A stretch of DNA of 49,536 nucleotides from Actinomycetota bacterium (lineage in GTDB: Bacteria; Planctomycetota; Phycisphaerae; JAACET01): NCBI GenBank assembly GCA_011682385.1, contig JAACET010000002.1, forward strand, positions 1 through 49,536. Reading direction: 5' to 3'. The notes under the pieces were generated by a model, which was not told the origin of the DNA, made no database searches, and worked only from the letters and a program-made list of their open reading frames with translations. The first letter of the stretch is position 1; every line of letters begins with the position of its first letter. Positions 1 through 49,536 of this stretch are shown here, piece by piece. The translations under genes and the position numbers were made by a program.

Positions 1-1071
1 CAGGCGTGTTTTTTCCACATCGACCAGTTTGACGATGTAACCGACACGCTTACACTCTCGCGCGACCTGCCCGCGGTCCCCCAAGCTGGTGATACTTTCA
101 GACCGATCATCGGCGGCAATTTCCGCAGCGCCCAGGAATGTTTCGGCCTGGCTGTTGGCGGACAGATTCCAGAGCTTGAAGCCGTGGCCTGCACGAACGT
201 CACCGGTGTGACCGTCACCAAGGCCTCGGGATTACTCGGTGAGGGCAATATCTACGTCAGCTATGATGTTACATTGGACGAGCTCTATCTTCGACGCGAC
301 GGTGAGCAGAATGGTGTTGGTCTGGATGTATCGGCTGATCTAACGGATGCGATTGTCTTTGCCCAAGACGCCCAAGCGTATTTTAGAATAAACGTCATAG
401 CCGCGAGTCTGCCCGTGGGTAATACAAGCGACATATTCACGCTGACCTGCCCGGAAGCGGTCTTTACGCCGGACTTCGAGGGCTATGAAACCGCAGAGGG
501 CACCGGCGGCAAAATTCGTTATCGCCTGGAAGTTCTGCGTAACGAAGATACGGTCGATACGATGGTGGACTTGCAAGTCTATTCAGGCAAACCCACGGGC
601 GGTCCGACGACGATCACCTCCAGTCAGTCGCTTACGACGGACGCCGGGCAATTCAGTGTAGCGGATGCAACGGACTGGCCGGCACGATCCTTCTGGGTCA
701 AGAACACCACACGCACCGATTGCCGCTACATCAATTATCGAAGTGGAACTACATTTTATGCCGCCGCCGCAGATAGCGGTCTACGCGGCTACACGGCCGT
801 CAACTGGGAACAGTCAGACAACGTCCAGGTGATGTCCGACGTGGACATCGCCGTTGAGGTCCCCACTGCCGGACAGTTTGCTGATCCCGACGGTGAAATC
901 ACCCCGCCGGTGGGTGTTAGCTTCGCCGAGCACGCATCGGTCAACGATTCGATCTACATCGGCGATCTTGCGACGGGTGAGATGATCGGCGTCTGGCGAC
1001 GCGAGACGATTGTGGACAATCACCGGGCCAGGAAACTCATCCGCTGTGATACGATCTGTCTGTGGAGCTAA
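1..1071 (+). CDS. Hypothetical protein, 5'-truncated by the window edge (possible structural-module protein)
   Basis: Frame 1 has no stop from nt 1 into the listed 184..1071 ORF, so the GTG at 184 is probably internal. Stop is TAA at 1069-1071. The next gene starts 14 nt later, with AAGGAG at 1070-1075. No motif recognised. Confidence 0.5.
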   Translation, partial: QACFFHIDQFDDVTDTLTLSRDLPAVPQAGDTFRPIIGGNFRSAQECFGLAVGGQIPELEAVACTNVTGVTVTKASGLLGEGNIYVSYDVTLDELYLRRDGEQNGVGLDVSADLTDAIVFAQDAQAYFRINVIAASLPVGNTSDIFTLTCPEAVFTPDFEGYETAEGTGGKIRYRLEVLRNEDTVDTMVDLQVYSGKPTGGPTTITSSQSLTTDAGQFSVADATDWPARSFWVKNTTRTDCRYINYRSGTTFYAAAADSGLRGYTAVNWEQSDNVQVMSDVDIAVEVPTAGQFADPDGEITPPVGVSFAEHASVNDSIYIGDLATGEMIGVWRRETIVDNHRARKLIRCDTICLWS

Positions 1072-1085
1072 GGAGTTAAAAAGAC

Positions 1086-4000
1086 ATGGCCGTCAAACTA
1101 CTCTTGCCGTTCAATAACTCGTTCCACGACGGTTCCGGTAACGATCACGACGTCCAAACGCCGGGATATTTCACATTTCTGGATGACAGTCCGTTCGGTT
1201 ATGGACTTTATGCCAACACCGGGCGAATCTGGCTGGACGATCACAGTGACTGGCAGCTCGGCACGGGCGATTTTACGTTCGATAGCCAGGTAAAGGTGGA
1301 CAGCGCCGGATCGACTTATCAGTACGTATTCTACCTTGGCAGCGGCCGTAGCCTGGTTGTGCTGTTCAATAAATCCAGCCGTTACGTGCGTCTGTATCTA
1401 AACAACAGCTATCTGAACTCGGCCAGCAGTGTCTTTAGTTTGGATACATGGTTCCACGTGGCGGTCATCCGCTCCAGCGGTGTCGTTCGCGTATTTATCG
1501 ACGGTGGGCAGGTTATTGAATGGACCAATTCGGCCGATATTGTACCGGTCGACGGCCTGGCTGTGGCCAATTCACTTTCAGGCAGCGACTCGGTCGCAGG
1601 AACTGCGGAACTGCGGTTCTGCAATCACGCCGAGACGGATTGGTGGGGCGGTTTTACTCCGCCAACTGAGCCGTACCCTGCCACCGATCCGCCTGTTATC
1701 CCGCCAGATTCAAGTGGAGAATTCATCGCCCCATTCGATGATCACTACTTCGCCTTTAACCGGGCGGGTGATCCAGTCACGCCGAGATTTAATGGCCATT
1801 ACGCCTTCGAGCCCGGATTTCTTGATTCGGCTATCCGGTTCAACTATGGCAACCTGTACTACGAAAACCACGACGGGCTCAAGCTAAACACAGACGACTT
1901 CACTGTGGATTTTCGTATCAAGATAGATGATTATTCGACGGGTACGTTTGCACTTATCGATTCGAGCGGATCGAATTACCTCCGGATGTTTTTCTATTCC
2001 GATGGCCGGATTCGAAGCTACGTCGGCAACACGAACTTCTACGCCTACACCGCTGTGACGACTGGCCAGTGGCATCACGTAGCCTTAGTCCGCAACGGCG
2101 ATCTTTTCATTCTCTACGTCGATGGGGCGATGAAGGCCACCTACTGGACGTCCGGACTGACAGTCAACCCCGACGGCAATCTCTATATCGGCACATACGC
2201 AAACTCCGAGAGTGCTCACCTGGTCGGCCTGCTCAAAAAATTCCGCGTAAGAAAAGAAGCCCGCTGGATAACCGACTTCGACGCGTCCCAAGTGCAAGTC
2301 ATCACGCCCTCGGCTACCAAACCCGCTCCAACAACCGATGCTGACTTTCTGCTGCATTTAAATAATAGCTTCGCCGATATATCGGGGACTAAACCGGGAT
2401 TGAACGGCAGCTTCAACTTCGAGACCGGCATATTCGAGAAGGCTATCAGATTCAACTACGGCAACATTGGCTTCGCGTCGCTTGATTCAATAAAACTCGG
2501 CGGTAACGACTTCACTCTCGACTTTCGTATGAAGGTCGACTCGTTTGACAATGGCAACTTCGCCGTCTTTGACACAGCCGGCAGCAACTACCTGCGGATG
2601 TATTTCTATACCACCGGTTCTATCCGTCTGTACATTGGGGCCAGCAACTGGACAACACAAACCGGTTTGATCCAGATTGGCCAGTGGTATCACATCGCCC
2701 TTGTACGCGTCAATCGTGTCTTCCTGCTCTACCTCGACGGCGTCATGGTATGGCAGGTGGTCTCCACACCATCAGACCTGAATCCAATCGGCGATCTTAC
2801 GCTAGGGTCGTTTAAAAACTCCGAATCCGCCCATCTAGACGGCCTGCTTGAAGAATTCCGTGTGGTCAAAGACATAGCCGGGTGGATAGAAGACTTCACG
2901 CCCCCGGCTAGCGCCTATCCTTACACCACACCGCCAGATACCGATCCCGCCCCTGTCCCTGACTTTGTCTGTCATTTTGATGACGGTGTATTCGATTCGT
3001 CCGGCAACAACTACTCCGTTACAGAAAACGCTCCTTTAACATTAGCCTACACGCCGGGCAAGTTCGACCAAGCCGGTCAATTTACCGGCCAGGAGTACCT
3101 CATTGTCGGTCAGCCATCCGACTGGCAAATCGGCACGGGCGACTTTCTACTCGACTGCTGGGTGAAACTCCCTGTCAATTATACCAACAGCCGTTACCTG
3201 TTCGATCTCGGCGGGCGGAAACTCGCGGCCTACACCTACTCGGTTAATCAGCTGCGGATATACATCAACGGCAGTTCCTACTATCTGGCGAACATACCGA
3301 CGGACCGTTGGTTCCACTTGGCCCTACTGCGAAGCGGCCGGAGCTTTTTGGTCTATCTCGACGGCCAACTGGGAATCTCCATAACCTATACAAGCTCGAT
3401 TGACCCGATATATGATTTTGCGATAGGCTCATACTATTTGGGCTCCAGTCAATTCATCGGCGAGTTGGACGAGCTGCGGCTGTTTAAACAATCCGCCGCC
3501 TTCTTCACCGGCGAATTCACACCGCCGACTAGCCCCCAAAGCGATCCGCCCATCACAGCGCCGCCGATCAATGCCCCGCGAACACTCGGCCCCGAGGGGG
3601 ATGCCTACGATCAAACCCAGGTTTTCGAGTGGACCAAGGTTTTTCAGACCGACCGCTATGAATGGGAACTGATCGGCGTCGAGACGGTTAGTGATTACCC
3701 AAATCGTTCGTACACAACCACGATTGCTTACGGCTCTTATCAATGGCGTGTCCGAGCGGGAAACACTTATGGCTACGGCCCGTGGTCGGACAATGTCCCG
3801 CTTACCATCCAGCCGCTGATACTCGGCAATCCACTTAGTGGCGAAACCCACAACTGGCCGGAATATCTCTACGTCGCCGAAGAAATGGACGCCGAACCCA
3901 TCCGCCTGAAATACGCCGCCACCGGCGTCGGTGATAATGACGAAGAAGGCTGGGAGAACGCCGACGCTTCTACGCGGCTATACTGGAGAAGTACCTCCAG

Positions 4001-5402
4001 CACATGGATCTTTGATAATAGCTACTCTACGCTTTACGAATCCGACGGCGTCTGGTCGCTAAACGGCCCGACTTCCGCTGACGGTTTAAAAATCGAACGT
4101 TTCCAATCTGGTGCACACTTCTACTACTTCTCGCCAAGTTCGGTGATCGCGGCCCAGCCTCCGGTTACGCTTGACGGCTTCTGCCCGATCCGTGCCTTCA
4201 ATTGGGACTTCGAACAGGCTGACGGACTTTCAGTTAGCGGACTAACCGGCACCACACCGCCCGCCAATCAGATAGATCACTGGAAGCTCAAACTCCGCGC
4301 GGGTCAGCAATATGACTTCACCTGTACATTGAACACCGAGGCGTATCGAATGTACTTTCGCCTTTACGAGAGAAACGGCCGCACGCAGTTGGCGAGCGGA
4401 TACACTAATTACGCCACCCCAGCCACATTCAGCTACACGCCTACAGTCAGTGGTGATTATTTCTTTCTGGCCGACGGTTACTCTTATGGCTATTACGGCT
4501 CGTACACAATCGAATCCGACCCCGCTCCTTCACGCGGTACTTTTTCAAGGGCACTGCACGCTTTCAGTGTTCGTCAGGGCTGTCAAACCGAACGTTTGAA
4601 TAGCCACAAGGCACTGCGGTACATCCTCCAATCCATCCGGCCCGATGCCTGGCCCGCCCACAAACTCAGTGAGATTATTCGACGTGATGCTATTTCCGCA
4701 CGAAGCGAAACCGTCTCCGAAAACCTGATCGCCCACGCCGCCCGCCATCGGAGAAACAGCTGGTTTATCGAGGCATTCGCCGCACGAAGAACGGCTGACG
4801 CTGCTCGCTTGAACCGAAACAACGCCTACATCCGAGCCGGCTGGGACGTCTATGCACGCAATACTGAGACCGACGAAGCGATTTACCTCGGCTTGGTCCC
4901 GGCCGATGCCTCACCGCGAGAACTTGCGGACGTGTATATCCCGGACGGCACTTGGGAGATCGAGGCTCGGCCAGCCGACTTGTTCTGGCAGGATTGTCGA
5001 ACCCGAAAAGTTCTGACGTTGAGCGTCGGCGATACTTCACAAGCCGGTCTGCCCGCGATTCAGAATCTCCGACGTGAAATCAGCCCAACGTCCTTCCAGC
5101 CCATCTTGAAATGGAACATTGCAGACGAATACACCCCGCAAACCTTCGACTTTGCTGTCTGGCTCACAGACACCGATCCGGGCACAATCATTCCAACCGC
5201 ACCGCCGGACGACACAGTTCGTTATCAGCAGGGCAGGGGTGACTATCAGTTTTTCTATACTCAAAGCGCCGACCGATATGCCACAGTCGCCGCTGTAAGC
5301 GACACCGAAAACGGCCAACCCGCCACGATCTTCATCCCCTGGGCGACGCAACCGCCCATCAGCCCACCAAACCAACTGGCCATTCATTCTCAAGAGGGTT
5401 AG
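1086..5402 (+). CDS. Giant protein with no signal peptide and four LamG/concanavalin-like modules, an FN3-like and a PPC-like segment (tail-fibre/adhesin-like)
   Basis: ATG at 1086 is preceded by AAGGAG. There are four ~190-aa modules (about aa 1-190, 211-400, 420-605, 626-811). They open with LLLPFNNSFHDGSGN, FIAPFDDHYFAFN, FLLHLNNSFADISG and FVCHFDDGVFDSSGN. Pro-rich FTPP-type linkers separate them. The segment YEWELIG...YQWRVRAGNTYGYGPWS looks FN3-like. The segment IDHWKLKLRAGQQYDF...SGDYFFLADG (about nt 4263-4521) looks PPC-like. Confidence 0.75.
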   Translation: MAVKLLLPFNNSFHDGSGNDHDVQTPGYFTFLDDSPFGYGLYANTGRIWLDDHSDWQLGTGDFTFDSQVKVDSAGSTYQYVFYLGSGRSLVVLFNKSSRYVRLYLNNSYLNSASSVFSLDTWFHVAVIRSSGVVRVFIDGGQVIEWTNSADIVPVDGLAVANSLSGSDSVAGTAELRFCNHAETDWWGGFTPPTEPYPATDPPVIPPDSSGEFIAPFDDHYFAFNRAGDPVTPRFNGHYAFEPGFLDSAIRFNYGNLYYENHDGLKLNTDDFTVDFRIKIDDYSTGTFALIDSSGSNYLRMFFYSDGRIRSYVGNTNFYAYTAVTTGQWHHVALVRNGDLFILYVDGAMKATYWTSGLTVNPDGNLYIGTYANSESAHLVGLLKKFRVRKEARWITDFDASQVQVITPSATKPAPTTDADFLLHLNNSFADISGTKPGLNGSFNFETGIFEKAIRFNYGNIGFASLDSIKLGGNDFTLDFRMKVDSFDNGNFAVFDTAGSNYLRMYFYTTGSIRLYIGASNWTTQTGLIQIGQWYHIALVRVNRVFLLYLDGVMVWQVVSTPSDLNPIGDLTLGSFKNSESAHLDGLLEEFRVVKDIAGWIEDFTPPASAYPYTTPPDTDPAPVPDFVCHFDDGVFDSSGNNYSVTENAPLTLAYTPGKFDQAGQFTGQEYLIVGQPSDWQIGTGDFLLDCWVKLPVNYTNSRYLFDLGGRKLAAYTYSVNQLRIYINGSSYYLANIPTDRWFHLALLRSGRSFLVYLDGQLGISITYTSSIDPIYDFAIGSYYLGSSQFIGELDELRLFKQSAAFFTGEFTPPTSPQSDPPITAPPINAPRTLGPEGDAYDQTQVFEWTKVFQTDRYEWELIGVETVSDYPNRSYTTTIAYGSYQWRVRAGNTYGYGPWSDNVPLTIQPLILGNPLSGETHNWPEYLYVAEEMDAEPIRLKYAATGVGDNDEEGWENADASTRLYWRSTSSTWIFDNSYSTLYESDGVWSLNGPTSADGLKIERFQSGAHFYYFSPSSVIAAQPPVTLDGFCPIRAFNWDFEQADGLSVSGLTGTTPPANQIDHWKLKLRAGQQYDFTCTLNTEAYRMYFRLYERNGRTQLASGYTNYATPATFSYTPTVSGDYFFLADGYSYGYYGSYTIESDPAPSRGTFSRALHAFSVRQGCQTERLNSHKALRYILQSIRPDAWPAHKLSEIIRRDAISARSETVSENLIAHAARHRRNSWFIEAFAARRTADAARLNRNNAYIRAGWDVYARNTETDEAIYLGLVPADASPRELADVYIPDGTWEIEARPADLFWQDCRTRKVLTLSVGDTSQAGLPAIQNLRREISPTSFQPILKWNIADEYTPQTFDFAVWLTDTDPGTIIPTAPPDDTVRYQQGRGDYQFFYTQSADRYATVAAVSDTENGQPATIFIPWATQPPISPPNQLAIHSQEG

Positions 5403-5507
5403 TTCCTCAAATAACAAGTGGTCATTACCTGGGGTCTATCGGTCTGACAACAAATCGCCACATAACCGTTGGCGAAGTTGAATGGTCCCACCTAATCGTA
5501 TAGGACC

Positions 5508-5758
5508 TACTCCCGTGCGGAACGCTCGTCTAGGCCAGAAATTCCCGTGGAGTCCGAATGAATAGGATTAGGTATCGTCCCTGGCTGAAGATTGGTTTCG
5601 ATGAATACACGCCGTAAGTGCGGCCGCCGGCCAGGCTCCATTTTATAATCGGACCAGTTTTTGGGGAATAATATGGTACTCCCGTGCGGAATGCTCGTCC
5701 AAGCCACGTATCAAGCCCTGCGCGAAGTATGTCTGGAGGAAATACACAACGTAAGTGC
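5508..5758. repeat. Imperfect two-box direct repeat in a 627-bp intergenic region
   Basis: Box A (TACTCCCGTGCGGAAYGCTCGTCYARGCC) occurs at 5508-5536 and 5677-5705, 26/29 identical. Box B (AATACACnnCGTAAGTGC) occurs at 5604-5621 and 5741-5758, 16/18 identical. A-to-B spacing is 96 nt in the first unit and 64 nt in the second. Confidence 0.6.
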
Positions 5759-5978
5759 TGTTATGAAAACCGGCAATTAGAGATCGCTCACGAGAAGGGT
5801 TGCGTACAGGGAGAGCCCTTAAAACAGAAAAGTGGAACTTTTATTGAGCTGCCATCATTTAGCACCCCATCAATAGTAACCTCCTGCAAATATACGCGTT
5901 ATCGCCAGAGCAGGCTGTTTGTCTGACGCTTTGCGTGAAAACAAATCGTAGAATTTCTCGGTTTGAGAAAGAATTTGC

Positions 5979-6007
5979 TTGCTAAATGCATTTAGCTAGT
6001 GTATTAT
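5979..6007 (+). promoter_or_regulatory. Putative sigma70-like promoter of the LacI-family gene with an embedded 16-bp palindromic operator
   Basis: TTGCTA (5979-5984), a 17-nt spacer, then TATTAT (6002-6007). The perfect palindrome GCTAAATGCATTTAGC at 5981-5996 overlaps the -35 element and spacer. GGAG at 6041-6044 precedes the ATG at 6051. Confidence 0.45.
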
Positions 6008-6050
6008 GGCCTCAGATGTAGGGTTCTAAGTGGAACTGACGGAGCTTGGC

Positions 6051-7106
6051 ATGGCGGTCACGATGCGTGATATTGCGGAGATAGCAGGTGTTTCATCATC
6101 TGCTGTCGCACACGTTCTCAGCGGAAATGCTCGAACACGGCGCATATCAAAAAAAACGCAGCAGGCCATACTTCGTATCACAAAGAGTCTGGACTACAGA
6201 TCCAATCCGATCGCGCGTCAGCTTCGGACCGGACGAACGAATAGGCTGGGTTTAGTTATCAGGAATTTCTCGAATCCATGGGCCAGCCACATTGCCCAGG
6301 CAATGCAGACAGAAGCGACTCAGCACGGCTTGGCCGTACACGCTTCCAGTTGGGAAGCGCGTGGAGACAGCCGAAAGGCGACCATTGAAGCGGTTCTGGA
6401 CGCGGGAGCGGACGGAATAATCGCCACTTACTTAGCTGCTTTTTTCGACGGTTGGCACGAGTATTTTTCAGGGCTCTGGAAACAGCGAATCCCATGCATC
6501 ATTGCCGCGGAGCTTGGAAAGGATGCTGAAATTCCCTGCGATTCTGTAATGATCGAACTTCAGAATGCATCTTTCGAGGCCCTGGAGCATCTCTACTCGC
6601 TGGGGCATCGGCGTATTGCTTACATCCGAGTTGGCCCCAAGAAGGCTTTGGCAGGCGGCGGCCGAGACTCAGCCGTCAAGGATTTCGCTGGGGTACACAA
6701 GTTCAAGGCGGATGACCTGCCGATACTATACGTCGCGCCTACTATAGAAGGAGGCGCAAAGGCCGGACGGGAGTTGCTAAAAATGCATCCAAGGCCCACG
6801 GCAGTGTTCGCTTCCAAGGATATCATCGCCCTGGGGATGATCGGTACGCTGCGAGCGGGCGGTCTGCGGGTTCCCGAAGATGTTTCCATAGTTGGCTGCG
6901 GTAACATTGATCTGGGCCGGTTTCAGGAAAAGCCGCTTAGCACGATTTCTTGGCCATATGGGGAATTGGCAAAGCTTTGTATACAGCAGATAAGGGCACG
7001 GATACACGACAAAGATTGGCTAAAACCCGTTCGTCGTGAGTTGAAAAGCAAGCTCATTGTACGGCAAACAACAGCCGTGTGCCCTGTGCGTGGTGATGAA
7101 GTCTGA
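6051..7106 (+). CDS. LacI-family transcriptional regulator
   Basis: N-terminal HTH is MAVTMRDIAEIAGVSSSAVAHVLSG...ITKSLDYRSNPIARQLR, followed by a periplasmic-binding-protein-like sugar-binding core. I prefer ATG 6051 to the listed GTG 6030 because of the RBS and the usual LacI N-terminus. Confidence 0.9.
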   Translation: MAVTMRDIAEIAGVSSSAVAHVLSGNARTRRISKKTQQAILRITKSLDYRSNPIARQLRTGRTNRLGLVIRNFSNPWASHIAQAMQTEATQHGLAVHASSWEARGDSRKATIEAVLDAGADGIIATYLAAFFDGWHEYFSGLWKQRIPCIIAAELGKDAEIPCDSVMIELQNASFEALEHLYSLGHRRIAYIRVGPKKALAGGGRDSAVKDFAGVHKFKADDLPILYVAPTIEGGAKAGRELLKMHPRPTAVFASKDIIALGMIGTLRAGGLRVPEDVSIVGCGNIDLGRFQEKPLSTISWPYGELAKLCIQQIRARIHDKDWLKPVRRELKSKLIVRQTTAVCPVRGDEV

Positions 7107-7110
7107 ATCG

Positions 7111-7274
7111 AGAGAAAAAAGGAGGGTCTTTATGGGCTAATGTGAATTGAATGTGTGGATAGGTGTTAGAAGTAGGTTTTTTTCTAGAGAAAAAAGGAGG
7201 GTCTTTATGGGCTAATGTGAATTGAATGTGTGGATAGGTGTTAGAAGTAGGTTTTTTTCTAGAGAAAAAAGGAG
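7111..7274 (+). repeat. Perfect 75-bp tandem duplication (2 full copies plus a 14-nt third start) of the 5' leader/RBS region
   Basis: 7111-7185 and 7186-7260 are 100% identical. 7261-7274 (AGAGAAAAAAGGAG) restarts the unit, then diverges into the real start region. Each full unit carries AAGGAGG followed by the mini-ORF ATGGGCTAA. Confidence 0.95.
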
Positions 7275-7281
7275 AATTGTT

Positions 7282-8178
7282 ATGAAGATGAAAGTTGCAT
7301 GCTTATTGAGTGTGGCAGTGGCGGTGCTGGCTCTGGGCTCGGGATCGGCGATGGGGTTCTTGACCATCACGGATGGTTTTGAGGACGCAGCTTACAGTAC
7401 GGGTGCCTTCGCGGATACCTCCGGCGATTACGACCCGGCGACCCCGAATGCGGTAGGCGAGACAGTAACGGGTTTGGGCCCGCAGTATGCAGGAGGTACA
7501 GTGGATGACTACGGCCAGGTAACGAGGTATACGGCAGGCAGCGGGAATCTGGATCCCGGCCCGAACTCCGGTAACGGCTACATGCGCCTGGTCCGTGGGT
7601 ATCATGACGGCGGCAATGTACAGATGTTCTATTCCTTAAGTGGGATGGAGAGTGCCAGCAATCCCGTGACCATTTCATTTTATGTTAACGGTCAGAGTGA
7701 CCTTGCCGGCAGCGACCCGGGCGGCTATGGCAGGAGCAACCCCAGCGGCGCAACTGGGATCTCTTTCAGCTTAGACCACTCCGGCGGCGCCACCGACGAT
7801 ATGGGCTTCTTCTGCGGCCTAAGCGATTACGGCAGCACCGCGATTTCCTGGGATTACAACGACCAGCAGGGCGGCGGTTGGACCGCCACCGGTTCTAGTA
7901 TTACCCTCAACTCCTGGAAGCAGGTCAAGATAGAGGTCAACAGCTGGAAGGTCGGAGCGGTGCTGGGGACGCTTGATTTTTGGTACGACGGTGTCGAGTA
8001 CACCAATATACCCAATAACGCCACGGAGGGTGCCAGTTTCATGATAGGTACCGGCGGCGGCATTGAGTATTACCTCGACGATGTAAGCATAACGGAGATT
8101 CCCGAGCCGGTGACGCTGGCCCTGCTCAGTGCCGGTGGTGTATTGGCCCTACTGGGCCGGCGCCGACGGGCCGCTTAG
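7282..8178 (+). CDS. Secreted PEP-CTERM-anchored protein (jelly-roll/lectin-like body)
   Basis: ATG 7282 follows AAGGAG (7270-7275). Signal peptide is MKMKVACLLSVAVAVLALGSGSAMG. The C-terminus IPEPVTLALLSAGGVLALLGRRRRAA has the PEP motif, a TM helix and an Arg cluster. The listed start 7222 lies inside the tandem repeat. Confidence 0.8.
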   Translation: MKMKVACLLSVAVAVLALGSGSAMGFLTITDGFEDAAYSTGAFADTSGDYDPATPNAVGETVTGLGPQYAGGTVDDYGQVTRYTAGSGNLDPGPNSGNGYMRLVRGYHDGGNVQMFYSLSGMESASNPVTISFYVNGQSDLAGSDPGGYGRSNPSGATGISFSLDHSGGATDDMGFFCGLSDYGSTAISWDYNDQQGGGWTATGSSITLNSWKQVKIEVNSWKVGAVLGTLDFWYDGVEYTNIPNNATEGASFMIGTGGGIEYYLDDVSITEIPEPVTLALLSAGGVLALLGRRRRAA

Positions 8179-8214
8179 CAGCAGCATAGGTGATTGGCGC
8201 AAAGGCGAGGGCCT

Positions 8215-8236
8215 TTTGGCCCTCGCTCGACGGTTG
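8215..8236 (+). terminator. GC-rich hairpin downstream of the PEP-CTERM gene (possible terminator, no clear T-tract)
   Basis: GCGAGGGCC-TTTT-GGCCCTCGC forms a perfect 9-bp stem with a 4-nt loop, 37 nt after the stop at 8178. It is followed by TCGACGG rather than a U-run. Confidence 0.4.
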
Positions 8237-8348
8237 AAACTTGCGATCTCCGGCTGGGCCATCAGCGTACAGGGATGGTGTAGCCGGTTCGTGAGCCTTT
8301 ATGTATGTGGGGTACGGCCGGAGGCCGCCATGAGGATGCAACGATATA

Positions 8349-9845
8349 ATGTCAAAGAATATGCTGTTTCGGGTCGCATTGGTTGCTCAGACTCTCTTGC
8401 TCGTCGGATCGGCCATGGCGGAAGAAGCTGCCGACCGAGGCCATCGCATCTTGCTGGAGAAGGGGCTTCAAATCGAGGCCCGGGTGTATCCCTGGACCAC
8501 GAGCAGTTTTGACCTGAACCGTTGGCAGGATTCGAATTTCACGTCGGCGAATTTCGAGACGGTGAATAGCGTGTCGTGGCTGGGGACGGCGCCGGGGATT
8601 CCTTGGTCGCGTGTCGATCCCGGGGGCCATGCGGAACTGACCGCCATGGAACTGTCCTACTTGACGAACATGGTGGGCTTTCAGTATCGGGATGAGCAGA
8701 ACCTCAGCGATCCTGCGGAGGTGGCCCTGGCAGCCACGTGGCTGGCGTCGAACCGAACGAGGTATCCGAATGTGCTGGGGTACACGAATCAATGGGGCAC
8801 TACGGTCAGCACGACCCACATGCGAACGTACATGCAACAGGCACAGCCGGACATGGTCATGTTCGACACCTACCCGTTCAAAGGGAGCAACCCGGCCGGG
8901 GGCAGCCCGACGGAACTGTACAATACGATGGTCAAGTACCGGAATCTGGGCTTGGGGGGTAACGACGCTACGGGCAATACGCCGATCCCCTACGCGTTGT
9001 ATCTTCAGACGTTCAAGGGCGGCGGCTGGGATCGGTTCCCATCGGATTCGGAAATGCGTCTGAATCAGTTCGCCGCCTGGACTTTCGGATACACGTTCGT
9101 CACGGCATGGGTGTACAACGCGCCGAACTCGACGTACCAATCGCCTTTTTTCAACGGGCTGGGCGACGGGTCTCCCACGGCGGCGTTCAATAAGATCGCC
9201 GAAACCAATCGGCAAAGTCGGAACCTTGGCAAGACACTGGTTCGCCTGCTCAGTACCGATGTTCGCTTTATTGCGGGTAAGCATATGGAGGAGGAATGGC
9301 AATGGTGGCCCCCCGGTTATGTGGATGTAGTGAAGGACAACGATACCCCATCGGGAATGTCCGCCTGGAACTCGAGTGCCGATCCTTACATCACGAATAT
9401 CTCTGCGTCGAACTTGGGCAACAAGAACGATGGGCTGAAAGGGGACGTGCTGGTGGGCTATTTCGAACCCCTATTGGAATCGGATGACGGTCCGGAGTAT
9501 AATGATGAGATATACTTCATGATTGCCAACGGGTTGTCCGACAAGAACGGTTTGGTTTCGGAAACCAGGCAACAGATCACGATCGATTTCGATTTCGGCG
9601 TCAGCGGCATCGACAGCCTTCAGAGACTCAGCAGGGAAACCGGCTTGGTCGAGGTTGTGTCGCTTTTGCCTCTGGGTGGTGGGGGTGGTGGGTCACAATA
9701 CCGTTTGGCCTTGACGCTGGACGGCGGGACCGGAGACCTCTTCAAGTTCAACACCGGCGCGCCGTTCATTGTACCGGAACCTGCATCGTTGGGTATGGTC
9801 GGATGTTCGCTGCTGGTGGCGATGTTGGTGCGACGGCGGTTCTGA
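8349..9845 (+). CDS. Secreted PEP-CTERM-anchored protein, function unknown (possibly glycoside-hydrolase-like)
   Basis: Signal peptide is [24 protein letters not shown]. The C-terminus is [24 protein letters not shown] (PEP-CTERM). A Gly run (GGGGGG) sits before the tail. Confidence 0.8.
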
Positions 9846-9957
9846 TCATTTGCGAATGGGCAAGAGAATGACATTGTGGAAAGGGCTTTTCTGTACGAAC
9901 CTTGTGAGATCGAAGTCCAAACTCTCCGTCTTAGGCTGTCCGGACGCTCGTCTCCGA

Positions 9958-10716
9958 ATGGCTCGTGCATGGTTTTTCATCCGTGAACTTATGATGTTTT
10001 CCTTTGGTCCAATCAGCGGAATCGTTTCTACCGTCCGGGGTGCGAAGCCCGCACGTTGGCGGCATAGCTGCTTCCGCAGGAACCTACACGCTTTTACACT
10101 TATAGAATTATTAGTGGTGGTGGCTATCATCGCCCTGCTGGTCTCCTTACTACTGCCTTCTTTGCAGAAGGCACGGGAGATGGCCAAGAGTGCCGTCTGC
10201 CAAAGCAATCAGAAGCAAATAGGCTTGGCTATGGCCATGTACATGCAGGATTACAATGGCTACGTGCCCTGCGGTCTGACATCGCCACCGGCTATCGAAA
10301 CTCGCGTGTACGGCCATTTCCTTTTGCCTTACATTCCCTGGGGTCAGATCAACATGCCGAAGCCCACTGAAGTAAATGTCTTCATGTGCCCGGCCAACGA
10401 TTTTAACTGGAACTCCCATGGGCTACGCTTCAATCTCGGGGAAAATAGCTGGTACATGAACATGAACTACGAGAACTGGGCCCGTCCCATCGAGTACGCA
10501 AAGCCTAGTCGCTGCATAATGCTCGGCGACGGCAACCCGGAGTATTTTGGGAATATTATGATCAACTACCAAGGGCCTCCCGATGGTCTGCCGTCATATC
10601 ACGTGGGCTATGTACACCTCGACGGGGCCAATTTCCTCTATTTTGATATGCATGTTGAATGGCGCGAGAACAACTATTTGGAAAGGCGGGCCGACTTGAC
10701 CCAATCGCCGTGGTGA
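9958..10716 (+). CDS. Prepilin-type N-terminal cleavage/methylation domain protein (pseudopilin-like, H-X9-DG/DUF1559-like)
   Basis: [32 protein letters not shown] is a class III signal. The C-terminal [16 protein letters not shown] resembles the H-X9-DG motif. The start is uncertain (ATG candidates at 9856, 9868, 9958, 9991). The listed 9769 start overlaps the upstream gene. Confidence 0.8.
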
Positions 10717-10773
10717 TCTTGCGGACCATTTCAACGAACACCGAACCTCCCCCAGAGACGAAAGGCTAAAAAA

Positions 10774-12084
10774 ATGATTCCCAAAGATTACTCTCTCTCC
10801 AGGAATCTTACTGCTTCTACCGTTGCGGCCCTGTGCTTAATTATCTTCCATGGCTGCATGGCCACGGCGAACGATGTCGGCGGCATAGCTGACTTGACTG
10901 TCACCAGGTGTGATAATCCACCGACCATCGACGGCGATCTTAAGGACCGCTGCTGGAAGAAAGCAGCCCAGACTGGACCGTTCTCGAACTTCATGCCGAA
11001 TGAAGCCCTAACCCAGAAAACCATCGCCTATCTGACCTATGATGACAATAACCTCTACATCGCCTTTCAGTGTTTTGAGTCTAAGCCCGGCGGAATCGTG
11101 GCTACCAAAACTCAGAGGGATTCATACGTTTGGGATGATGATTCAGTCGAGGTTTTCCTGGATACGAATCTGGACCGCAAGACCTATTACCACTTCATCG
11201 TAAACACGCTAAATGCGCAGTACGATGAATTTGGACACAAGAATCCCAGATGGAACGGCCAATGGCGTTCGGGCGTGAAGATCCATAAGGATTACTGGGT
11301 CGCAGAGCTGGCTATTCCCTTTAAGATACTGAAGACCGAAAGTGACACTTGGGGAGTGAACTTCACGCGTGAAAGGCGCGGTCAGCCGTCTGAGAGTAGT
11401 ACCTGGTCTGCGTTGCGAAATAGCTTTCACAAACCGGAGGAGTTCAAGACTATAGATGGCCTGGACGTATCCTTCTATGCTTCGCTCAAATTAGGCGAGG
11501 CAACCATAGGCAATCTGGTGGGCACGAACCAGGCCCAAGTACAGGTGGAAAACAAGGCCGATGACAGAAAACTGATACTCAAGCTGACCGTGACCGAACC
11601 AAAGGGCAAGACCACAGAACATACCCAGGCTGTCGACGTACCGAGTGGAGCACAGGCCACGCTGTCTGCGGGCTACCTGTTGTCGGAGCCAGGCCTGCAC
11701 AAGTTCGTTCTGGACATTGTGGACGTGGCAGCGTCCAGAAGTATCTATGAGATATCACTGAAGAGGCGTGTTCCTCAGTTGCTGGGTTTGGTTCTACCGA
11801 CATCTATCTACTATGAGGATGATGATTCAATAGCGGCCGAGATAATGGTCAACGCGGCCGATGACCTCAGGGCCAAGCTTCAGATGGAGATAAAAGTAGC
11901 AGACGATAAAGGCAACACAGTGTCGCAGAAGACACTGCCAGCACCGAAGCAAAAGGAGTTCCTGGATTACGACATTTCAGGTCTTGGCAGGGGCAAATAC
12001 CTTTTCGAGGTCAAGCTTATCAGAGACGGCAATACCGCCGCATCTGCAGAGAAGGAATTTGAGAAAATCGAAGGATTCTGGTGA
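10774..12084 (+). CDS. Secreted CBM9-like (DOMON-type) carbohydrate-binding protein
   Basis: It has a signal peptide. DGDLKDRCWKKA...YLTYDDNNLYIAFQCFE...DDSVEVFLDTNLDRKTYYHFIVN...WVAELAIPFKIL...WGVNFTRER matches the family-9 CBM-like pattern. Confidence 0.7.
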   Translation: MIPKDYSLSRNLTASTVAALCLIIFHGCMATANDVGGIADLTVTRCDNPPTIDGDLKDRCWKKAAQTGPFSNFMPNEALTQKTIAYLTYDDNNLYIAFQCFESKPGGIVATKTQRDSYVWDDDSVEVFLDTNLDRKTYYHFIVNTLNAQYDEFGHKNPRWNGQWRSGVKIHKDYWVAELAIPFKILKTESDTWGVNFTRERRGQPSESSTWSALRNSFHKPEEFKTIDGLDVSFYASLKLGEATIGNLVGTNQAQVQVENKADDRKLILKLTVTEPKGKTTEHTQAVDVPSGAQATLSAGYLLSEPGLHKFVLDIVDVAASRSIYEISLKRRVPQLLGLVLPTSIYYEDDDSIAAEIMVNAADDLRAKLQMEIKVADDKGNTVSQKTLPAPKQKEFLDYDISGLGRGKYLFEVKLIRDGNTAASAEKEFEKIEGFW

Positions 12085-12140
12085 TCTACACCAATAGGCT
12101 GGCTCAATAAACAGAAGTATGGAACCATAATTGCACTGAT

Positions 12141-14105
12141 GTGAACAAACTAATCCCTTTTCTGCCAACGAAGGAATCCCTACTGATGCTCATATTAGTA
12201 TTCGCATGCATGATGCTTTTGGGTTTATCGTCAATTCCGAACTCCTGCGCAAGTGCTGGCACTATCGAAGTCGATGGCAAGAGCTATCGCGTTATAGAAC
12301 ACGCTGAAGATCATCCATCCTCGCTGTTCTCAGGAGCGGATAGAGATCGGGGCTACGTGGTGTTCACAAGAGAAGATCCCACCGGGATATATCCGAACTC
12401 ATACCCGGCCCTGGGTGAATTGGTCAAGGAAATCAAGGTTTTTGCCTCACCGGGTGAATACGAGCCGATAAGTTTTGCAGTCTACTCACTTAAAGACCTG
12501 GACCAGATCAGAGTAGAGGTTAGCAACTTCGTGAATGAGCAACACCAGAAACTCACGAAGGAATACATTGACGTTCGGTCCGTAACGTGCTGGTTGCAGG
12601 CCGTCAAAGGAGGCTTCTCCTCTCCCGGCAGGGTATATAAAATGGTGCCTGAGCTGTTGGAGAAGGCGGTGCCGCTGGATATGGAGGCCAAGACCTGCAA
12701 ACAATATTGGCTGACCGTACACGTGCCAAAAGGGACCTTGCCGGGCGTTTACAGCGGCGGTGTGAAAATATCCTCGTCCAATGCAGAGGATTTGCAGATA
12801 CCAGTTGAACTGAAAGTCCTTCCAATTGATTTGCCCAATGAGCTTCCTTACGTTATCGGCTGTTGGGTGGGAATCTCCGGTATGCCTACTCGGGTGAACA
12901 AGATCGGGCGTTACGCGTGGGAGGAAATCCCAGTTCGGTTCAAGGACATGAAAGAGCACGGGATGAACAGTATGGTCTGGGATTGTCCGGACTCCTCATT
13001 TCAATACGAAATGATGGGAGTTCGCGGGTCCGGCAAGCTCGAGCTGGATTTTACCACGGACAACAAGATCATTGAGATGTACAAGCAGGCCGGTTTCCGT
13101 GGACCAATCATTATCGAGTTGTCCAAATACACCACCAGTTTGGCTAATTTTCTCCAAATGAATTTTCCCAATTCATATTACCGAGAGGGCAACAGGGGAA
13201 GCCACTGTCAACCTCCTGTGGACAAGACTCCGCCGGAGTACATAGAAGCTTATAAGGAAGGGCTCAGGCAGATGTATCAGAACGCCAAGGAGAACGACTG
13301 GCCGGAGATCATCTGGCATATCAACGATGAGCCGGTGCATCAGGGGATGGAGGTAATAAGAACGGCCGCTGCCCAGTACAAATGGGCCAAAGAGGCGGTA
13401 CCAGAAGTTAGAACCTTCTGCACGCTCTACGATGACGATTCTTTGGCGGAGTCGGAAAGAATATTTAAGATGTTCGCTGGCTATCTCGATGTGCGAACGA
13501 CGTGGCCCGGCTTTGAGAACGAAGAATACAAGCAACTTAACGAACGGATGATAGGCCAGGGCGTTTACAAAGAATGTTGGATCGTCAGCATTGAGCTGGA
13601 CAAGCCCGAAATGGGAGCCTTTACACGAGCAAGAGTCAAATCAGGTCTAAAGATCAGAAAGGATGGCGTAACGGGATCCTTCTATTGGCACTACGGTTAT
13701 ATGGGCCAAAAAGCCGGTGGCGGACACATCGGCGTTAAGGATGGCTGCTGGGATCCGCACACAGACTTCCCCGTAAGACAGGTAGCCTTGTCGTATCGTA
13801 GCCCGGATAACTCAGCCGTTCCTACACTTGCGTGGGAAGGAATACGGGAAGGTATAGATGATCTGAGGTATATCACCGCCCTGGAGGATCTGATTTCGCG
13901 GGCAAGTGCACAGGCCGATCCTGAACTCAGGGGCCAGATCATCAAGGGGCAGAAAATCTTGCAGGGCATTCTGGATTCTTTGCCGTGGGTAAAGATTGAC
14001 CGAATGAGTACTTCTGCCGTGAGTAACTCTCAGATGAGTGAGTATCGCCGCAAGATCGCCGTGGCGATCATGGACCTAAGCGAAGCTTTAGAACGCTGCA
14101 AGTAA
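12141..14105 (+). CDS. Paralogue 1 of a secreted GH123/DUF4091-like putative glycoside hydrolase (core only, no N-terminal jelly-roll)
   Basis: The signal peptide is ...MLILVFACMMLLGLSSIPNSCASA, so ATG 12186 is an alternative start. Core strings shared with the next three genes include PGEYEP, KQYWLTVHVPKGTLPGVYSGGVKI, MGVRGSGKL, NDWPEIIWHINDEP and PTLAWEGIREGIDD. Confidence 0.65.
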   Translation: MNKLIPFLPTKESLLMLILVFACMMLLGLSSIPNSCASAGTIEVDGKSYRVIEHAEDHPSSLFSGADRDRGYVVFTREDPTGIYPNSYPALGELVKEIKVFASPGEYEPISFAVYSLKDLDQIRVEVSNFVNEQHQKLTKEYIDVRSVTCWLQAVKGGFSSPGRVYKMVPELLEKAVPLDMEAKTCKQYWLTVHVPKGTLPGVYSGGVKISSSNAEDLQIPVELKVLPIDLPNELPYVIGCWVGISGMPTRVNKIGRYAWEEIPVRFKDMKEHGMNSMVWDCPDSSFQYEMMGVRGSGKLELDFTTDNKIIEMYKQAGFRGPIIIELSKYTTSLANFLQMNFPNSYYREGNRGSHCQPPVDKTPPEYIEAYKEGLRQMYQNAKENDWPEIIWHINDEPVHQGMEVIRTAAAQYKWAKEAVPEVRTFCTLYDDDSLAESERIFKMFAGYLDVRTTWPGFENEEYKQLNERMIGQGVYKECWIVSIELDKPEMGAFTRARVKSGLKIRKDGVTGSFYWHYGYMGQKAGGGHIGVKDGCWDPHTDFPVRQVALSYRSPDNSAVPTLAWEGIREGIDDLRYITALEDLISRASAQADPELRGQIIKGQKILQGILDSLPWVKIDRMSTSAVSNSQMSEYRRKIAVAIMDLSEALERCK

Positions 14106-14201
14106 GGATACGTAATGTCAAAGGATTTCGATAGAATCGAAGGGTTTGGTGAAGGCTACACCGCCTCCTCATCAACAGCATAAACAAAAAGGAGTCTTGA
14201 A

Positions 14202-16655
14202 ATGGCGAAAGTCCAGCTAACGTTACGAACAAATGTCTGTGCAATTGGATTCGGCCTGGTTCTTCTCGTGGCCGGATCGGCCTGCGGGCAAAACGTGATC
14301 TATAACGGCAACTTTGAGCGAGGAGCTTATGATAAGTTGCCGACGGGCTGGAAGCATATTTCCTGGATAGGCGGCAAGAAGTTCGAGACGGGCAAATTCG
14401 ACGTCGGGCTCAGCCCGGACGTCAATGCCGGGAACGGAAAGAAGTGCCTCAAGATCACTGGCAGCCAGATCAGCGAAAAAGGCAAGGAGATGTGCCGGGC
14501 GGGCGTGCAGAGCCGTCCGTTCACCTGGGCGCCGGACATGAAGTACACGATAAGGTTCTTCTACAAGACCGATGTCAAGAAGACGCAACAGGGCTATGCA
14601 CCGGCATATATAGCCATCCGTGGCAATGTCGGTGCTGAATGGTCAGAGAAGTGGCTCAAGGATACCAAAGGCACCTGGCAGATGATGACGGGTGTCTTTC
14701 GTTACGTCGGGCCCAGAGAAGAGGGGTCTATTCAGTTGCGCGGCTACGCTGAGGGGGACATATTGTTCGACGAAATTATCATTGAGCCGGCCGGAAAGGC
14801 CTTGGTCGTCGAGGTGGATGGAAAAAAGTACGCGGTGGAAGAGCATGAGGAAAAACATCCGCCGGCGCCACTATCGGATGAGGACCGGAACCGCGGTTAT
14901 ACTGTTTTCAAGAGAGGCGACCCGGCCGGCATATACCCTACTTCATATCCCGCTCCTGGAGAACTAATCCAGGATCTCAAGACCTTTGCCACGCCGGGCG
15001 AATACGAGCCGGTTGATTTTGCTCTCTATCCGTTGAAGGATCTACAGCAGGTTCGCGTTGAGGTCAGCGATCTGGCAGATGAGAAAGGTCGGGTTCTAAG
15101 TAAAGATTGTATCGACGTTCGTAGTGTCAAATGTTGGATACAGGCGGCGGCCAGGAGTTATAAGGTCGTTCCTGAGTTGCTGGACAAGACCGGCCCGCTT
15201 GATCTGAAGGCCAAAGTCCCGCAACAATACTGGCTGACGTTTCACGTTCCCTCGGATACTCCCGCGGGCAAGTACAAAGGCAAGATAACTATCACTCCGG
15301 AGAATGGCCCCAGCAGCGAGATCATGCTGGGCCTGCGGGTACTGCCTTTCACTCTCGCTGAGACACCCTATAAGTTCGGTTGCTGGGTAGACATCTCCGC
15401 TATGCCGGGCCCCTTACGTGAGAAAGGTCGTTATTCGTGGGAGGAAATCCCGGTTCGGTTCAAGGACATGAAAGAGCATGGGATGAACAGTATGGTCTAC
15501 GATGTTCCGGATTCCTCATTCGATCCCAAAATGATGGGAGTTCGCGGTTCAGGCAAACTCGATATGGACTTTTCCACGGACAACAAGATCGTTGAGATGT
15601 ACAAGCAAGCCGGCTTTCGTGGACCAATCGTTGTCGAGTTTTCCAAATACACCACCAATTTGTCTAAATTTCTCCAAATGAATTTTCCCAATTCATATTA
15701 CAAAGGCGGCAACAGGGGAGGCCACTGTCAGCCACCTGTGGATAAGACCCCGCCGGAGTACATTGAAGGCTATAAGGAGGGCATCAGGCAGATGTACCGC
15801 AATGCCAAGGAGAACGACTGGCCCGAGCTGATATGGCACGTCAACGACGAACCGGCGTACCAGGGAATGGAGGTCATAAAGACAGCCGCGGCGGAGTATA
15901 GGTGGGCCAAAGAAGCCACGCCTGAGGTCAGGACCTGGTGCGTCCTGAAGTCGAACGACGAGGACCTAATAAGACTCTTTTCTCCTTATGTTGACATATT
16001 ATGCAACTATGTCAGTAGCGAAGAAGACTATCTCTTGACCACGAAGTTGCTGGCCGAAGGCGTTTACAAAGAACGGTGGGGATACATAGGGCCCGGAAAT
16101 GTGGAAACTGACGCTTACGAAAGCGGCAGATTGGACTCGGGATTCAAGTTCAAGAGAACCGGCATGACGGGGATGTTCTTTTGGGGTTACGGCTTTATGG
16201 GGCAGGGCAGCACCATTGCTGGTCCGGGCAACCATCTCGGCGCGAAGAATGGCCAGTGGGATGAATATATTGATTTTCCAACGTCAAGATCGGGAGCATC
16301 ATGGGGATCCAAAAAAATTGCCTTTAGCTACCGTTCGCCCAAGGATCCTCTTGAGGTCGTTCCCACGCTGGCCTGGGAAGGGGTGCGTGAGGGAATAGAC
16401 GATGTGAAATACATTGTTACGCTTGAGGGTTTGATCGCCGAGGCCAAAGCCAGCGGCAGCAAGGAGGCAAGAGACGAGGCCCTTTCTGCCCAACGCATGC
16501 TCAAGGATATGTTAGCAGCCATCCCCTGGGGTGTGACAGATATTGACTGGGCGACGGCTGTGCCTGTAGAGCCGTTATCTAACGAGCAGATGAGTAAATA
16601 CCGCTGGCAGATTGCTCTGAAAATCATGAAACTTTCTGAGTTACTGGGACGTTGA
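14202..16655 (+). CDS. Paralogue 2: secreted CBM-like jelly-roll plus GH123/DUF4091-like core
   Basis: RBS AAAGGAG precedes the start. The signal peptide ends in ...VAGSACGQN. The N-terminal NGNFERG...W...FDEIIIEPAG module is CBM4_9-like. The core carries WHVNDEPAYQG. A unique insert (PTSRSGASWGSKK) distinguishes it from copy 4. Confidence 0.7.
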   Translation: MAKVQLTLRTNVCAIGFGLVLLVAGSACGQNVIYNGNFERGAYDKLPTGWKHISWIGGKKFETGKFDVGLSPDVNAGNGKKCLKITGSQISEKGKEMCRAGVQSRPFTWAPDMKYTIRFFYKTDVKKTQQGYAPAYIAIRGNVGAEWSEKWLKDTKGTWQMMTGVFRYVGPREEGSIQLRGYAEGDILFDEIIIEPAGKALVVEVDGKKYAVEEHEEKHPPAPLSDEDRNRGYTVFKRGDPAGIYPTSYPAPGELIQDLKTFATPGEYEPVDFALYPLKDLQQVRVEVSDLADEKGRVLSKDCIDVRSVKCWIQAAARSYKVVPELLDKTGPLDLKAKVPQQYWLTFHVPSDTPAGKYKGKITITPENGPSSEIMLGLRVLPFTLAETPYKFGCWVDISAMPGPLREKGRYSWEEIPVRFKDMKEHGMNSMVYDVPDSSFDPKMMGVRGSGKLDMDFSTDNKIVEMYKQAGFRGPIVVEFSKYTTNLSKFLQMNFPNSYYKGGNRGGHCQPPVDKTPPEYIEGYKEGIRQMYRNAKENDWPELIWHVNDEPAYQGMEVIKTAAAEYRWAKEATPEVRTWCVLKSNDEDLIRLFSPYVDILCNYVSSEEDYLLTTKLLAEGVYKERWGYIGPGNVETDAYESGRLDSGFKFKRTGMTGMFFWGYGFMGQGSTIAGPGNHLGAKNGQWDEYIDFPTSRSGASWGSKKIAFSYRSPKDPLEVVPTLAWEGVREGIDDVKYIVTLEGLIAEAKASGSKEARDEALSAQRMLKDMLAAIPWGVTDIDWATAVPVEPLSNEQMSKYRWQIALKIMKLSELLGR

Positions 16656-16728
16656 GCGGCCAAAAGTCGGGCTAAAATAGGATCGGCTGTCAGGTCGGCG
16701 TTAGCCGTTAAAAACAAGGAGCAGTAGA

Positions 16729-19155
16729 ATGAAACGCGATTACAAATTGTTGCAGGTGTGCGAGAAGGTGGCCGTATTAGGCTTCTTGCTTCTGATGCCA
16801 CACTGTGTTTTTGGCGCAAACCTTATCACCAACGGCAACTTTGAGCGGGGGGCAGTGGGCGCTGCGCCTGTGGGATGGAAGCCATCTGTCTGGGCCGGTG
16901 GCAATCGCAACTCCGGCAAATTCAGCATCAAGCTCAGCACTGACGTACAAGCCGGTTGCGGCCGGAAATGTCTGCAAATCACCGGAAGCGAACTCGGCGA
17001 GGACAACGGCAAGGAAATATGTCGCGGCGGAGTCTGGAGCAAACCGTTCTTTCTCCAGCCCGACACGCAGTATGAGATCAGCTTCTTTTACAGAACCGAC
17101 ATAACCAAAACTCAACAGGGCTATGCACCGGCCTGGATATCCATTGGCGGGAACGTTTCTGTCGAATGGCGTGAGAACTGGCTGGCCGATACCGGCGGCA
17201 CCTGGAAGATGGTCACCGGCGTCTTTCATCACATCGGCGCAAGAGAGAAGGTCAAGATTCTCCTAAGAAACAATGCCGAGGGCGACGTATGGTTCGACGA
17301 AGTAATTGTTAGGCCCGCCGGTCAGGCTAAGACCGTAACCGTGCATGGAAAAAAATACGCCGTCGCAGAACATAAAGAAGACCACGAAATGACGCCGTTG
17401 ACAGACGAGGACTTAAACCGGCAGTACGTGGTCTTTAACAGAGCTGTCAACCCGGGCGCAATATATCCCACTTCATACCCGGCTCCCGGAGAAAAGATCG
17501 ATCAGCTCCGAACGTTCGCAACCCCTGGCGAGTATGAGCCTGTTAGTTTCACAATTTTTCCCCTCAAGGATCTTGCTAATGTGAAGGTCGAAGTAACTGA
17601 TTTGATTGACCCAAGCGGCAAGATTCTCAGCAAGGACTGCATCGATATTCGCAGTGTCAAATCCTGGATCCAGGGCGTTGGCCGAGGATATATGGTTGTG
17701 CCAGAACTGCTGGAAGAAGCCATACCCCTCGATTTGAAAACCAGGGTCTCACAGCAATACTGGCTGACCTTTCATATTCCAGAGGACGCCTCTGCCGGCA
17801 GGTACAAGGGCTCAATAACCATCACTGCAGAAAACGCCCCGAGCGCCAAGATCGATCTTGGAATGAGAATACTGCCTTTCACTCTCGACGGGGAGATTCC
17901 TTACGCCGTCGGCTACTATGCGGACATCTCCGCTATGGGTCCGCACCACCCCACTAACCGCTATTCCTGGGAGGAAATAGAGGTTCGCCTGAGGGACATG
18001 AAAGACCACGGGATGAACTGCCTGGTTTATAGTTATCCTGATTCTTCCTGGGACATAGAACTGATGGGAGTGCGTGGCTCGAAAGAGGTCAATCTGGACT
18101 TTAGCGTAGATAATCGCGTCATCGACATCTACAAGAAATCTGGCTTCACCGGACCGATCATAGTCGATTTATCAAGACTCTCCAACAGGCTGGCTGGCTT
18201 TCTGGGGCTCAATTACCCAAGTTCCTATTATCGTGGTGGAAGTAGAGGCGATACCCTTTTGCTCCTGGAAGATCAGGCCCCGCCGGAATTCGTCAAAGGT
18301 TTCAAGGATGCAATAAAACAAATGTGGCAGAACGCCAGGGAAAACGATTGGCCCGAACTGATTTACTATCCCATTGACGAACCGGCCTATCAGGGCGAAA
18401 GAACGATAAAGGCATCTATCCTGCAGTACAAGTGGATCAAGGAGGCAGTGCCCGAAGCACGAACGCTTTGCCCGGTCAAACCGAAGGGATTTCCACTGGA
18501 CGAAAAAGAGAAACTGTTCAGGCGGATGGGACCATATCTGGATATCCGAACAGGCCAGCTTTGGGGAACAGAAGAGTCAAAGCAGAACCAGATGCTAATC
18601 GACGAAGGCGTCTATCAGGAAATGTGGATGGTCCTCGGCCCGGCAAATTCTGAGCTTAATGCATACGTCTCCGCCAGAGATTGTTCCGGCTTCAAATTGA
18701 GGAAGACCGGCATGACCGGAATTACATACTGGACCTATGGACAGATGGGCCAGAACGACGGTAAAGGCGGAAAACTGGGCATAAAGGACGGCAAATGGGA
18801 TGAATACATCGATATCCCGGGCAAGTTCATAGCCGTATCCTACCGTTCGCCCAGGAACCCTATCGTGCCGGTACCCACTCTTGCATGGGAAGGCGTCAGA
18901 GAGGGTGTGGATGATCTGAAATACGTTGCCACATTGGAGAGGCTAATTGCACAGGCTAAGAAAAGCGATGTGCAAGAGACCAAAGACAAGGCCGCAGCAG
19001 CAGAAAAGATGCTTGAGTCAATTATTAGCGAGATTCCATGGACAATGGCTAGTATAGATTGGTGGGAAACCTCAGAAACGGAAGTTCTCCCCGACACTCA
19101 AATGAACAAGTTTCGCTGGAAGATTTGTCTGAAGATCATGGAACTTTCTCTCTGA
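16729..19155 (+). CDS. Paralogue 3: secreted CBM-like jelly-roll plus GH123/DUF4091-like core (most divergent copy)
   Basis: RBS AAGGAG precedes the start, and the signal peptide ends in ...MPHCVFGAN. The architecture matches copies 2 and 4. The core motif is YYPIDEPAYQG. Confidence 0.7.
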   Translation: MKRDYKLLQVCEKVAVLGFLLLMPHCVFGANLITNGNFERGAVGAAPVGWKPSVWAGGNRNSGKFSIKLSTDVQAGCGRKCLQITGSELGEDNGKEICRGGVWSKPFFLQPDTQYEISFFYRTDITKTQQGYAPAWISIGGNVSVEWRENWLADTGGTWKMVTGVFHHIGAREKVKILLRNNAEGDVWFDEVIVRPAGQAKTVTVHGKKYAVAEHKEDHEMTPLTDEDLNRQYVVFNRAVNPGAIYPTSYPAPGEKIDQLRTFATPGEYEPVSFTIFPLKDLANVKVEVTDLIDPSGKILSKDCIDIRSVKSWIQGVGRGYMVVPELLEEAIPLDLKTRVSQQYWLTFHIPEDASAGRYKGSITITAENAPSAKIDLGMRILPFTLDGEIPYAVGYYADISAMGPHHPTNRYSWEEIEVRLRDMKDHGMNCLVYSYPDSSWDIELMGVRGSKEVNLDFSVDNRVIDIYKKSGFTGPIIVDLSRLSNRLAGFLGLNYPSSYYRGGSRGDTLLLLEDQAPPEFVKGFKDAIKQMWQNARENDWPELIYYPIDEPAYQGERTIKASILQYKWIKEAVPEARTLCPVKPKGFPLDEKEKLFRRMGPYLDIRTGQLWGTEESKQNQMLIDEGVYQEMWMVLGPANSELNAYVSARDCSGFKLRKTGMTGITYWTYGQMGQNDGKGGKLGIKDGKWDEYIDIPGKFIAVSYRSPRNPIVPVPTLAWEGVREGVDDLKYVATLERLIAQAKKSDVQETKDKAAAAEKMLESIISEIPWTMASIDWWETSETEVLPDTQMNKFRWKICLKIMELSL

Positions 19156-19242
19156 GTGTGGCGACCTTGAAGTGCGAGAAACAGGCCGGAGCCTGAGATT
19201 AGTAATTACCACTGGAGTTTAGCAATAACAGGGAGCTGTGAA

Positions 19243-21654
19243 ATGAAGGTACCCGACAGAACAGTAAAGATATTGGCGGCAACAATAAGTGTGATGCTTT
19301 TAACACCGGGTTTTGCGCTGGGTGTTAACCTTATTAACAATGGCAGCTTCGAGCGAGGAGACTACGACAAGCTGCCGACTGGTTGGCAGCATATTTCCTG
19401 GATAGGAGGCAAGCGGTTCGAGGAAGGGAAGTTCGACGTCGGGCTCAGCCCGGACGTCAATGCCGGCTGCGGAAAGAAGTGCCTCAAGATCACTGGAAGC
19501 CAGATCAGCGAAAAAGGCAAGGAGATGTGCCGGGCGGGCGTGCAGAGCCGTTCGTTCACCTGGGCGCCAGACATGAAGTACAAGATAAGATTCTTCTACA
19601 AAACGGATGTCAAGAGGTTGCAGTATGGCTATGCACCGGCATACATAGCCGTCCGTGGCAATGTCGGTGCTGAATGGTCAGAGAAGTGGCTCAAGGATAC
19701 CAAAGGCACCTGGCAGATGATGACGGGCGTCTTTCATCACGTCGGGCCCAGAGAAAAGGGGTCTATTCAGTTGCGCGGCTACGCTGAAGGGGACGTATTA
19801 TTCGACGAGATTATCATTGAGCCGGCCGGAAAGGCCTTGGTCGTCGAGGTGGATGGAAAGAAATATGCGGTTGAAGAGCATGAGGAAAAACATCCGATGG
19901 CGCCACTATCGGATGAGGACCGGAACCGCGGTTATACCGTTTTCAAGAGAAGCGCCCCGGACGGCATATATCCTACCTCGTATCCCGCTCCTGGCGAGAA
20001 GGTCGAGAATATCAGAACGTTTGCCACACCGGGAGAATACGAGCCGGTTGATTTTGCTCTCTATCCGTTGAAGGACCTGAAGCAGGTTCGCGTTGAGGTA
20101 AGCGATCTGGTAGATGAGCAGGGCCAGGTTCTCAGTAAAGATTGTATCGACGTTCGTAGCGTCAAATGCTGGATACAGAAGGTAGCCAGGGGTTATAAGG
20201 TTGTCCCGGAACTGCTGGACAAGACGAACCCGCTTGATTTGAAAGCCAAAGTCCCGCAGCAGTATTGGCTGACGTTTCATGTGCCCTCGGACGCTCCGGC
20301 GGGCAAGTACAAAGGAAAAATAACTATCACTCCGGAGAATGGCCAGAGCAGCAAGATCATGCTGGGGCTGCGGGTACTGCCTTTCACTCTCGCTGAGACA
20401 CCCTATAACGTCGGCTCTTGGGCATGTATATCCGCTATGCCGGGCCCCTTACGTGAGAAAGGTCGTTATCCGTGGGAGGAAATCTCGGTTCGGTTCAAGG
20501 ACATGAAAGAGCATGGAATGAACTGCATGGTCTGGGATTACCTCGACGCCACATTTGATTATAGAATGATGGGAGTTCGCGGTTCAGGCAAACTCGATAT
20601 GGACTTTTCCACGGACAACAAGATTGTTGAAATGTACAAGCAAGCCGGCTTCCGTGGGCCAATTATCGTTGATTTCTCCAAGTTAGTAACCCATTTGGCC
20701 ATTTTTACCAACATGGATTTCCCCAGCTCTTATTACCGAGCCGGCAATAGAGGCTCTATGTGTCAGCCACCCGTGGACAAGACGCCGCCTGAATTCATAG
20801 AAGCCTACAAGGAAAGCATAAGACAGATTTACAGAAACGCCAAAGAGAACGACTGGCCCGAGCTTATCTGGCATATTAATGATGAGCCGGCCTATCAGGG
20901 AATGGAGGTCATAAAGACGGCTGCGGCGCAGTATAGGTGGGCGAAGGAAGCTGTGCCGGAGGTCAGAACATGGTGCGTCCTGAAGTCGAACGATGAAGAC
21001 ATAATAAGACTCTTTTCTCCTTATGTTGACATATTAACCAACTATATCAGTAGCGAAGAAGACTATCTCTTGACCAAGAAGCTGCTGGCCGAAGGCGTTT
21101 ACAAGGAAAGGTGGGGATACATAGGTCCCGGAAATGTGGAGACTAACGCTTACGAGAGTTGCAGATTGTCCTCGGGATTCAAGTTCAAGAGAACCGACAT
21201 GACGGGTATGTTCTTTTGGTGCTACGGCTTTATGGGACAACAAGACGGCAAGGGCGGGAATTTGGGCATAAAAAATGGCAAGTGGGATGAATATGTTGAT
21301 ATCCCAGGTAAACACATTGCCTTTAGCTACCGTTCGCCCAAGGATCCTCTTGAGGTCGTTCCCACGCTGGCCTGGGAAGGTGTACGTGAGGGAATAGACG
21401 ATGTGAAATACATTGTTACGCTTGAGGGCTTGATCGGGCAGGCCAAAGCCAGCGGCAGCAAGGAGGCAAGAGACGAGGCACTTGCTGCGGAACGTATGCT
21501 CAAGGATATGTTGGCAACCATTCCCTGGGGTGTGGCAGATATTGACTGGTGGACGGCTGCGCCCGTGGAACCTTTTTCTAACGAGCAGATGAGTAAATAC
21601 CGTTGGCAGGTCGCCCTGGAAATCATGAAGCTGACTGAACTTTTATGTAATTGA
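19243..21654 (+). CDS. Paralogue 4: secreted CBM-like jelly-roll plus GH123/DUF4091-like core
   Basis: RBS GGGAG precedes the start, and the signal peptide ends in ...TPGFALGVN. The core motif is WHINDEPAYQG. The termini are near-identical to copy 2 at the nucleotide level. Confidence 0.7.
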   Translation: MKVPDRTVKILAATISVMLLTPGFALGVNLINNGSFERGDYDKLPTGWQHISWIGGKRFEEGKFDVGLSPDVNAGCGKKCLKITGSQISEKGKEMCRAGVQSRSFTWAPDMKYKIRFFYKTDVKRLQYGYAPAYIAVRGNVGAEWSEKWLKDTKGTWQMMTGVFHHVGPREKGSIQLRGYAEGDVLFDEIIIEPAGKALVVEVDGKKYAVEEHEEKHPMAPLSDEDRNRGYTVFKRSAPDGIYPTSYPAPGEKVENIRTFATPGEYEPVDFALYPLKDLKQVRVEVSDLVDEQGQVLSKDCIDVRSVKCWIQKVARGYKVVPELLDKTNPLDLKAKVPQQYWLTFHVPSDAPAGKYKGKITITPENGQSSKIMLGLRVLPFTLAETPYNVGSWACISAMPGPLREKGRYPWEEISVRFKDMKEHGMNCMVWDYLDATFDYRMMGVRGSGKLDMDFSTDNKIVEMYKQAGFRGPIIVDFSKLVTHLAIFTNMDFPSSYYRAGNRGSMCQPPVDKTPPEFIEAYKESIRQIYRNAKENDWPELIWHINDEPAYQGMEVIKTAAAQYRWAKEAVPEVRTWCVLKSNDEDIIRLFSPYVDILTNYISSEEDYLLTKKLLAEGVYKERWGYIGPGNVETNAYESCRLSSGFKFKRTDMTGMFFWCYGFMGQQDGKGGNLGIKNGKWDEYVDIPGKHIAFSYRSPKDPLEVVPTLAWEGVREGIDDVKYIVTLEGLIGQAKASGSKEARDEALAAERMLKDMLATIPWGVADIDWWTAAPVEPFSNEQMSKYRWQVALEIMKLTELLCN

Positions 21655-21698
21655 AGAGTCTTGAATATTTTTCACCAGTAGAGTATTGAGAGCTGGCA

Positions 21699-22841
21699 AT
21701 GAGATCCAAAGAACGAGTCCTCCGAATCTTCAGGGGAGAATCCGTAGACAGGCTAGCATGTTTCGAGCAGACGATAGCCTGCTCCGTGGCTTCGGACATT
21801 CTTGGCAGGCCGGCGCTAACCAGCGGCAGCTCGCTGGAGTATCACGAGGCCCGCGCCTGGTGGGAAGGTGAGGAAGCTCACGATGCCTTCAAGCTTCAGG
21901 TCCTCAAAGACAATCTTGAACTTTCCGAAGAACTCGGGTTTGACATGGTGCGTCCCAGATTATCGGTTTTAGAATCTAAGCCGAGCTGCCGTATCAATGA
22001 ATATACTTTCGGTTTTGGCAATTCCCAGCACGGTACATTTTTCACCATGAGTTTTGATCCAAATACTCAAATTTGGGGAATGGTCAAAAAACCAGTGCAA
22101 TGCTCTAACCCATATTCTGTTGTCCATCGTATGCAAAGAATTCTTGAACATCTGACTGACGAAACTACTGATTCGAATTTTTCAGCCTTGGATTGGCTGG
22201 TGGGCAAAGTTGGTGATCAAAAAGCTGTTCTTTGCTCAACCGGTGAAATATCGATTCCTATCGACCAGGAATGGCTAATCGCTTGTGCTGACGATCCCGG
22301 AATTGTGGAACGCTACTTGGATTGCATTGTTGAGATATCTCTGCGTAAGTTGCCGTTCGTCAAGAAACACGGGGCCGACGTAATATGGGCGGGGGGGCTA
22401 ATTGGTGGCAGCGATGGGCCGGTGTACAGCCCCGAGATATTCAAACATCTTCTTTTGCCTCGCTTGAAGAGGATCGTTACGAAGTGTCACGAACTAGGGC
22501 TATTCTACGTGTATCGTACCGACGGCAATATATGGTCCATCGCTGAGAAACTCCTGGGCGAGTCAGGCATAGACGGCTATGGAGTGAGCGATATCGACGC
22601 GGGCATGGACATCGGCGACGTCAGAAAACGTTTCCCAAAGCTGGTATTGTGTGGCAACGTCAACAATAAGACTCTCCAGCTCGGAACCGTTGAACAGGTC
22701 AAGGCGGAAACCAGGGCCTGCGTAGACAAGGCACTTGGAGGCGGGCACATCTTTGGCTCGTCTAATTCCATTATTCACGGAACGCCCGCTGACAACGTCA
22801 TAGCCATGTTCGAAACCGCCAGGGAATACGGAAGGTATTAA
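21699..22841 (+). CDS. Uroporphyrinogen decarboxylase (URO-D)-like family protein, cytoplasmic
   Basis: N-terminal MRSKERVLRIFRGESVDRL is typical of the family. The C-terminal end is LCGNVNN...GTVEQVKAETRACVDKALGGGHIFGSSNSIIHGTPADNVIAMFETAREYG. No signal peptide. Confidence 0.7.
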   Translation: MRSKERVLRIFRGESVDRLACFEQTIACSVASDILGRPALTSGSSLEYHEARAWWEGEEAHDAFKLQVLKDNLELSEELGFDMVRPRLSVLESKPSCRINEYTFGFGNSQHGTFFTMSFDPNTQIWGMVKKPVQCSNPYSVVHRMQRILEHLTDETTDSNFSALDWLVGKVGDQKAVLCSTGEISIPIDQEWLIACADDPGIVERYLDCIVEISLRKLPFVKKHGADVIWAGGLIGGSDGPVYSPEIFKHLLLPRLKRIVTKCHELGLFYVYRTDGNIWSIAEKLLGESGIDGYGVSDIDAGMDIGDVRKRFPKLVLCGNVNNKTLQLGTVEQVKAETRACVDKALGGGHIFGSSNSIIHGTPADNVIAMFETAREYGRY

Positions 22842-22844
22842 GCA

Positions 22845-24257
22845 ATGAGCAAAAGCAGCACACGGACACTCTTTGTAGATGACGCTGACACCGAAAGCAT
22901 GCGCAATTTACATCGCATTATTCACCCGGCCAAGAAGTATGAGGGAAATCCCGTTGTGGCCGCCGAACAGAAATGGGAGGGCAAAGAGTTACTGCTCGGC
23001 GGCACGGTCCGGAAGGAAGGCGAGATTCACCGTATGTGGTACCAAAGCAATCTCAACGGAACCTACCTGGACCTATATGCAGAAAGCAATGACGGCATTG
23101 GCTGGACCAAACCGTGTCTTGGCAAATATGAAGATTTTGAGGGAAGCCTTGAGAACAACATTTACATGAGCCGGATGGCCTTTCGGTCAGACAAGCGATC
23201 GCCGGCTTCTGTCAAGCAAGACCATAATCAGAATGTCCTTTATACTCCGCATATGGGCCAGGGCAAAACGTACACAATGCTGTCGTATGATTATGGGCGG
23301 TCAGGCTATGGGCCTTACGATGGATATTACCTTGCCTTTTCAGATGACGGTGTGAATTGGACTGACGGTCCCACAGAGCCGGTGATTCCCGGCTATGCCG
23401 ATGTGGGATGGTTTATATTCGACGAAAAAGACCAAGTATTCCGGGGCATAGTAAAATCCTTCATAAATATCCGAGGATACTCTCGACGATCCCTACTCTG
23501 GACCCAGAGCGCGGATGGCTTCAACTGGACCCTCCCTCGCCCGGCCTTCATACCCGACCTGGAAGACGATCGCTGGGCTGAAGGTCGAGCTGGCTGCTTT
23601 ACGCAATACTATGGGATGCCAATCGAACGCTATGAATCGGTCATCCTCGGATTTCTTCAGGTTTTCAGGTGTACCAACGGACACACATCTTCCGATGGTA
23701 CAATCGACGTGCAACTCACTGCCAGCCGAGACGGCAAAAACTGGCAACGTGTGGGCGATCGTCGCACCATTGTGGAGCGAGGTGAATATGGCAGCTGGGA
23801 CTGGGGGCTTATTGAACCGGGCAACGCTCTGGTCGTGGATGGCGACCAAGTTAGAATATATTATACTGGTTACAATTCCCTCCACGGCCAATGGACTCCG
23901 GATCCGCAGGGCAAGAAGCTTGCTATCGGAATGGCAAGCTGGCCGAGGGATCGTTTCGTTGGTATGAGGGCTGGTTCGAACGGCGGGGAACTAGTAGTTC
24001 GTTCAAATAACATCGGCGATGAATTACATATCAATGCAAATGCTGCCAACGGTTCCTTGGCCGTCGAACTTGCAGACCAGACTGGCAGGCCGATCAAAGG
24101 TTTTGAAGCATCAGAATGTAAGCTGCTTTGTCGCGACGGACTTGACCACACTGTAGCTTGGCAAAGTAAACCATCGACAAAACCATTCAAAGGCAAGTGT
24201 ATACAAATCAAACTGAAGCTCACCTCGGCTGAAGTCTTCTCGCTGTGGTGGACATAA
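22845..24257 (+). CDS. Cytoplasmic beta-propeller glycoside-hydrolase-like protein (GH43/GH32/DUF377 clan-like)
   Basis: No signal peptide. LFVDDADTESMRNLHRIIHPAKKYEGNPVV...WEGK...RMWYQS...SNDGIGWTKP, plus repeated DG.NW blades (SDDGVNWTDG, SADGFNWT, SRDGKNWQR). It shares this architecture with 33248..34639. Confidence 0.45.
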   Translation: MSKSSTRTLFVDDADTESMRNLHRIIHPAKKYEGNPVVAAEQKWEGKELLLGGTVRKEGEIHRMWYQSNLNGTYLDLYAESNDGIGWTKPCLGKYEDFEGSLENNIYMSRMAFRSDKRSPASVKQDHNQNVLYTPHMGQGKTYTMLSYDYGRSGYGPYDGYYLAFSDDGVNWTDGPTEPVIPGYADVGWFIFDEKDQVFRGIVKSFINIRGYSRRSLLWTQSADGFNWTLPRPAFIPDLEDDRWAEGRAGCFTQYYGMPIERYESVILGFLQVFRCTNGHTSSDGTIDVQLTASRDGKNWQRVGDRRTIVERGEYGSWDWGLIEPGNALVVDGDQVRIYYTGYNSLHGQWTPDPQGKKLAIGMASWPRDRFVGMRAGSNGGELVVRSNNIGDELHINANAANGSLAVELADQTGRPIKGFEASECKLLCRDGLDHTVAWQSKPSTKPFKGKCIQIKLKLTSAEVFSLWWT

Positions 24258-24269
24258 AAGGAATTGAAT

Positions 24270-25178
24270 ATGGTCGCAGAAAAAAACAAGCTGGGTGTTG
24301 GCGTTATTGTACCAGTCATAACGCCACTTGCGAGTGATGGAGATATCGATCAGCAAGGCCTTGAACGTGTGATCAGTCATTGCATGGCTGCCGGCGTGCA
24401 CGGAATACTCATCTTGGGCAGTGCAGGCGAGGGCATCTGCTTCCGGTCGAGGCAAAGGCAGAGAATTATCAATGCAGCAAAGCGCGTAACGGAAAATCAT
24501 ATTCCCCTATATGTCGGCGTGTTTGATGCAAGTACGAGCTTGGTGAGGGAAAAAATCAAATCTGCCGAAGGAAACGGCGCTGATGCCGTCGTGGTAACGC
24601 CCCACTACTATCTTCGATCACGCAACCAAGATGAGATTGTGCGGCATATGGAAATATGTGCTGCTAACGCCACCGTGCCGGTGTTGGCGTACAATAATGA
24701 GGGAACAGTGCACGTGAACATCGCAGCCCAGACCTTCAAAAAGATAATGGCAATAGAGAACGTGATAGGGCTCAAGGAAAGCACTCAGGATTGGAAGCAG
24801 TTTGAGTCAGAGCTTGCACTGCGGGGAAACACTGGTTTCAAAGTTATTGCGGGAGGGCAGTCCATTCTTGGGATGGCCATGCTGGCTGGGGCTGACGGCT
24901 GCATGTCCGGGGTAGCCAATTACGCGCCGAACCTCGTTGTTGAGTTATACGATGCGGCAAGAAAACAAGACGCTAAAAAGGTTTTGATGCTCCAGAGCAA
25001 AGTTATGAGGCTTGACGAGGCGACCCATGCCGGCGACTTCTTTCTGGCTGGCATCAAGTACGCTTGCTCGCTGCTTGGGCTGTGCCACGACTATTTGTCC
25101 GAGCCCTTTGAACGCCTTACGAACCCTCAGAAGGAAGTTGTTAGGATCGCCTTGCAGCAAGAAGGACTGATCAAGTGA
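24270..25178 (+). CDS. DHDPS/N-acetylneuraminate-lyase family class I aldolase
   Basis: AAAGGAA RBS, then ATG 24270 (the listed start 24264 is a TTG). Motifs are VPVITPL...GILILGSAGEG, VVTPHYY and the Schiff-base lysine context VIGLKEST. Confidence 0.8.
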   Translation: MVAEKNKLGVGVIVPVITPLASDGDIDQQGLERVISHCMAAGVHGILILGSAGEGICFRSRQRQRIINAAKRVTENHIPLYVGVFDASTSLVREKIKSAEGNGADAVVVTPHYYLRSRNQDEIVRHMEICAANATVPVLAYNNEGTVHVNIAAQTFKKIMAIENVIGLKESTQDWKQFESELALRGNTGFKVIAGGQSILGMAMLAGADGCMSGVANYAPNLVVELYDAARKQDAKKVLMLQSKVMRLDEATHAGDFFLAGIKYACSLLGLCHDYLSEPFERLTNPQKEVVRIALQQEGLIK

Positions 25179-25208
25179 GAGACCTGCATTTGTGAGCATA
25201 GGAACATC

Positions 25209-27548
25209 ATGAAAAAGCGTCATTCTGAGAGACGTGTCATTGTGAGACGATATGACCTGGTTGTCGTCGGCGGCGGCCTGGCGGGTGTCTGCGCAGCCAT
25301 TGCTACCGCTCGGCTCGGAGTCAAAACTGCGCTGATTCAGGATCGTCCTGTCTTGGGTGGAAATTCCTCTAGCGAAATCCGCGTAAACGTGGGAGGTGCC
25401 AATGACTGCAACGGCTGGGCCCGCGAGACCGGTATAATTGAAGAGCTAATTCTGGAAGACCGCTGCCGCAACCATGATCGCGTCCAAAACGGCGCTATCA
25501 ACTCCGTATGGGATATGGTCCTGTACGACTGGGTTACCAGAGAGCAAAACCTAGACCTCTATCTAGACACCCACGTGTCCTCCGTGGAAAAGAAGGCAGA
25601 TAAGATTGAGGCAGTTACGGGATTACAAACCGGCAGCGAACGAAACATCAGATTCCAATCGCCGCTGTTTGTGGACGCAACCGGAGACGGCACTGTAGGA
25701 GCATTAGCTGGGGCTCAGTTTCGTCACGGCCGGGAAAGTCGTGCGGAGTTTGACGAATCGCTGGCGCCCAAGAAGGCTGATGGGCAAACGCAAGGCTCTA
25801 CTCTTCTGTTCCGTGCCAGAGACACAGGTAAGCCAGCCCCATTCACGCCGCCAGACTGGGCTGAAAAATACCCGACAGAGAAGTCATTCTGCGGCAGGAA
25901 TCACGAAAAATTCGGGCCCAAGGAATATGCAGGTTACTGGTGGATCGAGGTGGGTTCGCCCTTCCACACCATAGAGCAGAACGATGAGATCCGCCACGAA
26001 ATCCTGCGACACGTTCTTGGCGTGTGGGATCACATAAAGAATCATGGAGATCACGACGCGGAAAACTTGGCCATTGACTGGATCGGAATGGTTCCCGGCA
26101 AACGTGAAAGCCGTAGACTCGTCGGCGACTACATATTAACACAGAACGATCTGCTACAGAACACACCTTTTCCTGACCGTGTCGCCTACGGAGGCTGGTT
26201 TATCGATCTGCACACCATAGGCGGCATACTGGAGAAGTCACATCCTCCTCTGCCGAAGGATCGCCACCCCATGGTCAGCGACGATGTAATCGTGAGGACA
26301 TACAACATCCCCCTTAGGTCATTGTATTCCAAAAATGTTTCGAACTTGTTCTTGGCTGGGCGGGATATCTCGGTGAGCAGCTGCGCGTTCGGCTCAACCC
26401 GCCTCATGCTGACCTGTGCCACGACGGGGCAAGCTGTCGGAACCGCCGCATACGTCGCCAAAAGGCACCGCTGCTCTTGCCGTGAAGTGGCGAACAAGTA
26501 CATCAAGGAAGTTCAGCAGCTTCTAGTAAAGAATGACGCCCTCGTCCTGGATATGCCCAACTCTGACCCAAAGGATCTCGCAAGATCCGCCAAGGTCACG
26601 GCCAGTTCAACTGCCCGGCTGAGATTGGAAATGCCGTCTGCTAAGAAAGCATCCAAAAGCGATGAAACCATACCTCCGTGGATCGGTGATCGGCGTTCCG
26701 TCTCGACAGACAGAATGGTCCTGGACACACCCAAGGGCCAGATTTTCCCCGTCTCTGCAGATCGGCTGAAAACGCTCTCGCTGTATGTGATATCGGAGTT
26801 CCAGAAAGACACAGAACTGACTGTAGAGCTTGCCAGTGTCAAGGACATATGGAGCTTCGTGGTCCCAACACGCACAAACAGCGTTCGGGCCAAGGCCACT
26901 ATACCAGCCTTCCATAGAGGCTGGGTGAAGTTCGACTTCAACATGAACATCGAGCCTGGCCTTTTCCAGTTATGCTTGCCTCGCAAAAAGGGACTGAGCG
27001 TGGCGTGCGCAGAGTCGTCCGTCCCCGGTGTATGCGCCGCGTGGAAACAGTCCAAGTGGACGCGATGGGACGGAGGATTGAAGGTAACCATCGCAATGCG
27101 ACTTGATCCGGTTTGTTATCCCTTCGAAGCAAACAACGTTATTAGCGGAACCGCCCGACCTGAACGCTGGACAAATCTGTGGATGAGCGACCCACAGAAA
27201 AACTTGCCCCAGTCGCTGACACTGCAATGGGGTGAGCCGAAAGAATTCGACACGGCGTATATAACCTTTGACACCTTCCTTCACTACGATCCGACTTATC
27301 TGCCTCCGTTCTGGAAGGCGAAGGAGTGCGTGAAGAATTACCGTCTGGAGGCAAGGGTAAATAAGAAATGGAAGCCTTTGGCCACAGTGAAAGATAACTA
27401 TCAGCGGCGCCGGGTGCATCGCTTCGCCAATGTTCGGGCGGATCGGCTCCGCCTGACCATATCAGCTACTAATGGCGATCCCTCCGCCCGAATTTACGAA
27501 ATGCGGGTTTACTGCGAGAAACGGATAACTATAAAGGACGGCTGCTAG
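25209..27548 (+). CDS. FAD-dependent oxidoreductase with C-terminal discoidin/galactose-binding-like domain
   Basis: Rossmann motif YDLVVVGGGLAGVCAAIATARLGVKTALIQDRPVLGGN. The C-terminus ...RADRLRLTISATNGDPSARIYEMRVY is typical of F5/8 type C domains. No signal peptide. Confidence 0.75.
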   Translation: MKKRHSERRVIVRRYDLVVVGGGLAGVCAAIATARLGVKTALIQDRPVLGGNSSSEIRVNVGGANDCNGWARETGIIEELILEDRCRNHDRVQNGAINSVWDMVLYDWVTREQNLDLYLDTHVSSVEKKADKIEAVTGLQTGSERNIRFQSPLFVDATGDGTVGALAGAQFRHGRESRAEFDESLAPKKADGQTQGSTLLFRARDTGKPAPFTPPDWAEKYPTEKSFCGRNHEKFGPKEYAGYWWIEVGSPFHTIEQNDEIRHEILRHVLGVWDHIKNHGDHDAENLAIDWIGMVPGKRESRRLVGDYILTQNDLLQNTPFPDRVAYGGWFIDLHTIGGILEKSHPPLPKDRHPMVSDDVIVRTYNIPLRSLYSKNVSNLFLAGRDISVSSCAFGSTRLMLTCATTGQAVGTAAYVAKRHRCSCREVANKYIKEVQQLLVKNDALVLDMPNSDPKDLARSAKVTASSTARLRLEMPSAKKASKSDETIPPWIGDRRSVSTDRMVLDTPKGQIFPVSADRLKTLSLYVISEFQKDTELTVELASVKDIWSFVVPTRTNSVRAKATIPAFHRGWVKFDFNMNIEPGLFQLCLPRKKGLSVACAESSVPGVCAAWKQSKWTRWDGGLKVTIAMRLDPVCYPFEANNVISGTARPERWTNLWMSDPQKNLPQSLTLQWGEPKEFDTAYITFDTFLHYDPTYLPPFWKAKECVKNYRLEARVNKKWKPLATVKDNYQRRRVHRFANVRADRLRLTISATNGDPSARIYEMRVYCEKRITIKDGC

Positions 27549-27587
27549 CGCGGCATAAAAACAGACGCCTAGCAATGAGGACTCTTA

Positions 27588-29117
27588 GTGCATAGAATAA
27601 CCAACCTTCCAGATGTTCGCATAGCTTTAGTTGGGGTCAGCCGTGATTGCTTCCCGACCGAATTAACTCGTTCACGCCTAGGGCAGCTTGCCAAGGAATG
27701 TCGAAAGAAGGGCCTGACGGTCGTCGTCGCTAAGAATATTATCGAGAATGAAAGTGATACAGTTTCTGTTCTCGGCGAATTGCGAGACAGAAGTGTAAAT
27801 GCAGCCGTCGTTTATCTGGGCAACTTTGGGCCAGAGGGACCGTTATCGGTATTTGCGAAGGAGTTTGATGGTCCGGTCATGGCTTGTGCAGCTGCTGAGG
27901 AAACCAGGGACTCACTTCTTAATAACCGTGGTGATGCTCTTTGTGGTTTGTTGAATGCTTCATATAACTTTGGTTTGCGTAACTCTCGTGTCTATATTCC
28001 GTCGATGCCTGTTGGTCAGGCAAATCATCTCGCTGAGTGCATAGCTAACTATGAAGCGGTGTCACGTATTGTACTTGGTATATCTGGACTGAAGATCATT
28101 TCATTCGGACCCAGACCGCATGATTTCTATGCCTGTAATGCACCAATTGGTCCATTGTATGACTTGGGTATAGAGGTCATGGAGAACTCTGAACTTGATC
28201 TGTTACAAATGTATCAGCGCCTAGATTGTGAAGATCCGGAAGTTAAGCGCATCGAGCTTGAAATGAAAAATGAGCTGGGCGGGGCCAATCCTTATCCCGA
28301 ACTTCTGCCAAAGCTTGCCAAGTTCGAATACAGCCTTCTGTGCTTTGCCGAAGAGAATCTGGGTTCTCGCGATTTTGCTGTTTTTGCTAATAAATGTTGG
28401 CCTGCATTTCAAAAAGCATTTGGGTTTATGCCTTGTTATGTTAATAGTCGGCTTGCCACTCAAGGGATGCCCGTTGCCTGCGAGGTGGACATTTATGGGG
28501 CGTTGAGTGAATATTTGTGCTGCTTAGCCACAAAGCTGCCCTCTACCTTACTGGATATCAATAATACTGTTCCTTCGGATCTAATTCCCGCCAACATAAA
28601 CCTGAAGGGAGCTGGGCAGGAAGATCTTTTCATGGGCTATCATTGTGGTAATACTCCTTCCTGCTGCATGAAGAATTTCAAGTTGACGTACCAGCAATGT
28701 CTTCATGGTTTGATTGAGGATCCCCACAGCGAACCAGACATCACTCGTGGCACACTAGAGGGACAACTATCACCGGGGCCGATAACGTTGTTTCGTGTTC
28801 AAGGGGACACTCAAGGCAACCTAGCAGCTTATGTCGCTCAAGGCGATATTCTTGATATAGACCCATGTAGCTATGGTAGTATTGGCGTAGTCTCTGTAGC
28901 GGACTTTGGCAGATTCTACCGCCATGTGTTAATCGCTAGGCACTTCCCCCATCATACCGCTGTTGGTTTTAAGCACTGCGGCGACACTCTTTTCGACGCG
29001 ATACGCTTAATAGGTATTGACAACATCATGACCCCTTTGCCTGTCAGGACAAGATATCCAGGAGAAAATCCGTTTGATCAGAACTGTTCTAATATCACGA
29101 AGAAACATCAAGAATAG
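27588..29117 (+). CDS. L-fucose/L-arabinose isomerase family-like protein
   Basis: 509 aa with a GTG start. The N-terminal VRIALVGVSRDCFP...VVYLGNFGPEG and the central GYHCGNTP resemble FucI-like isomerases. The assignment is from memory of the family pattern only. Confidence 0.5.
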   Translation: MHRITNLPDVRIALVGVSRDCFPTELTRSRLGQLAKECRKKGLTVVVAKNIIENESDTVSVLGELRDRSVNAAVVYLGNFGPEGPLSVFAKEFDGPVMACAAAEETRDSLLNNRGDALCGLLNASYNFGLRNSRVYIPSMPVGQANHLAECIANYEAVSRIVLGISGLKIISFGPRPHDFYACNAPIGPLYDLGIEVMENSELDLLQMYQRLDCEDPEVKRIELEMKNELGGANPYPELLPKLAKFEYSLLCFAEENLGSRDFAVFANKCWPAFQKAFGFMPCYVNSRLATQGMPVACEVDIYGALSEYLCCLATKLPSTLLDINNTVPSDLIPANINLKGAGQEDLFMGYHCGNTPSCCMKNFKLTYQQCLHGLIEDPHSEPDITRGTLEGQLSPGPITLFRVQGDTQGNLAAYVAQGDILDIDPCSYGSIGVVSVADFGRFYRHVLIARHFPHHTAVGFKHCGDTLFDAIRLIGIDNIMTPLPVRTRYPGENPFDQNCSNITKKHQE

Positions 29118-29128
29118 AGGTTCTTAGC

Positions 29129-29965
29129 ATGGCATCATATTCGGCGGAAATAATTCAAAGAATACAGAAGAAGGCCCAAGAATTGAGAAAAGACATTATC
29201 AGTATGATCGCCAGGGCTGGATCCGGACATCCGGGCGGATCACTCTCGGCAATTGACATCATTGCCTGTCTTTACTATCAGCACATGCAGATTCGCCCGC
29301 AGGAACCAGGCTGGGACCATCGTGACAGGTTTGTTCTTTCAAAGGGACACTGCTGCCCCGCACTGTATTCGGTACTAGCCGACCTGGGATACTTTCCTCG
29401 ACATGAGCTAAAACATCTACGCAAGGTCGGTAGCAAACTTCAAGGACACCCTGACATGCACAAAACCCCCGGGGTGGACATGACCACCGGATCACTCGGG
29501 CAAGGGCTGTCTGTCGGCCTGGGTATGGCCTTGGGCGCAACAGTGCAAGCTAGAAAATTTGGCGTTTATGTAATGCTGGGCTGCGGAGAGATCAACGAAG
29601 GGCAGGTGTGGGAAGCTGCCATGGCCGCAGCTCACTTCAAGGCGGATAACCTGACAGCTATTCTGGATTATAACGGCCTGCAGATCGACGGCACAAACGA
29701 TGAAGTTATGTCCTTGGGGGATGTGGCTGGTAAATGGAAGGCTTTTGGCTGGAACGTGCTGGAAATCGATGGGCACAATATCCCAGCCATCCTATCCGCT
29801 TTGGAGGCCGCCGGAAACACCAGTGGCCGTCCCAGTATTCTAATTGCAAAAACCATCAAAGGTAAAGGTGTGTCGTTTATGGAAGACCGCTTTGATTGGC
29901 ACGGGCAACGTATCACAGAAGAGCAGGAGTCGTTGGCTTTGAGAGAATTACAACAGGAGGTTTAG
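29129..29965 (+). CDS. Transketolase, N-terminal (ThDP-binding) subunit of a split enzyme
   Basis: Motifs are GSGHPGGSLS, GHCCPALY, GSLGQGLSVGLGMA and GCGEINEGQVWEAAMAAAHFKADNLTAILDYNGLQIDG. Confidence 0.9.
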   Translation: MASYSAEIIQRIQKKAQELRKDIISMIARAGSGHPGGSLSAIDIIACLYYQHMQIRPQEPGWDHRDRFVLSKGHCCPALYSVLADLGYFPRHELKHLRKVGSKLQGHPDMHKTPGVDMTTGSLGQGLSVGLGMALGATVQARKFGVYVMLGCGEINEGQVWEAAMAAAHFKADNLTAILDYNGLQIDGTNDEVMSLGDVAGKWKAFGWNVLEIDGHNIPAILSALEAAGNTSGRPSILIAKTIKGKGVSFMEDRFDWHGQRITEEQESLALRELQQEV

Positions 29966-29970
29966 AATAA

Positions 29971-30912
29971 ATGGCAACAGCACGCGCAATCCGGGATGCC
30001 TTTGCCGAATCCTTGGTCGAGCTGGGCAAGGTCAATAAGAAAGTGGTAGTGTTGGATGCGGATCTGGCACACTGTAGCAGAACGTCGTGGTTTGCGAAAG
30101 AATACCCCGAGCGATTCTTCAACGCCGGAATCGCAGAACAGAACATGGTAGGCATGGCTGCCGGTCTAGCCACAACCGGCCTGATACCGTTTGCCCACAC
30201 ATTTGGGTTTCTTTTTTCTTCCAGGGCCTTGGATCAGGTAAGAACATCCATTTGCTATCCCAAACTCAATGTCAAGCTGGCCGGCGGCTATTCGGGCCTG
30301 TCCAACCCGCCAGACGGAGCCACACACCATTCAATCTGTGACTTGGCGATCATGAGATCTCTACCGAACATGACAGTTATTTCTGTCTCGGGTGACACGC
30401 AGACCGAGCAGGCCGTCACCGCAGCCGCAGAACACCAGGGCCCGGTATATCTACGCTTGGCCAGAACCGAATGCCCGCTATCCTGCAAGAAACAGGATTT
30501 CAAAATTGGCAGAGCCGTCGAACACTGCAGCTATGGCGACGATGTCGCTATCATAGCAACTGGTTTGGCCCTGGCTAACGCAATTAAGGCTGCTGAATTG
30601 CTTTTGGACAATGGTATCCAGGCAGAAGTAATGGAAATTCATACGCTTAAACCCATTGATTCCCAAGCCATTCTGGACCTTTCGGCTAGGACAAAGGCTG
30701 TCGTTACCGTTGAAGAACACAGTATCATTGGCGGGCTGGGCGGCGCCGTAGCTGAACTGCTGTCCGAAGGTCCATGTGTCCCCCTTGAGAGAGTCGGCAT
30801 CAGAGATACTTTCACTGAATCAGGCACTACTTATGAAGCGTTAATAGAAAAATATGGCCTGGCGCCCAGCGATATTATTGAGGCTGTCGAGCGAGTTTTA
30901 AAGAGAAGATGA
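29971..30912 (+). CDS. Transketolase, C-terminal (pyrimidine-binding plus C-terminal domain) subunit
   Basis: It starts 6 nt after the N-subunit stop. Motifs are FNAGIAEQNMVGMAAGLATTG, DGATHHSICDLAIMRSLPNM and VTVEEHSIIGGLG. Confidence 0.9.
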   Translation: MATARAIRDAFAESLVELGKVNKKVVVLDADLAHCSRTSWFAKEYPERFFNAGIAEQNMVGMAAGLATTGLIPFAHTFGFLFSSRALDQVRTSICYPKLNVKLAGGYSGLSNPPDGATHHSICDLAIMRSLPNMTVISVSGDTQTEQAVTAAAEHQGPVYLRLARTECPLSCKKQDFKIGRAVEHCSYGDDVAIIATGLALANAIKAAELLLDNGIQAEVMEIHTLKPIDSQAILDLSARTKAVVTVEEHSIIGGLGGAVAELLSEGPCVPLERVGIRDTFTESGTTYEALIEKYGLAPSDIIEAVERVLKRR

Positions 30913-31014
30913 GCGGTGTTCCAGATATATACCAGTCGGTTGAGAGTCTTAGCTGAACGAATGTCGTAGCAATAATAACAGATAGTCCGTACATCCAAAA
31001 GGATACCTTCGGCA

Positions 31015-32283
31015 ATGACTTCACGGGAAAGATTCATCGCGACACTAAATCACAGGCAACCAGACCGGGTGTGCGTGGACCTGGGATCTACAACCGTATC
31101 TACTGGAATTTCGGCAAGTACTCTGTCCAAACTTAGAATTGCTGTTCTGGGCGAAAAGGACTATCGGGTTAAGGTGATCGATCCATACCAGATGCTTGGC
31201 CTAATCGACGACAAGCTTCGAGATGCTTTGGGAATTGATGTGGTCGGGGTCTTTGGCAGCAGAACCATGTTTGGGTTCAAAAACACTGACTGGCAGCCTT
31301 TCGAACTCTTCGACGGCACGAGCGTACTGGTACCAGGAGATTTCAATGTGACAAGCAGCGCGAATGGCGATCTGCTGATATATCCGGAAGGTGACATGAC
31401 GGTCCCGCCCAGCGGGCGAATGCCAAAAGGGGGGTTTTATTTCGATGCCATCATCCGTCAACAGCCAATAGACGAGGCGAAATTGGATCCGGCCGATAAT
31501 TGTGAAGAATTCAGCCTACTCAGCGAAGAGGATATTCGGGGATTTGTCGACCAGGCGGAAAAGCAGGAAACGCAGACCAGTTGCGGCGTGATTATTTCCC
31601 TGCCGGGAACTGCCATAGGAGACATTGCCTTGATCCCGGCTCCTTATCTAAAACATCCCAAGGGAATCCGTGATGTCGAAGAATGGTATGTTTCTACTGT
31701 CACTCGAAAGGACTATGTACACGCTGTTTTTTCAGAGCAGACAAGAATTGCTGTCCAGAACATAAAACACCTCGGAAATGCCATCGGCAGCAGTGCACAG
31801 GCTGCTTTTGTGTGTGGAACCGATTTCGGCACACAACGGTCGCTGTTTATTTCGAAAGATACTTATCGAGAACTATACAGCCCCTATTATAAACAAATCA
31901 ATCGCGCCATTCATGATCACACCAACTGGAAAACTTTTAAGCATTCTTGCGGCAGTATCTTCGAACTCATCCCCGACATGATCGAAGACGGCTTCGATAT
32001 ACTTAATCCAGTCCAGTGTTCAGCGTCTAATATGGATCCGAAGACCCTTAAAAGAGAATTCGGCGATCAAATAGTCTTCTGGGGCGGCGGCGTGGATACC
32101 CAGAAGACACTACCGTTTGGAACGCCACAAGAAGTATACAAAGAGGTGCGCGAACGGATCGAAATCTTTAATGACGGTGGCGGGTTCGTCTTCAATCCCA
32201 TTCACAACATACAAGCCAATACCCCGGTCCAGAACATTATAGCTATGTTCAAGGCTATTCGAGATAGTGATAAATCGCCCTGA
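31015..32283 (+). CDS. URO-D-like family protein (H-S-C-G motif present)
   Basis: N-terminal MTSRERFIATLNHRQPDRV. FKHSCGS lies at nt ~31939-31956. The C-terminal end is FWGGGVDTQKTLPFGTPQEVYKEVRERIEIFNDGGGFVFNPIHNIQANTPVQNIIAMFKAIRD. Confidence 0.7.
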   Translation: MTSRERFIATLNHRQPDRVCVDLGSTTVSTGISASTLSKLRIAVLGEKDYRVKVIDPYQMLGLIDDKLRDALGIDVVGVFGSRTMFGFKNTDWQPFELFDGTSVLVPGDFNVTSSANGDLLIYPEGDMTVPPSGRMPKGGFYFDAIIRQQPIDEAKLDPADNCEEFSLLSEEDIRGFVDQAEKQETQTSCGVIISLPGTAIGDIALIPAPYLKHPKGIRDVEEWYVSTVTRKDYVHAVFSEQTRIAVQNIKHLGNAIGSSAQAAFVCGTDFGTQRSLFISKDTYRELYSPYYKQINRAIHDHTNWKTFKHSCGSIFELIPDMIEDGFDILNPVQCSASNMDPKTLKREFGDQIVFWGGGVDTQKTLPFGTPQEVYKEVRERIEIFNDGGGFVFNPIHNIQANTPVQNIIAMFKAIRDSDKSP

Positions 32284-32358
32284 GTTGACGATAGCGGATT
32301 GCGCCATGGCGCAGTGAGTGTACTAAGAGCAAGTGTATGCAAAAGAAAGGAAATTCAA

Positions 32359-33048
32359 ATGGAATGTAGTACCAAAGACATCATGAAAATGATTGACCAC
32401 TCCCTGCTTTTCCCCTGGTTTGACGCTGAAAAGCTGGAGGAAGGCTGTAAGATTGCTGTTGAATGTGACGTAGCGAGTGTCTGCATTATGCCCTTTTATG
32501 TGAAACGGTGTGCTGAAATCCTGGCTGGCAGCACGGTCAAGATCAGCACAACGGTGGGCTTTCCTCATGGTTGCAACACAACATCCACCAAGCTGGCCGA
32601 AGCAAAACAGGCCCTTGACGATGGTGGCGAGGAACTGGACATGGTCGCGAATTACAGCAAAGCACTCAGCGGCGACTGGGACTACGTGCGCGACGACATC
32701 AAAGCTGTGGTTGATGTCGCCCACGAGCGCGGCCAGAAAGTAAAGGTCATTTTCGAGAATTGCTACCTGACCGATGATCACAAAAAGAAAATGTGCGAGA
32801 TCTGTGGCGAAGTTCGCGCCGACTGGGTCAAGACATCCACAGGCTACGGCCGTAGCGGAGCCACAAATGAGGACCTTGCACTCATGCGCAAATACTGTCC
32901 AGAACATGTGGGCGTAAAGTCCGCCGGCGCAGAGCCGATTGGCGTGGATGAGCTGATCGAGGTAAGAGCCATAGGCGTCAGCCGTATAGGCGCGTACAAC
33001 ATGACGCCCATCATACGTGAACAATGCAAGTTGCGATTCGGGCAGTAG
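32359..33048 (+). CDS. deoC: Deoxyribose-phosphate aldolase (DeoC/LacD-type class I aldolase)
   Basis: AAAGGAA RBS, then ATG 32359. Motifs are MIDHSLL, VASVCIMPFYV, VGFPHG, ELDMV, VKVIFE and the Schiff-base lysine context DWVKTSTGYG. Confidence 0.85.
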   Translation: MECSTKDIMKMIDHSLLFPWFDAEKLEEGCKIAVECDVASVCIMPFYVKRCAEILAGSTVKISTTVGFPHGCNTTSTKLAEAKQALDDGGEELDMVANYSKALSGDWDYVRDDIKAVVDVAHERGQKVKVIFENCYLTDDHKKKMCEICGEVRADWVKTSTGYGRSGATNEDLALMRKYCPEHVGVKSAGAEPIGVDELIEVRAIGVSRIGAYNMTPIIREQCKLRFGQ

Positions 33049-33247
33049 TCACTCAGTGGAACCGCTTAGGTTAGCATCTGCCGAACCTCGGCCCTCAGCC
33101 ATTGCCCAAGCTAGATGACACAGAGAAATTCGCACACCATCTGGACCAAAGATGGGGAGCAGACCAAATGTTCTTGAGCCTTTTGGAAAAAGCGAAGAAT
33201 CTCGCCTGAGATCGCTTTGAAGCTCGATTCTACGGAGATATCTGGTT

Positions 33248-34639
33248 ATGAAAACGCTGCTTTTCTTCGACGATTGGTACCTGGACAAGCGAGTTAATTT
33301 CCAGCGGCACGTCTGTCAACCTGAACTTGTCGCCGAGTCGATACTGACCGAGCCCGGCAAAACATCGGGCGGCGGATATATGACGGCAATCTATGACGCC
33401 AAAGAAAACATCTACAAGCTATGGTTCAACGACTTTGGAGATATCTTTGTTCAGAGTCTGGTAATGAGATATGCCGAAAGTGAGGATGGCTACAATTGGC
33501 AGCCCAAAAGCGTAGAGGGGGTCAAGGATCGATTCGTCGATATGGTCGAAGGCCTTGTTTTCAGCGGGGAGCATAAGCTCTCGGAAGCAATGGTCTGGCG
33601 CGATCCGCTGGAAAAAGACCCGGCAAGGCGTTTCAAAATGCCTCACGTGGTTGCCGAAAGATACGATCCGATGCCTGTTGTTGAATGCCGATGGGCTTAC
33701 TCCGGCGACGGTATCCATTGGACCGTTGATCGGGAAAGGCCGTGGCTAGGGCATATTTCCGATACGGCCAACGTGCTTTTGCGTAATCCGCTGACAGGCA
33801 GGATTCAGATGACGATGCGCAAGCGTTGGGGTGACAGACGAGTCGCGCTAATCCAAAGCGACGATTTCGTTCACTGGACCCAGCCGCAGACAATAATCCA
33901 TCCGGACCCTCTCGATCCGGGCTGCGTGCACTTTTACGGAATGCCGCAGTTCTATTACGAGGGTTACTTTATAGGTTTTCTTTGGTTGATGCACACGGTG
34001 GCCGATGAAATCGGCCCGGCCAAGAATGCAGGCAAGGTGAACTGCCAGCTGACATACTCCTATGACGGATTAAACTGGAACAGAAGCCTTCGCGAGCCTT
34101 TTGTTCCCAATCGGGCGGAAGGTGAGTTTGGTGGCGGCTGTGTATATCCGAGCTCACTCATAGAAGCTCCGGATGGGACTCTGCGCGTATACTCGCCAGG
34201 TACGCTGTACGAACATCAGGGTTCTGACAAGGGCGAAAAAATCATTGACTGTGCTGCCCTTTCGTATCGCCTACGTAAGGATGGCTTTGTTAAACTCAAG
34301 GCCGACTTGGCCCGTGGACGCCTGATAACAAAAAGACTTAAGCTGAACGATCCGGCGATGTCCTTGAACGTTTGCGCTCCTTCCGGCCAGGTAAGCGTCC
34401 AAATCTCCGACATGGAAGGCAAGCCGCTACAGGGCTACAGGTTCGAAGATTGCCAGGAGTTTTCCGGCGACGATGTTGAATGGAAGCCTCGCTGGCGGGA
34501 CCATAAGGACCTGTCAGGAGCCATGGATGCTGAGGAAGGGGTCCGCATTGAAGTTATCGCGGATTCCGCCGAGCTGTACGCTATACATGTTGATTGTGGT
34601 CTTTGCATGAACGAGGGACCGATTGATAACATCTCGTAG
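33248..34639 (+). CDS. Cytoplasmic beta-propeller glycoside-hydrolase-like protein (second member of the pair)
   Basis: GGAG RBS. No signal peptide. LLFFDDWYLDKRVNFQRHV...YKLWFN...SEDGYNWQPK, SGDGIHWTVD and SYDGLNWNRS give the same blade pattern and layout as 22845..24257. Confidence 0.45.
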   Translation: MKTLLFFDDWYLDKRVNFQRHVCQPELVAESILTEPGKTSGGGYMTAIYDAKENIYKLWFNDFGDIFVQSLVMRYAESEDGYNWQPKSVEGVKDRFVDMVEGLVFSGEHKLSEAMVWRDPLEKDPARRFKMPHVVAERYDPMPVVECRWAYSGDGIHWTVDRERPWLGHISDTANVLLRNPLTGRIQMTMRKRWGDRRVALIQSDDFVHWTQPQTIIHPDPLDPGCVHFYGMPQFYYEGYFIGFLWLMHTVADEIGPAKNAGKVNCQLTYSYDGLNWNRSLREPFVPNRAEGEFGGGCVYPSSLIEAPDGTLRVYSPGTLYEHQGSDKGEKIIDCAALSYRLRKDGFVKLKADLARGRLITKRLKLNDPAMSLNVCAPSGQVSVQISDMEGKPLQGYRFEDCQEFSGDDVEWKPRWRDHKDLSGAMDAEEGVRIEVIADSAELYAIHVDCGLCMNEGPIDNIS

Positions 34640-34684
34640 CGAGTGTTGCATTGTCCCAATGTTCAGAAACATCCGAGGTAAGCA

Positions 34685-35809
34685 ATGAAAGTCACTGATA
34701 GAGGCACAGTTTTTGAGGCCCAAATCAACACAAACCGGCAGAGCTGCGCATTTCCTTCAATATGTGTTCTACCCAGTGGTCGGTGGATAAGCAGCTTTCG
34801 CGCAGCACCCACGAAGATCGCAACTACTGGCCAGCACGTATTGATCAGCTACTCTGACAATGAAGGGCGCAGCTGGTCGGAGCCGGTTTCTCCTTTTAGC
34901 CCCGCCAAAGTCAACGACAGGCCCGGATTGTTCCGTGCAGCGTGCCTAACGACTCTGGGGGAAAGCAGTTTATTGGCTAGTATACTTTGGGTTGATCATT
35001 CCGACCCGGCAATCCCCTTCTTCAATGAGGAAACACAGGGGCTGCTCGACTGTCGAATCTTCTTTTCTAGCTCGCACGACGGTGGCGAGACATGGTCCGA
35101 GCCGATAATCATGGATACCTCACCATTCAATGTGCCGACACCCATCACGGGGCCAACTTTGCTCTTGTCAGATGGTCGGCTGGCTTGCCAGTTTGAGCTA
35201 AATAAGCCTTATTACGATACGTCAATCTGGCGACATTCCTCGGTGATGATGTTTTCAGCAGATGGAGGAATAACTTGGCCGGAATATGCAGTTACCAGCA
35301 ACGATCCGGAAAATCGAATTTTCTACTGGGATCAAAGGCTTGGCGTTCTTGCTGACGGGTCCATCCTGGATATGTTCTGGACATATGACAATCGAGCAGG
35401 CCAATACTTGAACATTCATGCCAAACGCTCGACAGATAACGGACATAGCTGGTCCGACACGTGGGATACAGGCGTTCCCGGCCAGCCGGCCCAGCCGGTT
35501 TCAACTCCGGACGCCGGCATTGCCATGGTCTATGTGGATAGAACCGACCAACCAGTCATCAAGGTACGCAAAAGCAGCGATAGGGGCAGCACATGGCCCG
35601 AGGAGACGGAAGCCGTCATACACAAACCATCGCTGGTTTCTCAGACGCGGAAGAAGGGAGCGATGCAGGATGCCTGGGAAGAGATGGGTAAATTCTCGAT
35701 TGGGCTGCCGACCACTGCCTTGCTACCAAACGGCAACGTCATAGTGGTCTTCTACGCCGGACCCGAAACTGATCGAACGGACATTCACTGGGCCTGTGTA
35801 AACCTCTAG
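34685..35809 (+). CDS. BNR/Asp-box repeat six-bladed-propeller protein (sialidase-superfamily-like)
   Basis: Four canonical Asp-boxes (SHDGGETW, SADGGITW, STDNGHSW, SSDRGSTW) plus one degenerate (SDNEGRSW), spaced ~55-70 aa apart. No signal peptide. No clear (F/Y)RIP motif; AFPSI occupies the expected place. Confidence 0.7.
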   Translation: MKVTDRGTVFEAQINTNRQSCAFPSICVLPSGRWISSFRAAPTKIATTGQHVLISYSDNEGRSWSEPVSPFSPAKVNDRPGLFRAACLTTLGESSLLASILWVDHSDPAIPFFNEETQGLLDCRIFFSSSHDGGETWSEPIIMDTSPFNVPTPITGPTLLLSDGRLACQFELNKPYYDTSIWRHSSVMMFSADGGITWPEYAVTSNDPENRIFYWDQRLGVLADGSILDMFWTYDNRAGQYLNIHAKRSTDNGHSWSDTWDTGVPGQPAQPVSTPDAGIAMVYVDRTDQPVIKVRKSSDRGSTWPEETEAVIHKPSLVSQTRKKGAMQDAWEEMGKFSIGLPTTALLPNGNVIVVFYAGPETDRTDIHWACVNL

Positions 35810-35991
35810 AGTCCGGTACAACGAGAGAATTATAGCGGAAATAATCTGCCCCATTTCCTCTGCTGTTCTGGACCGGCCTCGCTTGCCTGGTTTGCGGGGT
35901 AATCTCTCGCCAACTGGCCGCAGGAAGGTTCGATGAGAAACGATGCCGATCAAGTGCTTGATCGCTGGTCCTGGGGCTTTACCCAGCTTGA

Positions 35992-36873
35992 TTAGATATC
36001 ACAATGTTTATTCAACAACTGTTTGAACGCCTTTAGGTGCCGAGCAACGATCTTAACGTTTGACTCGCGGGCAGTTTCCAGTGAATACCATCCCGTGTAG
36101 CTAATTGCTTTGAGAAAGGCCAAGGAATCCGAAATATCAGCCACGCCTTTGCCGATTTCTGTTTCATCCAACCAGTATCCCGCGGAACTGGGCAATCCCA
36201 CGCCTTGTTCGGTCTTCTTCACATCCTTAACGTGCGTATGAATCAACTTATCGCGGAACCGCTTCAGAGAAACTATTGGCTTTTCGTCCCCATAGCACGG
36301 ATTCGCTAAATCACCTACAAATAGGCACGGACCTTCCTGCAGGTTGTCATAAATCTCAGCCAAGGATTGCGTTGTAGCCTGCAATTGGGGAGTCATCCCC
36401 ACTGATTCGATACCTACGTTGAGGCCTTTGTTGCTGGCCATTTTTATAGTCTGGTCAAGACATCCAGTTAGAACCCGTCTTCCATCGCTGGCGGAAATTG
36501 TCGTCGGAAGCTTACTACCACAAGGCATTACTAGACTAGCACCTAACGCCTTGGCCGCTATTAGCATAGACCCAATAGTCTCCAGGCTTTTCTCCAGGTC
36601 AGCACCCGCCAGCCAATCGACATACAGAGCTACGCATGGAACCTGCATCTTCCTATCGGCAAGATCCCTGGCCAAGTCAGCTAGCCCATCGAGATTCAAG
36701 TGATCGCTTGCGTTTCCGTCAAACAGCGGTTCAATTCCAGTAATACCAAGAGCCAGAATAGAATCGAGGAACCGCCGACGAAAATTGCCCTGCGTCAGAA
36801 GCCTGCCAACGGTTTCGCTCACCATAAGGGATATTCTATTCAGGCCCATTTCAGTCTGCACTCCTCTGGGCAA
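35992..36873 (-). CDS. Sugar phosphate isomerase/epimerase (xylose-isomerase-like TIM barrel)
   Basis: LIHTHVKDV plus the general AP-endonuclease-2/TIM pattern (GIESVG, LFVGDLANP). An internal alternative start (MGLNRISL) lies at 36849. Confidence 0.7.
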   Translation of the reverse strand: MPRGVQTEMGLNRISLMVSETVGRLLTQGNFRRRFLDSILALGITGIEPLFDGNASDHLNLDGLADLARDLADRKMQVPCVALYVDWLAGADLEKSLETIGSMLIAAKALGASLVMPCGSKLPTTISASDGRRVLTGCLDQTIKMASNKGLNVGIESVGMTPQLQATTQSLAEIYDNLQEGPCLFVGDLANPCYGDEKPIVSLKRFRDKLIHTHVKDVKKTEQGVGLPSSAGYWLDETEIGKGVADISDSLAFLKAISYTGWYSLETARESNVKIVARHLKAFKQLLNKHCDI

Positions 36874-36882
36874 CCCATGCCT

Positions 36883-37929
36883 TTAGTGCTGGTCAGGCAG
36901 CTTATGTTTTGATTGTCGGATACTTTTAATCAAGCCAACAGCGTTATCCCAGAAAACCCTGCGGATGTCCTTTGCCGGCAAACTCACCAGCCGAGCTGCC
37001 CGTGACATAGCCCGCAACTGCTCGTAGATAACGAAAGTGGGCTGCATGGCAAAAATCCCCTGACCCCACTGAAAGCCCGGTCGCCCAATCGGCAGCCAGA
37101 ATAATCCGCACTCGATATAACGTCCCCGAAAACCTGCAGCAAGTAAGTTGTCGCTGCCGAACATCAGTCGAGACAAATCGTAGTTCTTGAAAATCTCCAT
37201 AAATACCAGCGGATCGCACACTGCCGACGTTTCCACATACACATTAGGCAAAGTATTGAGCCGATCAACCACTTGCTCGAACATGCCGGGCCTGAAGCAG
37301 CGGGCACAATGGGCCAAAACCCACTTGGAATTTGAATATCGTTTCGACAACACCTCGAGGTCACGAATGTTGCCCGGATCGACGATGGCTTTACGCTTCG
37401 AAAGGTGTAGCATAACCATCAGACCCAGCTCGTCTACTACCTTGATGATTCTTTCAGGCAAAAAGCTGCGTATCGGCGCTTCGGTTTTGTTTTTGGCAGT
37501 TGCACGGGTCATGTAGACTTTTAGCCCGACGGCCCGTGTTTGTAATATTTGCTCTCGCACGAAAGTAGCCGACATCCTCGGATCGGCAAAGAAGAGTCTG
37601 GCATCACCCCTTTCGGCAAACTTTCGTACTTGTTGTGAGGTATATTGGTTGACTTGATCAGAAGTTTGGCTGTTTCCAAGCGGAACAGGTAAAAGCAGGT
37701 TGTTGCAGGTACGTTTCGGAAAAATCATCTTCTGAAACTGTTTCAACAATTCCAGCGAGACCTTTGGTGGTCCGTCTTTGATGGCAAGATTGACATGGGT
37801 GTGTATATCAAAGATTCGTTTTGGCAGAAACCAATCGATATCTTCTCGGAAGATTGCCAGATCAGTGGGCGTAAGGGACAGCCCTCCCGGTCCCCAGAAC
37901 TTGGCTTTGCTTAGAGATTTCTTGGCCAT
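36883..37929 (-). CDS. Amidohydrolase-superfamily metal hydrolase (amidohydrolase_2/lactonase-like)
   Basis: N-terminal metal motif IFDIHTHVN. Later HLSK and LAHCARCF histidines, and the C-terminal MFGSDN aspartate, are typical of the TIM-barrel amidohydrolase_2 family. Confidence 0.65.
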   Translation of the reverse strand: MAKKSLSKAKFWGPGGLSLTPTDLAIFREDIDWFLPKRIFDIHTHVNLAIKDGPPKVSLELLKQFQKMIFPKRTCNNLLLPVPLGNSQTSDQVNQYTSQQVRKFAERGDARLFFADPRMSATFVREQILQTRAVGLKVYMTRATAKNKTEAPIRSFLPERIIKVVDELGLMVMLHLSKRKAIVDPGNIRDLEVLSKRYSNSKWVLAHCARCFRPGMFEQVVDRLNTLPNVYVETSAVCDPLVFMEIFKNYDLSRLMFGSDNLLAAGFRGRYIECGLFWLPIGRPGFQWGQGIFAMQPTFVIYEQLRAMSRAARLVSLPAKDIRRVFWDNAVGLIKSIRQSKHKLPDQH

Positions 37930-38086
37930 ACATTTATATCCTGGATTCCCAAAATAAATACCCGTAGACCTCCGACTGTTCTTTTCGACTCTATCACCTT
38001 ACAGCAAGATTACCATGGCAGTCCAAAACCAGATTAGCCATGTCTCATACAGTTATTACCACACAGGATATATTGGCTTAAAAGAA

Positions 38087-39271
38087 CTAGCCCGGAACAA
38101 TTTCGACGGGATTACCTGTGTCACAGGACTCCCTGGCCGCCAGCCCCAGTTGAACGCTTAAACGACCATCCGACCAACTACTCCTGGGTTGCTCGCCAGT
38201 CCGGCAACAGTGAAAAAAGTGAGCAATGATATTACTGTCGGCCCCGCCGTGGTCTCCGCAGATCCGCTCGCGAACGTCGTGGACAATTTTCTCCTTGCTG
38301 TGCCGCCGCCACATGGTCACCGTACCTTGTTCCATATCGCCTTCGGCTGAGCCTTCTGTGCCCGTAAGACGCATTTGCCGTGTGTCTCTGGCACTGACAA
38401 CCGTCAGGGTGTGAGTTGCACGGACATCATTGTCATATTCGACGAGGGCCATGCCGTTATCGAAAGTATCTTTGTCTGAAGTGTAAAGACAGAGGTCTCG
38501 CGGCTGCCCCGTGGCCTTTTCGGTCAGGGTGGCGAGAGCATCCAACTGCGGATCGGTGGGCGATTCAAGATCGTAGTAGTCTGGGCAAGTGCGTTTCAGG
38601 GAACATATCCGGCAATGTGTAGCCGATCCAGGGATCGGGGCGTAATGACTTAAGCTTGATACTGCAAAGACTCGCTTCAGATTTCCCCCGGCAAACCAAT
38701 TTATCAGGTCAAAGTCGTGACAGGTCTTGGTTATCCATAGGCCTCCACCGTATTTTCTCAGACGGTTCCAGCGCCGAAAATAAGTCCTGCCGCCGTAGTA
38801 GTACTCGTTTGTTTCAATGGTCAACAATCTCCCGAATTGGCCGCTTTTGAGCATCTCATGAAGGGTCTCATGTACGGGCCCATGTCGCAGATTCATGCCC
38901 AGATAAAAGACACGATCTGTTTTCTTGGCTGCACTGATGATCTCATCACAATCGGATAGAGTGATCGCCAAAGGCTTTTCGCAGTAGACGTGCTTGCCAG
39001 CTTTGAGCGAGGCAACGACCGGTGTGACGTGCTCGGAGTCCGGCGTACAGACCAGCACCGCGCCAACACGCTCATCGCTAACAGCCTGCTCCAAGGACTC
39101 GTAGGTCACTGCGTCAGGAAGATCGTACTGCTTCAGCAGATACTCAACACGTGCGGGTATCGTATCATATATACCAGTTACAAAGCCCTGACTGGGATGA
39201 GCCTTCAAGTAATCAAGAAACGAAATGCAGCGCATGCCTGCGCCCACGATTGCTACACCCATACTATTCAT
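38087..39271 (-). CDS. Gfo/Idh/MocA-family NAD(P)-dependent oxidoreductase
   Basis: Rossmann motif MGVAIVGAGMRC and the hallmark VYCEKPLA (EKP motif), followed by the C-terminal alpha/beta dimerisation-domain pattern. Confidence 0.85.
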   Translation of the reverse strand: MNSMGVAIVGAGMRCISFLDYLKAHPSQGFVTGIYDTIPARVEYLLKQYDLPDAVTYESLEQAVSDERVGAVLVCTPDSEHVTPVVASLKAGKHVYCEKPLAITLSDCDEIISAAKKTDRVFYLGMNLRHGPVHETLHEMLKSGQFGRLLTIETNEYYYGGRTYFRRWNRLRKYGGGLWITKTCHDFDLINWFAGGNLKRVFAVSSLSHYAPIPGSATHCRICSLKRTCPDYYDLESPTDPQLDALATLTEKATGQPRDLCLYTSDKDTFDNGMALVEYDNDVRATHTLTVVSARDTRQMRLTGTEGSAEGDMEQGTVTMWRRHSKEKIVHDVRERICGDHGGADSNIIAHFFHCCRTGEQPRSSWSDGRLSVQLGLAARESCDTGNPVEIVPG

Positions 39272-39322
39272 TTTGTCAACCGAGCCTTTCTATAAGAACA
39301 TTCAATGTTGTTCTGCACTTGC

Positions 39323-40402
39323 TTAAAATCTCAGTTCTCTGATTCTGTTCAGATAGTATTTGTAATTCGCCAGCGAGGTATCTGGGGTTATCAAGTGATC
39401 CGGCATAACCACGAATCCGCCCTCTTTCATCAGAGGTAGCCGGCGTTCAATCTCGACATCGATTGCTTCAGGGCCTTTTTCCAGTACCAGTTTGTTAAAG
39501 CCACCTATTATTCTCAATTCTTTGCCGTATTTTTTCCGTAACGCCATTGGATCAGCATTCCAGGTGCCGATTTCCACAGGGCACTGAACGTTTACGCCGG
39601 CATCCAGCCAGTCGGACAGCAATGGCTCAATGAAACCATCGCAATCAACAGCCAGCAGTTTGGTGCCGTACTCCTCCAGTTTATTCCTTATTTTCCTATA
39701 GCCGGGCGCAACATGTTTCTTGAAAATCGCTGGGCTCACTAAAGGCCCTGATTTTCCACAGATGTCTTCCCATCCGAATCCCATATCGAGTTTCGTTCTC
39801 ATCTTTGGTGCAACTTGGTCGATGTACCAGCAAACCAGATATGAAAGGGTGCTCATCATGTCGGAATAGACTTCCGGGTCGTCGTACATCAGGTATGACA
39901 TGTTTTCCACCCCCATCCAATCTCTGATCCATCCCATCATGGAACCAGTGTGTAAGGCAAGGGGTAGTCCTGAGTTCTGGGCACGTTCGATTCTTTCAGC
40001 CAGATCAGGCGGAATTCTTTCCGGGCAGGGCTGTAGCCTTTTCTTAAATTCAGACCAATCATTTCCTGTTTTCAGTGTAAAATCGATGCAATGAGGGGGG
40101 CTGCTCTTATGTTTCCATTCCTTCTTAGTAACGCCGCATTCGTCTTTGTAAATGCGGTATTCCTTGGTGTCTTCGAGAACTTCTTCTTCAAACGGCGGAT
40201 AAAGGTGAACCGCTTTGTCACTGCCGGATATCCACGCGCAGTGCGGCGTAGCCTGAAAGTACGTATGATCGTCGACATTTTCAGGCATGCCTTCCGATAT
40301 CCATCTGGCACGTGTTTCGTCCCATCCGCCCCAGTGAATCACGGGCATTCTGTCAAAGTCACCGTAATTCATAATGGTCTGCCACAACTGTCTGATTGAC
40401 AT
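39323..40402 (-). CDS. URO-D-like family protein (D-C-D-G in place of H-x-C-G)
   Basis: GAGGA RBS 9 nt upstream of the start. MSIRQLWQTIMNYGDFDRMPVIHWGGW...MYDDPEVY...LLAVDCDGFIEPLLSDWLDAGVNVQCPVE...MKEGGFVVMPDHLITPDTSLANYKYY. Confidence 0.7.
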   Translation of the reverse strand: MSIRQLWQTIMNYGDFDRMPVIHWGGWDETRARWISEGMPENVDDHTYFQATPHCAWISGSDKAVHLYPPFEEEVLEDTKEYRIYKDECGVTKKEWKHKSSPPHCIDFTLKTGNDWSEFKKRLQPCPERIPPDLAERIERAQNSGLPLALHTGSMMGWIRDWMGVENMSYLMYDDPEVYSDMMSTLSYLVCWYIDQVAPKMRTKLDMGFGWEDICGKSGPLVSPAIFKKHVAPGYRKIRNKLEEYGTKLLAVDCDGFIEPLLSDWLDAGVNVQCPVEIGTWNADPMALRKKYGKELRIIGGFNKLVLEKGPEAIDVEIERRLPLMKEGGFVVMPDHLITPDTSLANYKYYLNRIRELRF

Positions 40403-40423
40403 ATTAAAGAATCCTCATGAAAA
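40280..40423. repeat. 144-bp direct repeat, copy A (5' end plus RBS region of the 39323..40402 gene)
   Basis: Matches 42848-42991 with 5 mismatches and no gaps (139/144). The two copies are offset by 2568 bp. Confidence 0.95.
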
Positions 40424-40531
40424 ATCGAACAGTGCCATTAAGTCCGAGAACCTTTGTGTCAGGTCCATAATGAAAACGACAGGCAGAGGGACGACCGGAA
40501 TCATCAGGGAAGGTCCTCAGCCTATTACCCG

Positions 40532-41515
40532 CTACGCCGTACTCAGCAATTGCCCATTTTTCATAATAACCTTCTCGTCAACAGTTACAGTTGCCTCTCG
40601 GCAGATCAAATCGATATGTACAGGCCCAGCATTCTGTCCGCCAATTGTGGTATTGGCCCCAAATCCTATGTGGGCAGTTCCAAACACGCCTTCGTCCTCC
40701 AGCATTCGCCCGCAAAGTTTGGCAGCCGGATTAAGGCCTATACCCAACTCGGCCGCGATACGAACCGAAGAATCACCGTAGCTATCCCAGATCTTACATA
40801 ACATGTCGGCTTGTTCTCCACCTCGCACTTTTACTGCCCGCCCCCGCCTGACTTCGACGGTTATGGGCTTTTTTAGCAAACCTATTTGCGGCACTGGTAT
40901 ACTTCCGTCTACAATCAACAAACCTTCTGTCAAGTGTTCAACTGGCGCAAAATTAGCTTCAATGTCCGGCGGGGAACCAAAATCACCCGGTTTCGTACAA
41001 TAAGCTGACGCTGCATTTGCATCTCTGCCTTCAGCGGACAAGGTTATATCTGTCCCGAGCTTCGTAGTTAGCCTCACAGTTTGACCGCTTTCGAAGAAAT
41101 TAGCTACCCGCTGCACAATCGGCACCATAGCAGCGTAGTCAGCCATGGTTCCACCGCCACGCAGCATATTGAGATCATAGTCAGCCAGACTCAGGAATCT
41201 CCCGCCTTTCTTACAGAAGTTTACGCGCAGCAGGGAGTGCGAGAGTGAAAAAGTCGTACAGGCAAGGACAACATCTGCCGCAAGCGATTTTTCAGCAATG
41301 CTTGCCGGGGGTTCCTGGCCATGCCCTTTGGCCAGGGGAACGATTATCAAGTCAGTCTCGTCTGTGGCCACCGAAACGGCGTCAAGAAAGTGCCTTGCGA
41401 TCGATTTAGATTTCGAATCCGCTAGAATCGTGACTCTTTCTCCTGGCTGAATCACAGCGGCATTCTGAATAATGGCTCTGGCGCCGGGCAGCAATTCTGC
41501 TGGATTGTTTACCAT
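40532..41515 (-). CDS. Peptidase M29 (aminopeptidase T/AmpS)-like protein
   Basis: N-terminal ...GARAIIQNAAVIQPGERVTILAD. C-terminal GVFGTAHIGFGANTTIGGQNAGPVHIDLI resembles the M29 metal-site region. It starts 3 nt after the upstream gene's stop. Confidence 0.55.
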   Translation of the reverse strand: MVNNPAELLPGARAIIQNAAVIQPGERVTILADSKSKSIARHFLDAVSVATDETDLIIVPLAKGHGQEPPASIAEKSLAADVVLACTTFSLSHSLLRVNFCKKGGRFLSLADYDLNMLRGGGTMADYAAMVPIVQRVANFFESGQTVRLTTKLGTDITLSAEGRDANAASAYCTKPGDFGSPPDIEANFAPVEHLTEGLLIVDGSIPVPQIGLLKKPITVEVRRGRAVKVRGGEQADMLCKIWDSYGDSSVRIAAELGIGLNPAAKLCGRMLEDEGVFGTAHIGFGANTTIGGQNAGPVHIDLICREATVTVDEKVIMKNGQLLSTA

Positions 41516-41518
41516 ACT

Positions 41519-42797
41519 TTATCTCTTGCTATTAATTTCTTGGCTCAGTTTGTTGGTCAGCTTCAAGAATGTGTCCACTTCTTCAACCGTATTGTAGTGC
41601 GCAAGAGATACTCGCACACACTGGTCGAGTCTCATAGCCTCAAGCGTGTGCCGCGTATAGGCATCACTTTGACGGTCATGCACGATGATTCCTGCAGAAA
41701 TGCATCGTTTTACAACCTGCTTAGCCGGCAGACCTTCCAGGTTCATAGCAAATACTGCTTCTCGGTTATTGGTGACCATCGGGTATCCGTAGATATCTAC
41801 ACCTTTGATTTGCAGCAGCCCGGGTTGTTCAGAGCTACCGTTGAGAAGTCTGTCAGTGAGAGTCATTTCATGCGACTCAATCGCCTTCATAGCCGCGACA
41901 ATTAGGTCGCGCCTGCTTTTCCACCTGATTGCCCAACCAGCATAGATAATCGATTGCTGCTGAAAACGCTGCATAACCGCTGGCATCACGTGTGCCAAGG
42001 TCCCAACTGTCAACAGGCTTGCCTCGCAAACGCCAGTGTAGCAGCTCAGCTATCTTGGGACCCGTATACGCAAAAGTCAGGCCGACTTTGGAGAACAGCT
42101 TGTAGGCCGCGACAAGGTAGGCGTCCACGCCTAAGTCATTAACATCTATTGGGCAATGTTGAGCATGCTGGGCACCATCTACCACAATGAAAGTATTGCG
42201 ACGTTTCTTTCGAATCTCGCGGACTATTTTTTGAGCGTCATTCTTGACACCCGTGACGTTAGAAGCGTGGATAAATCCGACTGCCATTGTGCCTTCATCT
42301 ACCAACGCAGTTATGGACTCGTAAGGAACGGCCCCAGTTGCTGGGTCGAGTCTAGCTACTCTCATCTCAAGCCCAGACTTCTCCGCAAAAAACCTTGTGG
42401 CATCGAAAAATGAAGCGTGGTCAAGATTAGTACAAACAATATTAGTTCCCTTGCAGCTAGATGTGCAGGCATCAAGAATACGAAAAATGTTCGAGGTTGT
42501 GCTTTCCCCAGCTAATATTGTTCCTTCCTTGGCATTCAAGAAAGTTTTTACATCTTCCACACCTTTTCTGAGAATCTCACCGATCTGTTGAGACGCTTTG
42601 TTTTGTCTGCCGGCATTATCCGGCAATCCCGCAACCTCGGGAAGCAGACTAAGAACGGACTTCAGCGTTAGACTTCCGCCGGCGTTTTCAAAATAAATAC
42701 GTTTTCCGCTGTATGGATCTTCATCTACATACGCAAAGCGATTCCGTATCTGATTCAGTAAGTAATCTTCAAATGGTTTGCCTTTTGCCGGTGCCAT
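41519..42797 (-). pseudogene. Class V aminotransferase/cysteine-desulfurase-fold PLP enzyme, interrupted by a frameshift
   Basis: ORF 41877..42797 carries HASNVTG, VVDGAQHAQHCPIDVNDLGVDAYLVAAYK and AAIDYLCWLG. The expected continuation (RRDLIVAAMKAIESHEMTLTDRLL...VRVSLAHYNTVEEVD) lies in another frame, in ORF 41519..42013. The switch is between about 41910 and 41938, at or near an A4 run (minus strand, 41917-41920). Confidence 0.75.
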
Positions 42798-42814
42798 AAA
42801 CTTACTCCGTAGGG

Positions 42815-42970
42815 CTAAACTCCAAAATACTCATACTCGTCGGCATCTTCAGGCATGCCTTCTGATATCCATCTGGTACGTGTTTCGTCCCATCCGGCCC
42901 AGTGAATCACGGGCATTCTGTCAAAGTCACCGTAATCCATAATGTTCTGCCACAACTGTCTGATTGACAT
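42815..42970 (-). pseudogene. 51-codon remnant of a URO-D-like gene (duplicate of the 5' end of 39323..40402)
   Basis: It translates to MSIRQLWQNIMDYGDFDRMPVIHWAGWDETRTRWISEGMPEDADEYEYFGV*. It keeps the same GAGGA RBS. The stop lies 18 nt upstream of the aminotransferase ATG. It is too short for the ORF track. Confidence 0.8.
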
Positions 42971-42991
42971 ATTAAAGAATCCTCATGAAAA
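42848..42991. repeat. 144-bp direct repeat, copy B
   Basis: 139/144 identical to 40280-40423 in the same orientation. Confidence 0.95.
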
Positions 42992-43039
42992 GATTGGCCG
43001 GCGGCATCTGGCCCCGGAACTCTTGAGTCATATCCGTTC

Positions 43040-44038
43040 CTACCGAGGGGATACTTCAATAACTGCTTCTAACAGTGCTGCTGCATTTTCGGTGGGAACA
43101 TCTTCCATCAATGCCTTGGCTGTATCCATAATGTAGCCGCCGCCCTTGCCCAGCACAGATGCGCAGTCCATGACCTGTTGGCGAACTTCTTTGGGCTGTC
43201 CGCGGGAAAGCACTCCCTGCACACCAATACCTCCATGGAAACAAATACTGCCACCGTAAAGCTGCTTCATTTTGCGGATCTCCATAGCTTCAGGCTGTAG
43301 AGGATTGAACACTTGCACCCCGATATCGATCAAATCCGGCATGATTTCCTCGTTGTCGCCGCAACTGTGAATAGCAAGAATCTTTCCGGATTCTCGAACT
43401 TTTGCGTATATTTGTGCCAGGCGAGGCTTAAGGAACCGTCGCCAGTATTTTTTCCCCATGATCAAGCCCTTCTGTTGTCCGAAATCATCACCAAAACGCA
43501 GACAATCGAAAGGCAGGTGAAGTATCTTGTCGAGAGCATCCAATTGCAGTTGCATCAGAGTCTCTAGCAATGCGTCCACAAATACGGGATGCTGTACCAT
43601 ATCTACCATCAAGTCTTCAAAGCCTCGCATGGCCCAGGCCCGTTCAAAAAAGAGCATCCCAAGTTCATAACAGGTAAATCTGTCTTTGTTTCCTTCACAA
43701 AATTTCTCGATCCTGGTAATCTCCGCATCATCAATTAGTTCCGGCCAATGCACGCCCTTGAGATCAGGTTTTTTCAACACCGGCTCTACGGGATGTGCGG
43801 CCTTGCCTTTTTGCCAGAGAACACCAAACGGGTCGCGAAATACTTGGTCGGGATCGTCTTCATGCCATTTCATCCACTCGATATGAACAAAATGATTTTC
43901 ATAGCTCGGCCATCTGTCTGGCCCGCCATAATAACTGTTCAGCCGTTCAGTTACCGACTGTTCCATACTGATGTTATAAGGAATAAAGTCGGTCTCCCGG
44001 AATTTCAGCGATTCATAAACACGTTCTCTTGGCGTCAT
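43040..44038 (-). CDS. URO-D-like family protein (H-S-C-G motif present)
   Basis: AGGAA RBS. MTPRERVYESLKFRETDFIPYN...ILAIHSCGDNEEIMPDLIDIGVQVFNPLQ...HGGIGVQGVLSRGQPKEVRQQVMDCASVLGKGGGYIMDTAKAL. Confidence 0.7.
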   Translation of the reverse strand: MTPRERVYESLKFRETDFIPYNISMEQSVTERLNSYYGGPDRWPSYENHFVHIEWMKWHEDDPDQVFRDPFGVLWQKGKAAHPVEPVLKKPDLKGVHWPELIDDAEITRIEKFCEGNKDRFTCYELGMLFFERAWAMRGFEDLMVDMVQHPVFVDALLETLMQLQLDALDKILHLPFDCLRFGDDFGQQKGLIMGKKYWRRFLKPRLAQIYAKVRESGKILAIHSCGDNEEIMPDLIDIGVQVFNPLQPEAMEIRKMKQLYGGSICFHGGIGVQGVLSRGQPKEVRQQVMDCASVLGKGGGYIMDTAKALMEDVPTENAAALLEAVIEVSPR

Positions 44039-44835
44039 CTACTGTTCCTATCGATACAGCCTCATAACAAGTGGGAATCAGCCTAGATCCTCAACAACGT
44101 TGCCGGTCAGATTTCACCACGGCCTTGAATCGCTTAAAGGCCACCTCGCCCATGCCCCGCAGGTATGGCGAAGCTGACTGGCAGACTATCAAATTCTACT
44201 GATCGTCGAAAGCGAGTTTTTTCAGTTCCTATGTTTCCCCTCTGAAGACGTTTCAAACAAACACCAAAAAGATATGCTTTTCCTACACCGCCTCCTTGCC
44301 CATCACGCCATTGGCGTATCTCCCTGCGTACGTGCGATTCCTTGGCGCGTTTGCTTGACTGCTTCTTAGCCTTGCGGGCTTCGTGTAAGCGTTTAAGCGG
44401 CGTACCATATCTCAACTCCAATAGGTGCAACTTCCGAATCGAGCATTGTTCAGTTCGCTCCGACTTCGGGCCTGCTCATGAACTTATATGATATATCAGG
44501 ACATTACTTTCGTCAAGAGAAAAAGTAACCTAGCCCCAATATTTCTCCTGCGCCCTCAGAAATCTGCGTTTGTGTCGAGAGCTGATTACAGGCCTGGCGA
44601 CAGTTTAACTGTGATACTATAAATACTTAACCCGACACAGCCTCTCTCCTCTAACCTCCTTGGCGGCTGTGCTGCAAAAGATGCTGGTAGTGGGCAATCT
44701 ACTGACGTACAACATTATGTTGTTCCACATATTGCTCCACGCACATGCCTAACGTGTTATGATCATTGTGGTTACATACGATAGGAGGGAGTATTCTCCC
44801 GAATTACCCCATTATATATTCGCCAAGTTTTGTTC

Positions 44836-44864
44836 TTGACAAAAGAAAGCCTCGGTAGTAGGAT
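44836..44864 (+). promoter_or_regulatory. Putative sigma70-like promoter of the ROK regulator gene
   Basis: TTGACA (44836-44841), a 17-nt spacer, then TAGGAT (44859-44864). RBS AAGGAGA (44903-44909) precedes ATG 44920. Confidence 0.35.
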
Positions 44865-44919
44865 GCATTTTATATAGTGCTTGACTTTATTGCCTTCTCG
44901 CGTAAGGAGATAGTTCCGG

Positions 44920-46137
44920 ATGCATGTTGCAAACGGCCAACTCATCAAGGATCTGAACACTACTCGGATTCTGGACATTGTGAAGAGATCTCAGCCGATC
45001 TCACGTGTGGAGTTGGCGGAGGTCACTGGGCTGAGCTTCCCCACGGTCAGCAGAATCGTCAAAATGCTTCGAGAGAAGCGGCTTCTGCTGGAATACGGTC
45101 GGGGAAAATCCCGGGGTGGGCGTCGGCCCACGCGTTTACGCCTAAATCCGGACGCCAGTTGTATCATAGGCGTTGACGTGGATGTGCCTGAAACGACTGT
45201 GGCGCTACTGGACCTTGACGGCAAGACAAAAACTTTCGTTACATTTTCCACAAACCCGCAGCGCGGGCCGGCAGCCTTCCTCAATACACTGGTCGAACAC
45301 ATCGATAAGATATTGGTTGCTAGTTTTCTGGACAGGAGGCGGATCCTCGGCCTTGGGATTGCGGTCACGGGGAATGTGGACGTTGAAAAGGGACTCCTTG
45401 TCTATTCGGCCAAACTTGGTTGGCGGAACGTTCCTCTGCGAGAGATGGTCTCGGAAGAAACACGAATAGTGACGGCCATTGACGGAGACGTCGCATCCAT
45501 GGCCCTGGGAGAGCATTACTTCGGCAGCGCCAGAGATATGTCCAATCTGGTGTGGGTATGTGCTGGCAGCGGAATCGGTGCAGCACTGATCGAGGATGGC
45601 AAGATGTACAGAGGGGCACACGGTAGCGCCGTAGAACTCGGACACGTCACGGTAGTGATAGACGGACCCCTCTGCTCCTGTGGAAAGAAAGGATGCCTGG
45701 AAACAATGGCTGGTTCCAGATATGTCCTGTTGAGGCTCAGGGAGACCATCGCCGACGGAAGGGAAACGCTCATTCGTGATCTCATCGAAGGCAAGCTCGA
45801 TAATCTGCAAGTCTCCCATGTATTCCAGGCAGAAAAGAGTGGTGACAAGCTCGCGGGCGAGATCGTTGAGGAGGTGGCCTCCTACATCGGCCTGGGAATT
45901 GCCATGATTGCCAATTTGGTGGACCCCGGAGTGATCATCCTGGGCGGTCCGGTTGCCGACGCCGGCGGTGAGAGGTTTATGGAGATGGTCCGGAAGTTCG
46001 CCGCGCAGGGCATCATGCCCGAACGCTCCGACAGATTATCCATACGAGCCAGTGCCCTGGGCGAGCAGGCCGGCGCCGTTGGCGCAGCAAGCCTTGTCTA
46101 TAAGGAAGGCCTGAAGGCTCTCCTTTCGGTCGGCTAA
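44920..46137 (+). CDS. ROK-family transcriptional regulator (NagC/XylR-like)
   Basis: N-terminal winged HTH (ILDIVKRSQPISRVELAEVTGLSFPTVSRIVKMLREKRLL). ROK core has IGVDV, GSGIGAALI and the zinc motif GHVTVVIDGPLCSCGKKGCLE. Confidence 0.9.
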   Translation: MHVANGQLIKDLNTTRILDIVKRSQPISRVELAEVTGLSFPTVSRIVKMLREKRLLLEYGRGKSRGGRRPTRLRLNPDASCIIGVDVDVPETTVALLDLDGKTKTFVTFSTNPQRGPAAFLNTLVEHIDKILVASFLDRRRILGLGIAVTGNVDVEKGLLVYSAKLGWRNVPLREMVSEETRIVTAIDGDVASMALGEHYFGSARDMSNLVWVCAGSGIGAALIEDGKMYRGAHGSAVELGHVTVVIDGPLCSCGKKGCLETMAGSRYVLLRLRETIADGRETLIRDLIEGKLDNLQVSHVFQAEKSGDKLAGEIVEEVASYIGLGIAMIANLVDPGVIILGGPVADAGGERFMEMVRKFAAQGIMPERSDRLSIRASALGEQAGAVGAASLVYKEGLKALLSVG

Positions 46138-46321
46138 GATGAAGGTGTTGTAGTCCGTGGAGCCACAGATTTGGGCGAAAGTACTTTTACCTAGCCATCC
46201 GGCCCTGAGAGGTTATGGTCCAAAACTTCGCAGTCTAGGCGCATTACCCACATAGAATATATCGCTGAACGGCGTTGGTTCGGTTAATTTTTGTTTTCTT
46301 GATCAGTGTTCGGAGAAACAG

Positions 46322-47485
46322 ATGAAAGCGTTAATGTTGGAAGCTGATTGGCAGCCCAGGTCGGGTTATGAGCCCACGAAATATGAGCTGAGCACGAGAA
46401 CAGCTCTAACCTCGAGTAGTGTTTGGAAAAACCCCAAACTTGATCTGATAGATTTGGACACGCCAAAGGTTGAGCACGCCAAGGACGTGGTTATCAAGGT
46501 TCTGTCCTCGGGCATCTGCGGCTCAGACGTTCACCTCTACGAAACCGATAGCGACGGCTACGTCATCTACCCCGGCCTGGTTCGCCTGCCCTGCGTCATC
46601 GGACACGAATTTGCCGGCGAGATTGTGGAGCTGGGTGAGGGAGTAAGGGATCTGAAGATAGGCGATCTGGTGGCGGTCGAGCAGATGATCTGGTGCGGAG
46701 AGTGCACCCCGTGCCGAAATGGTTTGCCAGACTATTGTTCCTATATCGAGGAATTGGGCATCACCTTACCGGGCGGCCACGCGGAATACGTCAAGACCGA
46801 GGGCCGGTATTGCTGGAAGCTCGATCCTATCCGTGGGATTACCGACGACACGCAGACGATCTGCGAGTTGGGCGCCTTGGCAGAGCCAGCGGCGGTAGCC
46901 TACAACGCCATGTTCGTTAAGGGCGGCGGCTTCAAGCCCGGAGCCTATGTGGCTGTTCACGGTGCTGGCCCGATAGGCTTAGCTGCTATTGCTTTAGCCC
47001 GCGCTGCTGGGGCTGGTAAGGTTATAGCCCTGGAGACGATAGCGCAGCGAATTGAGTTAGCGAGGAAGCTTGGCGCCGATGAAGTAATCAATCCCTTGGA
47101 GACGAGTAATGTTTCGCAGCAGCTGGCGAAACTGACAGCTGGAAATGGTTTGGACATGCACGTCGAGGCTGCCGGGGCAGTGGACAAAACCATGCCGACG
47201 ATAATCAAGTCGATGGCCGTGGACGCTCAGATAGTGCTGATCGGCCGGGCTGCTATCGAAATACCTATGTATCTGGAGCAGTTTCAGATCGGCAGGAACG
47301 CCCTGGTGGGTTGCCGAGGCCATGCCTGCGGTGGAACCTACCCCAATGTCATCAGGATGATGGCCTCGGGGAGAATGGATCTGTTGCCAATGGTTACGAA
47401 ACGTTATCCGTTGGAAAAAGCGATTGAAGCTATCCAACAGACCTCGAAACGTATGGACGGAAAAGTTTTGATCAGCATGAAGTAA
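46322..47485 (+). CDS. Zn-dependent medium-chain dehydrogenase (sorbitol/threonine-dehydrogenase-like)
   Basis: GGAGA RBS. Motifs are GICGSDVHLYE, GHEFAGEIVELG, structural-zinc CGECTPCRNGLPDYC and NAD fold VHGAGPIGLAA. Confidence 0.85.
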   Translation: MKALMLEADWQPRSGYEPTKYELSTRTALTSSSVWKNPKLDLIDLDTPKVEHAKDVVIKVLSSGICGSDVHLYETDSDGYVIYPGLVRLPCVIGHEFAGEIVELGEGVRDLKIGDLVAVEQMIWCGECTPCRNGLPDYCSYIEELGITLPGGHAEYVKTEGRYCWKLDPIRGITDDTQTICELGALAEPAAVAYNAMFVKGGGFKPGAYVAVHGAGPIGLAAIALARAAGAGKVIALETIAQRIELARKLGADEVINPLETSNVSQQLAKLTAGNGLDMHVEAAGAVDKTMPTIIKSMAVDAQIVLIGRAAIEIPMYLEQFQIGRNALVGCRGHACGGTYPNVIRMMASGRMDLLPMVTKRYPLEKAIEAIQQTSKRMDGKVLISMK

Positions 47486-47511
47486 TGGTCAGATTTGCAG
47501 GAGACTCATAG

Positions 47512-48679
47512 ATGTCAACCAAGAAGGTAAAAGCCGCGGTGATGACTGGTCCGGGAAAGATCGAGATACAGGAATTTCCTTATCCCGAGCCGGAGGATGG
47601 TGCCCTGATCATGAGGACGGAGATGTCCGGCATCTGCGGCTCGGACAAACATACCTATCAGGGATTTACCAAGCAATATGCCGGCACGGAGGCTGAAACC
47701 GACACACCGTTTCCGATTATCCCCGGCCACGAGAACGTGGGTATAGTGGACAGGATAAGCAAGAAGGCTCGCACGGAGCTGGAGTATTACGGGCGGGAAC
47801 TCAAAGAAGGCGACAGAATCGTCCTCTGCCCGGACGTGCTTTGCGGACAATGTTGGTATTGTCGGCACATCTACGGTTGGCCCTGGTGCGCCAACAACAA
47901 GGCCTACGGCAACGCCTTTACTTCCGAAATATCCGCATCTGTTCGGCGGCTGGTCGGAGTACATTTACGTCCTGCCCAAAGCCTTGGTGTTTAAGGTTCC
48001 ACAAGAGATGCCTGCCCATATAGCGGTACTGTCTGAGATAATGTCAGTCTCGTATTCGCTGGAGAAGGCCAGCGAGTTTTCATCCGTGGCCAAAGAGGGT
48101 TTTTTTACTGGCTGCACGGTGGTTGTTCAGGGTGCCGGCCCTATGGGGCTATGCACACTGATCAAGGCCAGGATCAAGGGAGCTGGCGAGATCATCGCCA
48201 TTGACGGCTCGGACTACAGGCTGGGCATGGCCAAGGAGTTTGCCGCCGATCACACCTTTAATATAAGCACCAGCTCGCAGCAAGAGCGGATTGAATTCGT
48301 CAAAGACCTGACCGACGGCCGGGGTGCGGATGTGATCGTTGAAGCCAGCGGCTCCGCCCAGGCTATTGTCGAGGCTCTGGAGATGCTGCGTAGAGGCGGT
48401 ATGTACATTGTGGCCGGCAATGCCCTGGACAAGGGCGAAGAAGTTAGCATCAACGCAGCCCGGCACTTCTGCACTAAGAACGTCCGGCTCTTGGGCATGA
48501 ACAATCACGCCCACGTGGGGCACTACGATTCCATGAAGCTGATGGAGAAATATGCGGACCGATTTGCCTTCGATAAGATCATTTCGCATTGTTATTCCAT
48601 AGACCACGCCGAAGAAGGCCTGAAGAAATCCATGGAACCGGATTCCATGAAAGTGGTGATTACGCCGACAGGAGCCTAG
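47512..48679 (+). pseudogene. Second Zn-dependent medium-chain dehydrogenase, interrupted by a frameshift
   Basis: ORF 47512..47994 carries GICGSDKHTYQG, PGHENVG and CGQCWYCRH. The continuation YPHLFGGWSEYIYVLPKALVFKVPQEMP...VQGAGPMGL lies in the frame of ORF 47984..48679. The switch is at about 47921-47932 (GAAATA, A3 run at 47927-47929). Confidence 0.75.
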
Positions 48680-48705
48680 TTTGGACACGAACTCTTTGAC
48701 CGCTA

Positions 48706-49536
48706 TGAAATCCATTGTTTTTTCCGAGCTGCCGGTGCACGAGACGATCTGGTCGATAACTACCGGAGTTGACGGGAAGATATACGCCGGCATCTGCGGC
48801 GAGCTGACCGGGGGGCTGAGTGTCTTTCTCGTCCGTTACGATCCCGATACCGCCCGATATGAATATCTGCTGGAAGGGGGACCAGCCTTGAACGAGCCGA
48901 CAGACAACGGCAGAGCCCCACAGAGCAAGATTCATTATTCGCTTATCCCGGCCAGCACGGGTGAATTGTATTGTGCCACGCACTGTTCGGGCCCGCCACT
49001 GGAACAGAGAATCTGGAGGCCGTGGCATACATGGGATGATCCTGGCAGGATGTTTTCCGGCTTTCACATTTTCCGCTACGATCCCGCCACAGGCGATATG
49101 AATGATTTTGGGGTGATGCAGCCAAACGAGGGCTGCCGGGCGATGTGCTTGGCCCAAAAGCGGCAGAAGCTCTATGGCGTCACGTGGCCAAGGGACCATT
49201 TCTTCGTATTCGACATCCAGGAAAGGCGCTATGAGGACCTCGGCAGGATAGGCGATATCAATCCGCAAAGCATTTGGATAGATGCCGATGAGAACGGCTA
49301 CACTATGGACGATCTCGGTCACATCGTCAAATACTATGCCGACGAGAACAGATTGGTGCATCTGGACGTGAGCGTCCCCAGCGAACCGGGTTTGCCCTGC
49401 TCAGTTTATGACACGGTCCCCTCTCCTGACGGCCGGGGTATATACGGCGTAACCTGGAACATGGAGAAAACCCACTCGCCCGACAGGCTGTTTCGCTACG
49501 ATCCGGCCGAAGGAACGGAGGGTAAGATATACGACC
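48706..49536 (+). CDS. Hypothetical repeat (beta-propeller-like) protein, 3'-truncated by the window edge
   Basis: From ATG 48706, 277 codons are open to the last base of the window, so the ORF is absent from the stop-delimited ORF track. It has a recurring (F/V)RYDP motif (LVRYDPDT, IFRYDPATG, LFRYDPAEG) and a YG(V)TW motif. It starts 27 nt after the upstream stop. Confidence 0.6.

Follow-up and report, generated by a model that had tools for sequence, protein, structure and literature searches.

Four tandem genes for predicted secreted GH123-superfamily proteins from a clade without a characterised member

Introduction

Contig JAACET010000002.1 of a phycisphaeral Planctomycetota assembly (GCA_011682385.1) carries four consecutive paralogous genes whose products were tentatively assigned, in a first-pass annotation, to a GH123/DUF4091-like family with an invariant Asp-Glu pair. 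This locus raises three questions: whether the array is genuine, to which enzyme family its products belong, and on which substrates they may act. The analysis covered a window of 49,536 nucleotides, and GH123 superfamily refers here to GH123 as reconstituted by CAZy, with Groups 1–4 of Sumida et al. included.

Organisation of the array

The four genes share one strand, as the first-pass annotation had them, and fill exactly the interval it gave. Their open reading frames of 654, 817, 808 and 803 aa lie on the forward strand: copy 1 at 12141..14105, copy 2 at 14202..16655, copy 3 at 16729..19155 and copy 4 at 19243..21654, with intergenic gaps of 96, 73 and 87 nt. The start of copy 1 is ambiguous: translation from GTG 12141 gives 654 aa, while ATG 12186, the database gene call, gives 639 aa. 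Copy 1 consists of a predicted signal peptide, a GH123-type β-sandwich, a (β/α)8 barrel and a C-terminal helical bundle, and has no N-terminal carbohydrate-binding module (CBM). Copy 2 comprises a predicted signal peptide, a CBM4/9-like domain and the GH123-type core. Copies 3 and 4 have the same architecture as copy 2; copy 3 is the most divergent of the four and copy 4 is a recent duplicate of copy 2.

The proposed common core of about 600 aa is present, with 44–84% identity among the four copies: copies 2 and 4 share 84% of their protein and about 87% of their DNA sequence, and every other pair lies at 44–58%. The strings PGEYEP, MGVRGS, NDWPE(L/I)I and PTLAWEG(V/I)REG(I/V)DD, listed as common to the array, were recovered; QQYWLTFH.P...YKG.ITI, listed with them, occurs only in copies 2–4, its counterpart in copy 1 being KQYWLTVHVP...YSGGVKI. 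A hydrophobic 12-mer at the N-terminus of all four copies, and of the product of the CBM9-like gene upstream, is consistent with the predicted signal peptides (mean Kyte-Doolittle value 2.1–3.1 in the five proteins vs. 1.4 and −0.1 in two cytoplasmic-looking neighbours), so that all four copies are probably secreted.

The array is surrounded by a co-directional sugar-utilisation cluster of about 35 kb with a LacI regulator. Neighbouring genes encode a NanA/DHDPS-like lyase, BNR/Asp-box propellers, a fucose-isomerase-like protein, a transketolase and a DeoC aldolase; no obvious matches to amino-sugar catabolic genes (NagA, NagB, AgaS-type) occur in the window.

Authenticity and history of the array

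Repeats of this kind could be collapsed or chimeric, or strain variants could have been joined in tandem during assembly. Logan contigs do break within copies 2 and 4, where these two share 87% identity, and a chimeric join might, in theory, account for a mosaic tract between copies 1 and 2. Such an origin is nonetheless highly improbable. A second public assembly (ENA ERZ23498652, scaffold_216) is 100% identical across 22.4 kb. Among the Logan contigs listed, which are independent and derive from a marine-sediment run, the junctions CBM9-copy 1, copy 1-copy 2, copy 2-3-4 and copy 4-downstream are all crossed, and depth is broadly even (about 19x in most bins, 7–30x per bin). The copies differ by 13–56% in DNA, and the reading frame is intact in each. 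The four-copy array is not an assembly artefact.

All four copies are under purifying selection, with dN/dS of 0.09–0.21 in pairs with unsaturated dS. Duplication gave rise to the array, copies 2 and 4 (dS about 0.5) being the recent duplicates, and copies 1 and 2 have undergone gene conversion. The pattern of DNA identity points to a conversion mosaic of copy 1 with copies 2/4 at 12852..13332 on the forward strand (partner tract in copy 2, 15372–15852). In its sharpest block (13092–13211 in copy 1, 15612–15731 in copy 2), copies 1 and 2 are 88% identical in DNA and 85% at third positions, whereas copies 2 and 4 fall to 67% and 48%, respectively. Later divergence among the copies affects the loops after the barrel strands.

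Membership of the GH123 superfamily

Evidence from Pfam, a family profile, Foldseek and the alignment of the Asp-Glu pair agrees in supporting the GH123/DUF4091 assignment, and none of the HMM, fold and Asp-Glu comparisons refuted it. All four copies score above cut-off with the GH123 N-terminal models PF22680 and PF19543, and among 55 sampled clade members PF22680 matches 52. The catalytic-domain model PF13320 (DUF4091/GH123_cat) exceeds its gathering score in copy 1 only (28.6 bits vs. a cut-off of 23.1), with a partial match to HMM positions 48–196 of 324; copy 3 reaches 12.5 bits, below cut-off, and the Pfam search gave no PF13320 match in copies 2 and 4. The model matches 22/55 sampled clade members at E ≤ 1e-3. 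Copy 1 alone retrieves 8K2J (NgaDssm) at E 2e-8, in an alignment that places HLADEP opposite HINDEP. A profile of the 149-member clade matches every GH123-type crystal structure at E 8.7e-40 to 1e-5 (8K2J 8.7e-40, BvGH123 8e-31, NgaCa 3.5e-30, CpNga123 7e-22), and its alignment pairs the Asp-Glu, W190, Y482, G512 and W516 (copy 1 numbering) with their crystal-structure counterparts.

AlphaFold models of copy 1 (pLDDT 83, pTM 0.86) and copy 2 (pLDDT 86, pTM 0.88) display the β-sandwich plus (β/α)8 topology of GH123. For both models, the best 22 Foldseek matches in the PDB are exclusively GH123/Group 1–4 enzymes: E 1e-30 to 5e-22 for copy 1 (TM normalised to target 0.60–0.73) and 1.2e-27 to 1.9e-19 for copy 2 (0.56–0.74). 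The next family appears at about 1e-11, which leaves a gap in E-value of about 19 orders of magnitude for copy 1 and of about 8 for copy 2. The structural alignments show just 12–17% identity to any enzyme that has been characterised. Families GH20 and GH84 also carry an adjacent Asp-Glu on a (β/α)8 barrel and use a substrate-assisted mechanism. Neither occurs among the 50 best Foldseek matches listed for either model, and they were therefore rejected as the relevant family. Profiles and models thus support the view that the four proteins are distant relatives of the GH123 β-N-acetylgalactosaminidases, in a clade without a characterised member.

Catalytic and structural residues

The adjacent Asp-Glu that had been noticed in every copy is there, in the motifs HINDEP, HVNDEP, YPIDEP and HINDEP of copies 1–4. 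The codons were verified on the forward strand: D396-E397 of copy 1, the predicted catalytic pair, at 13326..13331, D549-E550 of copy 2 at 15846–15851, D550-E551 of copy 3 at 18376–18381 and D547-E548 of copy 4 at 20881–20886. The pair aligns with the catalytic Asp-Glu of NgaDssm (8K2J), BvGH123 (5L7R), NgaCa (8K2F) and CpNga123 (5FQE), and in the copy 1 model it sits after the predicted fourth barrel strand. In NgaLy the catalytic pair, D327-E328, likewise follows barrel strand 4, and all five characterised groups combine the motif at one structural position with substrate-assisted catalysis (Sumida et al., 2024, PMC11087588). Within the clade, Asp is conserved in 134/149 members and Glu in 147/149.

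The conserved substrate-binding Tyr (Y392 of NgaLy) separates the copies into two pairs: Tyr628 in copy 2 (16083–16085) and Tyr626 in copy 4 (21118–21120), vs. Val482 in copy 1 (13584..13586) and Val635 in copy 3 (18631–18633), all on the forward strand. The position falls at the same spot of the predicted barrel strand in the models of copies 1 and 2. Tyr is found there in 136/149 clade members; in P0005 and P0004, the only close relatives of copies 1 and 3, the residue is Val or Gln. The Trp (W516; NgaLy W431) and the Gly before strand 8 (G512; NgaLy G427) are kept in all four copies. In NgaLy, the mutants Y392A and W431A lose most activity (PMC11087588).

Nine residues are strictly conserved across the characterised GH123 groups, D95 and R478 among them (Sumida et al., 2024, PMC11087588). 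These two belong to an inter-domain clamp (D95/W115/Y466/R478 in NgaLy) that is strictly conserved in GH123 and Groups 1–4 and needed for solubility (PMC11087588). In profile alignments, the clamp residues W190 and Y552 are retained, D95 corresponds to Glu171 and R478 to Ala564, with Glu and Ala in all four copies. Both positions vary among clade members (at Glu171, E 55, V 17, A 14 and other residues; at Ala564, G, Y, A, R and other residues), while a different Arg, R569, is near-invariant. The clade thus appears to depart from the characterised groups at two of the nine strictly conserved residues, and copies 1 and 3 lack a third, the Tyr.

Carbohydrate-binding modules

The extra N-terminal jelly-roll ascribed to copies 2–4, and not to copy 1, is indeed present as an all-β domain of about 170 aa. 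It spans 14286..14801 in copy 2, where the AlphaFold model is all-β, with equivalent modules at 16816–17325 in copy 3 and 19324–19836 in copy 4 (forward strand). Matches of PF02018 to the domains of copies 2 and 3 are sub-threshold (E 0.03–0.05), and copy 4 has none; the model matches 8/21 homologous N-domains, with a best E of 6e-15. A profile of these homologues matches the CBM structures 4D0Q (9e-15), 1GUI and 2W5F (E 9e-15 to 2e-7). The domain is a divergent, putative CBM4/9-type module.

The free-standing CBM9-like gene ahead of copy 1 (10774..12084, forward strand, 436 aa) also proved to be correctly described. Its product has a hydrophobic N-terminus, a CBM9_1 domain (aa 52–197; 44.7 bits vs. 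a cut-off of 23.4, E 1.9e-11, HMM positions 1–146 of 185) and β-rich C-terminal domains. It also matches positions 689–815 of the clade HMM (E 1.2e-7), a C-terminal extension present in some clade members. CBM9_1 is fused to 6/55 sampled members; CBM9 and Laminin_G_3 are fused domains in clade members elsewhere but separate genes at this locus. In homologues elsewhere the counterpart of this free-standing gene is a fused domain, and the protein may act as a partner of copy 1.

Comparison with characterised enzymes

The closest characterised enzyme by both sequence and structure is NgaDssm (8K2J/8K2K; Foldseek E 1e-30 for copy 1 and 1.2e-27 for copy 2, TM 0.73–0.74 normalised to target), a Group 3 β-N-acetylgalactosaminidase from a deep-sea sediment metagenome that releases oligosaccharides and monosaccharides (Sumida et al., 2024, PMC11087588). 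Both share a marine sediment origin, the β-sandwich and (β/α)8 fold, an exactly aligned Asp-Glu in H-x-x-D-E-P, and counterparts of W190, Y482 (copies 2 and 4), R498, G512, W516 and Y552. In contrast, identity in the structural alignment is 15–17%, the clamp reads P-D and S-I-R in NgaDssm vs. P-E and L-A in the window proteins, and NgaDssm has neither CBM modules nor a C-terminal helical bundle of such length (about 90 aa in the window proteins). NgaCa (8K2F/8K2G), a Group 1 oligosaccharide-releasing enzyme and proposed family prototype, is of the cleft type and presumed to act on long repeating glycans. The clade profile matches it in two segments (E 3.5e-30), and it shares R498, G502, D450 and a second Arg, R569 (I-R-x-G-I-x-D-Y), near-invariant in the clade of the four copies. 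Unlike the window proteins, NgaCa also keeps the canonical clamp Arg and lacks CBMs; identity is 16–17%. The canonical GH123 enzymes (BvGH123 5L7R, CpNga123 5FQE, NgaP, NaNga 8P4L) share the fold, the aligned Asp-Glu and the Trp, Tyr and Gly-Trp positions, and the Pfam GH123 N-terminal models match the window proteins. They are only 12–15% identical, have extra Trp/Gln residues around GalNAc, and are pocket-type exo-enzymes that release monosaccharides from glycosphingolipid or mucin glycans.

Proposed function

By homology with these enzymes, and with a probability of roughly 0.6, the four proteins would be secreted retaining β-N-acetylhexosaminidases of the GH123 superfamily, most likely specific for β-GalNAc, acting on a polymeric or oligomeric extracellular glycan. 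In each protein an N-terminal β-sandwich precedes a (β/α)8 catalytic barrel, and a helical bundle forms the C-terminus. The Asp of the pair would position and polarise the 2-acetamido group of the substrate, which would attack C1 to form an oxazolinium intermediate, with the Glu as general acid/base. The CBM4/9-type module of copies 2–4, the CBM9 protein beside copy 1 and the closest likeness to the cleft-type Groups 3 and 1 suggest that the substrate is an extracellular glycan polymer or oligomer and not a small glycoside, and an endo- or oligosaccharide-releasing mode may apply.

Alternatively, the clade may have kept the GH123 fold and Asp-Glu pair with another specificity or mechanism and not consist of HexNAc-ases. 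Its substrate could, for instance, be some other polysaccharide of marine or bacterial origin; the Glu would then serve as acid/base, and the nucleophile or the substituent at C2 would differ. In favour of this are the profile scores (about 140 bits or less for the characterised groups vs. about 400 or more for clade members), the lost D95-R478 clamp, the poor detection of the clade by PF13320, and a neighbourhood with the lyase, propeller, isomerase-like, transketolase and aldolase genes in place of amino-sugar catabolic ones. The idea is unlikely: Asp-Glu, Tyr and Trp, which define substrate-assisted catalysis, co-occur in 117/149 members, copies 2 and 4 included, and the characterised relatives, drawn from three domains of life and from five groups that diverged deeply, all target β-GalNAc or β-HexNAc (PMC11087588). 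Efficient catalysis could also be confined to copies 2 and 4, which retain the full Asp-Glu, Tyr and Trp set, while copies 1 and 3 would be glycan-binding paralogues with little or no catalytic activity that aid substrate capture. Their Val, the Val/Gln of P0005 and P0004 and the strongly reduced activity of NgaLy Y392A speak for such a division, which is compatible with hexosaminidase activity in copies 2 and 4. It is nevertheless quite improbable, as copies 1 and 3 still have the Asp-Glu, W516 and G512, and dN/dS for copy 1 vs. 2/4 and copy 3 vs. 2 (0.09–0.15) is as low as for copies 2 vs. 4 (0.21). Moreover, a neighbour-joining tree places the Val/Gln state on two branches of the subfamily, one with copy 1 and P0004, the other with copy 3 and P0005, a distribution that suggests a variant under maintenance and not decay. 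In the preferred reading, Val in place of Tyr probably gives copies 1 and 3 a different specificity or rate, and the copies may have sub-functionalised.

The four proteins belong to a large clade without any characterised member; the copies are not a surprise, and they make a useful target for enzyme discovery.

A tandem array of four GH123-like genes

Four consecutive genes on the + strand encode GH123-like paralogues: copy 1 (12141-14105, 654 aa), copy 2 (14202-16655, 817 aa), copy 3 (16729-19155, 808 aa) and copy 4 (19243-21654, 803 aa). The ORF list returns exactly the coordinates and strand claimed in the first-pass annotation. The genes are separated by 96, 73 and 87 nt; a 436-aa ORF (the CBM9 gene, 10774-12084, +) lies 56 nt 5' of the array and a URO-D-like ORF 44 nt 3' of it. 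Copy 1 can start at GTG 12141 or at ATG 12186; an AAGGAA motif precedes the ATG, which is also where the database gene call begins (639 aa). Promoter and terminator scans yielded nothing exceeding shuffled expectation, and the intergenic gaps hold no + strand terminator. Copies 2-4 are 44-56% identical to copy 1, with a mean column identity of 71% in the MAFFT alignment; copies 2 and 4 share 84% of their residues (DNA, ~87%), and the remaining pairs 44-58%. The sequence strings quoted earlier as common to the family are found, with one restriction: QQYWLTFH.P...YKG.ITI is confined to copies 2-4 and takes a slightly different form in copy 1.

It is very improbable that the four-copy array was created by assembly. 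An independent ENA assembly (ERZ23498652, scaffold_216, 45,885 bp) is 100% identical to the window over 22,412 bp, and Logan contigs from a marine-sediment metagenome sequenced in a 2019 run contain 93% of the sampled words. Among the contigs listed, some cross each of the junctions CBM9 gene-copy 1, copy 1-copy 2, copy 2-3-4 and copy 4-downstream. Depth ranges from 7x to 30x per bin and is near 19x in most bins. The identical second assembly, the junction-spanning contigs and the depth all argue against an artefact.

Family assignment

All four copies score above the gathering thresholds of the GH123 N-terminal models PF22680 and PF19543. Only copy 1 does so for PF13320, the catalytic-domain model once called DUF4091, and there the match is partial; an NCBIfam search gave no match for any copy. 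In a single-sequence search of solved structures, copy 1 retrieves 8K2J (NgaDssm; E 2e-8), with H-L-A-D-E-P opposite its own H-I-N-D-E-P. A profile built from 149 sequences, comprising the copies and their uncharacterized homologues (hereafter the clade), matches every GH123-type structure: 8K2J (Group 3, E 8.7e-40), 5L7R (BvGH123, 8e-31), 8K2F (NgaCa, Group 1, 3.5e-30), 5FQE (CpNga123, 7e-22), 8P4L/8Q8H (NaNga, 5e-21) and, more weakly than these, 8K2L, 8K2H and 8K2N.

AlphaFold2 models of copy 1 (pLDDT 83, pTM 0.86) and copy 2 (pLDDT 86, pTM 0.88) each combine a β-sandwich with eight units in which strand and helix alternate and, at the C-terminus, a long helical bundle. For both models the best 22 Foldseek matches in the PDB are exclusively GH123/Group 1-4 β-N-acetylgalactosaminidases, with E values from 1e-30 to 5e-22 for copy 1 and from 1.2e-27 to 1.9e-19 for copy 2 (TM normalized to target, 0.60-0.73 and 0.56-0.74, respectively). 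They are followed by GH39, GH5 and GH2 structures at E about 1e-11. Membership of GH20 or GH84 is rejected, no such structure occurring among the best 50 matches of either model. The description of these genes as GH123/DUF4091-like is upheld by HMM and structural similarity alike: by fold and catalytic motif the copies belong to the GH123 superfamily, and they are placed in none of its five characterized groups. The earlier finding is real and its interpretation correct; the copies are a variant within a known superfamily, which is conceptually unsurprising.

The catalytic pair and the substrate-binding residues

The invariant Asp-Glu pair reported for all copies is confirmed at codon level as D396-E397, D549-E550, D550-E551 and D547-E548 (copies 1-4). 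In the models it stands three residues past barrel strand 4 (residues 390-393, followed by I-N-D-E-P); the catalytic pair of GH123, GH20 and GH84 enzymes follows the fourth barrel strand. In profile alignments the pair of the clade falls opposite those of NgaDssm, BvGH123, NgaCa and CpNga123. All five characterized groups have the motif at one and the same position, and their enzymes use substrate-assisted catalysis (Sumida et al., 2024, PMC11087588).

Nine residues are conserved across GH123 and Groups 1-4, namely D95, W115, D327, E328, Y392, G427, W431, Y466 and R478 in the numbering of the reference enzyme NgaLy (PMC11087588). These were mapped onto the copies via clade-profile alignments and then counted within the clade. 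In copy 1, W115 (W190), D327-E328 (D396-E397), G427 (G512), W431 (W516) and Y466 (Y552) are kept. D95 is replaced by Glu (Glu171 in copy 1) and R478 by Ala (Ala564) in all four copies, and both positions vary in the clade. Since R478 is variable and another arginine, R569 in the motif E-G-x-R-E-G-x-D-D, is instead present in 147 of the 149 members, the clade appears to have rebuilt the D95/R478 interface. A candidate substitute for this clamp is Glu171 together with Arg553 or Arg569. Y392 contacts the substrate, and its mutation to Ala abolishes most activity (PMC11087588). The equivalent position (482 in copy 1) is Tyr in 136 of 149 clade members and in copies 2 and 4, and Val in copies 1 and 3; in the only close relatives of these proteins it is Val (P0005) or Gln (P0004).

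A separate sub-branch of the clade, from Firestonebacteria and other metagenomes (P0009, P0015, P0016, P0073), has T-T-E or S-E in place of x-D-E, and Phe in place of the active-site Tyr. Because the polarizing Asp is absent, these four proteins are probably inactive or of a different mechanism.

Carbohydrate-binding modules

The N-terminal domain of copies 2-4 (~170 aa) is all-β in the copy 2 model. Taken alone, it gives a sub-threshold CBM_4_9 match in copy 2 and in copy 3, and none in copy 4. A profile of homologous N-terminal domains retrieves the CBM structures 4D0Q (9e-15), 1GUI (CBM4, 1.6e-9) and 2W5F (CBM22, 2e-8), and 8 of 21 such domains match PF02018. The free-standing gene before copy 1, described earlier as CBM9-like, encodes a genuine CBM9_1 protein by Pfam, which has a further match in the C-terminal extension of the clade HMM. 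Further upstream, a 1,438-aa protein (1086-5402) carries four Laminin_G_3 (concanavalin-like) domain matches. In a sample of 55 clade members, PF22680 is found in 52, PF13320 in 22, Laminin_G_3 in 7 and CBM9_1 in 6. As domains fused to the catalytic core elsewhere are separate genes in the window, a functional link can be argued, and the Laminin_G_3 protein may be a non-catalytic partner in the GH123-like system.

Relatives and evolution of the array

Only two close relatives are found (P0004 and P0005, 47-50% identity), both on short contigs from one ENA sample. They came from word-indexed homologue searches, and repeating the search with a profile brought in hardly anything more; only an exhaustive HMMER search revealed how large the clade is. 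Against 1.84 billion 50%-identity clusters, the profile retrieves 3,430 representatives at E <= 1e-30 and, at the looser E <= 1e-3, a total of 15,403, whose lower-scoring share must include canonical GH123. The best 150 form a clade, each scoring about 400 bits or more, versus 140 bits or less for the characterized GH123 structures against the clade profile. We know of no characterized member. Named sources include Planctomycetes, Pirellulaceae, Victivallaceae, Verrucomicrobiia, Chthoniobacter, Armatimonadetes, Firestonebacteria and Acidobacteria, most named relatives belonging to Planctomycetota, Verrucomicrobiota, Lentisphaerota, Armatimonadota and similar environmental polysaccharide degraders. 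Among 185,579 GTDB species-representative genomes no relative exceeds 27% identity, and the lineage of the host is accordingly missing from that set. The surroundings of P0004 and P0005 are uninformative; what lies upstream of P0004 is a gene with no relation to the CBM9 gene.

Other genomes usually carry one clade copy per 20-kb neighborhood and now and then two; four in tandem occur in none of the 17 loci fetched, and the array is unusual. Pairs less than 20 kb apart are seen in UBP13 and Chthoniobacteraceae genomes (locus L006, 7892-11572 and 13839-17384; loci L012 and L014).

In a neighbor-joining tree copy 3 groups with P0005, and copies 1, 2 and 4 with P0004. The four pairs with unsaturated dS give dN/dS of 0.09-0.21. 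A mosaic tract links 12852-13332 in copy 1 with 15372-15852 in copy 2, most sharply at 13092-13211 and 15612-15731. Over alignment columns 480-520, in the central barrel, the DNA of copies 1 and 2 is 88% identical (third positions, 85%) and copy 2-copy 4 identity falls to 67% from its usual ~88%; over columns 400-480, copy 1 resembles copies 2 and 4 alike. This pattern indicates at least one putative gene-conversion event between the non-sister copies 1 and 2, and probably an older one with the ancestor of copies 2 and 4. The Logan short-read contigs break at the mosaic tract, which leaves some room for a chimeric short-read assembly as its source.

Genomic context

Between 184 and 35809 every ORF of at least 150 aa with a family match or homologue lies on the + strand, and minus-strand ORFs occur only inside + strand genes, with neither family match nor homologue. 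Besides the CBM9 gene and copies 1-4, the cluster contains a LacI regulator, BNR/Asp-box proteins, two PEP-CTERM proteins and a DUF1559/N-methyl prepilin-like protein, together with a DeoC aldolase, a PF12831 FAD oxidoreductase, a split transketolase, a DHDPS/NanA-like lyase, a fucose-isomerase-like protein and URO-D/MtaA-like genes. From this gene content it is annotated as a glycan-utilization locus; no classic amino-sugar catabolic gene is recognized in it. PDB sequence searches with three neighboring proteins gave at most weak matches, to 6N1A.

Four URO-D/MtaA-CmuA-like (methylcobamide methyltransferase-like) genes (21699-22841 and 31015-32283, +; 39323-40402 and 43040-44038, -) score far under NCBIfam equivalog cut-offs; one guess is O-demethylation of methylated sugars. 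Among the genes at 22845-24257, 24264-25178, 33248-34639 and 34685-35809, two encode unannotated ~465-aa paralogues (24% identity, E 2e-24) that lack a signal peptide and repeat the Asp-box-like motif S-x-D-G-x-x-W. Their proximity to a BNR_2 protein and the DHDPS/NanA-like lyase hints at a sialic-acid-like or keto-deoxy-sugar branch. Elsewhere, a class-V aminotransferase gene (306 aa + 164 aa, 41519-42797, -) and a zinc alcohol dehydrogenase gene (160 aa + 231 aa, 47512-48679, +) are apparently split, with overlapping or abutting ORFs; these are frameshifts, pseudogenes or sequencing errors.

PEP-CTERM and DUF1559/prepilin-like proteins are characteristic of Planctomycetota, Lentisphaerota and Verrucomicrobiota. 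The corresponding genes (7222-8178, 8349-9845, 9769-10716) include two weak, sub-threshold PEP-CTERM tails and a DUF1559/N-terminal-methylation prepilin-like gene directly 5' of the array; they only suggest a PVC-superphylum origin. The best match of the transketolase subunit is 69% identical, and others, from Bacillota and Aerophobetes, ~55%. The host, which has PVC-like hallmarks, is an uncultured bacterium of marine sediment.

Predicted function and significance

The copies are predicted, with a probability of roughly 0.6, to be secreted retaining β-HexNAc-ases, probably acting on β-GalNAc. The D-E pair would support substrate-assisted catalysis, the CBMs would target the enzymes to a polymeric glycan, and the paralogues may have sub-functionalized, the Tyr/Val difference being the clearest marker. 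To our knowledge, all characterized GH123 members target β-GalNAc or β-HexNAc. An environmental GH123 from Fervidibacter sacchari acts on chondroitin sulfate (PMC11535203), showing that polysaccharide-level action exists in the family.

A non-HexNAc specificity of the whole clade is unlikely. The distance of the clade from the characterized groups and its variation at D95 and R478 speak for it; the catalytic pair, which aligns with theirs, speaks against it. Less likely still is that copies 1 and 3 are weak or binding-only paralogues; both carry Val at the substrate-contact position, and both retain the D-E pair. It is also doubtful, though conceivable, that the clade constitutes a branch of the GH123 fold with a new function, combining a restructured inter-domain clamp, a retuned active site in copies 1 and 3 and an array acting as a division-of-labor set. 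The Tyr-to-Val change would then have retuned these two copies for something other than a plain β-GalNAc/GlcNAc glycoside, for instance a 2-amino sugar that carries a modification, or a residue other than HexNAc in some marine or bacterial polysaccharide, and the four genes would together dismantle one complex glycan.

GH123, which once covered three enzymes from gut and soil, has recently been extended to a superfamily across all three domains of life. No concept is overturned by the array; it is of value for enzyme discovery and for improving how "DUF4091 domain-containing" proteins are annotated. Four natural paralogues in an operon-like array are a ready experiment on how specificity evolves in the GH123 fold, uniting in one set differing CBM arrangements and a Tyr/Val dimorphism where the substrate is contacted. 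The copies merit biochemical follow-up, which could show which GalNAc-containing (or other) polymers marine sediment turns over.

Follow-up and report, generated by a model that had tools for sequence, protein, structure and literature searches.

The 49,536-nt stretch of DNA analysed here (the window) carries a glycan island in which four genes of the URO-D superfamily, denoted U1 to U4, lie among sugar-acting enzymes, raising the question of what proteins of this fold do in such a setting. A Pfam scan that took in every sizeable ORF of the 49.5-kb window returned glycan and sugar enzymes and regulators, arranged as follows.

10774–21654, plus strand: a CBM9 protein, then four tandem GH123-like proteins, forming the upstream portion of the plus-strand array (Pfam CBM9_1, Glyco_hydro_123_N_2, GH123_N, GH123_cat)
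21699–22841, plus strand: U1, 380 aa, URO-D superfamily (Pfam URO-D)
22845–30912, plus strand: leading from U1 to U2, first a 470-aa unknown protein, then a DHDPS-family aldolase, followed by a 779-aa FAD oxidoreductase, a fucose-isomerase-like protein and a split transketolase (Pfam and NCBIfam matches)
31015–32283, plus strand: U2, 422 aa, URO-D superfamily (Pfam URO-D)
32299–35809, plus strand: a DeoC-family aldolase, a 463-aa unknown protein and a BNR/sialidase-like protein (Pfam)
35992–39271, minus strand: downstream of U3, a GFO/IDH/MocA oxidoreductase, an Amidohydro_2 protein and a xylose-isomerase-like TIM barrel (Pfam)
39323–40402, minus strand: U3, 359 aa, URO-D superfamily (Pfam URO-D)
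40532–42797, minus strand: a repeat-bracketed segment with a 327-aa ORF and a class-V aminotransferase split by a frameshift (Pfam)
42815–42970, minus strand: a 51-codon stub, copy of the U3 5' end (protein and DNA alignment)
43040–44038, minus strand: U4, 332 aa, URO-D superfamily (Pfam URO-D)
44920–46137, plus strand: a ROK-family regulator or kinase with a winged-helix domain, diverging from the U4 operon (Pfam ROK, 190 bits, plus HTH_24)

U1 starts 44 nt past a GH123-like gene and is followed after 3 nt by the next ORF, the gaps within 22845–30912 measure 3–39 nt, and U2, separated by 102 nt from the split transketolase and by 15 nt from the DeoC aldolase, belongs to a tight co-directional run of sugar-catabolic genes. 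The scan detected no haem, corrinoid-binding or B12 gene in the window, nor any second methyltransferase, cobamide gene or sugar transporter, and HMMs built in this analysis for corrinoid proteins, RACo and DUF1638 found no match there. These results bear out a preliminary description of the locus, according to which four full-length URO-D-fold genes are interleaved with sugar-acting enzymes and not with haem or corrinoid genes. Its further statement that no characterised role of the fold in polysaccharide catabolism is known agrees with our literature search, which found no paper giving the URO-D fold a role in glycan catabolism and none linking corrinoids to methyl-sugars.

The four proteins scored 80.2 (U1), 67.1 (U2), 45.6 (U3) and 64.3 bits (U4) against Pfam URO-D (PF01208), all above the gathering score of 23.9 bits, and in each case the match was confined to the C-terminal half of the profile (approximately positions 157–346). 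Despite this half-profile match, the AlphaFold2 models of U2 and U3 are full-length URO-D/MtaA folds. Pairwise identity among U1–U4 is only 20–27%; their divergence within the URO-D/MtaA/MetE TIM-barrel superfamily is ancient and not the product of recent duplication, and they constitute four separate, old, uncharacterised subfamilies that are widely conserved, with uncultured Planctomycetota/Armatimonadota/Omnitrophota-type bacteria as hosts. Other loci also cluster such paralogs, with at least two URO-D-like ORFs within about 10 kb in 17 of 89 comparison loci; the window's four different subfamilies within 22 kb are still the richest case seen. The earlier treatment of the four genes as one functional set is not supported, since the subfamilies are old and each conserves different residues in the active site, and a function shared by all four is probably not to be expected.

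That U1–U4 are genuine HemE or haem/corrin-maturation enzymes placed by chance in a sugar island is barely credible. The Pfam URO-D matches, the URODs at the top of the structural matches of U3 and the many database records named 'uroporphyrinogen decarboxylase' would fit such an assignment, but the four proteins reached only 15–18.5 bits against the hemE model TIGR01464 (cutoff 303), the Pfam profile is matched in its C-terminal half only, direct reading of the sequences revealed that the N-terminal RQAGR-type arginine motif of HemE is missing, and the island holds four paralogs with no haem genes nearby. The HemE assignment was rejected on the TIGR01464 scores, as the preliminary description had anticipated. 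None of the four is a canonical MtaA either. U2 scores 49 bits against the MtaA/CmuA family model (cutoff 235).

The variable motif singled out in the preliminary description does fall in one alignment column, which reads KHSCGS in U2, IHSCGD in U4, VDCDGF in U3 and YRTDGN in U1. Profile alignments superpose this column on the zinc-binding His-x-Cys pair of MtaA 4AY7 ('LHICGN'), so that the comparison drawn there with an H-x-C zinc site was apt. The third-ligand position also varies: U2 His397, U4 Lys308 and U3 His336 align with the cysteine of MtaA 'PGCG' and the histidine of HemE 'LGHG', and U1 has Asn. The three positions are therefore His-Cys-His in U2, His-Cys-Lys in U4, Asp-Asp-His in U3 and Arg-Asp-Asn in U1, and across paralogs they form a series from His-Cys-Cys through His-Cys-His/Asn/Lys and His-Asp-His to Asp-Asp-His. 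In the UroD superfamily, S-methyltransferases use His-Cys-Cys, and O-methyltransferases have one or both Cys replaced by carboxylates or non-ligands (PMC10418091). The MTIs of O-demethylase and dehalogenase systems adopt the UroD-type TIM barrel and act together with an MTII, an activating enzyme and a corrinoid protein, and some characterised MTIs, such as CdmB, do not need a metal (PMC13222342).

U2 carries the motif H310-S-C312-G plus H397, and within its family, of which at least 8000 homologues were scored (63–78% identity), H310 and C312 are each conserved in 84 of 85 sequences and H397 in 84 of 84. By homology with MtaA, these three residues are expected to cluster. The AlphaFold2 model (pLDDT 92.6) has as its closest PDB structure MtaA 4AY7, a zinc and corrinoid enzyme, followed by URODs and MetE, and no PDB sequence matched the U2 family's own profile. 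Behind its first strand the model also carries a long, beta-rich insertion, which recalls the substrate-channel extensions of the MTI CdmB (PMC13222342).

The genomic context of the U2 family was sampled in 80 loci with flanks of up to 6 kb. A corrinoid protein (B12-binding_2 plus B12-binding; TIGR02370-like, 205 bits) was present in 10 of them, RACo (Fer2, Raco_middle and RACo_C_ter) in 8 and DUF1638 in 8, giving at least one of the three in 15 of 80 loci and in 8 of the 21 that were fully flanked. In seven loci the corrinoid protein and the U2 homologue are encoded on one strand within 190 nt of each other, and the cassettes also carry a canonical MtaA/CmuA-like protein (H-I-C...G-C, 144–169 bits). 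Searched with the same HMMs, 90 other sources (80 U3-family-centred loci, nine other loci and the window; 1.34 Mb in all) gave no match, and neither did 13 further U4-family loci; the enrichment in the U2 family is significant for the corrinoid protein (Fisher p = 4e-4) and for any machinery (p = 6e-6). Furthermore, a sugar-porter-family MFS transporter occurs in 20 of the 80 loci, in 19 of them no more than 282 nt from the U2 homologue; it scores 360 bits with TIGR00879 (cutoff 238) and 441 bits with XylE, but only 132 bits with the aromatic-acid symporter model (cutoff 419). In the family tree, corrinoid-linked and porter-linked members are interspersed, with one corrinoid-linked member in the clade of the window's U2, and the invariant residues are identical in the two groups.

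Because its family adjoins both corrinoid machinery (15/80) and a XylE-like porter (20/80), U2 can be read as a corrinoid-dependent methyltransferase for an imported sugar. Specifically, we propose, at evenly balanced confidence, that U2 is a substrate-specific, MTI-like methyltransferase acting on an O-methylated sugar, and that the other three, which have different residues at the zinc-ligand positions and show no corrinoid association, are best classed as related enzymes of the sugar island; all functional claims for U1–U4 are made on computational grounds. His310, Cys312 and His397 would hold a metal, probably zinc, that binds and polarises the ether oxygen of an O-methylated sugar freed by the glycosidases of the island. 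The methyl group would be taken by Co(I) on a separate corrinoid protein and passed by a second methyltransferase to tetrahydrofolate, a thiol or homocysteine, oxidised cobalt being repaired by a RACo-type activase; corrinoid protein, second methyltransferase and activase would be encoded elsewhere in this genome, outside the 49.5-kb window. The analysis shows the fold, the subfamily structure, the equivalence of the motifs and the genomic associations, and from these we infer the metal's identity, the methyl-sugar substrate, the direction of transfer and these partners in trans. Against the proposal count the 65 of 80 loci without corrinoid machinery within 6 kb and the near mutual exclusion of porter and machinery, which coincide in only two loci. 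The score of U2 far under the MtaA/CmuA cutoff and the failure of its family profile to retrieve any PDB sequence also weigh against it. An aliphatic alkoxide is, moreover, a poor leaving group, and we know of no O-methyl-sugar:corrinoid methyltransferase that has ever been characterised. If the proposal is true, U2 would be a candidate oxygen-independent sugar O-demethylase, sugar O-demethylation being known so far, to our knowledge, only for P450s. Sugar O-demethylation, a role suggested in the preliminary description, thus gains support from family context for U2; the U3 and U4 families have no corrinoid link in about 100 loci. The lack of a corrinoid protein in the window, taken there to weaken the methyltransferase idea, is confirmed, but it weighs less than thought because the U2 family elsewhere repeatedly adjoins corrinoid proteins, RACo, MtaA-like partners and porters.

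U2 might instead be MTII-like, unloading CH3-Co(III) onto tetrahydrofolate or another acceptor in an incidental or regulatory sugar context, with no sugar being demethylated. One locus (L118) speaks for this. There an MtaC-like corrinoid protein precedes an MtaB homologue, and the sole protein of the URO-D fold close to them is the U2 homologue, a set that resembles MtaABC; the corrinoid protein there may serve methanol rather than the U2 homologue. A protein with a homocysteine S-methyltransferase domain in another cassette (L160) and the plain name 'methyltransferase' given by NCBI to some family members point the same way, and sequence alone does not separate MTI from MTII roles in these cassettes. 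We nevertheless judge this alternative very unlikely, as the cassettes already contain a canonical His-Cys-Cys protein suited to the MTII role, one would not expect a generic MTII to be paired with a XylE-like porter in two-gene modules (19 loci) or to lie inside a glycan-catabolic operon such as the present one, and the insertion in U2 recalls the MTI CdmB.

The U3 and U4 families present a different picture. U3 (D253-x-D255-G, W-E-D-I, P-D-H336) has 917 homologues, the GTDB loci being 54–68% identical and spread over many phyla, and its AlphaFold2 model (pLDDT 94.7) matches URODs and MtaA best in the PDB (TM about 0.65). Carboxylates, one histidine and many tryptophans make up its invariant residues; in 'DCDG' both Asp are invariant and the Cys position varies between C, S and T. 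The 80 U3-family loci and nine co-searched loci yielded no corrinoid protein, RACo, DUF1638 or porter, and the immediate neighbours of U3 are heterogeneous (149 Pfam families). U4 (H224-S-C226-G-D, with Lys308 at the third-ligand position) has 1552 homologues with a top identity of 61%; H224, G227, D228, FGDD and QPE are among its family invariants, and S225, C226 and K308 are nearly invariant. Its family neighbours include GFO/IDH/MocA proteins, the commonest neighbour of both families elsewhere, other URO-D paralogs and CBM9+GH123 proteins, and no corrinoid protein occurs in the family contexts examined.

These associations bear on the possibility that none of the four is a methyltransferase and all are metal-dependent TIM-barrel enzymes of other sugar chemistry (for example hydrolysis, isomerisation or sugar-acid decarboxylation), in which case a different sub-function would account for the corrinoid genes next to U2-family members. 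U3 and U4 families occur mainly with GFO/IDH/MocA oxidoreductases, aldo-keto reductases and GH123/CBM9 proteins, the invariant residues of U3 are typical of sugar-binding sites, and decarboxylation is a reaction that this fold can carry out, HemE being the example. We consider this decidedly unlikely, since a same-strand corrinoid protein directly adjoins a U2 homologue in seven independent loci and corrinoid-linked and porter-linked members share the same invariant residues. HemE chemistry, in addition, depends on a pyrrole substrate with no obvious sugar analogue.

Conversely, all four paralogs could be corrinoid-dependent methyltransferases, each for a different O-methylated sugar, sharing a corrinoid protein, an MTII and an activase encoded elsewhere, in the manner of the O-demethylase MTI paralogs of acetogens. 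The ligand series from His-Cys-Cys to Asp-Asp-His fits the Cys-replacement rule of O-methyltransferases (PMC10418091), some characterised MTIs such as CdmB work without a metal, paralogs are often clustered, and two non-canonical paralogs outside the U2 family lie within corrinoid cassettes (L105, 7278–8435, H-S-C...N; L156, 5452–6258, H-D-D...H). This extension of the U2 proposal is unlikely, with a modest chance of being right: corrinoid machinery was found in 0/80 U3-family, 0/9 other and 0/13 U4-family loci versus 15/80 for U2, no B12 domain is among the 149 Pfam families next to U3, and the window's U1 lacks two near-invariant acidic residues.

U1, with R-T-D-G at the His-x-Cys site of MtaA and S-N at the third-ligand site, represents a rarer subfamily (96 representatives at E≤1e-30, top identity 57%) with D275, G276, S355 and N356 invariant. 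The window's copy alone among 26 has L at the D234 position and V at E296, and it is possibly inactive.

The stub at 42815–42970, which the preliminary description took for a fifth remnant, is real and derives more specifically from U3. A direct repeat of 168 nt (42824–42991 versus 40256–40423, 93% identical) copies the U3 ribosome-binding region and about the first 45 codons, and the stub protein aligns with the U3 N-terminus and has no Pfam match; it is probably non-functional, a dead duplication product of the U3 5' end. In the segment bracketed by the repeat, neither Pfam nor NCBIfam gave a significant match to the 327-aa ORF, and Aminotran_5 is distributed over two overlapping ORFs, 41877–42797 (profile positions 1–236) and 41519–42013 (profile positions 272–371), as expected of a class-V aminotransferase gene split by a frameshift.

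Four full-length genes of the URO-D fold had been claimed for this contig in the preliminary description, and all four ORFs (U1-U4) are present, each above the gathering score of the Pfam URO-D profile, which is matched over the C-terminal half only in every case. Their N-termini, read from the sequence, are hydrophilic and lack a signal-peptide-like stretch. The four genes are distributed over two convergent arrays.

URO-D-like genes and gene arrays of the window
21699-22841, + strand: U1, 380 aa, Pfam URO-D 80 bits
31015-32283, + strand: U2, 422 aa, Pfam URO-D 67 bits
39323-40402, - strand: U3, 359 aa, Pfam URO-D 46 bits
43040-44038, - strand: U4, 332 aa, Pfam URO-D 64 bits
10774-35809, + strand: array of, in order, a CBM9 protein, four tandem GH123-like proteins, U1, a 470-aa unknown, a DHDPS-family aldolase, a 779-aa FAD oxidoreductase, a fucose-isomerase-like protein, a split transketolase, U2, a DeoC aldolase, a 463-aa unknown and a BNR protein
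44038-35992, - strand: array of, in order, U4, a 51-codon stub, an aminotransferase, a 327-aa ORF, U3, a GFO/IDH/MocA protein, an Amidohydro_2 protein and a xylose-isomerase-like TIM barrel

The + strand array, containing U1 and U2, is co-directional and tight (most gaps 3-45 nt), and LacI and ROK regulators are located on the flanks of the region. A Pfam scan of the ORFs found no haem gene, B12-binding domain or transporter in the window, and HMMs built in this analysis found no corrinoid protein, RACo (the ATP-dependent activase of the corrinoid protein), DUF1638 protein or sugar porter there. Two + strand ORFs without a family match (7222-8178 and 8349-9845) carry weak PEP-CTERM-like C-termini and are followed by a DUF1559/N-terminal-methylation protein (9769-10716, +), all typical of PVC/Armatimonadota-type genomes.

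The stub (42815-42970, -) is a copy of the ribosome-binding region and approximately the first 45 codons of U3. This match to the 5' end of U3 belongs to a 168-nt direct repeat (42824-42991 versus 40256-40423, 93% identity), and the stub accordingly resembles a relic left by duplication or insertion more than a gene. The 2.4-kb segment between the repeats encodes a frameshifted class-V aminotransferase and the 327-aa ORF, which has no family match, an arrangement that suggests insertion or duplication by recombination through the 5' end of U3. The aminotransferase (41519-42797, -) is divided into two overlapping ORFs in different frames (41877-42797 and 41519-42013), a frameshift resulting from either pseudogenisation or assembly error. 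A second apparent frameshift of the window affects a zinc-type alcohol dehydrogenase (47512-48679, +), whose ADH_N part (47512-47994) and ADH_zinc_N part (47984-48679) are on separate ORFs; an intact paralog (46322-47485) immediately precedes it.

Pairwise identity among U1-U4 is 20-27%, and orthologues from other phyla are closer to each of them, which rules out a recent tandem duplication; by sequence comparison they are four old subfamilies. The U2 family is very large, with at least 8000 homologues (clusters at 90% identity) at 63-78% identity, some of them named 'methyltransferase' by NCBI, and occurs in Planctomycetota, Armatimonadota and further glycan-degrading phyla, most of them uncultured. 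U4 has 1552 homologues (best identity 61%) from sources that include Poribacteria, Planctomycetes, Armatimonadota and WS1. For U3, 917 homologues were found, with 54-68% identity to proteins of 80 GTDB species, nearly all MAGs, from Armatimonadota, Planctomycetota, Omnitrophota, Hydrogenedentota, Kiritimatiellae, Lentisphaerae, Poribacteria, Verrucomicrobiota and Chloroflexota. The U1 family is rarer and more divergent, with 96 representatives at E<=1e-30, a best identity of 57% and the next at ~40%.

None of the four proteins could be assigned to HemE, MtaA/CmuA or MetE. Against the hemE model TIGR01464 (curated cutoff 302.95 bits), U2, U3 and U4 scored 15.2, 17.8 and 18.5 bits, and U1 had no listed match. 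The N-terminal substrate-binding arginine motif of HemE is of the PxWxMRQAGR type, and no RQAGR-like motif occurs in the four N-termini (...VDRLACFEQ, ...PDRVCVDLG, ...FDRMPVIHW and ...TDFIPYNIS). HemE has the same fold, and U3 His336 and U2 His397 align with the conserved His of its 'LGHG'; unlike HemE, however, the four paralogs reside in a sugar island, with no haem or corrin biosynthesis gene within the window. Family score, N-terminal motif and gene context thus clearly reject a HemE identity. Likewise, with the MtaA/CmuA model TIGR01463 (curated cutoff 235.4 bits), U1-U4 reached 51.3, 49.2, 18.6 and 53.2 bits over the C-terminal half only, and the His-x-Cys ... Cys zinc triad of MtaA/CmuA is absent from the three aligned positions; with both the curated score and the ligand set missed, a canonical MtaA/CmuA identity was also rejected. 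U1-U4 gave no Pfam or NCBIfam match to MetE, whose structures are distant fold matches only (E 1e-5 to 1e-3, TM <0.5), and were therefore not placed with MetE and core-MetE (cobalamin-independent methionine synthase), the family with a His-x-Cys ... Glu ... Cys zinc site.

AlphaFold2 models of U2 and U3, made from family alignments (pLDDT 92.6 and 94.7, respectively), match MtaA and uroporphyrinogen decarboxylases (URODs) over their whole length. The top PDB match of the U2 model is MtaA (4AY7), and the U3 model aligns with URODs at a TM of ~0.65. In addition, U2 is predicted to contain an extra beta-rich region of ~120 residues. Single-sequence PDB searches returned matches for U1 only, weak ones to UROD, and the U2 family profile found no match in the PDB, a pan-family profile being used in its place. 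With the Pfam URO-D match of all four proteins and the two models, the UroD-fold TIM barrel that is typical of substrate-specific methyltransferases (MTIs) of the O-demethylase type is present.

The diverging metal-site-like motif proposed earlier is real and in the right place. In profile alignments, the H-S-C of U2 and U4 falls on 'LHICGN' of MtaA 4AY7, where MtaA binds zinc through His and Cys. Its third ligand, the Cys of 'PGCG', shares a column with the His of HemE 'LGHG'. This column is occupied by His397 in U2, His336 in U3, Lys308 in U4 and Asn356 in U1, so that the three positions read His/Cys/His in U2, His/Cys/Lys in U4, Asp/Asp/His in U3 and Arg/Asp/Asn in U1. Within the U2 family, H310 and C312 are each conserved in 84 of 85 sequences and H397 in 84 of 84. 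H224 is invariant in the U4 family, where C226 and K308 are nearly so, and D253, D255 and H336 are invariant in the U3 family; the Cys of U3 'DCDG' was ruled out as a metal ligand, its position varying among C, S and T. In the U1 family D275 and N356 are invariant. The U1 of the window carries Leu at the near-invariant Asp234 (GGDL to GGLI) and Val at the near-invariant Glu296 (YGEID to YGVSD), being the sole exception at both among 26 family sequences, and may be an inactive or a repurposed, neofunctionalised copy despite its intact ORF.

Other URO-D-like paralogs in the fetched loci display His-Cys-Cys, His-Cys-Asn, His-Asp-His/Asn/Thr and Asp-Asp-His. In the UroD superfamily, His-Cys-Cys is the ligand set kept by S-methyltransferases; in O-methyltransferases, carboxylates or non-coordinating residues stand in for one Cys or for both (PMC10418091), and the ligand spectrum seen among the aligned paralogs fits this rule. 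The MTI CdmB is metal-free (PMC13222342), and its residues at the three positions are Ser/Gln/Phe in the profile alignment.

The immediate neighbours (112) of U2 homologues in 80 metagenome loci (L090-L169) were scanned with Pfam and clustered, and HMMs derived from the clusters were then searched. The leading Pfam families were MFS_1 (11), Sugar_tr (10), URO-D (4), B12-binding (4), B12-binding_2 (4) and RACo (2). A corrinoid protein was found in 10 of the 80 loci, in seven of which it shares the strand of the U2 homologue and lies no more than 190 nt from it; RACo and DUF1638 each occurred in 8, and any corrinoid machinery in 15. The corrinoid protein, by its representative, combines B12-binding_2 and B12-binding domains and resembles TIGR02370/MtgC/MtbC, and the activase consists of Fer2, Raco_middle and RACo_C_ter domains. 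Twenty loci encode a sugar porter, which in 19 of them is no more than 282 nt away from the U2 homologue. The representative porter scored 360 bits with TIGR00879 (cutoff 238) and 441 bits with XylE, the closest model, and just 132 bits with the aromatic-acid/H+ symporter model (cutoff 419). Six loci (L125, L152, L160, L162, L168 and L156) additionally encode a full-length MtaA/CmuA-like protein with H-I-C...G-C, scoring 144-169 bits over its full length with TIGR01463.

As a control, the corrinoid-protein, RACo, DUF1638 and porter HMMs were run on 90 sources (1.34 Mb) comprising 80 U3-centred GTDB loci, nine look-up loci of U2, U3 or U4, and the window, with no match, and none was obtained in 13 further U4-family loci. 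Fisher's tests of the 10, 15 and 20 of 80 U2 loci against 0 of 89 gave p = 4e-4 for the corrinoid protein, 6e-6 for any machinery and 8e-8 for the porter. Among the 21 fully flanked U2 loci, eight had corrinoid machinery, seven a porter, 14 one or the other and one both. Over all 80 loci the two associations were almost mutually exclusive, co-occurring only in L118 and L126. Corrinoid-linked and porter-linked members are nevertheless interspersed in a rough NJ tree, in which the corrinoid-linked L105 falls in the clade of the window's U2, and their active-site residues are identical.

Several further features of these loci were recorded. At L118 (5959-11700), a U2 homologue, a XylE-like sugar porter, an AraC regulator, a corrinoid protein and an MtaB homologue (PF12176, 540 bits) follow in a row, placing a methanol-type methyltransferase within a bacterial sugar context. 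Tandem duplicates or triplicates of U2-family genes (L149 1454-5414, L161 3344-6010 and L162 4460-7266) suggest, by analogy with the O-demethylase MTIs of acetogens, an ongoing expansion of paralogs. Proteins with a homocysteine S-methyltransferase domain (PF02574) occur within a U2 corrinoid cassette (L160 995-1861) and near a U4-family gene (L002 5348-6256), which points to methionine as a possible methyl sink.

The closest characterised relatives are MtaA, by its fold and the positions of its ligands, and, by system architecture, the O-demethylase/dehalogenase MTIs. The methylcobamide:coenzyme M methyltransferases MtaA/MtbA (4AY7, TIGR01463) share the URO-D TIM barrel and a third ligand position alignable in all four proteins, and the U2 family, like them, adjoins corrinoid proteins and RACo activases. 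Unlike in MtaA/MtbA, the third ligand is His, Lys or Asn instead of Cys, there is no coenzyme M context, the hosts are non-methanogenic bacteria and U2 bears its beta-rich extra region. O-demethylase/dehalogenase MTIs are UroD-fold TIM barrels with insertions near or after the first strands, whose partners are a separate corrinoid protein, a second, methyl-unloading methyltransferase (MTII) and an ATP-dependent activase (PMC13222342). Near U2 homologues, the cassettes contain precisely this set, with two methyltransferases of the UroD fold, a corrinoid protein and an activase; this gene set is seen in the U2 family in other genomes, not in the window. In the bacterial MTIs OdmB, VdmB, MtvB and CdmB (PDB 9RUI) the metal site is also variable or absent. 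The substrates known for them, from acetogens and Desulfitobacterium, are however methyl halides or aromatics bearing methoxy groups; here the setting, in Planctomycetota/Armatimonadota-type bacteria, is one of glycan-catabolic genes and XylE-like sugar porters, and the profile match to CdmB 9RUI is marginal (E 4e-5, C-terminal part only). Type 1 mlp clusters, which contain MtaA-like proteins, a corrinoid protein and Ram/RACE (Kountz & Balskus, PMC10418091), likewise combine, in organisms other than methanogens, several UroD-superfamily paralogs with an activase and a corrinoid protein, the substrate class being readable from the zinc ligands. Mlps are invariably His-Cys-Cys, are >25% identical to SCMTs and belong to the methyl-sulfur or methyl-selenium metabolism of obligate anaerobes, mostly Firmicutes (PMC10418091), unlike U1-U4 with their substituted ligands and sugar context.

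Altogether, we have apparently found a system of the corrinoid-methyltransferase type recruited to sugars, together with sister subfamilies. Its ~120-residue beta-rich insertion, O-type ligand set and occurrence in two-gene modules with a sugar porter make U2 a natural MTI. Most economically, U2 would take the methyl group from an O-methyl sugar, either imported or released locally, and transfer it to the Co(I) of a corrinoid protein, with its His/Cys/His metal as a Lewis acid on the ether oxygen. Zinc in MtaB acts likewise on methanol. The canonical His-Cys-Cys MtaA-like protein of the cassettes would be the natural methyl-unloading partner, and since U2 stands in the window without partner genes, this reading requires that they be encoded elsewhere in the genome of the organism. 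Four points weigh most against this reading: U2 could instead be an MTII, an MtaB homologue stands beside the corrinoid protein of L118, corrinoid-linked and porter-linked loci almost exclude each other, and methyl transfer from a sugar to a corrinoid is, to our knowledge, without biochemical precedent. All functional readings given here are inferred from sequence, predicted structure and gene neighbourhood; on these grounds we give about even chances to U2 being a corrinoid-dependent methyltransferase with a sugar substrate. More tentatively, and with the balance against it, the U2 family might constitute the missing oxygen-independent sugar O-demethylase, a zinc-dependent UroD-fold enzyme passing the methyl of an imported O-methyl monosaccharide to a corrinoid protein, with U1, U3, U4 and the H-S-D types as a wider sugar radiation with retuned metal sites. 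If so, sugar catabolism would be freed of the methyl block, and the methyl group would enter C1 metabolism or methionine.

Methyl ethers on sugars obstruct glycoside hydrolases and central sugar pathways, as with 6-O-methylgalactose in porphyran, 2-O-methylfucose and 2-O-methylxylose in rhamnogalacturonan II, 4-O-methylglucuronate in xylan and 3-O-methyl sugars in algal and microbial glycans. In the literature searched, the only account of carbohydrate demethylation concerns a cytochrome P450, encoded in polysaccharide-utilisation loci, which demethylates 6-O-methyl-D-galactose in the porphyran pathway (PMC6292453); we found no paper tying corrinoids to methyl-sugars, and no useful one pairing uroporphyrinogen decarboxylase with polysaccharide utilisation or glycoside hydrolases. 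The P450 is a proposed functional analogue, which clears a sugar of its O-methyl group and so opens it to catabolism, although its fold and chemistry are unrelated: it performs an O2-dependent oxidation with release of formaldehyde, whereas the proposed U2 system would use nucleophilic methyl transfer to Co(I), conserve the methyl group and need no oxygen. As the sole characterised sugar demethylase requires O2, the very large, unnamed U2 family, repeatedly tied to sugar porters and corrinoid methyl-transfer machinery, is a concrete candidate for the way in which anoxic or microoxic glycan degraders handle methyl-sugars. Were this confirmed, corrinoid-dependent O-demethylation would extend from aromatic ethers to aliphatic sugar ethers, polysaccharide degradation in abundant uncultured phyla would become tied to C1 metabolism and to the demand for cobamides, and thousands of 'uroporphyrinogen decarboxylase' annotations would be corrected. 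The finding is of high interest, as the handling of methylated sugars without oxygen becomes a directly testable question; should the families do otherwise, they still rank among the larger conserved unknowns of these genomes, and the ligand spectrum offers a handle for sorting them.

The surroundings of U3 and U4 differ from those of U2. The 120 immediate neighbours of U3 homologues fall into 149 different Pfam families, led by GFO/IDH/MocA (4), URO-D (4) and GDSL lipase (3). Neighbourhood clustering identified GFO/IDH/MocA as the sole recurrent family (17 of 80 GTDB loci), which we do not take as a specific link because such genes are very abundant in these genomes. A BcrAD_BadFG kinase and SIS_2 pair follows the U3 homologues of L003 and L004; the pair is not general among the 120 neighbours, and the 327-aa ORF of the window shows no similarity to the kinase. 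U4-family contexts recurrently contain GFO/IDH/MocA, an aldo-keto reductase, another URO-D paralog and giant CBM9+GH123_cat proteins, and no corrinoid protein. This complete absence of corrinoid neighbours argues against the mechanism proposed for U2 operating in U3 and U4, trans-acting partners being possible. Two non-canonical URO-D-like paralogs do lie inside corrinoid cassettes at L105 and L156.

The giant CBM9+GH123_cat proteins lie within 10 kb of U4-family genes on two unrelated contigs (L001 18504-21008 and L179 14430-17014), with a counterpart in the window in the CBM9 protein and four tandem GH123-like genes at 10774-21654 (+), which hints at a recurrent association of URO-D-like and GH123-like genes. 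At L172, a U3-like paralog (4791-5921; 213 bits with the U3 profile) is located ~4 kb from a U4-family gene (10001-11050), mirroring the U3/U4 pairing of the window (39323-44038).

Follow-up and report, generated by a model that had tools for sequence, protein, structure and literature searches.

Gene organisation of the locus

The window, by which we mean the whole stretch of 49,536 nucleotides analysed here, belongs to an uncultured marine-sediment bacterium whose MAG is 89% complete and probably Planctomycetota/Phycisphaerae-like. ORF calls and Pfam matches place seven genes in positions 24270-33048, all on the + strand, where a sequence-only reading had counted eight. In order, they encode a DHDPS/NanA-family class I aldolase (24270-25178; PF00701, E 1.8e-43), an FAD_oxidored protein (25209-27548; PF12831, E 1.7e-88), a FucI/AraA-superfamily isomerase (27588-29117; Fucose_iso_C only, E 3.2e-18), the N and C subunits of a split transketolase (29129-29965, Transketolase_N, E 3.9e-58; 29971-30912, Transket_pyr and Transketolase_C), a URO-D-like protein (31015-32283) and DeoC (32299/32359-33048). 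The earlier assignments of the aldolase, transketolase, URO-D-like and DeoC families are borne out by Pfam and TIGRFAM matches. The genes are indeed packed tightly, in an operon-like manner (gaps of 30, 39, 11, 5, 102 and 75 nt), and none of the seven proteins has a signal-peptide-like N-terminus, in agreement with their description as a cytoplasmic block. A scan for promoters and terminators yielded fewer sites than it did in shuffled sequence, and nothing resembling a terminator came up between the block genes, a pattern consistent with co-transcription.

The block is not self-contained, as the seven genes are enclosed in a longer run on the + strand, from 6030 to 35809. This starts with a LacI-family regulator (6030-7106; LacI and Peripla_BP_3), followed by four secreted GH123-like paralogues (12141-21654; Glyco_hydro_123_N_2/GH123_cat), which have signal-peptide-like N-termini and 45-83% mutual identity, and form the front of the locus outside the cell. 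Next to the block is a cytoplasmic protein of 470 residues (22845-24257), belonging to a family without Pfam entry that has 5,921 representative homologues. Its AlphaFold2 model (pLDDT 92.4) is a 5-bladed β-propeller with a β-sandwich, closest in structure to GH130 phosphorylases (Z 26), followed by a GalNAc deacetylase (Z 25.5), GH137 (Z 24.7) and GH43/62 (Z 22); the nearest named atlas clusters are BNR_2/sialidase-like (score 0.92). A second cytoplasmic β-propeller paralogue (33248-34639, 24% identical) aligns within the same family. The run ends with a BNR_2 (sialidase-fold) protein (34685-35809; PF13088, E 1.5e-18), which has no signal peptide and weak matches to exo-alpha-sialidase.

Aldolases, FAD protein and URO-D-like proteins

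The DHDPS-family aldolase falls below every NCBIfam equivalog cut-off, scoring 138.9 against 206 for dapA, and 72.5 against 382 and 90 against 281 for the NanA models. It retains the Schiff-base Lys (GLKES), has GSAGE in place of GTTGE, and is missing the DapA Arg. Identification as DapA was rejected, the hallmarks being absent and the true DapA being on contig C64. Our guess is that it may serve catabolism, as a pyruvate-type class I aldolase acting on some 2-keto-3-deoxy sugar acid. DeoC passes its equivalog model (TIGR00126; 192.7 bits, cut-off 117.3). On alignment with the DERA structure 5dbu, the Asp of DMV and the Lys residues of VKTSTG and GVKS are retained, and the loop past the last Lys reads SAGAEP, compared to ASGGAR in the reference. 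The gene (as 32359-33048) is the second copy in the genome, with a 36% identical paralogue on C175, and the protein could tentatively be seen as an additional deoxyribose-phosphate-type aldolase.

The FAD protein comes from a large family, multi-copy in the phylum, with best full-length relatives 43-47% identical. It had been described as an oxidoreductase with a discoidin tail: the FAD domain is confirmed, but the C-terminus is galactose-binding-like only below threshold (F5_F8_type_C_2, E 4.5e-4; 21.2 bits against 27.8). The run contains two URO-D-like proteins, each matching only the C-terminal half of the PF01208 profile, namely protein 1 upstream of the block (21699-22841; E 1.9e-22) and protein 2 within it (E 1.9e-18). 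The latter belongs to a 419-aa family with 63-78% identity across Phycisphaerae, Planctomycetota and Armatimonadota, in varying gene contexts, and with invariant H310-x-C312 and H397. The H-x-C motif is absent from protein 1. Protein 2 has weak matches to MtaA/CmuA and, with its Zn-type H-x-C retained, may be a corrinoid-linked methyltransferase.

The isomerase and the missing kinase

The isomerase had been called FucI-like. It does belong to a conserved clade of the FucI/AraA superfamily and matches Fucose_iso_C, but it falls outside the classical L-fucose isomerases, and the locus contains no fuc genes. Orthologues (51-67% identical) were collected from 91 loci, comprising 48 with araB and/or araD within 6 kb, 15 unlinked and 28 too short to judge. 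Linkage to araB/araD therefore holds in 48 of the 63 informative loci, so that the survey of gene neighbourhoods advocated earlier leads to arabinose genes. In the tree, the window isomerase is sister to an araBD-linked orthologue (SH-aLRT 94), the closest assembled one (L014), whose adjoining kinase and epimerase pass the ribulokinase and AraD models. The terminal branch is long (0.63, against a median of 0.2), which could reflect a change of specificity. A transketolase lies near the isomerase orthologue in only 1 of 80 loci; the adjacency seen here is thus not a conserved arabinose trait.

The AlphaFold2 model (pLDDT 89.6) superimposes best on L-arabinose isomerases (TM 0.74-0.78), compared to 0.69 and 0.60 for FucI structures. 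Identity to the solved AraA structures is only ~15%, and the AraA_N/AraA Pfam signature is absent. Context and predicted fold together suggest that the protein is probably an L-arabinose isomerase of a non-canonical FucI/AraA-superfamily type. We know of no member of this clade that has been assayed.

As had been noted, the window contains no sugar kinase: a Pfam scan covering 35 ORFs found no kinase domain, and the sole ROK-family protein (44920-46137) has an N-terminal HTH, a trait of ROK-family repressors. Searching the full genome, as had been proposed, does find a ribulokinase. Contig C177 carries a stand-alone araB-araD pair (9972-12391) with no isomerase adjoining, and both products pass their family models (AraB 692.6, cut-off 428; AraD 333.9, cut-off 257). 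There is no AraA_N match, and so no canonical AraA, in the 89%-complete MAG, nor is there a second copy of the window isomerase. The phosphorylation logic had been considered unexplained; with orthologues in the araA slot, a model closest to AraA and this araB-araD pair elsewhere, the puzzle largely dissolves. A transaldolase was not found in the genome.

The split transketolase

The genome has five transketolase loci, with split enzymes on C132, C93, C23 and C176 and a full-length tkt (663 aa) on C32. With this full-length tkt present, the window enzyme, one of the four split copies, is accessory and not the housekeeping one, as the sequence-only reading had supposed. The contigs C93 and C176 carry further transketolase clusters without a kinase, that on C93 comprising LacI, DHDPS, GFO, AP_endonuc_2, split transketolase and a FucI-like isomerase.

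The N subunit has as its best PDB match the N-terminal component of a split transketolase (6yak, E 1.3e-100), and retains the motifs SGHPGG, SKGH and QGHPD. Its ThDP motif reads G-C-G for G-D-G, with Cys152 replacing the metal-binding Asp, a change found only in the window enzyme and its paralogues on C93 and C23. On alignment with human TKT (4kxu), the C subunit retains both phosphate-binding Arg residues and Asp424, which reads the C4 hydroxyl, with Ser345 replaced by Cys35, His416 by Tyr107 and GEDG by PPDG. Two of the four phosphate-contact positions are therefore altered, together with a site beside the stereo-reading Asp. Among the 120 best homologues of the C subunit, the nearest being only ~70% identical, Tyr107 is present in 100 and Cys35 in 1.

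Proposed function and alternatives

Because the isomerase orthologues occupy the araA slot, the model is AraA-like and araB-araD are present on C177, a conventional kinase-dependent route is suggested, with xylulose-5-P, an ordinary transketolase substrate, as its end product. We propose that the seven genes would form the cytoplasmic back end of a LacI-headed glycan-utilisation locus of ~30 kb (6030-35809), which would channel several breakdown products rather than constitute one new linear pathway. L-arabinose would be converted to L-ribulose by the window isomerase, and then to L-ribulose-5-P and D-xylulose-5-P by AraB and AraD from C177, and the adjoining accessory transketolase would feed the xylulose-5-P to central metabolism. 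Such a scattered but mostly ordinary arabinose-to-pentose-phosphate route, with its kinase on another contig, has in our estimation about an even chance of being correct. Against it, araB-araD lie outside the locus, so that isomerase and kinase are linked only by their presence on different contigs of one MAG, itself 89% complete, and the aligned transketolase pocket (Cys35, Tyr107, PPDG) and GCG motif are unlike those of canonical xylulose-5-P transketolases. The missing transaldolase, the long isomerase branch and the 1/80 transketolase linkage were also counted against it.

Comparison of orthologue neighbourhoods found no other locus with the isomerase, transketolase, URO-D-like protein and DeoC together, and the three C-C-cleaving enzymes are consequently not tied to one linear unusual-sugar pathway. 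The earlier idea of a non-canonical route for an unusual sugar loses ground here, since the block was found as a unit nowhere else and the orthologues of its isomerase are araBD-linked; it keeps some in the altered transketolase pocket and cofactor motif, and in the kinase-free cluster on C93. In one form, which we regard as rather unlikely, the isomerase would make a ketose from an unusual sugar and the divergent transketolase would cleave it directly, with glyceraldehyde-3-P as acceptor. Phosphate would enter via the acceptor, and DeoC and the DHDPS-type aldolase would take the shortened aldehydes. There is a precedent (PMC11659671), and the lack of a kinase domain in the window, the two further kinase-free clusters (C93 and C176), the long isomerase branch, the distance of the C subunit from its nearest homologue (~70% identity) and its pocket, changed at two of four phosphate contacts and beside the stereo-reading Asp, with a nearly unique Cys35, all fit. 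However, the isomerase orthologues are overwhelmingly araBD-linked, the gene combination recurs in no other locus, the best score with a sulfoquinovose-isomerase model is 53.8 where 700 would be needed, and both phosphate-binding Arg are retained. Moreover, transketolase donors must be 3S,4R, whereas an L-arabinose-type isomerase yields L-ribulose and D-tagatose, both of them 3S,4S, and the C4-reading Asp is kept. Tyr107 also sits at the position where DXS uses a Tyr to bind the phosphate of glyceraldehyde-3-P.

The BNR_2 protein and the NanA-family aldolase share one run, and the nearest atlas clusters of the 470-aa propeller are sialidase-like (0.92), which could suggest that these proteins free a Kdo-, KDN- or sialic-acid-like sugar for a DHDPS/NanA-type lyase to split into pyruvate and an aldose. 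The isomerase would turn the aldose into a ketose, which would reach the pentose-phosphate pathway by way of the transketolase and of a kinase whose gene lies elsewhere; Kdo aldolase gives D-arabinose, which FucI-type enzymes isomerise. We consider this improbable, as the aldolase is well under the NanA cut-offs (90 against 281; 72.5 against 382), the propeller is 5-bladed and GH130/GH43-like rather than a 6-bladed sialidase, the isomerase orthologues are paired with AraD, which is specific for L-series pentulose phosphates, and NanK/NanE-type genes and a sialic-acid transporter are absent from the window. It is less probable still that the genes have no common function and are neighbours by lineage-specific shuffling of widespread accessory genes, each with its own substrate or a role in general metabolism, such as extra pentose-phosphate or nucleoside-salvage capacity. 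This would account for the absence of the whole block from other loci, for the quite different neighbourhoods in which the isomerase, URO-D2 and FAD families occur elsewhere, and for the paralogues of most block genes spread over the genome. It fits poorly with the tight one-strand spacing (3-102 nt), the LacI gene at the head of the run and the secreted glycoside hydrolases encoded upstream; and C93 repeats the theme of LacI, DHDPS, GFO, AP_endonuc_2, split transketolase and FucI-like isomerase, which favours a functional logic over chance.

Comparison with known systems

The locus resembles sialic-acid catabolism (sialidase plus NanA lyase) in having BNR_2 and DHDPS/NanA-family proteins in one run, but the aldolase fails the NanA models, NanK, NanE, NagAB and a transporter are lacking, and the BNR protein is cytoplasmic. 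The D-apiose transketolase pathway, reportedly laid out by Carter et al. in 2018 as ApsI, AplK and AptAB, is by description similar in its dedicated split transketolase and isomerase inside a sugar cluster, but is said to include its own kinase, of which the window has none. The sulfo-TK pathway (SqwGH plus isomerases) is kinase-free, phosphate entering via glyceraldehyde-3-P (PMC11659671). It shares the isomerase gene directly beside a split transketolase, but genes for a sulfoquinovosidase, a sulfoacetaldehyde reductase and a sulfonate exporter are all missing from the window, the SftI model score is 53.8 (cut-off 700), and the isomerase clade is araBD-linked.

The transketolase has the two-subunit architecture and catalytic His motifs of the split enzyme from Carboxydothermus hydrogenoformans (6YAJ/6YAK), which its N and C subunits match at E 1.3e-100 and 3.7e-90, respectively. 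It differs in its ThDP motif, GCG where the reference has GDG, and in carrying Cys35 at a Ser position, Tyr107 at a His position and PPDG in place of GEDG. Compared to araBAD-type L-arabinose catabolism, the window isomerase stands apart in its lack of the AraA_N/AraA signature, its ~15% identity to solved AraA, and its location directly before a split transketolase, with a gap of 11 nt, and unlinked from araB-araD. It is nevertheless AraA-like in its modelled three-domain fold and size, its genome has bona fide araB-araD, and its orthologues hold the araA position beside araB/araD in many MAGs and metagenome contigs.

Organization of the locus

The contig (C132, 49.5 kb) belongs to a 2.35-Mb MAG of 185 contigs that is 89% complete. 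A long run of genes on the forward strand is headed by a LacI regulator at position 6030, followed on the same strand by two PEP-CTERM-like proteins, a DUF1559 (pseudopilin-like) protein and a CBM9-like protein, and then by four secreted GH123-like paralogues (12141-21654, also forward). The DUF1559 gene, the PEP-CTERM-like tails and best matches labelled Phycisphaerae or Planctomycetota point tentatively to a Planctomycetota-like host. On the 3' side of these are eleven genes without signal peptides (21699-35809), the middle seven of which form the block discussed here (24270-33048). These encode, in order, a DHDPS-family aldolase, an FAD protein, an isomerase, the N and C subunits of a split transketolase (TK-N and TK-C), a URO-D-like protein (URO-D2) and DeoC, and they are separated by gaps of 30, 39, 11, 5, 102 and 75 nt. 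Profile searches located every family named in the sequence-only reading, at the positions it had assigned. That reading counted eight genes where there are in fact seven, and of its FAD/discoidin protein the FAD part (PF12831) stands, the discoidin tail being only a below-threshold match to F5_F8_type_C_2. It recognized no sugar kinase in the window, and this is borne out: none of the 35 ORFs scanned has a kinase domain, and the sole ROK protein of the window carries an N-terminal HTH.

A scan of the window for promoters and terminators gave nothing above shuffled sequence, and an Rfam scan of it gave no match. No sugar transporter could be recognized in the approximately 37 kb of glycan-processing genes (window positions 1-49536).

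A class-V aminotransferase (41519-42797, reverse strand) and a Zn-dependent dehydrogenase (47512-48679, forward strand) are each present as two overlapping or abutting ORFs, for which either a frameshift or a fault in the assembly may be the reason. Contig C28 (156-1707) repeats the 3' end of the window (47984-49535) with approximately 90-94% protein identity, and the last ORF has a 62%-identical counterpart at C62:425-1267, after the C-terminal piece of a transketolase that spans contigs C23 and C62. The window's first ORF begins with 31 residues that also occur, without a difference, at one end of contig C181.

The isomerase

The isomerase (27588-29117, 509 aa) has a single Pfam match, to Fucose_iso_C (66.2 bits). 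The AraA_N and AraA domains were not found by Pfam, and the N-terminal 351 residues have no match even at an E-value of 1. An AlphaFold2 model (pLDDT 89.6, pTM 0.92) covers the three-domain fold of L-arabinose isomerase (AraA) over its full length, with TM scores of 0.74-0.78 over some 510 columns, the top matches being the AraA structures from G. kaustophilus, E. coli and T. maritima. L-fucose isomerase (FucI) ranks second (TM 0.69, or 0.60 when normalized by target length). Candidate metal ligands, conserved in our sequence alignment (A2), are E299/D301, D323, H352 and H455/H456; the Mn site of the AraA reference is Glu/Glu/His/His.

The protein belongs to a large family: all 8,000 of the candidates scored were matches, so that there are at least 8,000 homologues, the best of which are 59-67% identical and come from Phycisphaerae, Armatimonadota and Planctomycetota. 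Directly after the gene for the closest assembled orthologue (locus L014, 65-66% identical) come genes for an FGGY kinase of 563 aa and a class II aldolase-fold protein of 230 aa, which satisfy the ribulokinase and AraD models, and the same partners are found at a second locus (L018). When the AraB and AraD of the present genome were used as probes, a homologue of one or both was found within 6 kb in 48 of 91 orthologue loci. As 28 of the 91 are too short to judge, this amounts to 48 of 63 informative loci; the other 15 are unlinked despite having room on both sides. In the isomerase tree, the L014 protein, which is araBD-linked, is the sister of the window protein (SH-aLRT 94); the terminal branch of the window protein is long (0.63, against a median of 0.2).

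A classical L-fucose isomerase can be ruled out, and here the sequence-only reading is borne out. The FucI domain set comprises Fucose_iso_N1, N2 and C in about 590 aa, of which only C is matched; the structural ranking favors AraA; and the clade shows no linkage to FucK or FucA, its linked genes passing the ribulokinase and AraD models instead. The 89%-complete MAG has no match to AraA_N and no second copy of the window isomerase, and it carries araB and araD as a stand-alone pair on another contig (C177:9972-12391), amid unrelated genes. The simplest reading is that the window isomerase is the L-arabinose isomerase of this organism, with its "missing" kinase gene lying outside the locus. On this reading the phosphorylation logic, which had been considered unexplained, would be supplied by the araB-araD pair, as the araBD linkage of the orthologues suggests. 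To our knowledge, no member of this isomerase clade has been assayed.

The split transketolase

The domains Transketolase_N, Transket_pyr and Transketolase_C are spread over two adjacent genes, TK-N (29129-29965) and TK-C (29971-30912). The genome has further split pairs on contigs C93, C23 (continuing on C62) and C176, as well as a full-length tkt (663 aa) on C32, in addition to Dxs- and PDH-E1-like genes. The window transketolase is therefore one of five such loci and not the only tkt, as the idea of a dedicated enzyme supposed, and a housekeeping role for it can be ruled out.

Compared with human TKT, TK-C keeps both of the phosphate-binding arginines (R318 and R474) and the aspartate that reads the C4 hydroxyl, and differs at Ser345 (Cys35 in TK-C), His416 (Tyr107) and the GEDG motif (PPDG). 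Of the 120 best homologues, 100 also have Tyr107 and make up a large "Tyr-type" subfamily, whereas Cys35 is confined to the window protein among the same 120. The paralogues on C93, C23 and C32 retain both Ser and His. In DXS, a tyrosine at the equivalent of Tyr107 binds the phosphate of glyceraldehyde 3-phosphate, and so Tyr107 is no argument against a phosphorylated partner. The closest homologue of TK-C is only about 70% identical, and the best in 400 genomes of the same phylum is 52% identical.

TK-N has an unusual ThDP motif (G-D-G...N-N), in which G-D-G is replaced by G-C-G (Cys152, codon TGC), the asparagine of DYNG being kept. The same Asp to Cys change, also encoded by TGC, is present in two paralogues (C93:21797-22624 and C23:401-1240) and absent from those on C176 and C32. 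All 29 of the relatives compared from the same phylum have the metal-binding Asp, as do more than 75 TK-N proteins from other phyla, and outside the three paralogues of this genome the change was found in none of more than 100 sequences compared. Since the C23 copy is otherwise canonical in its pocket, Cys152 seems, from these comparisons, to be a trait of the lineage in an enzyme that works, and not a sign of a new substrate.

The aldolases

The DHDPS-family protein keeps the Schiff-base lysine and is a putative catabolic aldolase. It is not DapA: it scores 138.9 against TIGR00674 (cut-off 206), the DapA motifs GTTGE and YN(V/I)PxR (containing Arg138) are replaced by GSAGE and YNNEGT, and a true DapA with all of the hallmarks is encoded on contig C64. 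It also falls short of the NanA models, with scores of 90 and 72.5 against cut-offs of 281 and 382. DeoC (32359-33048) passes the equivalog model TIGR00126 (192.7, cut-off 117.3), and an alignment to the DERA structure 5dbu shows the catalytic residues in place (Asp in DMV, Lys in VKTSTG and Lys in GVKS); the loop past the last lysine is divergent (SAGAEP). A second DeoC is encoded on contig C175.

Other proteins in and around the block

The PF12831 FAD protein belongs to a family that is multi-copy in the phylum, and no solved relatives were found beyond the dinucleotide-binding motif. URO-D2 (31015-32283) is one of 17 URO-D-like genes in the genome. The family to which it belongs (419 aa) is conserved, H310-x-C312 and H397 being invariant, and its members differ in gene context. 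URO-D2 scores 49.2 against the MtaA/CmuA (MT2) model TIGR01463 (cut-off 235), and its family is without the second cysteine of the MT2 zinc motif H-x-C...C. No MttB-like or corrinoid partner is present within the window. The literature searched was silent on PF12831, on non-orthologous AraA and on the occurrence of URO-D-like genes in glycan loci.

Elsewhere in the genome, a row at C24:767-4632 (L040) comprises BNR_2, an MttB-like methyltransferase and a URO-D-like gene, the last being the nearest paralogue of URO-D2 (35% identical). At C69:3671-5262 (L251), a 210-aa corrinoid protein adjoins a URO-D-like fragment. These two arrangements make it conceivable that URO-D-like proteins take part in corrinoid-linked methyl transfer tied to glycan genes.

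The block is flanked by two cytoplasmic paralogues (22845-24257 and 33248-34639; 470 and 463 aa). They belong to a family that no Pfam model covers and that counts 5,921 representative homologues; many relatives carry a signal peptide or form part of fusion proteins longer than 1,000 aa. Their model is a five-bladed propeller with a β-sandwich, nearest in structure to GH130 phosphorylases, a GalNAc deacetylase, GH137 and GH43/62. On the strength of this model they are probably cytoplasmic glycan-trimming enzymes, and either an arabinofuranosidase-type or a phosphorylase-type activity would fit.

Possible functions of the block

Our preferred reading is a distributed but conventional route, in which L-arabinose would pass through the window isomerase and the araB-araD products to the accessory transketolase, surrounded by enzymes that would act on the other products of that glycan. 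We give this about an even chance of being right. Transaldolase (PF00923) was not found in the 89%-complete genome, which has ribulose-phosphate 3-epimerase and transketolases. A transketolase route that works without a kinase would be consistent with the remodelled pocket of TK-C, the long branch of the isomerase, and the presence of further kinase-free transketolase clusters in the genome. We nevertheless consider it unlikely, because the isomerase clade is linked to araBD, the products of L-arabinose isomerase have an unfavourable stereochemistry, and the TK-C pocket retains its Arg and Asp residues. One can go further and imagine a kinase-independent clipping of two-carbon units by the isomerase and the Cys-motif transketolase with its remodelled pocket. 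The isomerase would have been recruited away from araB-araD, the propeller enzymes would free an unusual sugar (a methylated or deoxy sugar, say) in the cytoplasm, the URO-D-like proteins would be corrinoid-linked sugar O-demethylases, and DeoC and the DHDPS-type aldolase would process the remaining fragments. Such a scheme of anaerobic glycan processing, if true, would be so far undescribed; we regard it as decidedly unlikely. A route through an ulosonic acid, considered for the same genes, is very unlikely, as is the reading that the genes are mere neighbours without a common function.

The combination of isomerase, transketolase, URO-D-like protein and DeoC was absent from 11 assembled contexts of isomerase orthologues, from 80 metagenome isomerase loci and from 80 transketolase loci in genome contigs, as well as from 400 genomes of the same phylum searched with TK-C and 200 searched with the FAD protein, and five Tyr-type transketolase loci shared no neighbours with the window. 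Within the genome, though, the theme recurs. A second LacI-associated transketolase cluster without a kinase is present at C93:4207-30263 (L038, L039 and L213), with a gene row of LamG, CBM4_9, two GFO genes, DHDPS, AP_endonuc_2, LacI, ADH and M81/MlrC, followed by TK-N, TK-C, a racemase-like gene, AP_endonuc_2, two FucI-like isomerases and UxaC. A Chloroflexi MAG (L066) repeats the part from TK-N to the second AP_endonuc_2, and a row on C176 comprises URO-D-like, AKR, TK-N, TK-C, creatininase and UPF0261 genes.

If the distributed L-arabinose route is correct, a large and highly conserved isomerase clade fills the role of AraA and merits proper annotation, and "missing kinase" arguments from a single contig of a MAG call for a check against the whole genome. 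The repeated kinase-free clusters of transketolase, isomerase, aldolase and URO-D-like genes would then mark uncharacterized sugar chemistry in anaerobic glycan degraders, and the Asp to Cys change in the ThDP metal site would pose a concrete biochemical question, of metal preference or of adaptation to sulfidic sediment.

Comparison with known transketolases

Membership of the sulfo-transketolase group can be rejected, the score against the sulfoquinovose isomerase model SftI being 53.8 (cut-off 700); no sulfoquinovosidase, sulfoacetaldehyde reductase or exporter gene was found among the 35 ORFs scanned. The apiose transketolase group is likewise rejected, the window containing no supporting genes. 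Among characterized enzymes, both window subunits are closest to the split transketolase of C. hydrogenoformans, and the catalytic His motifs are kept in the window proteins.
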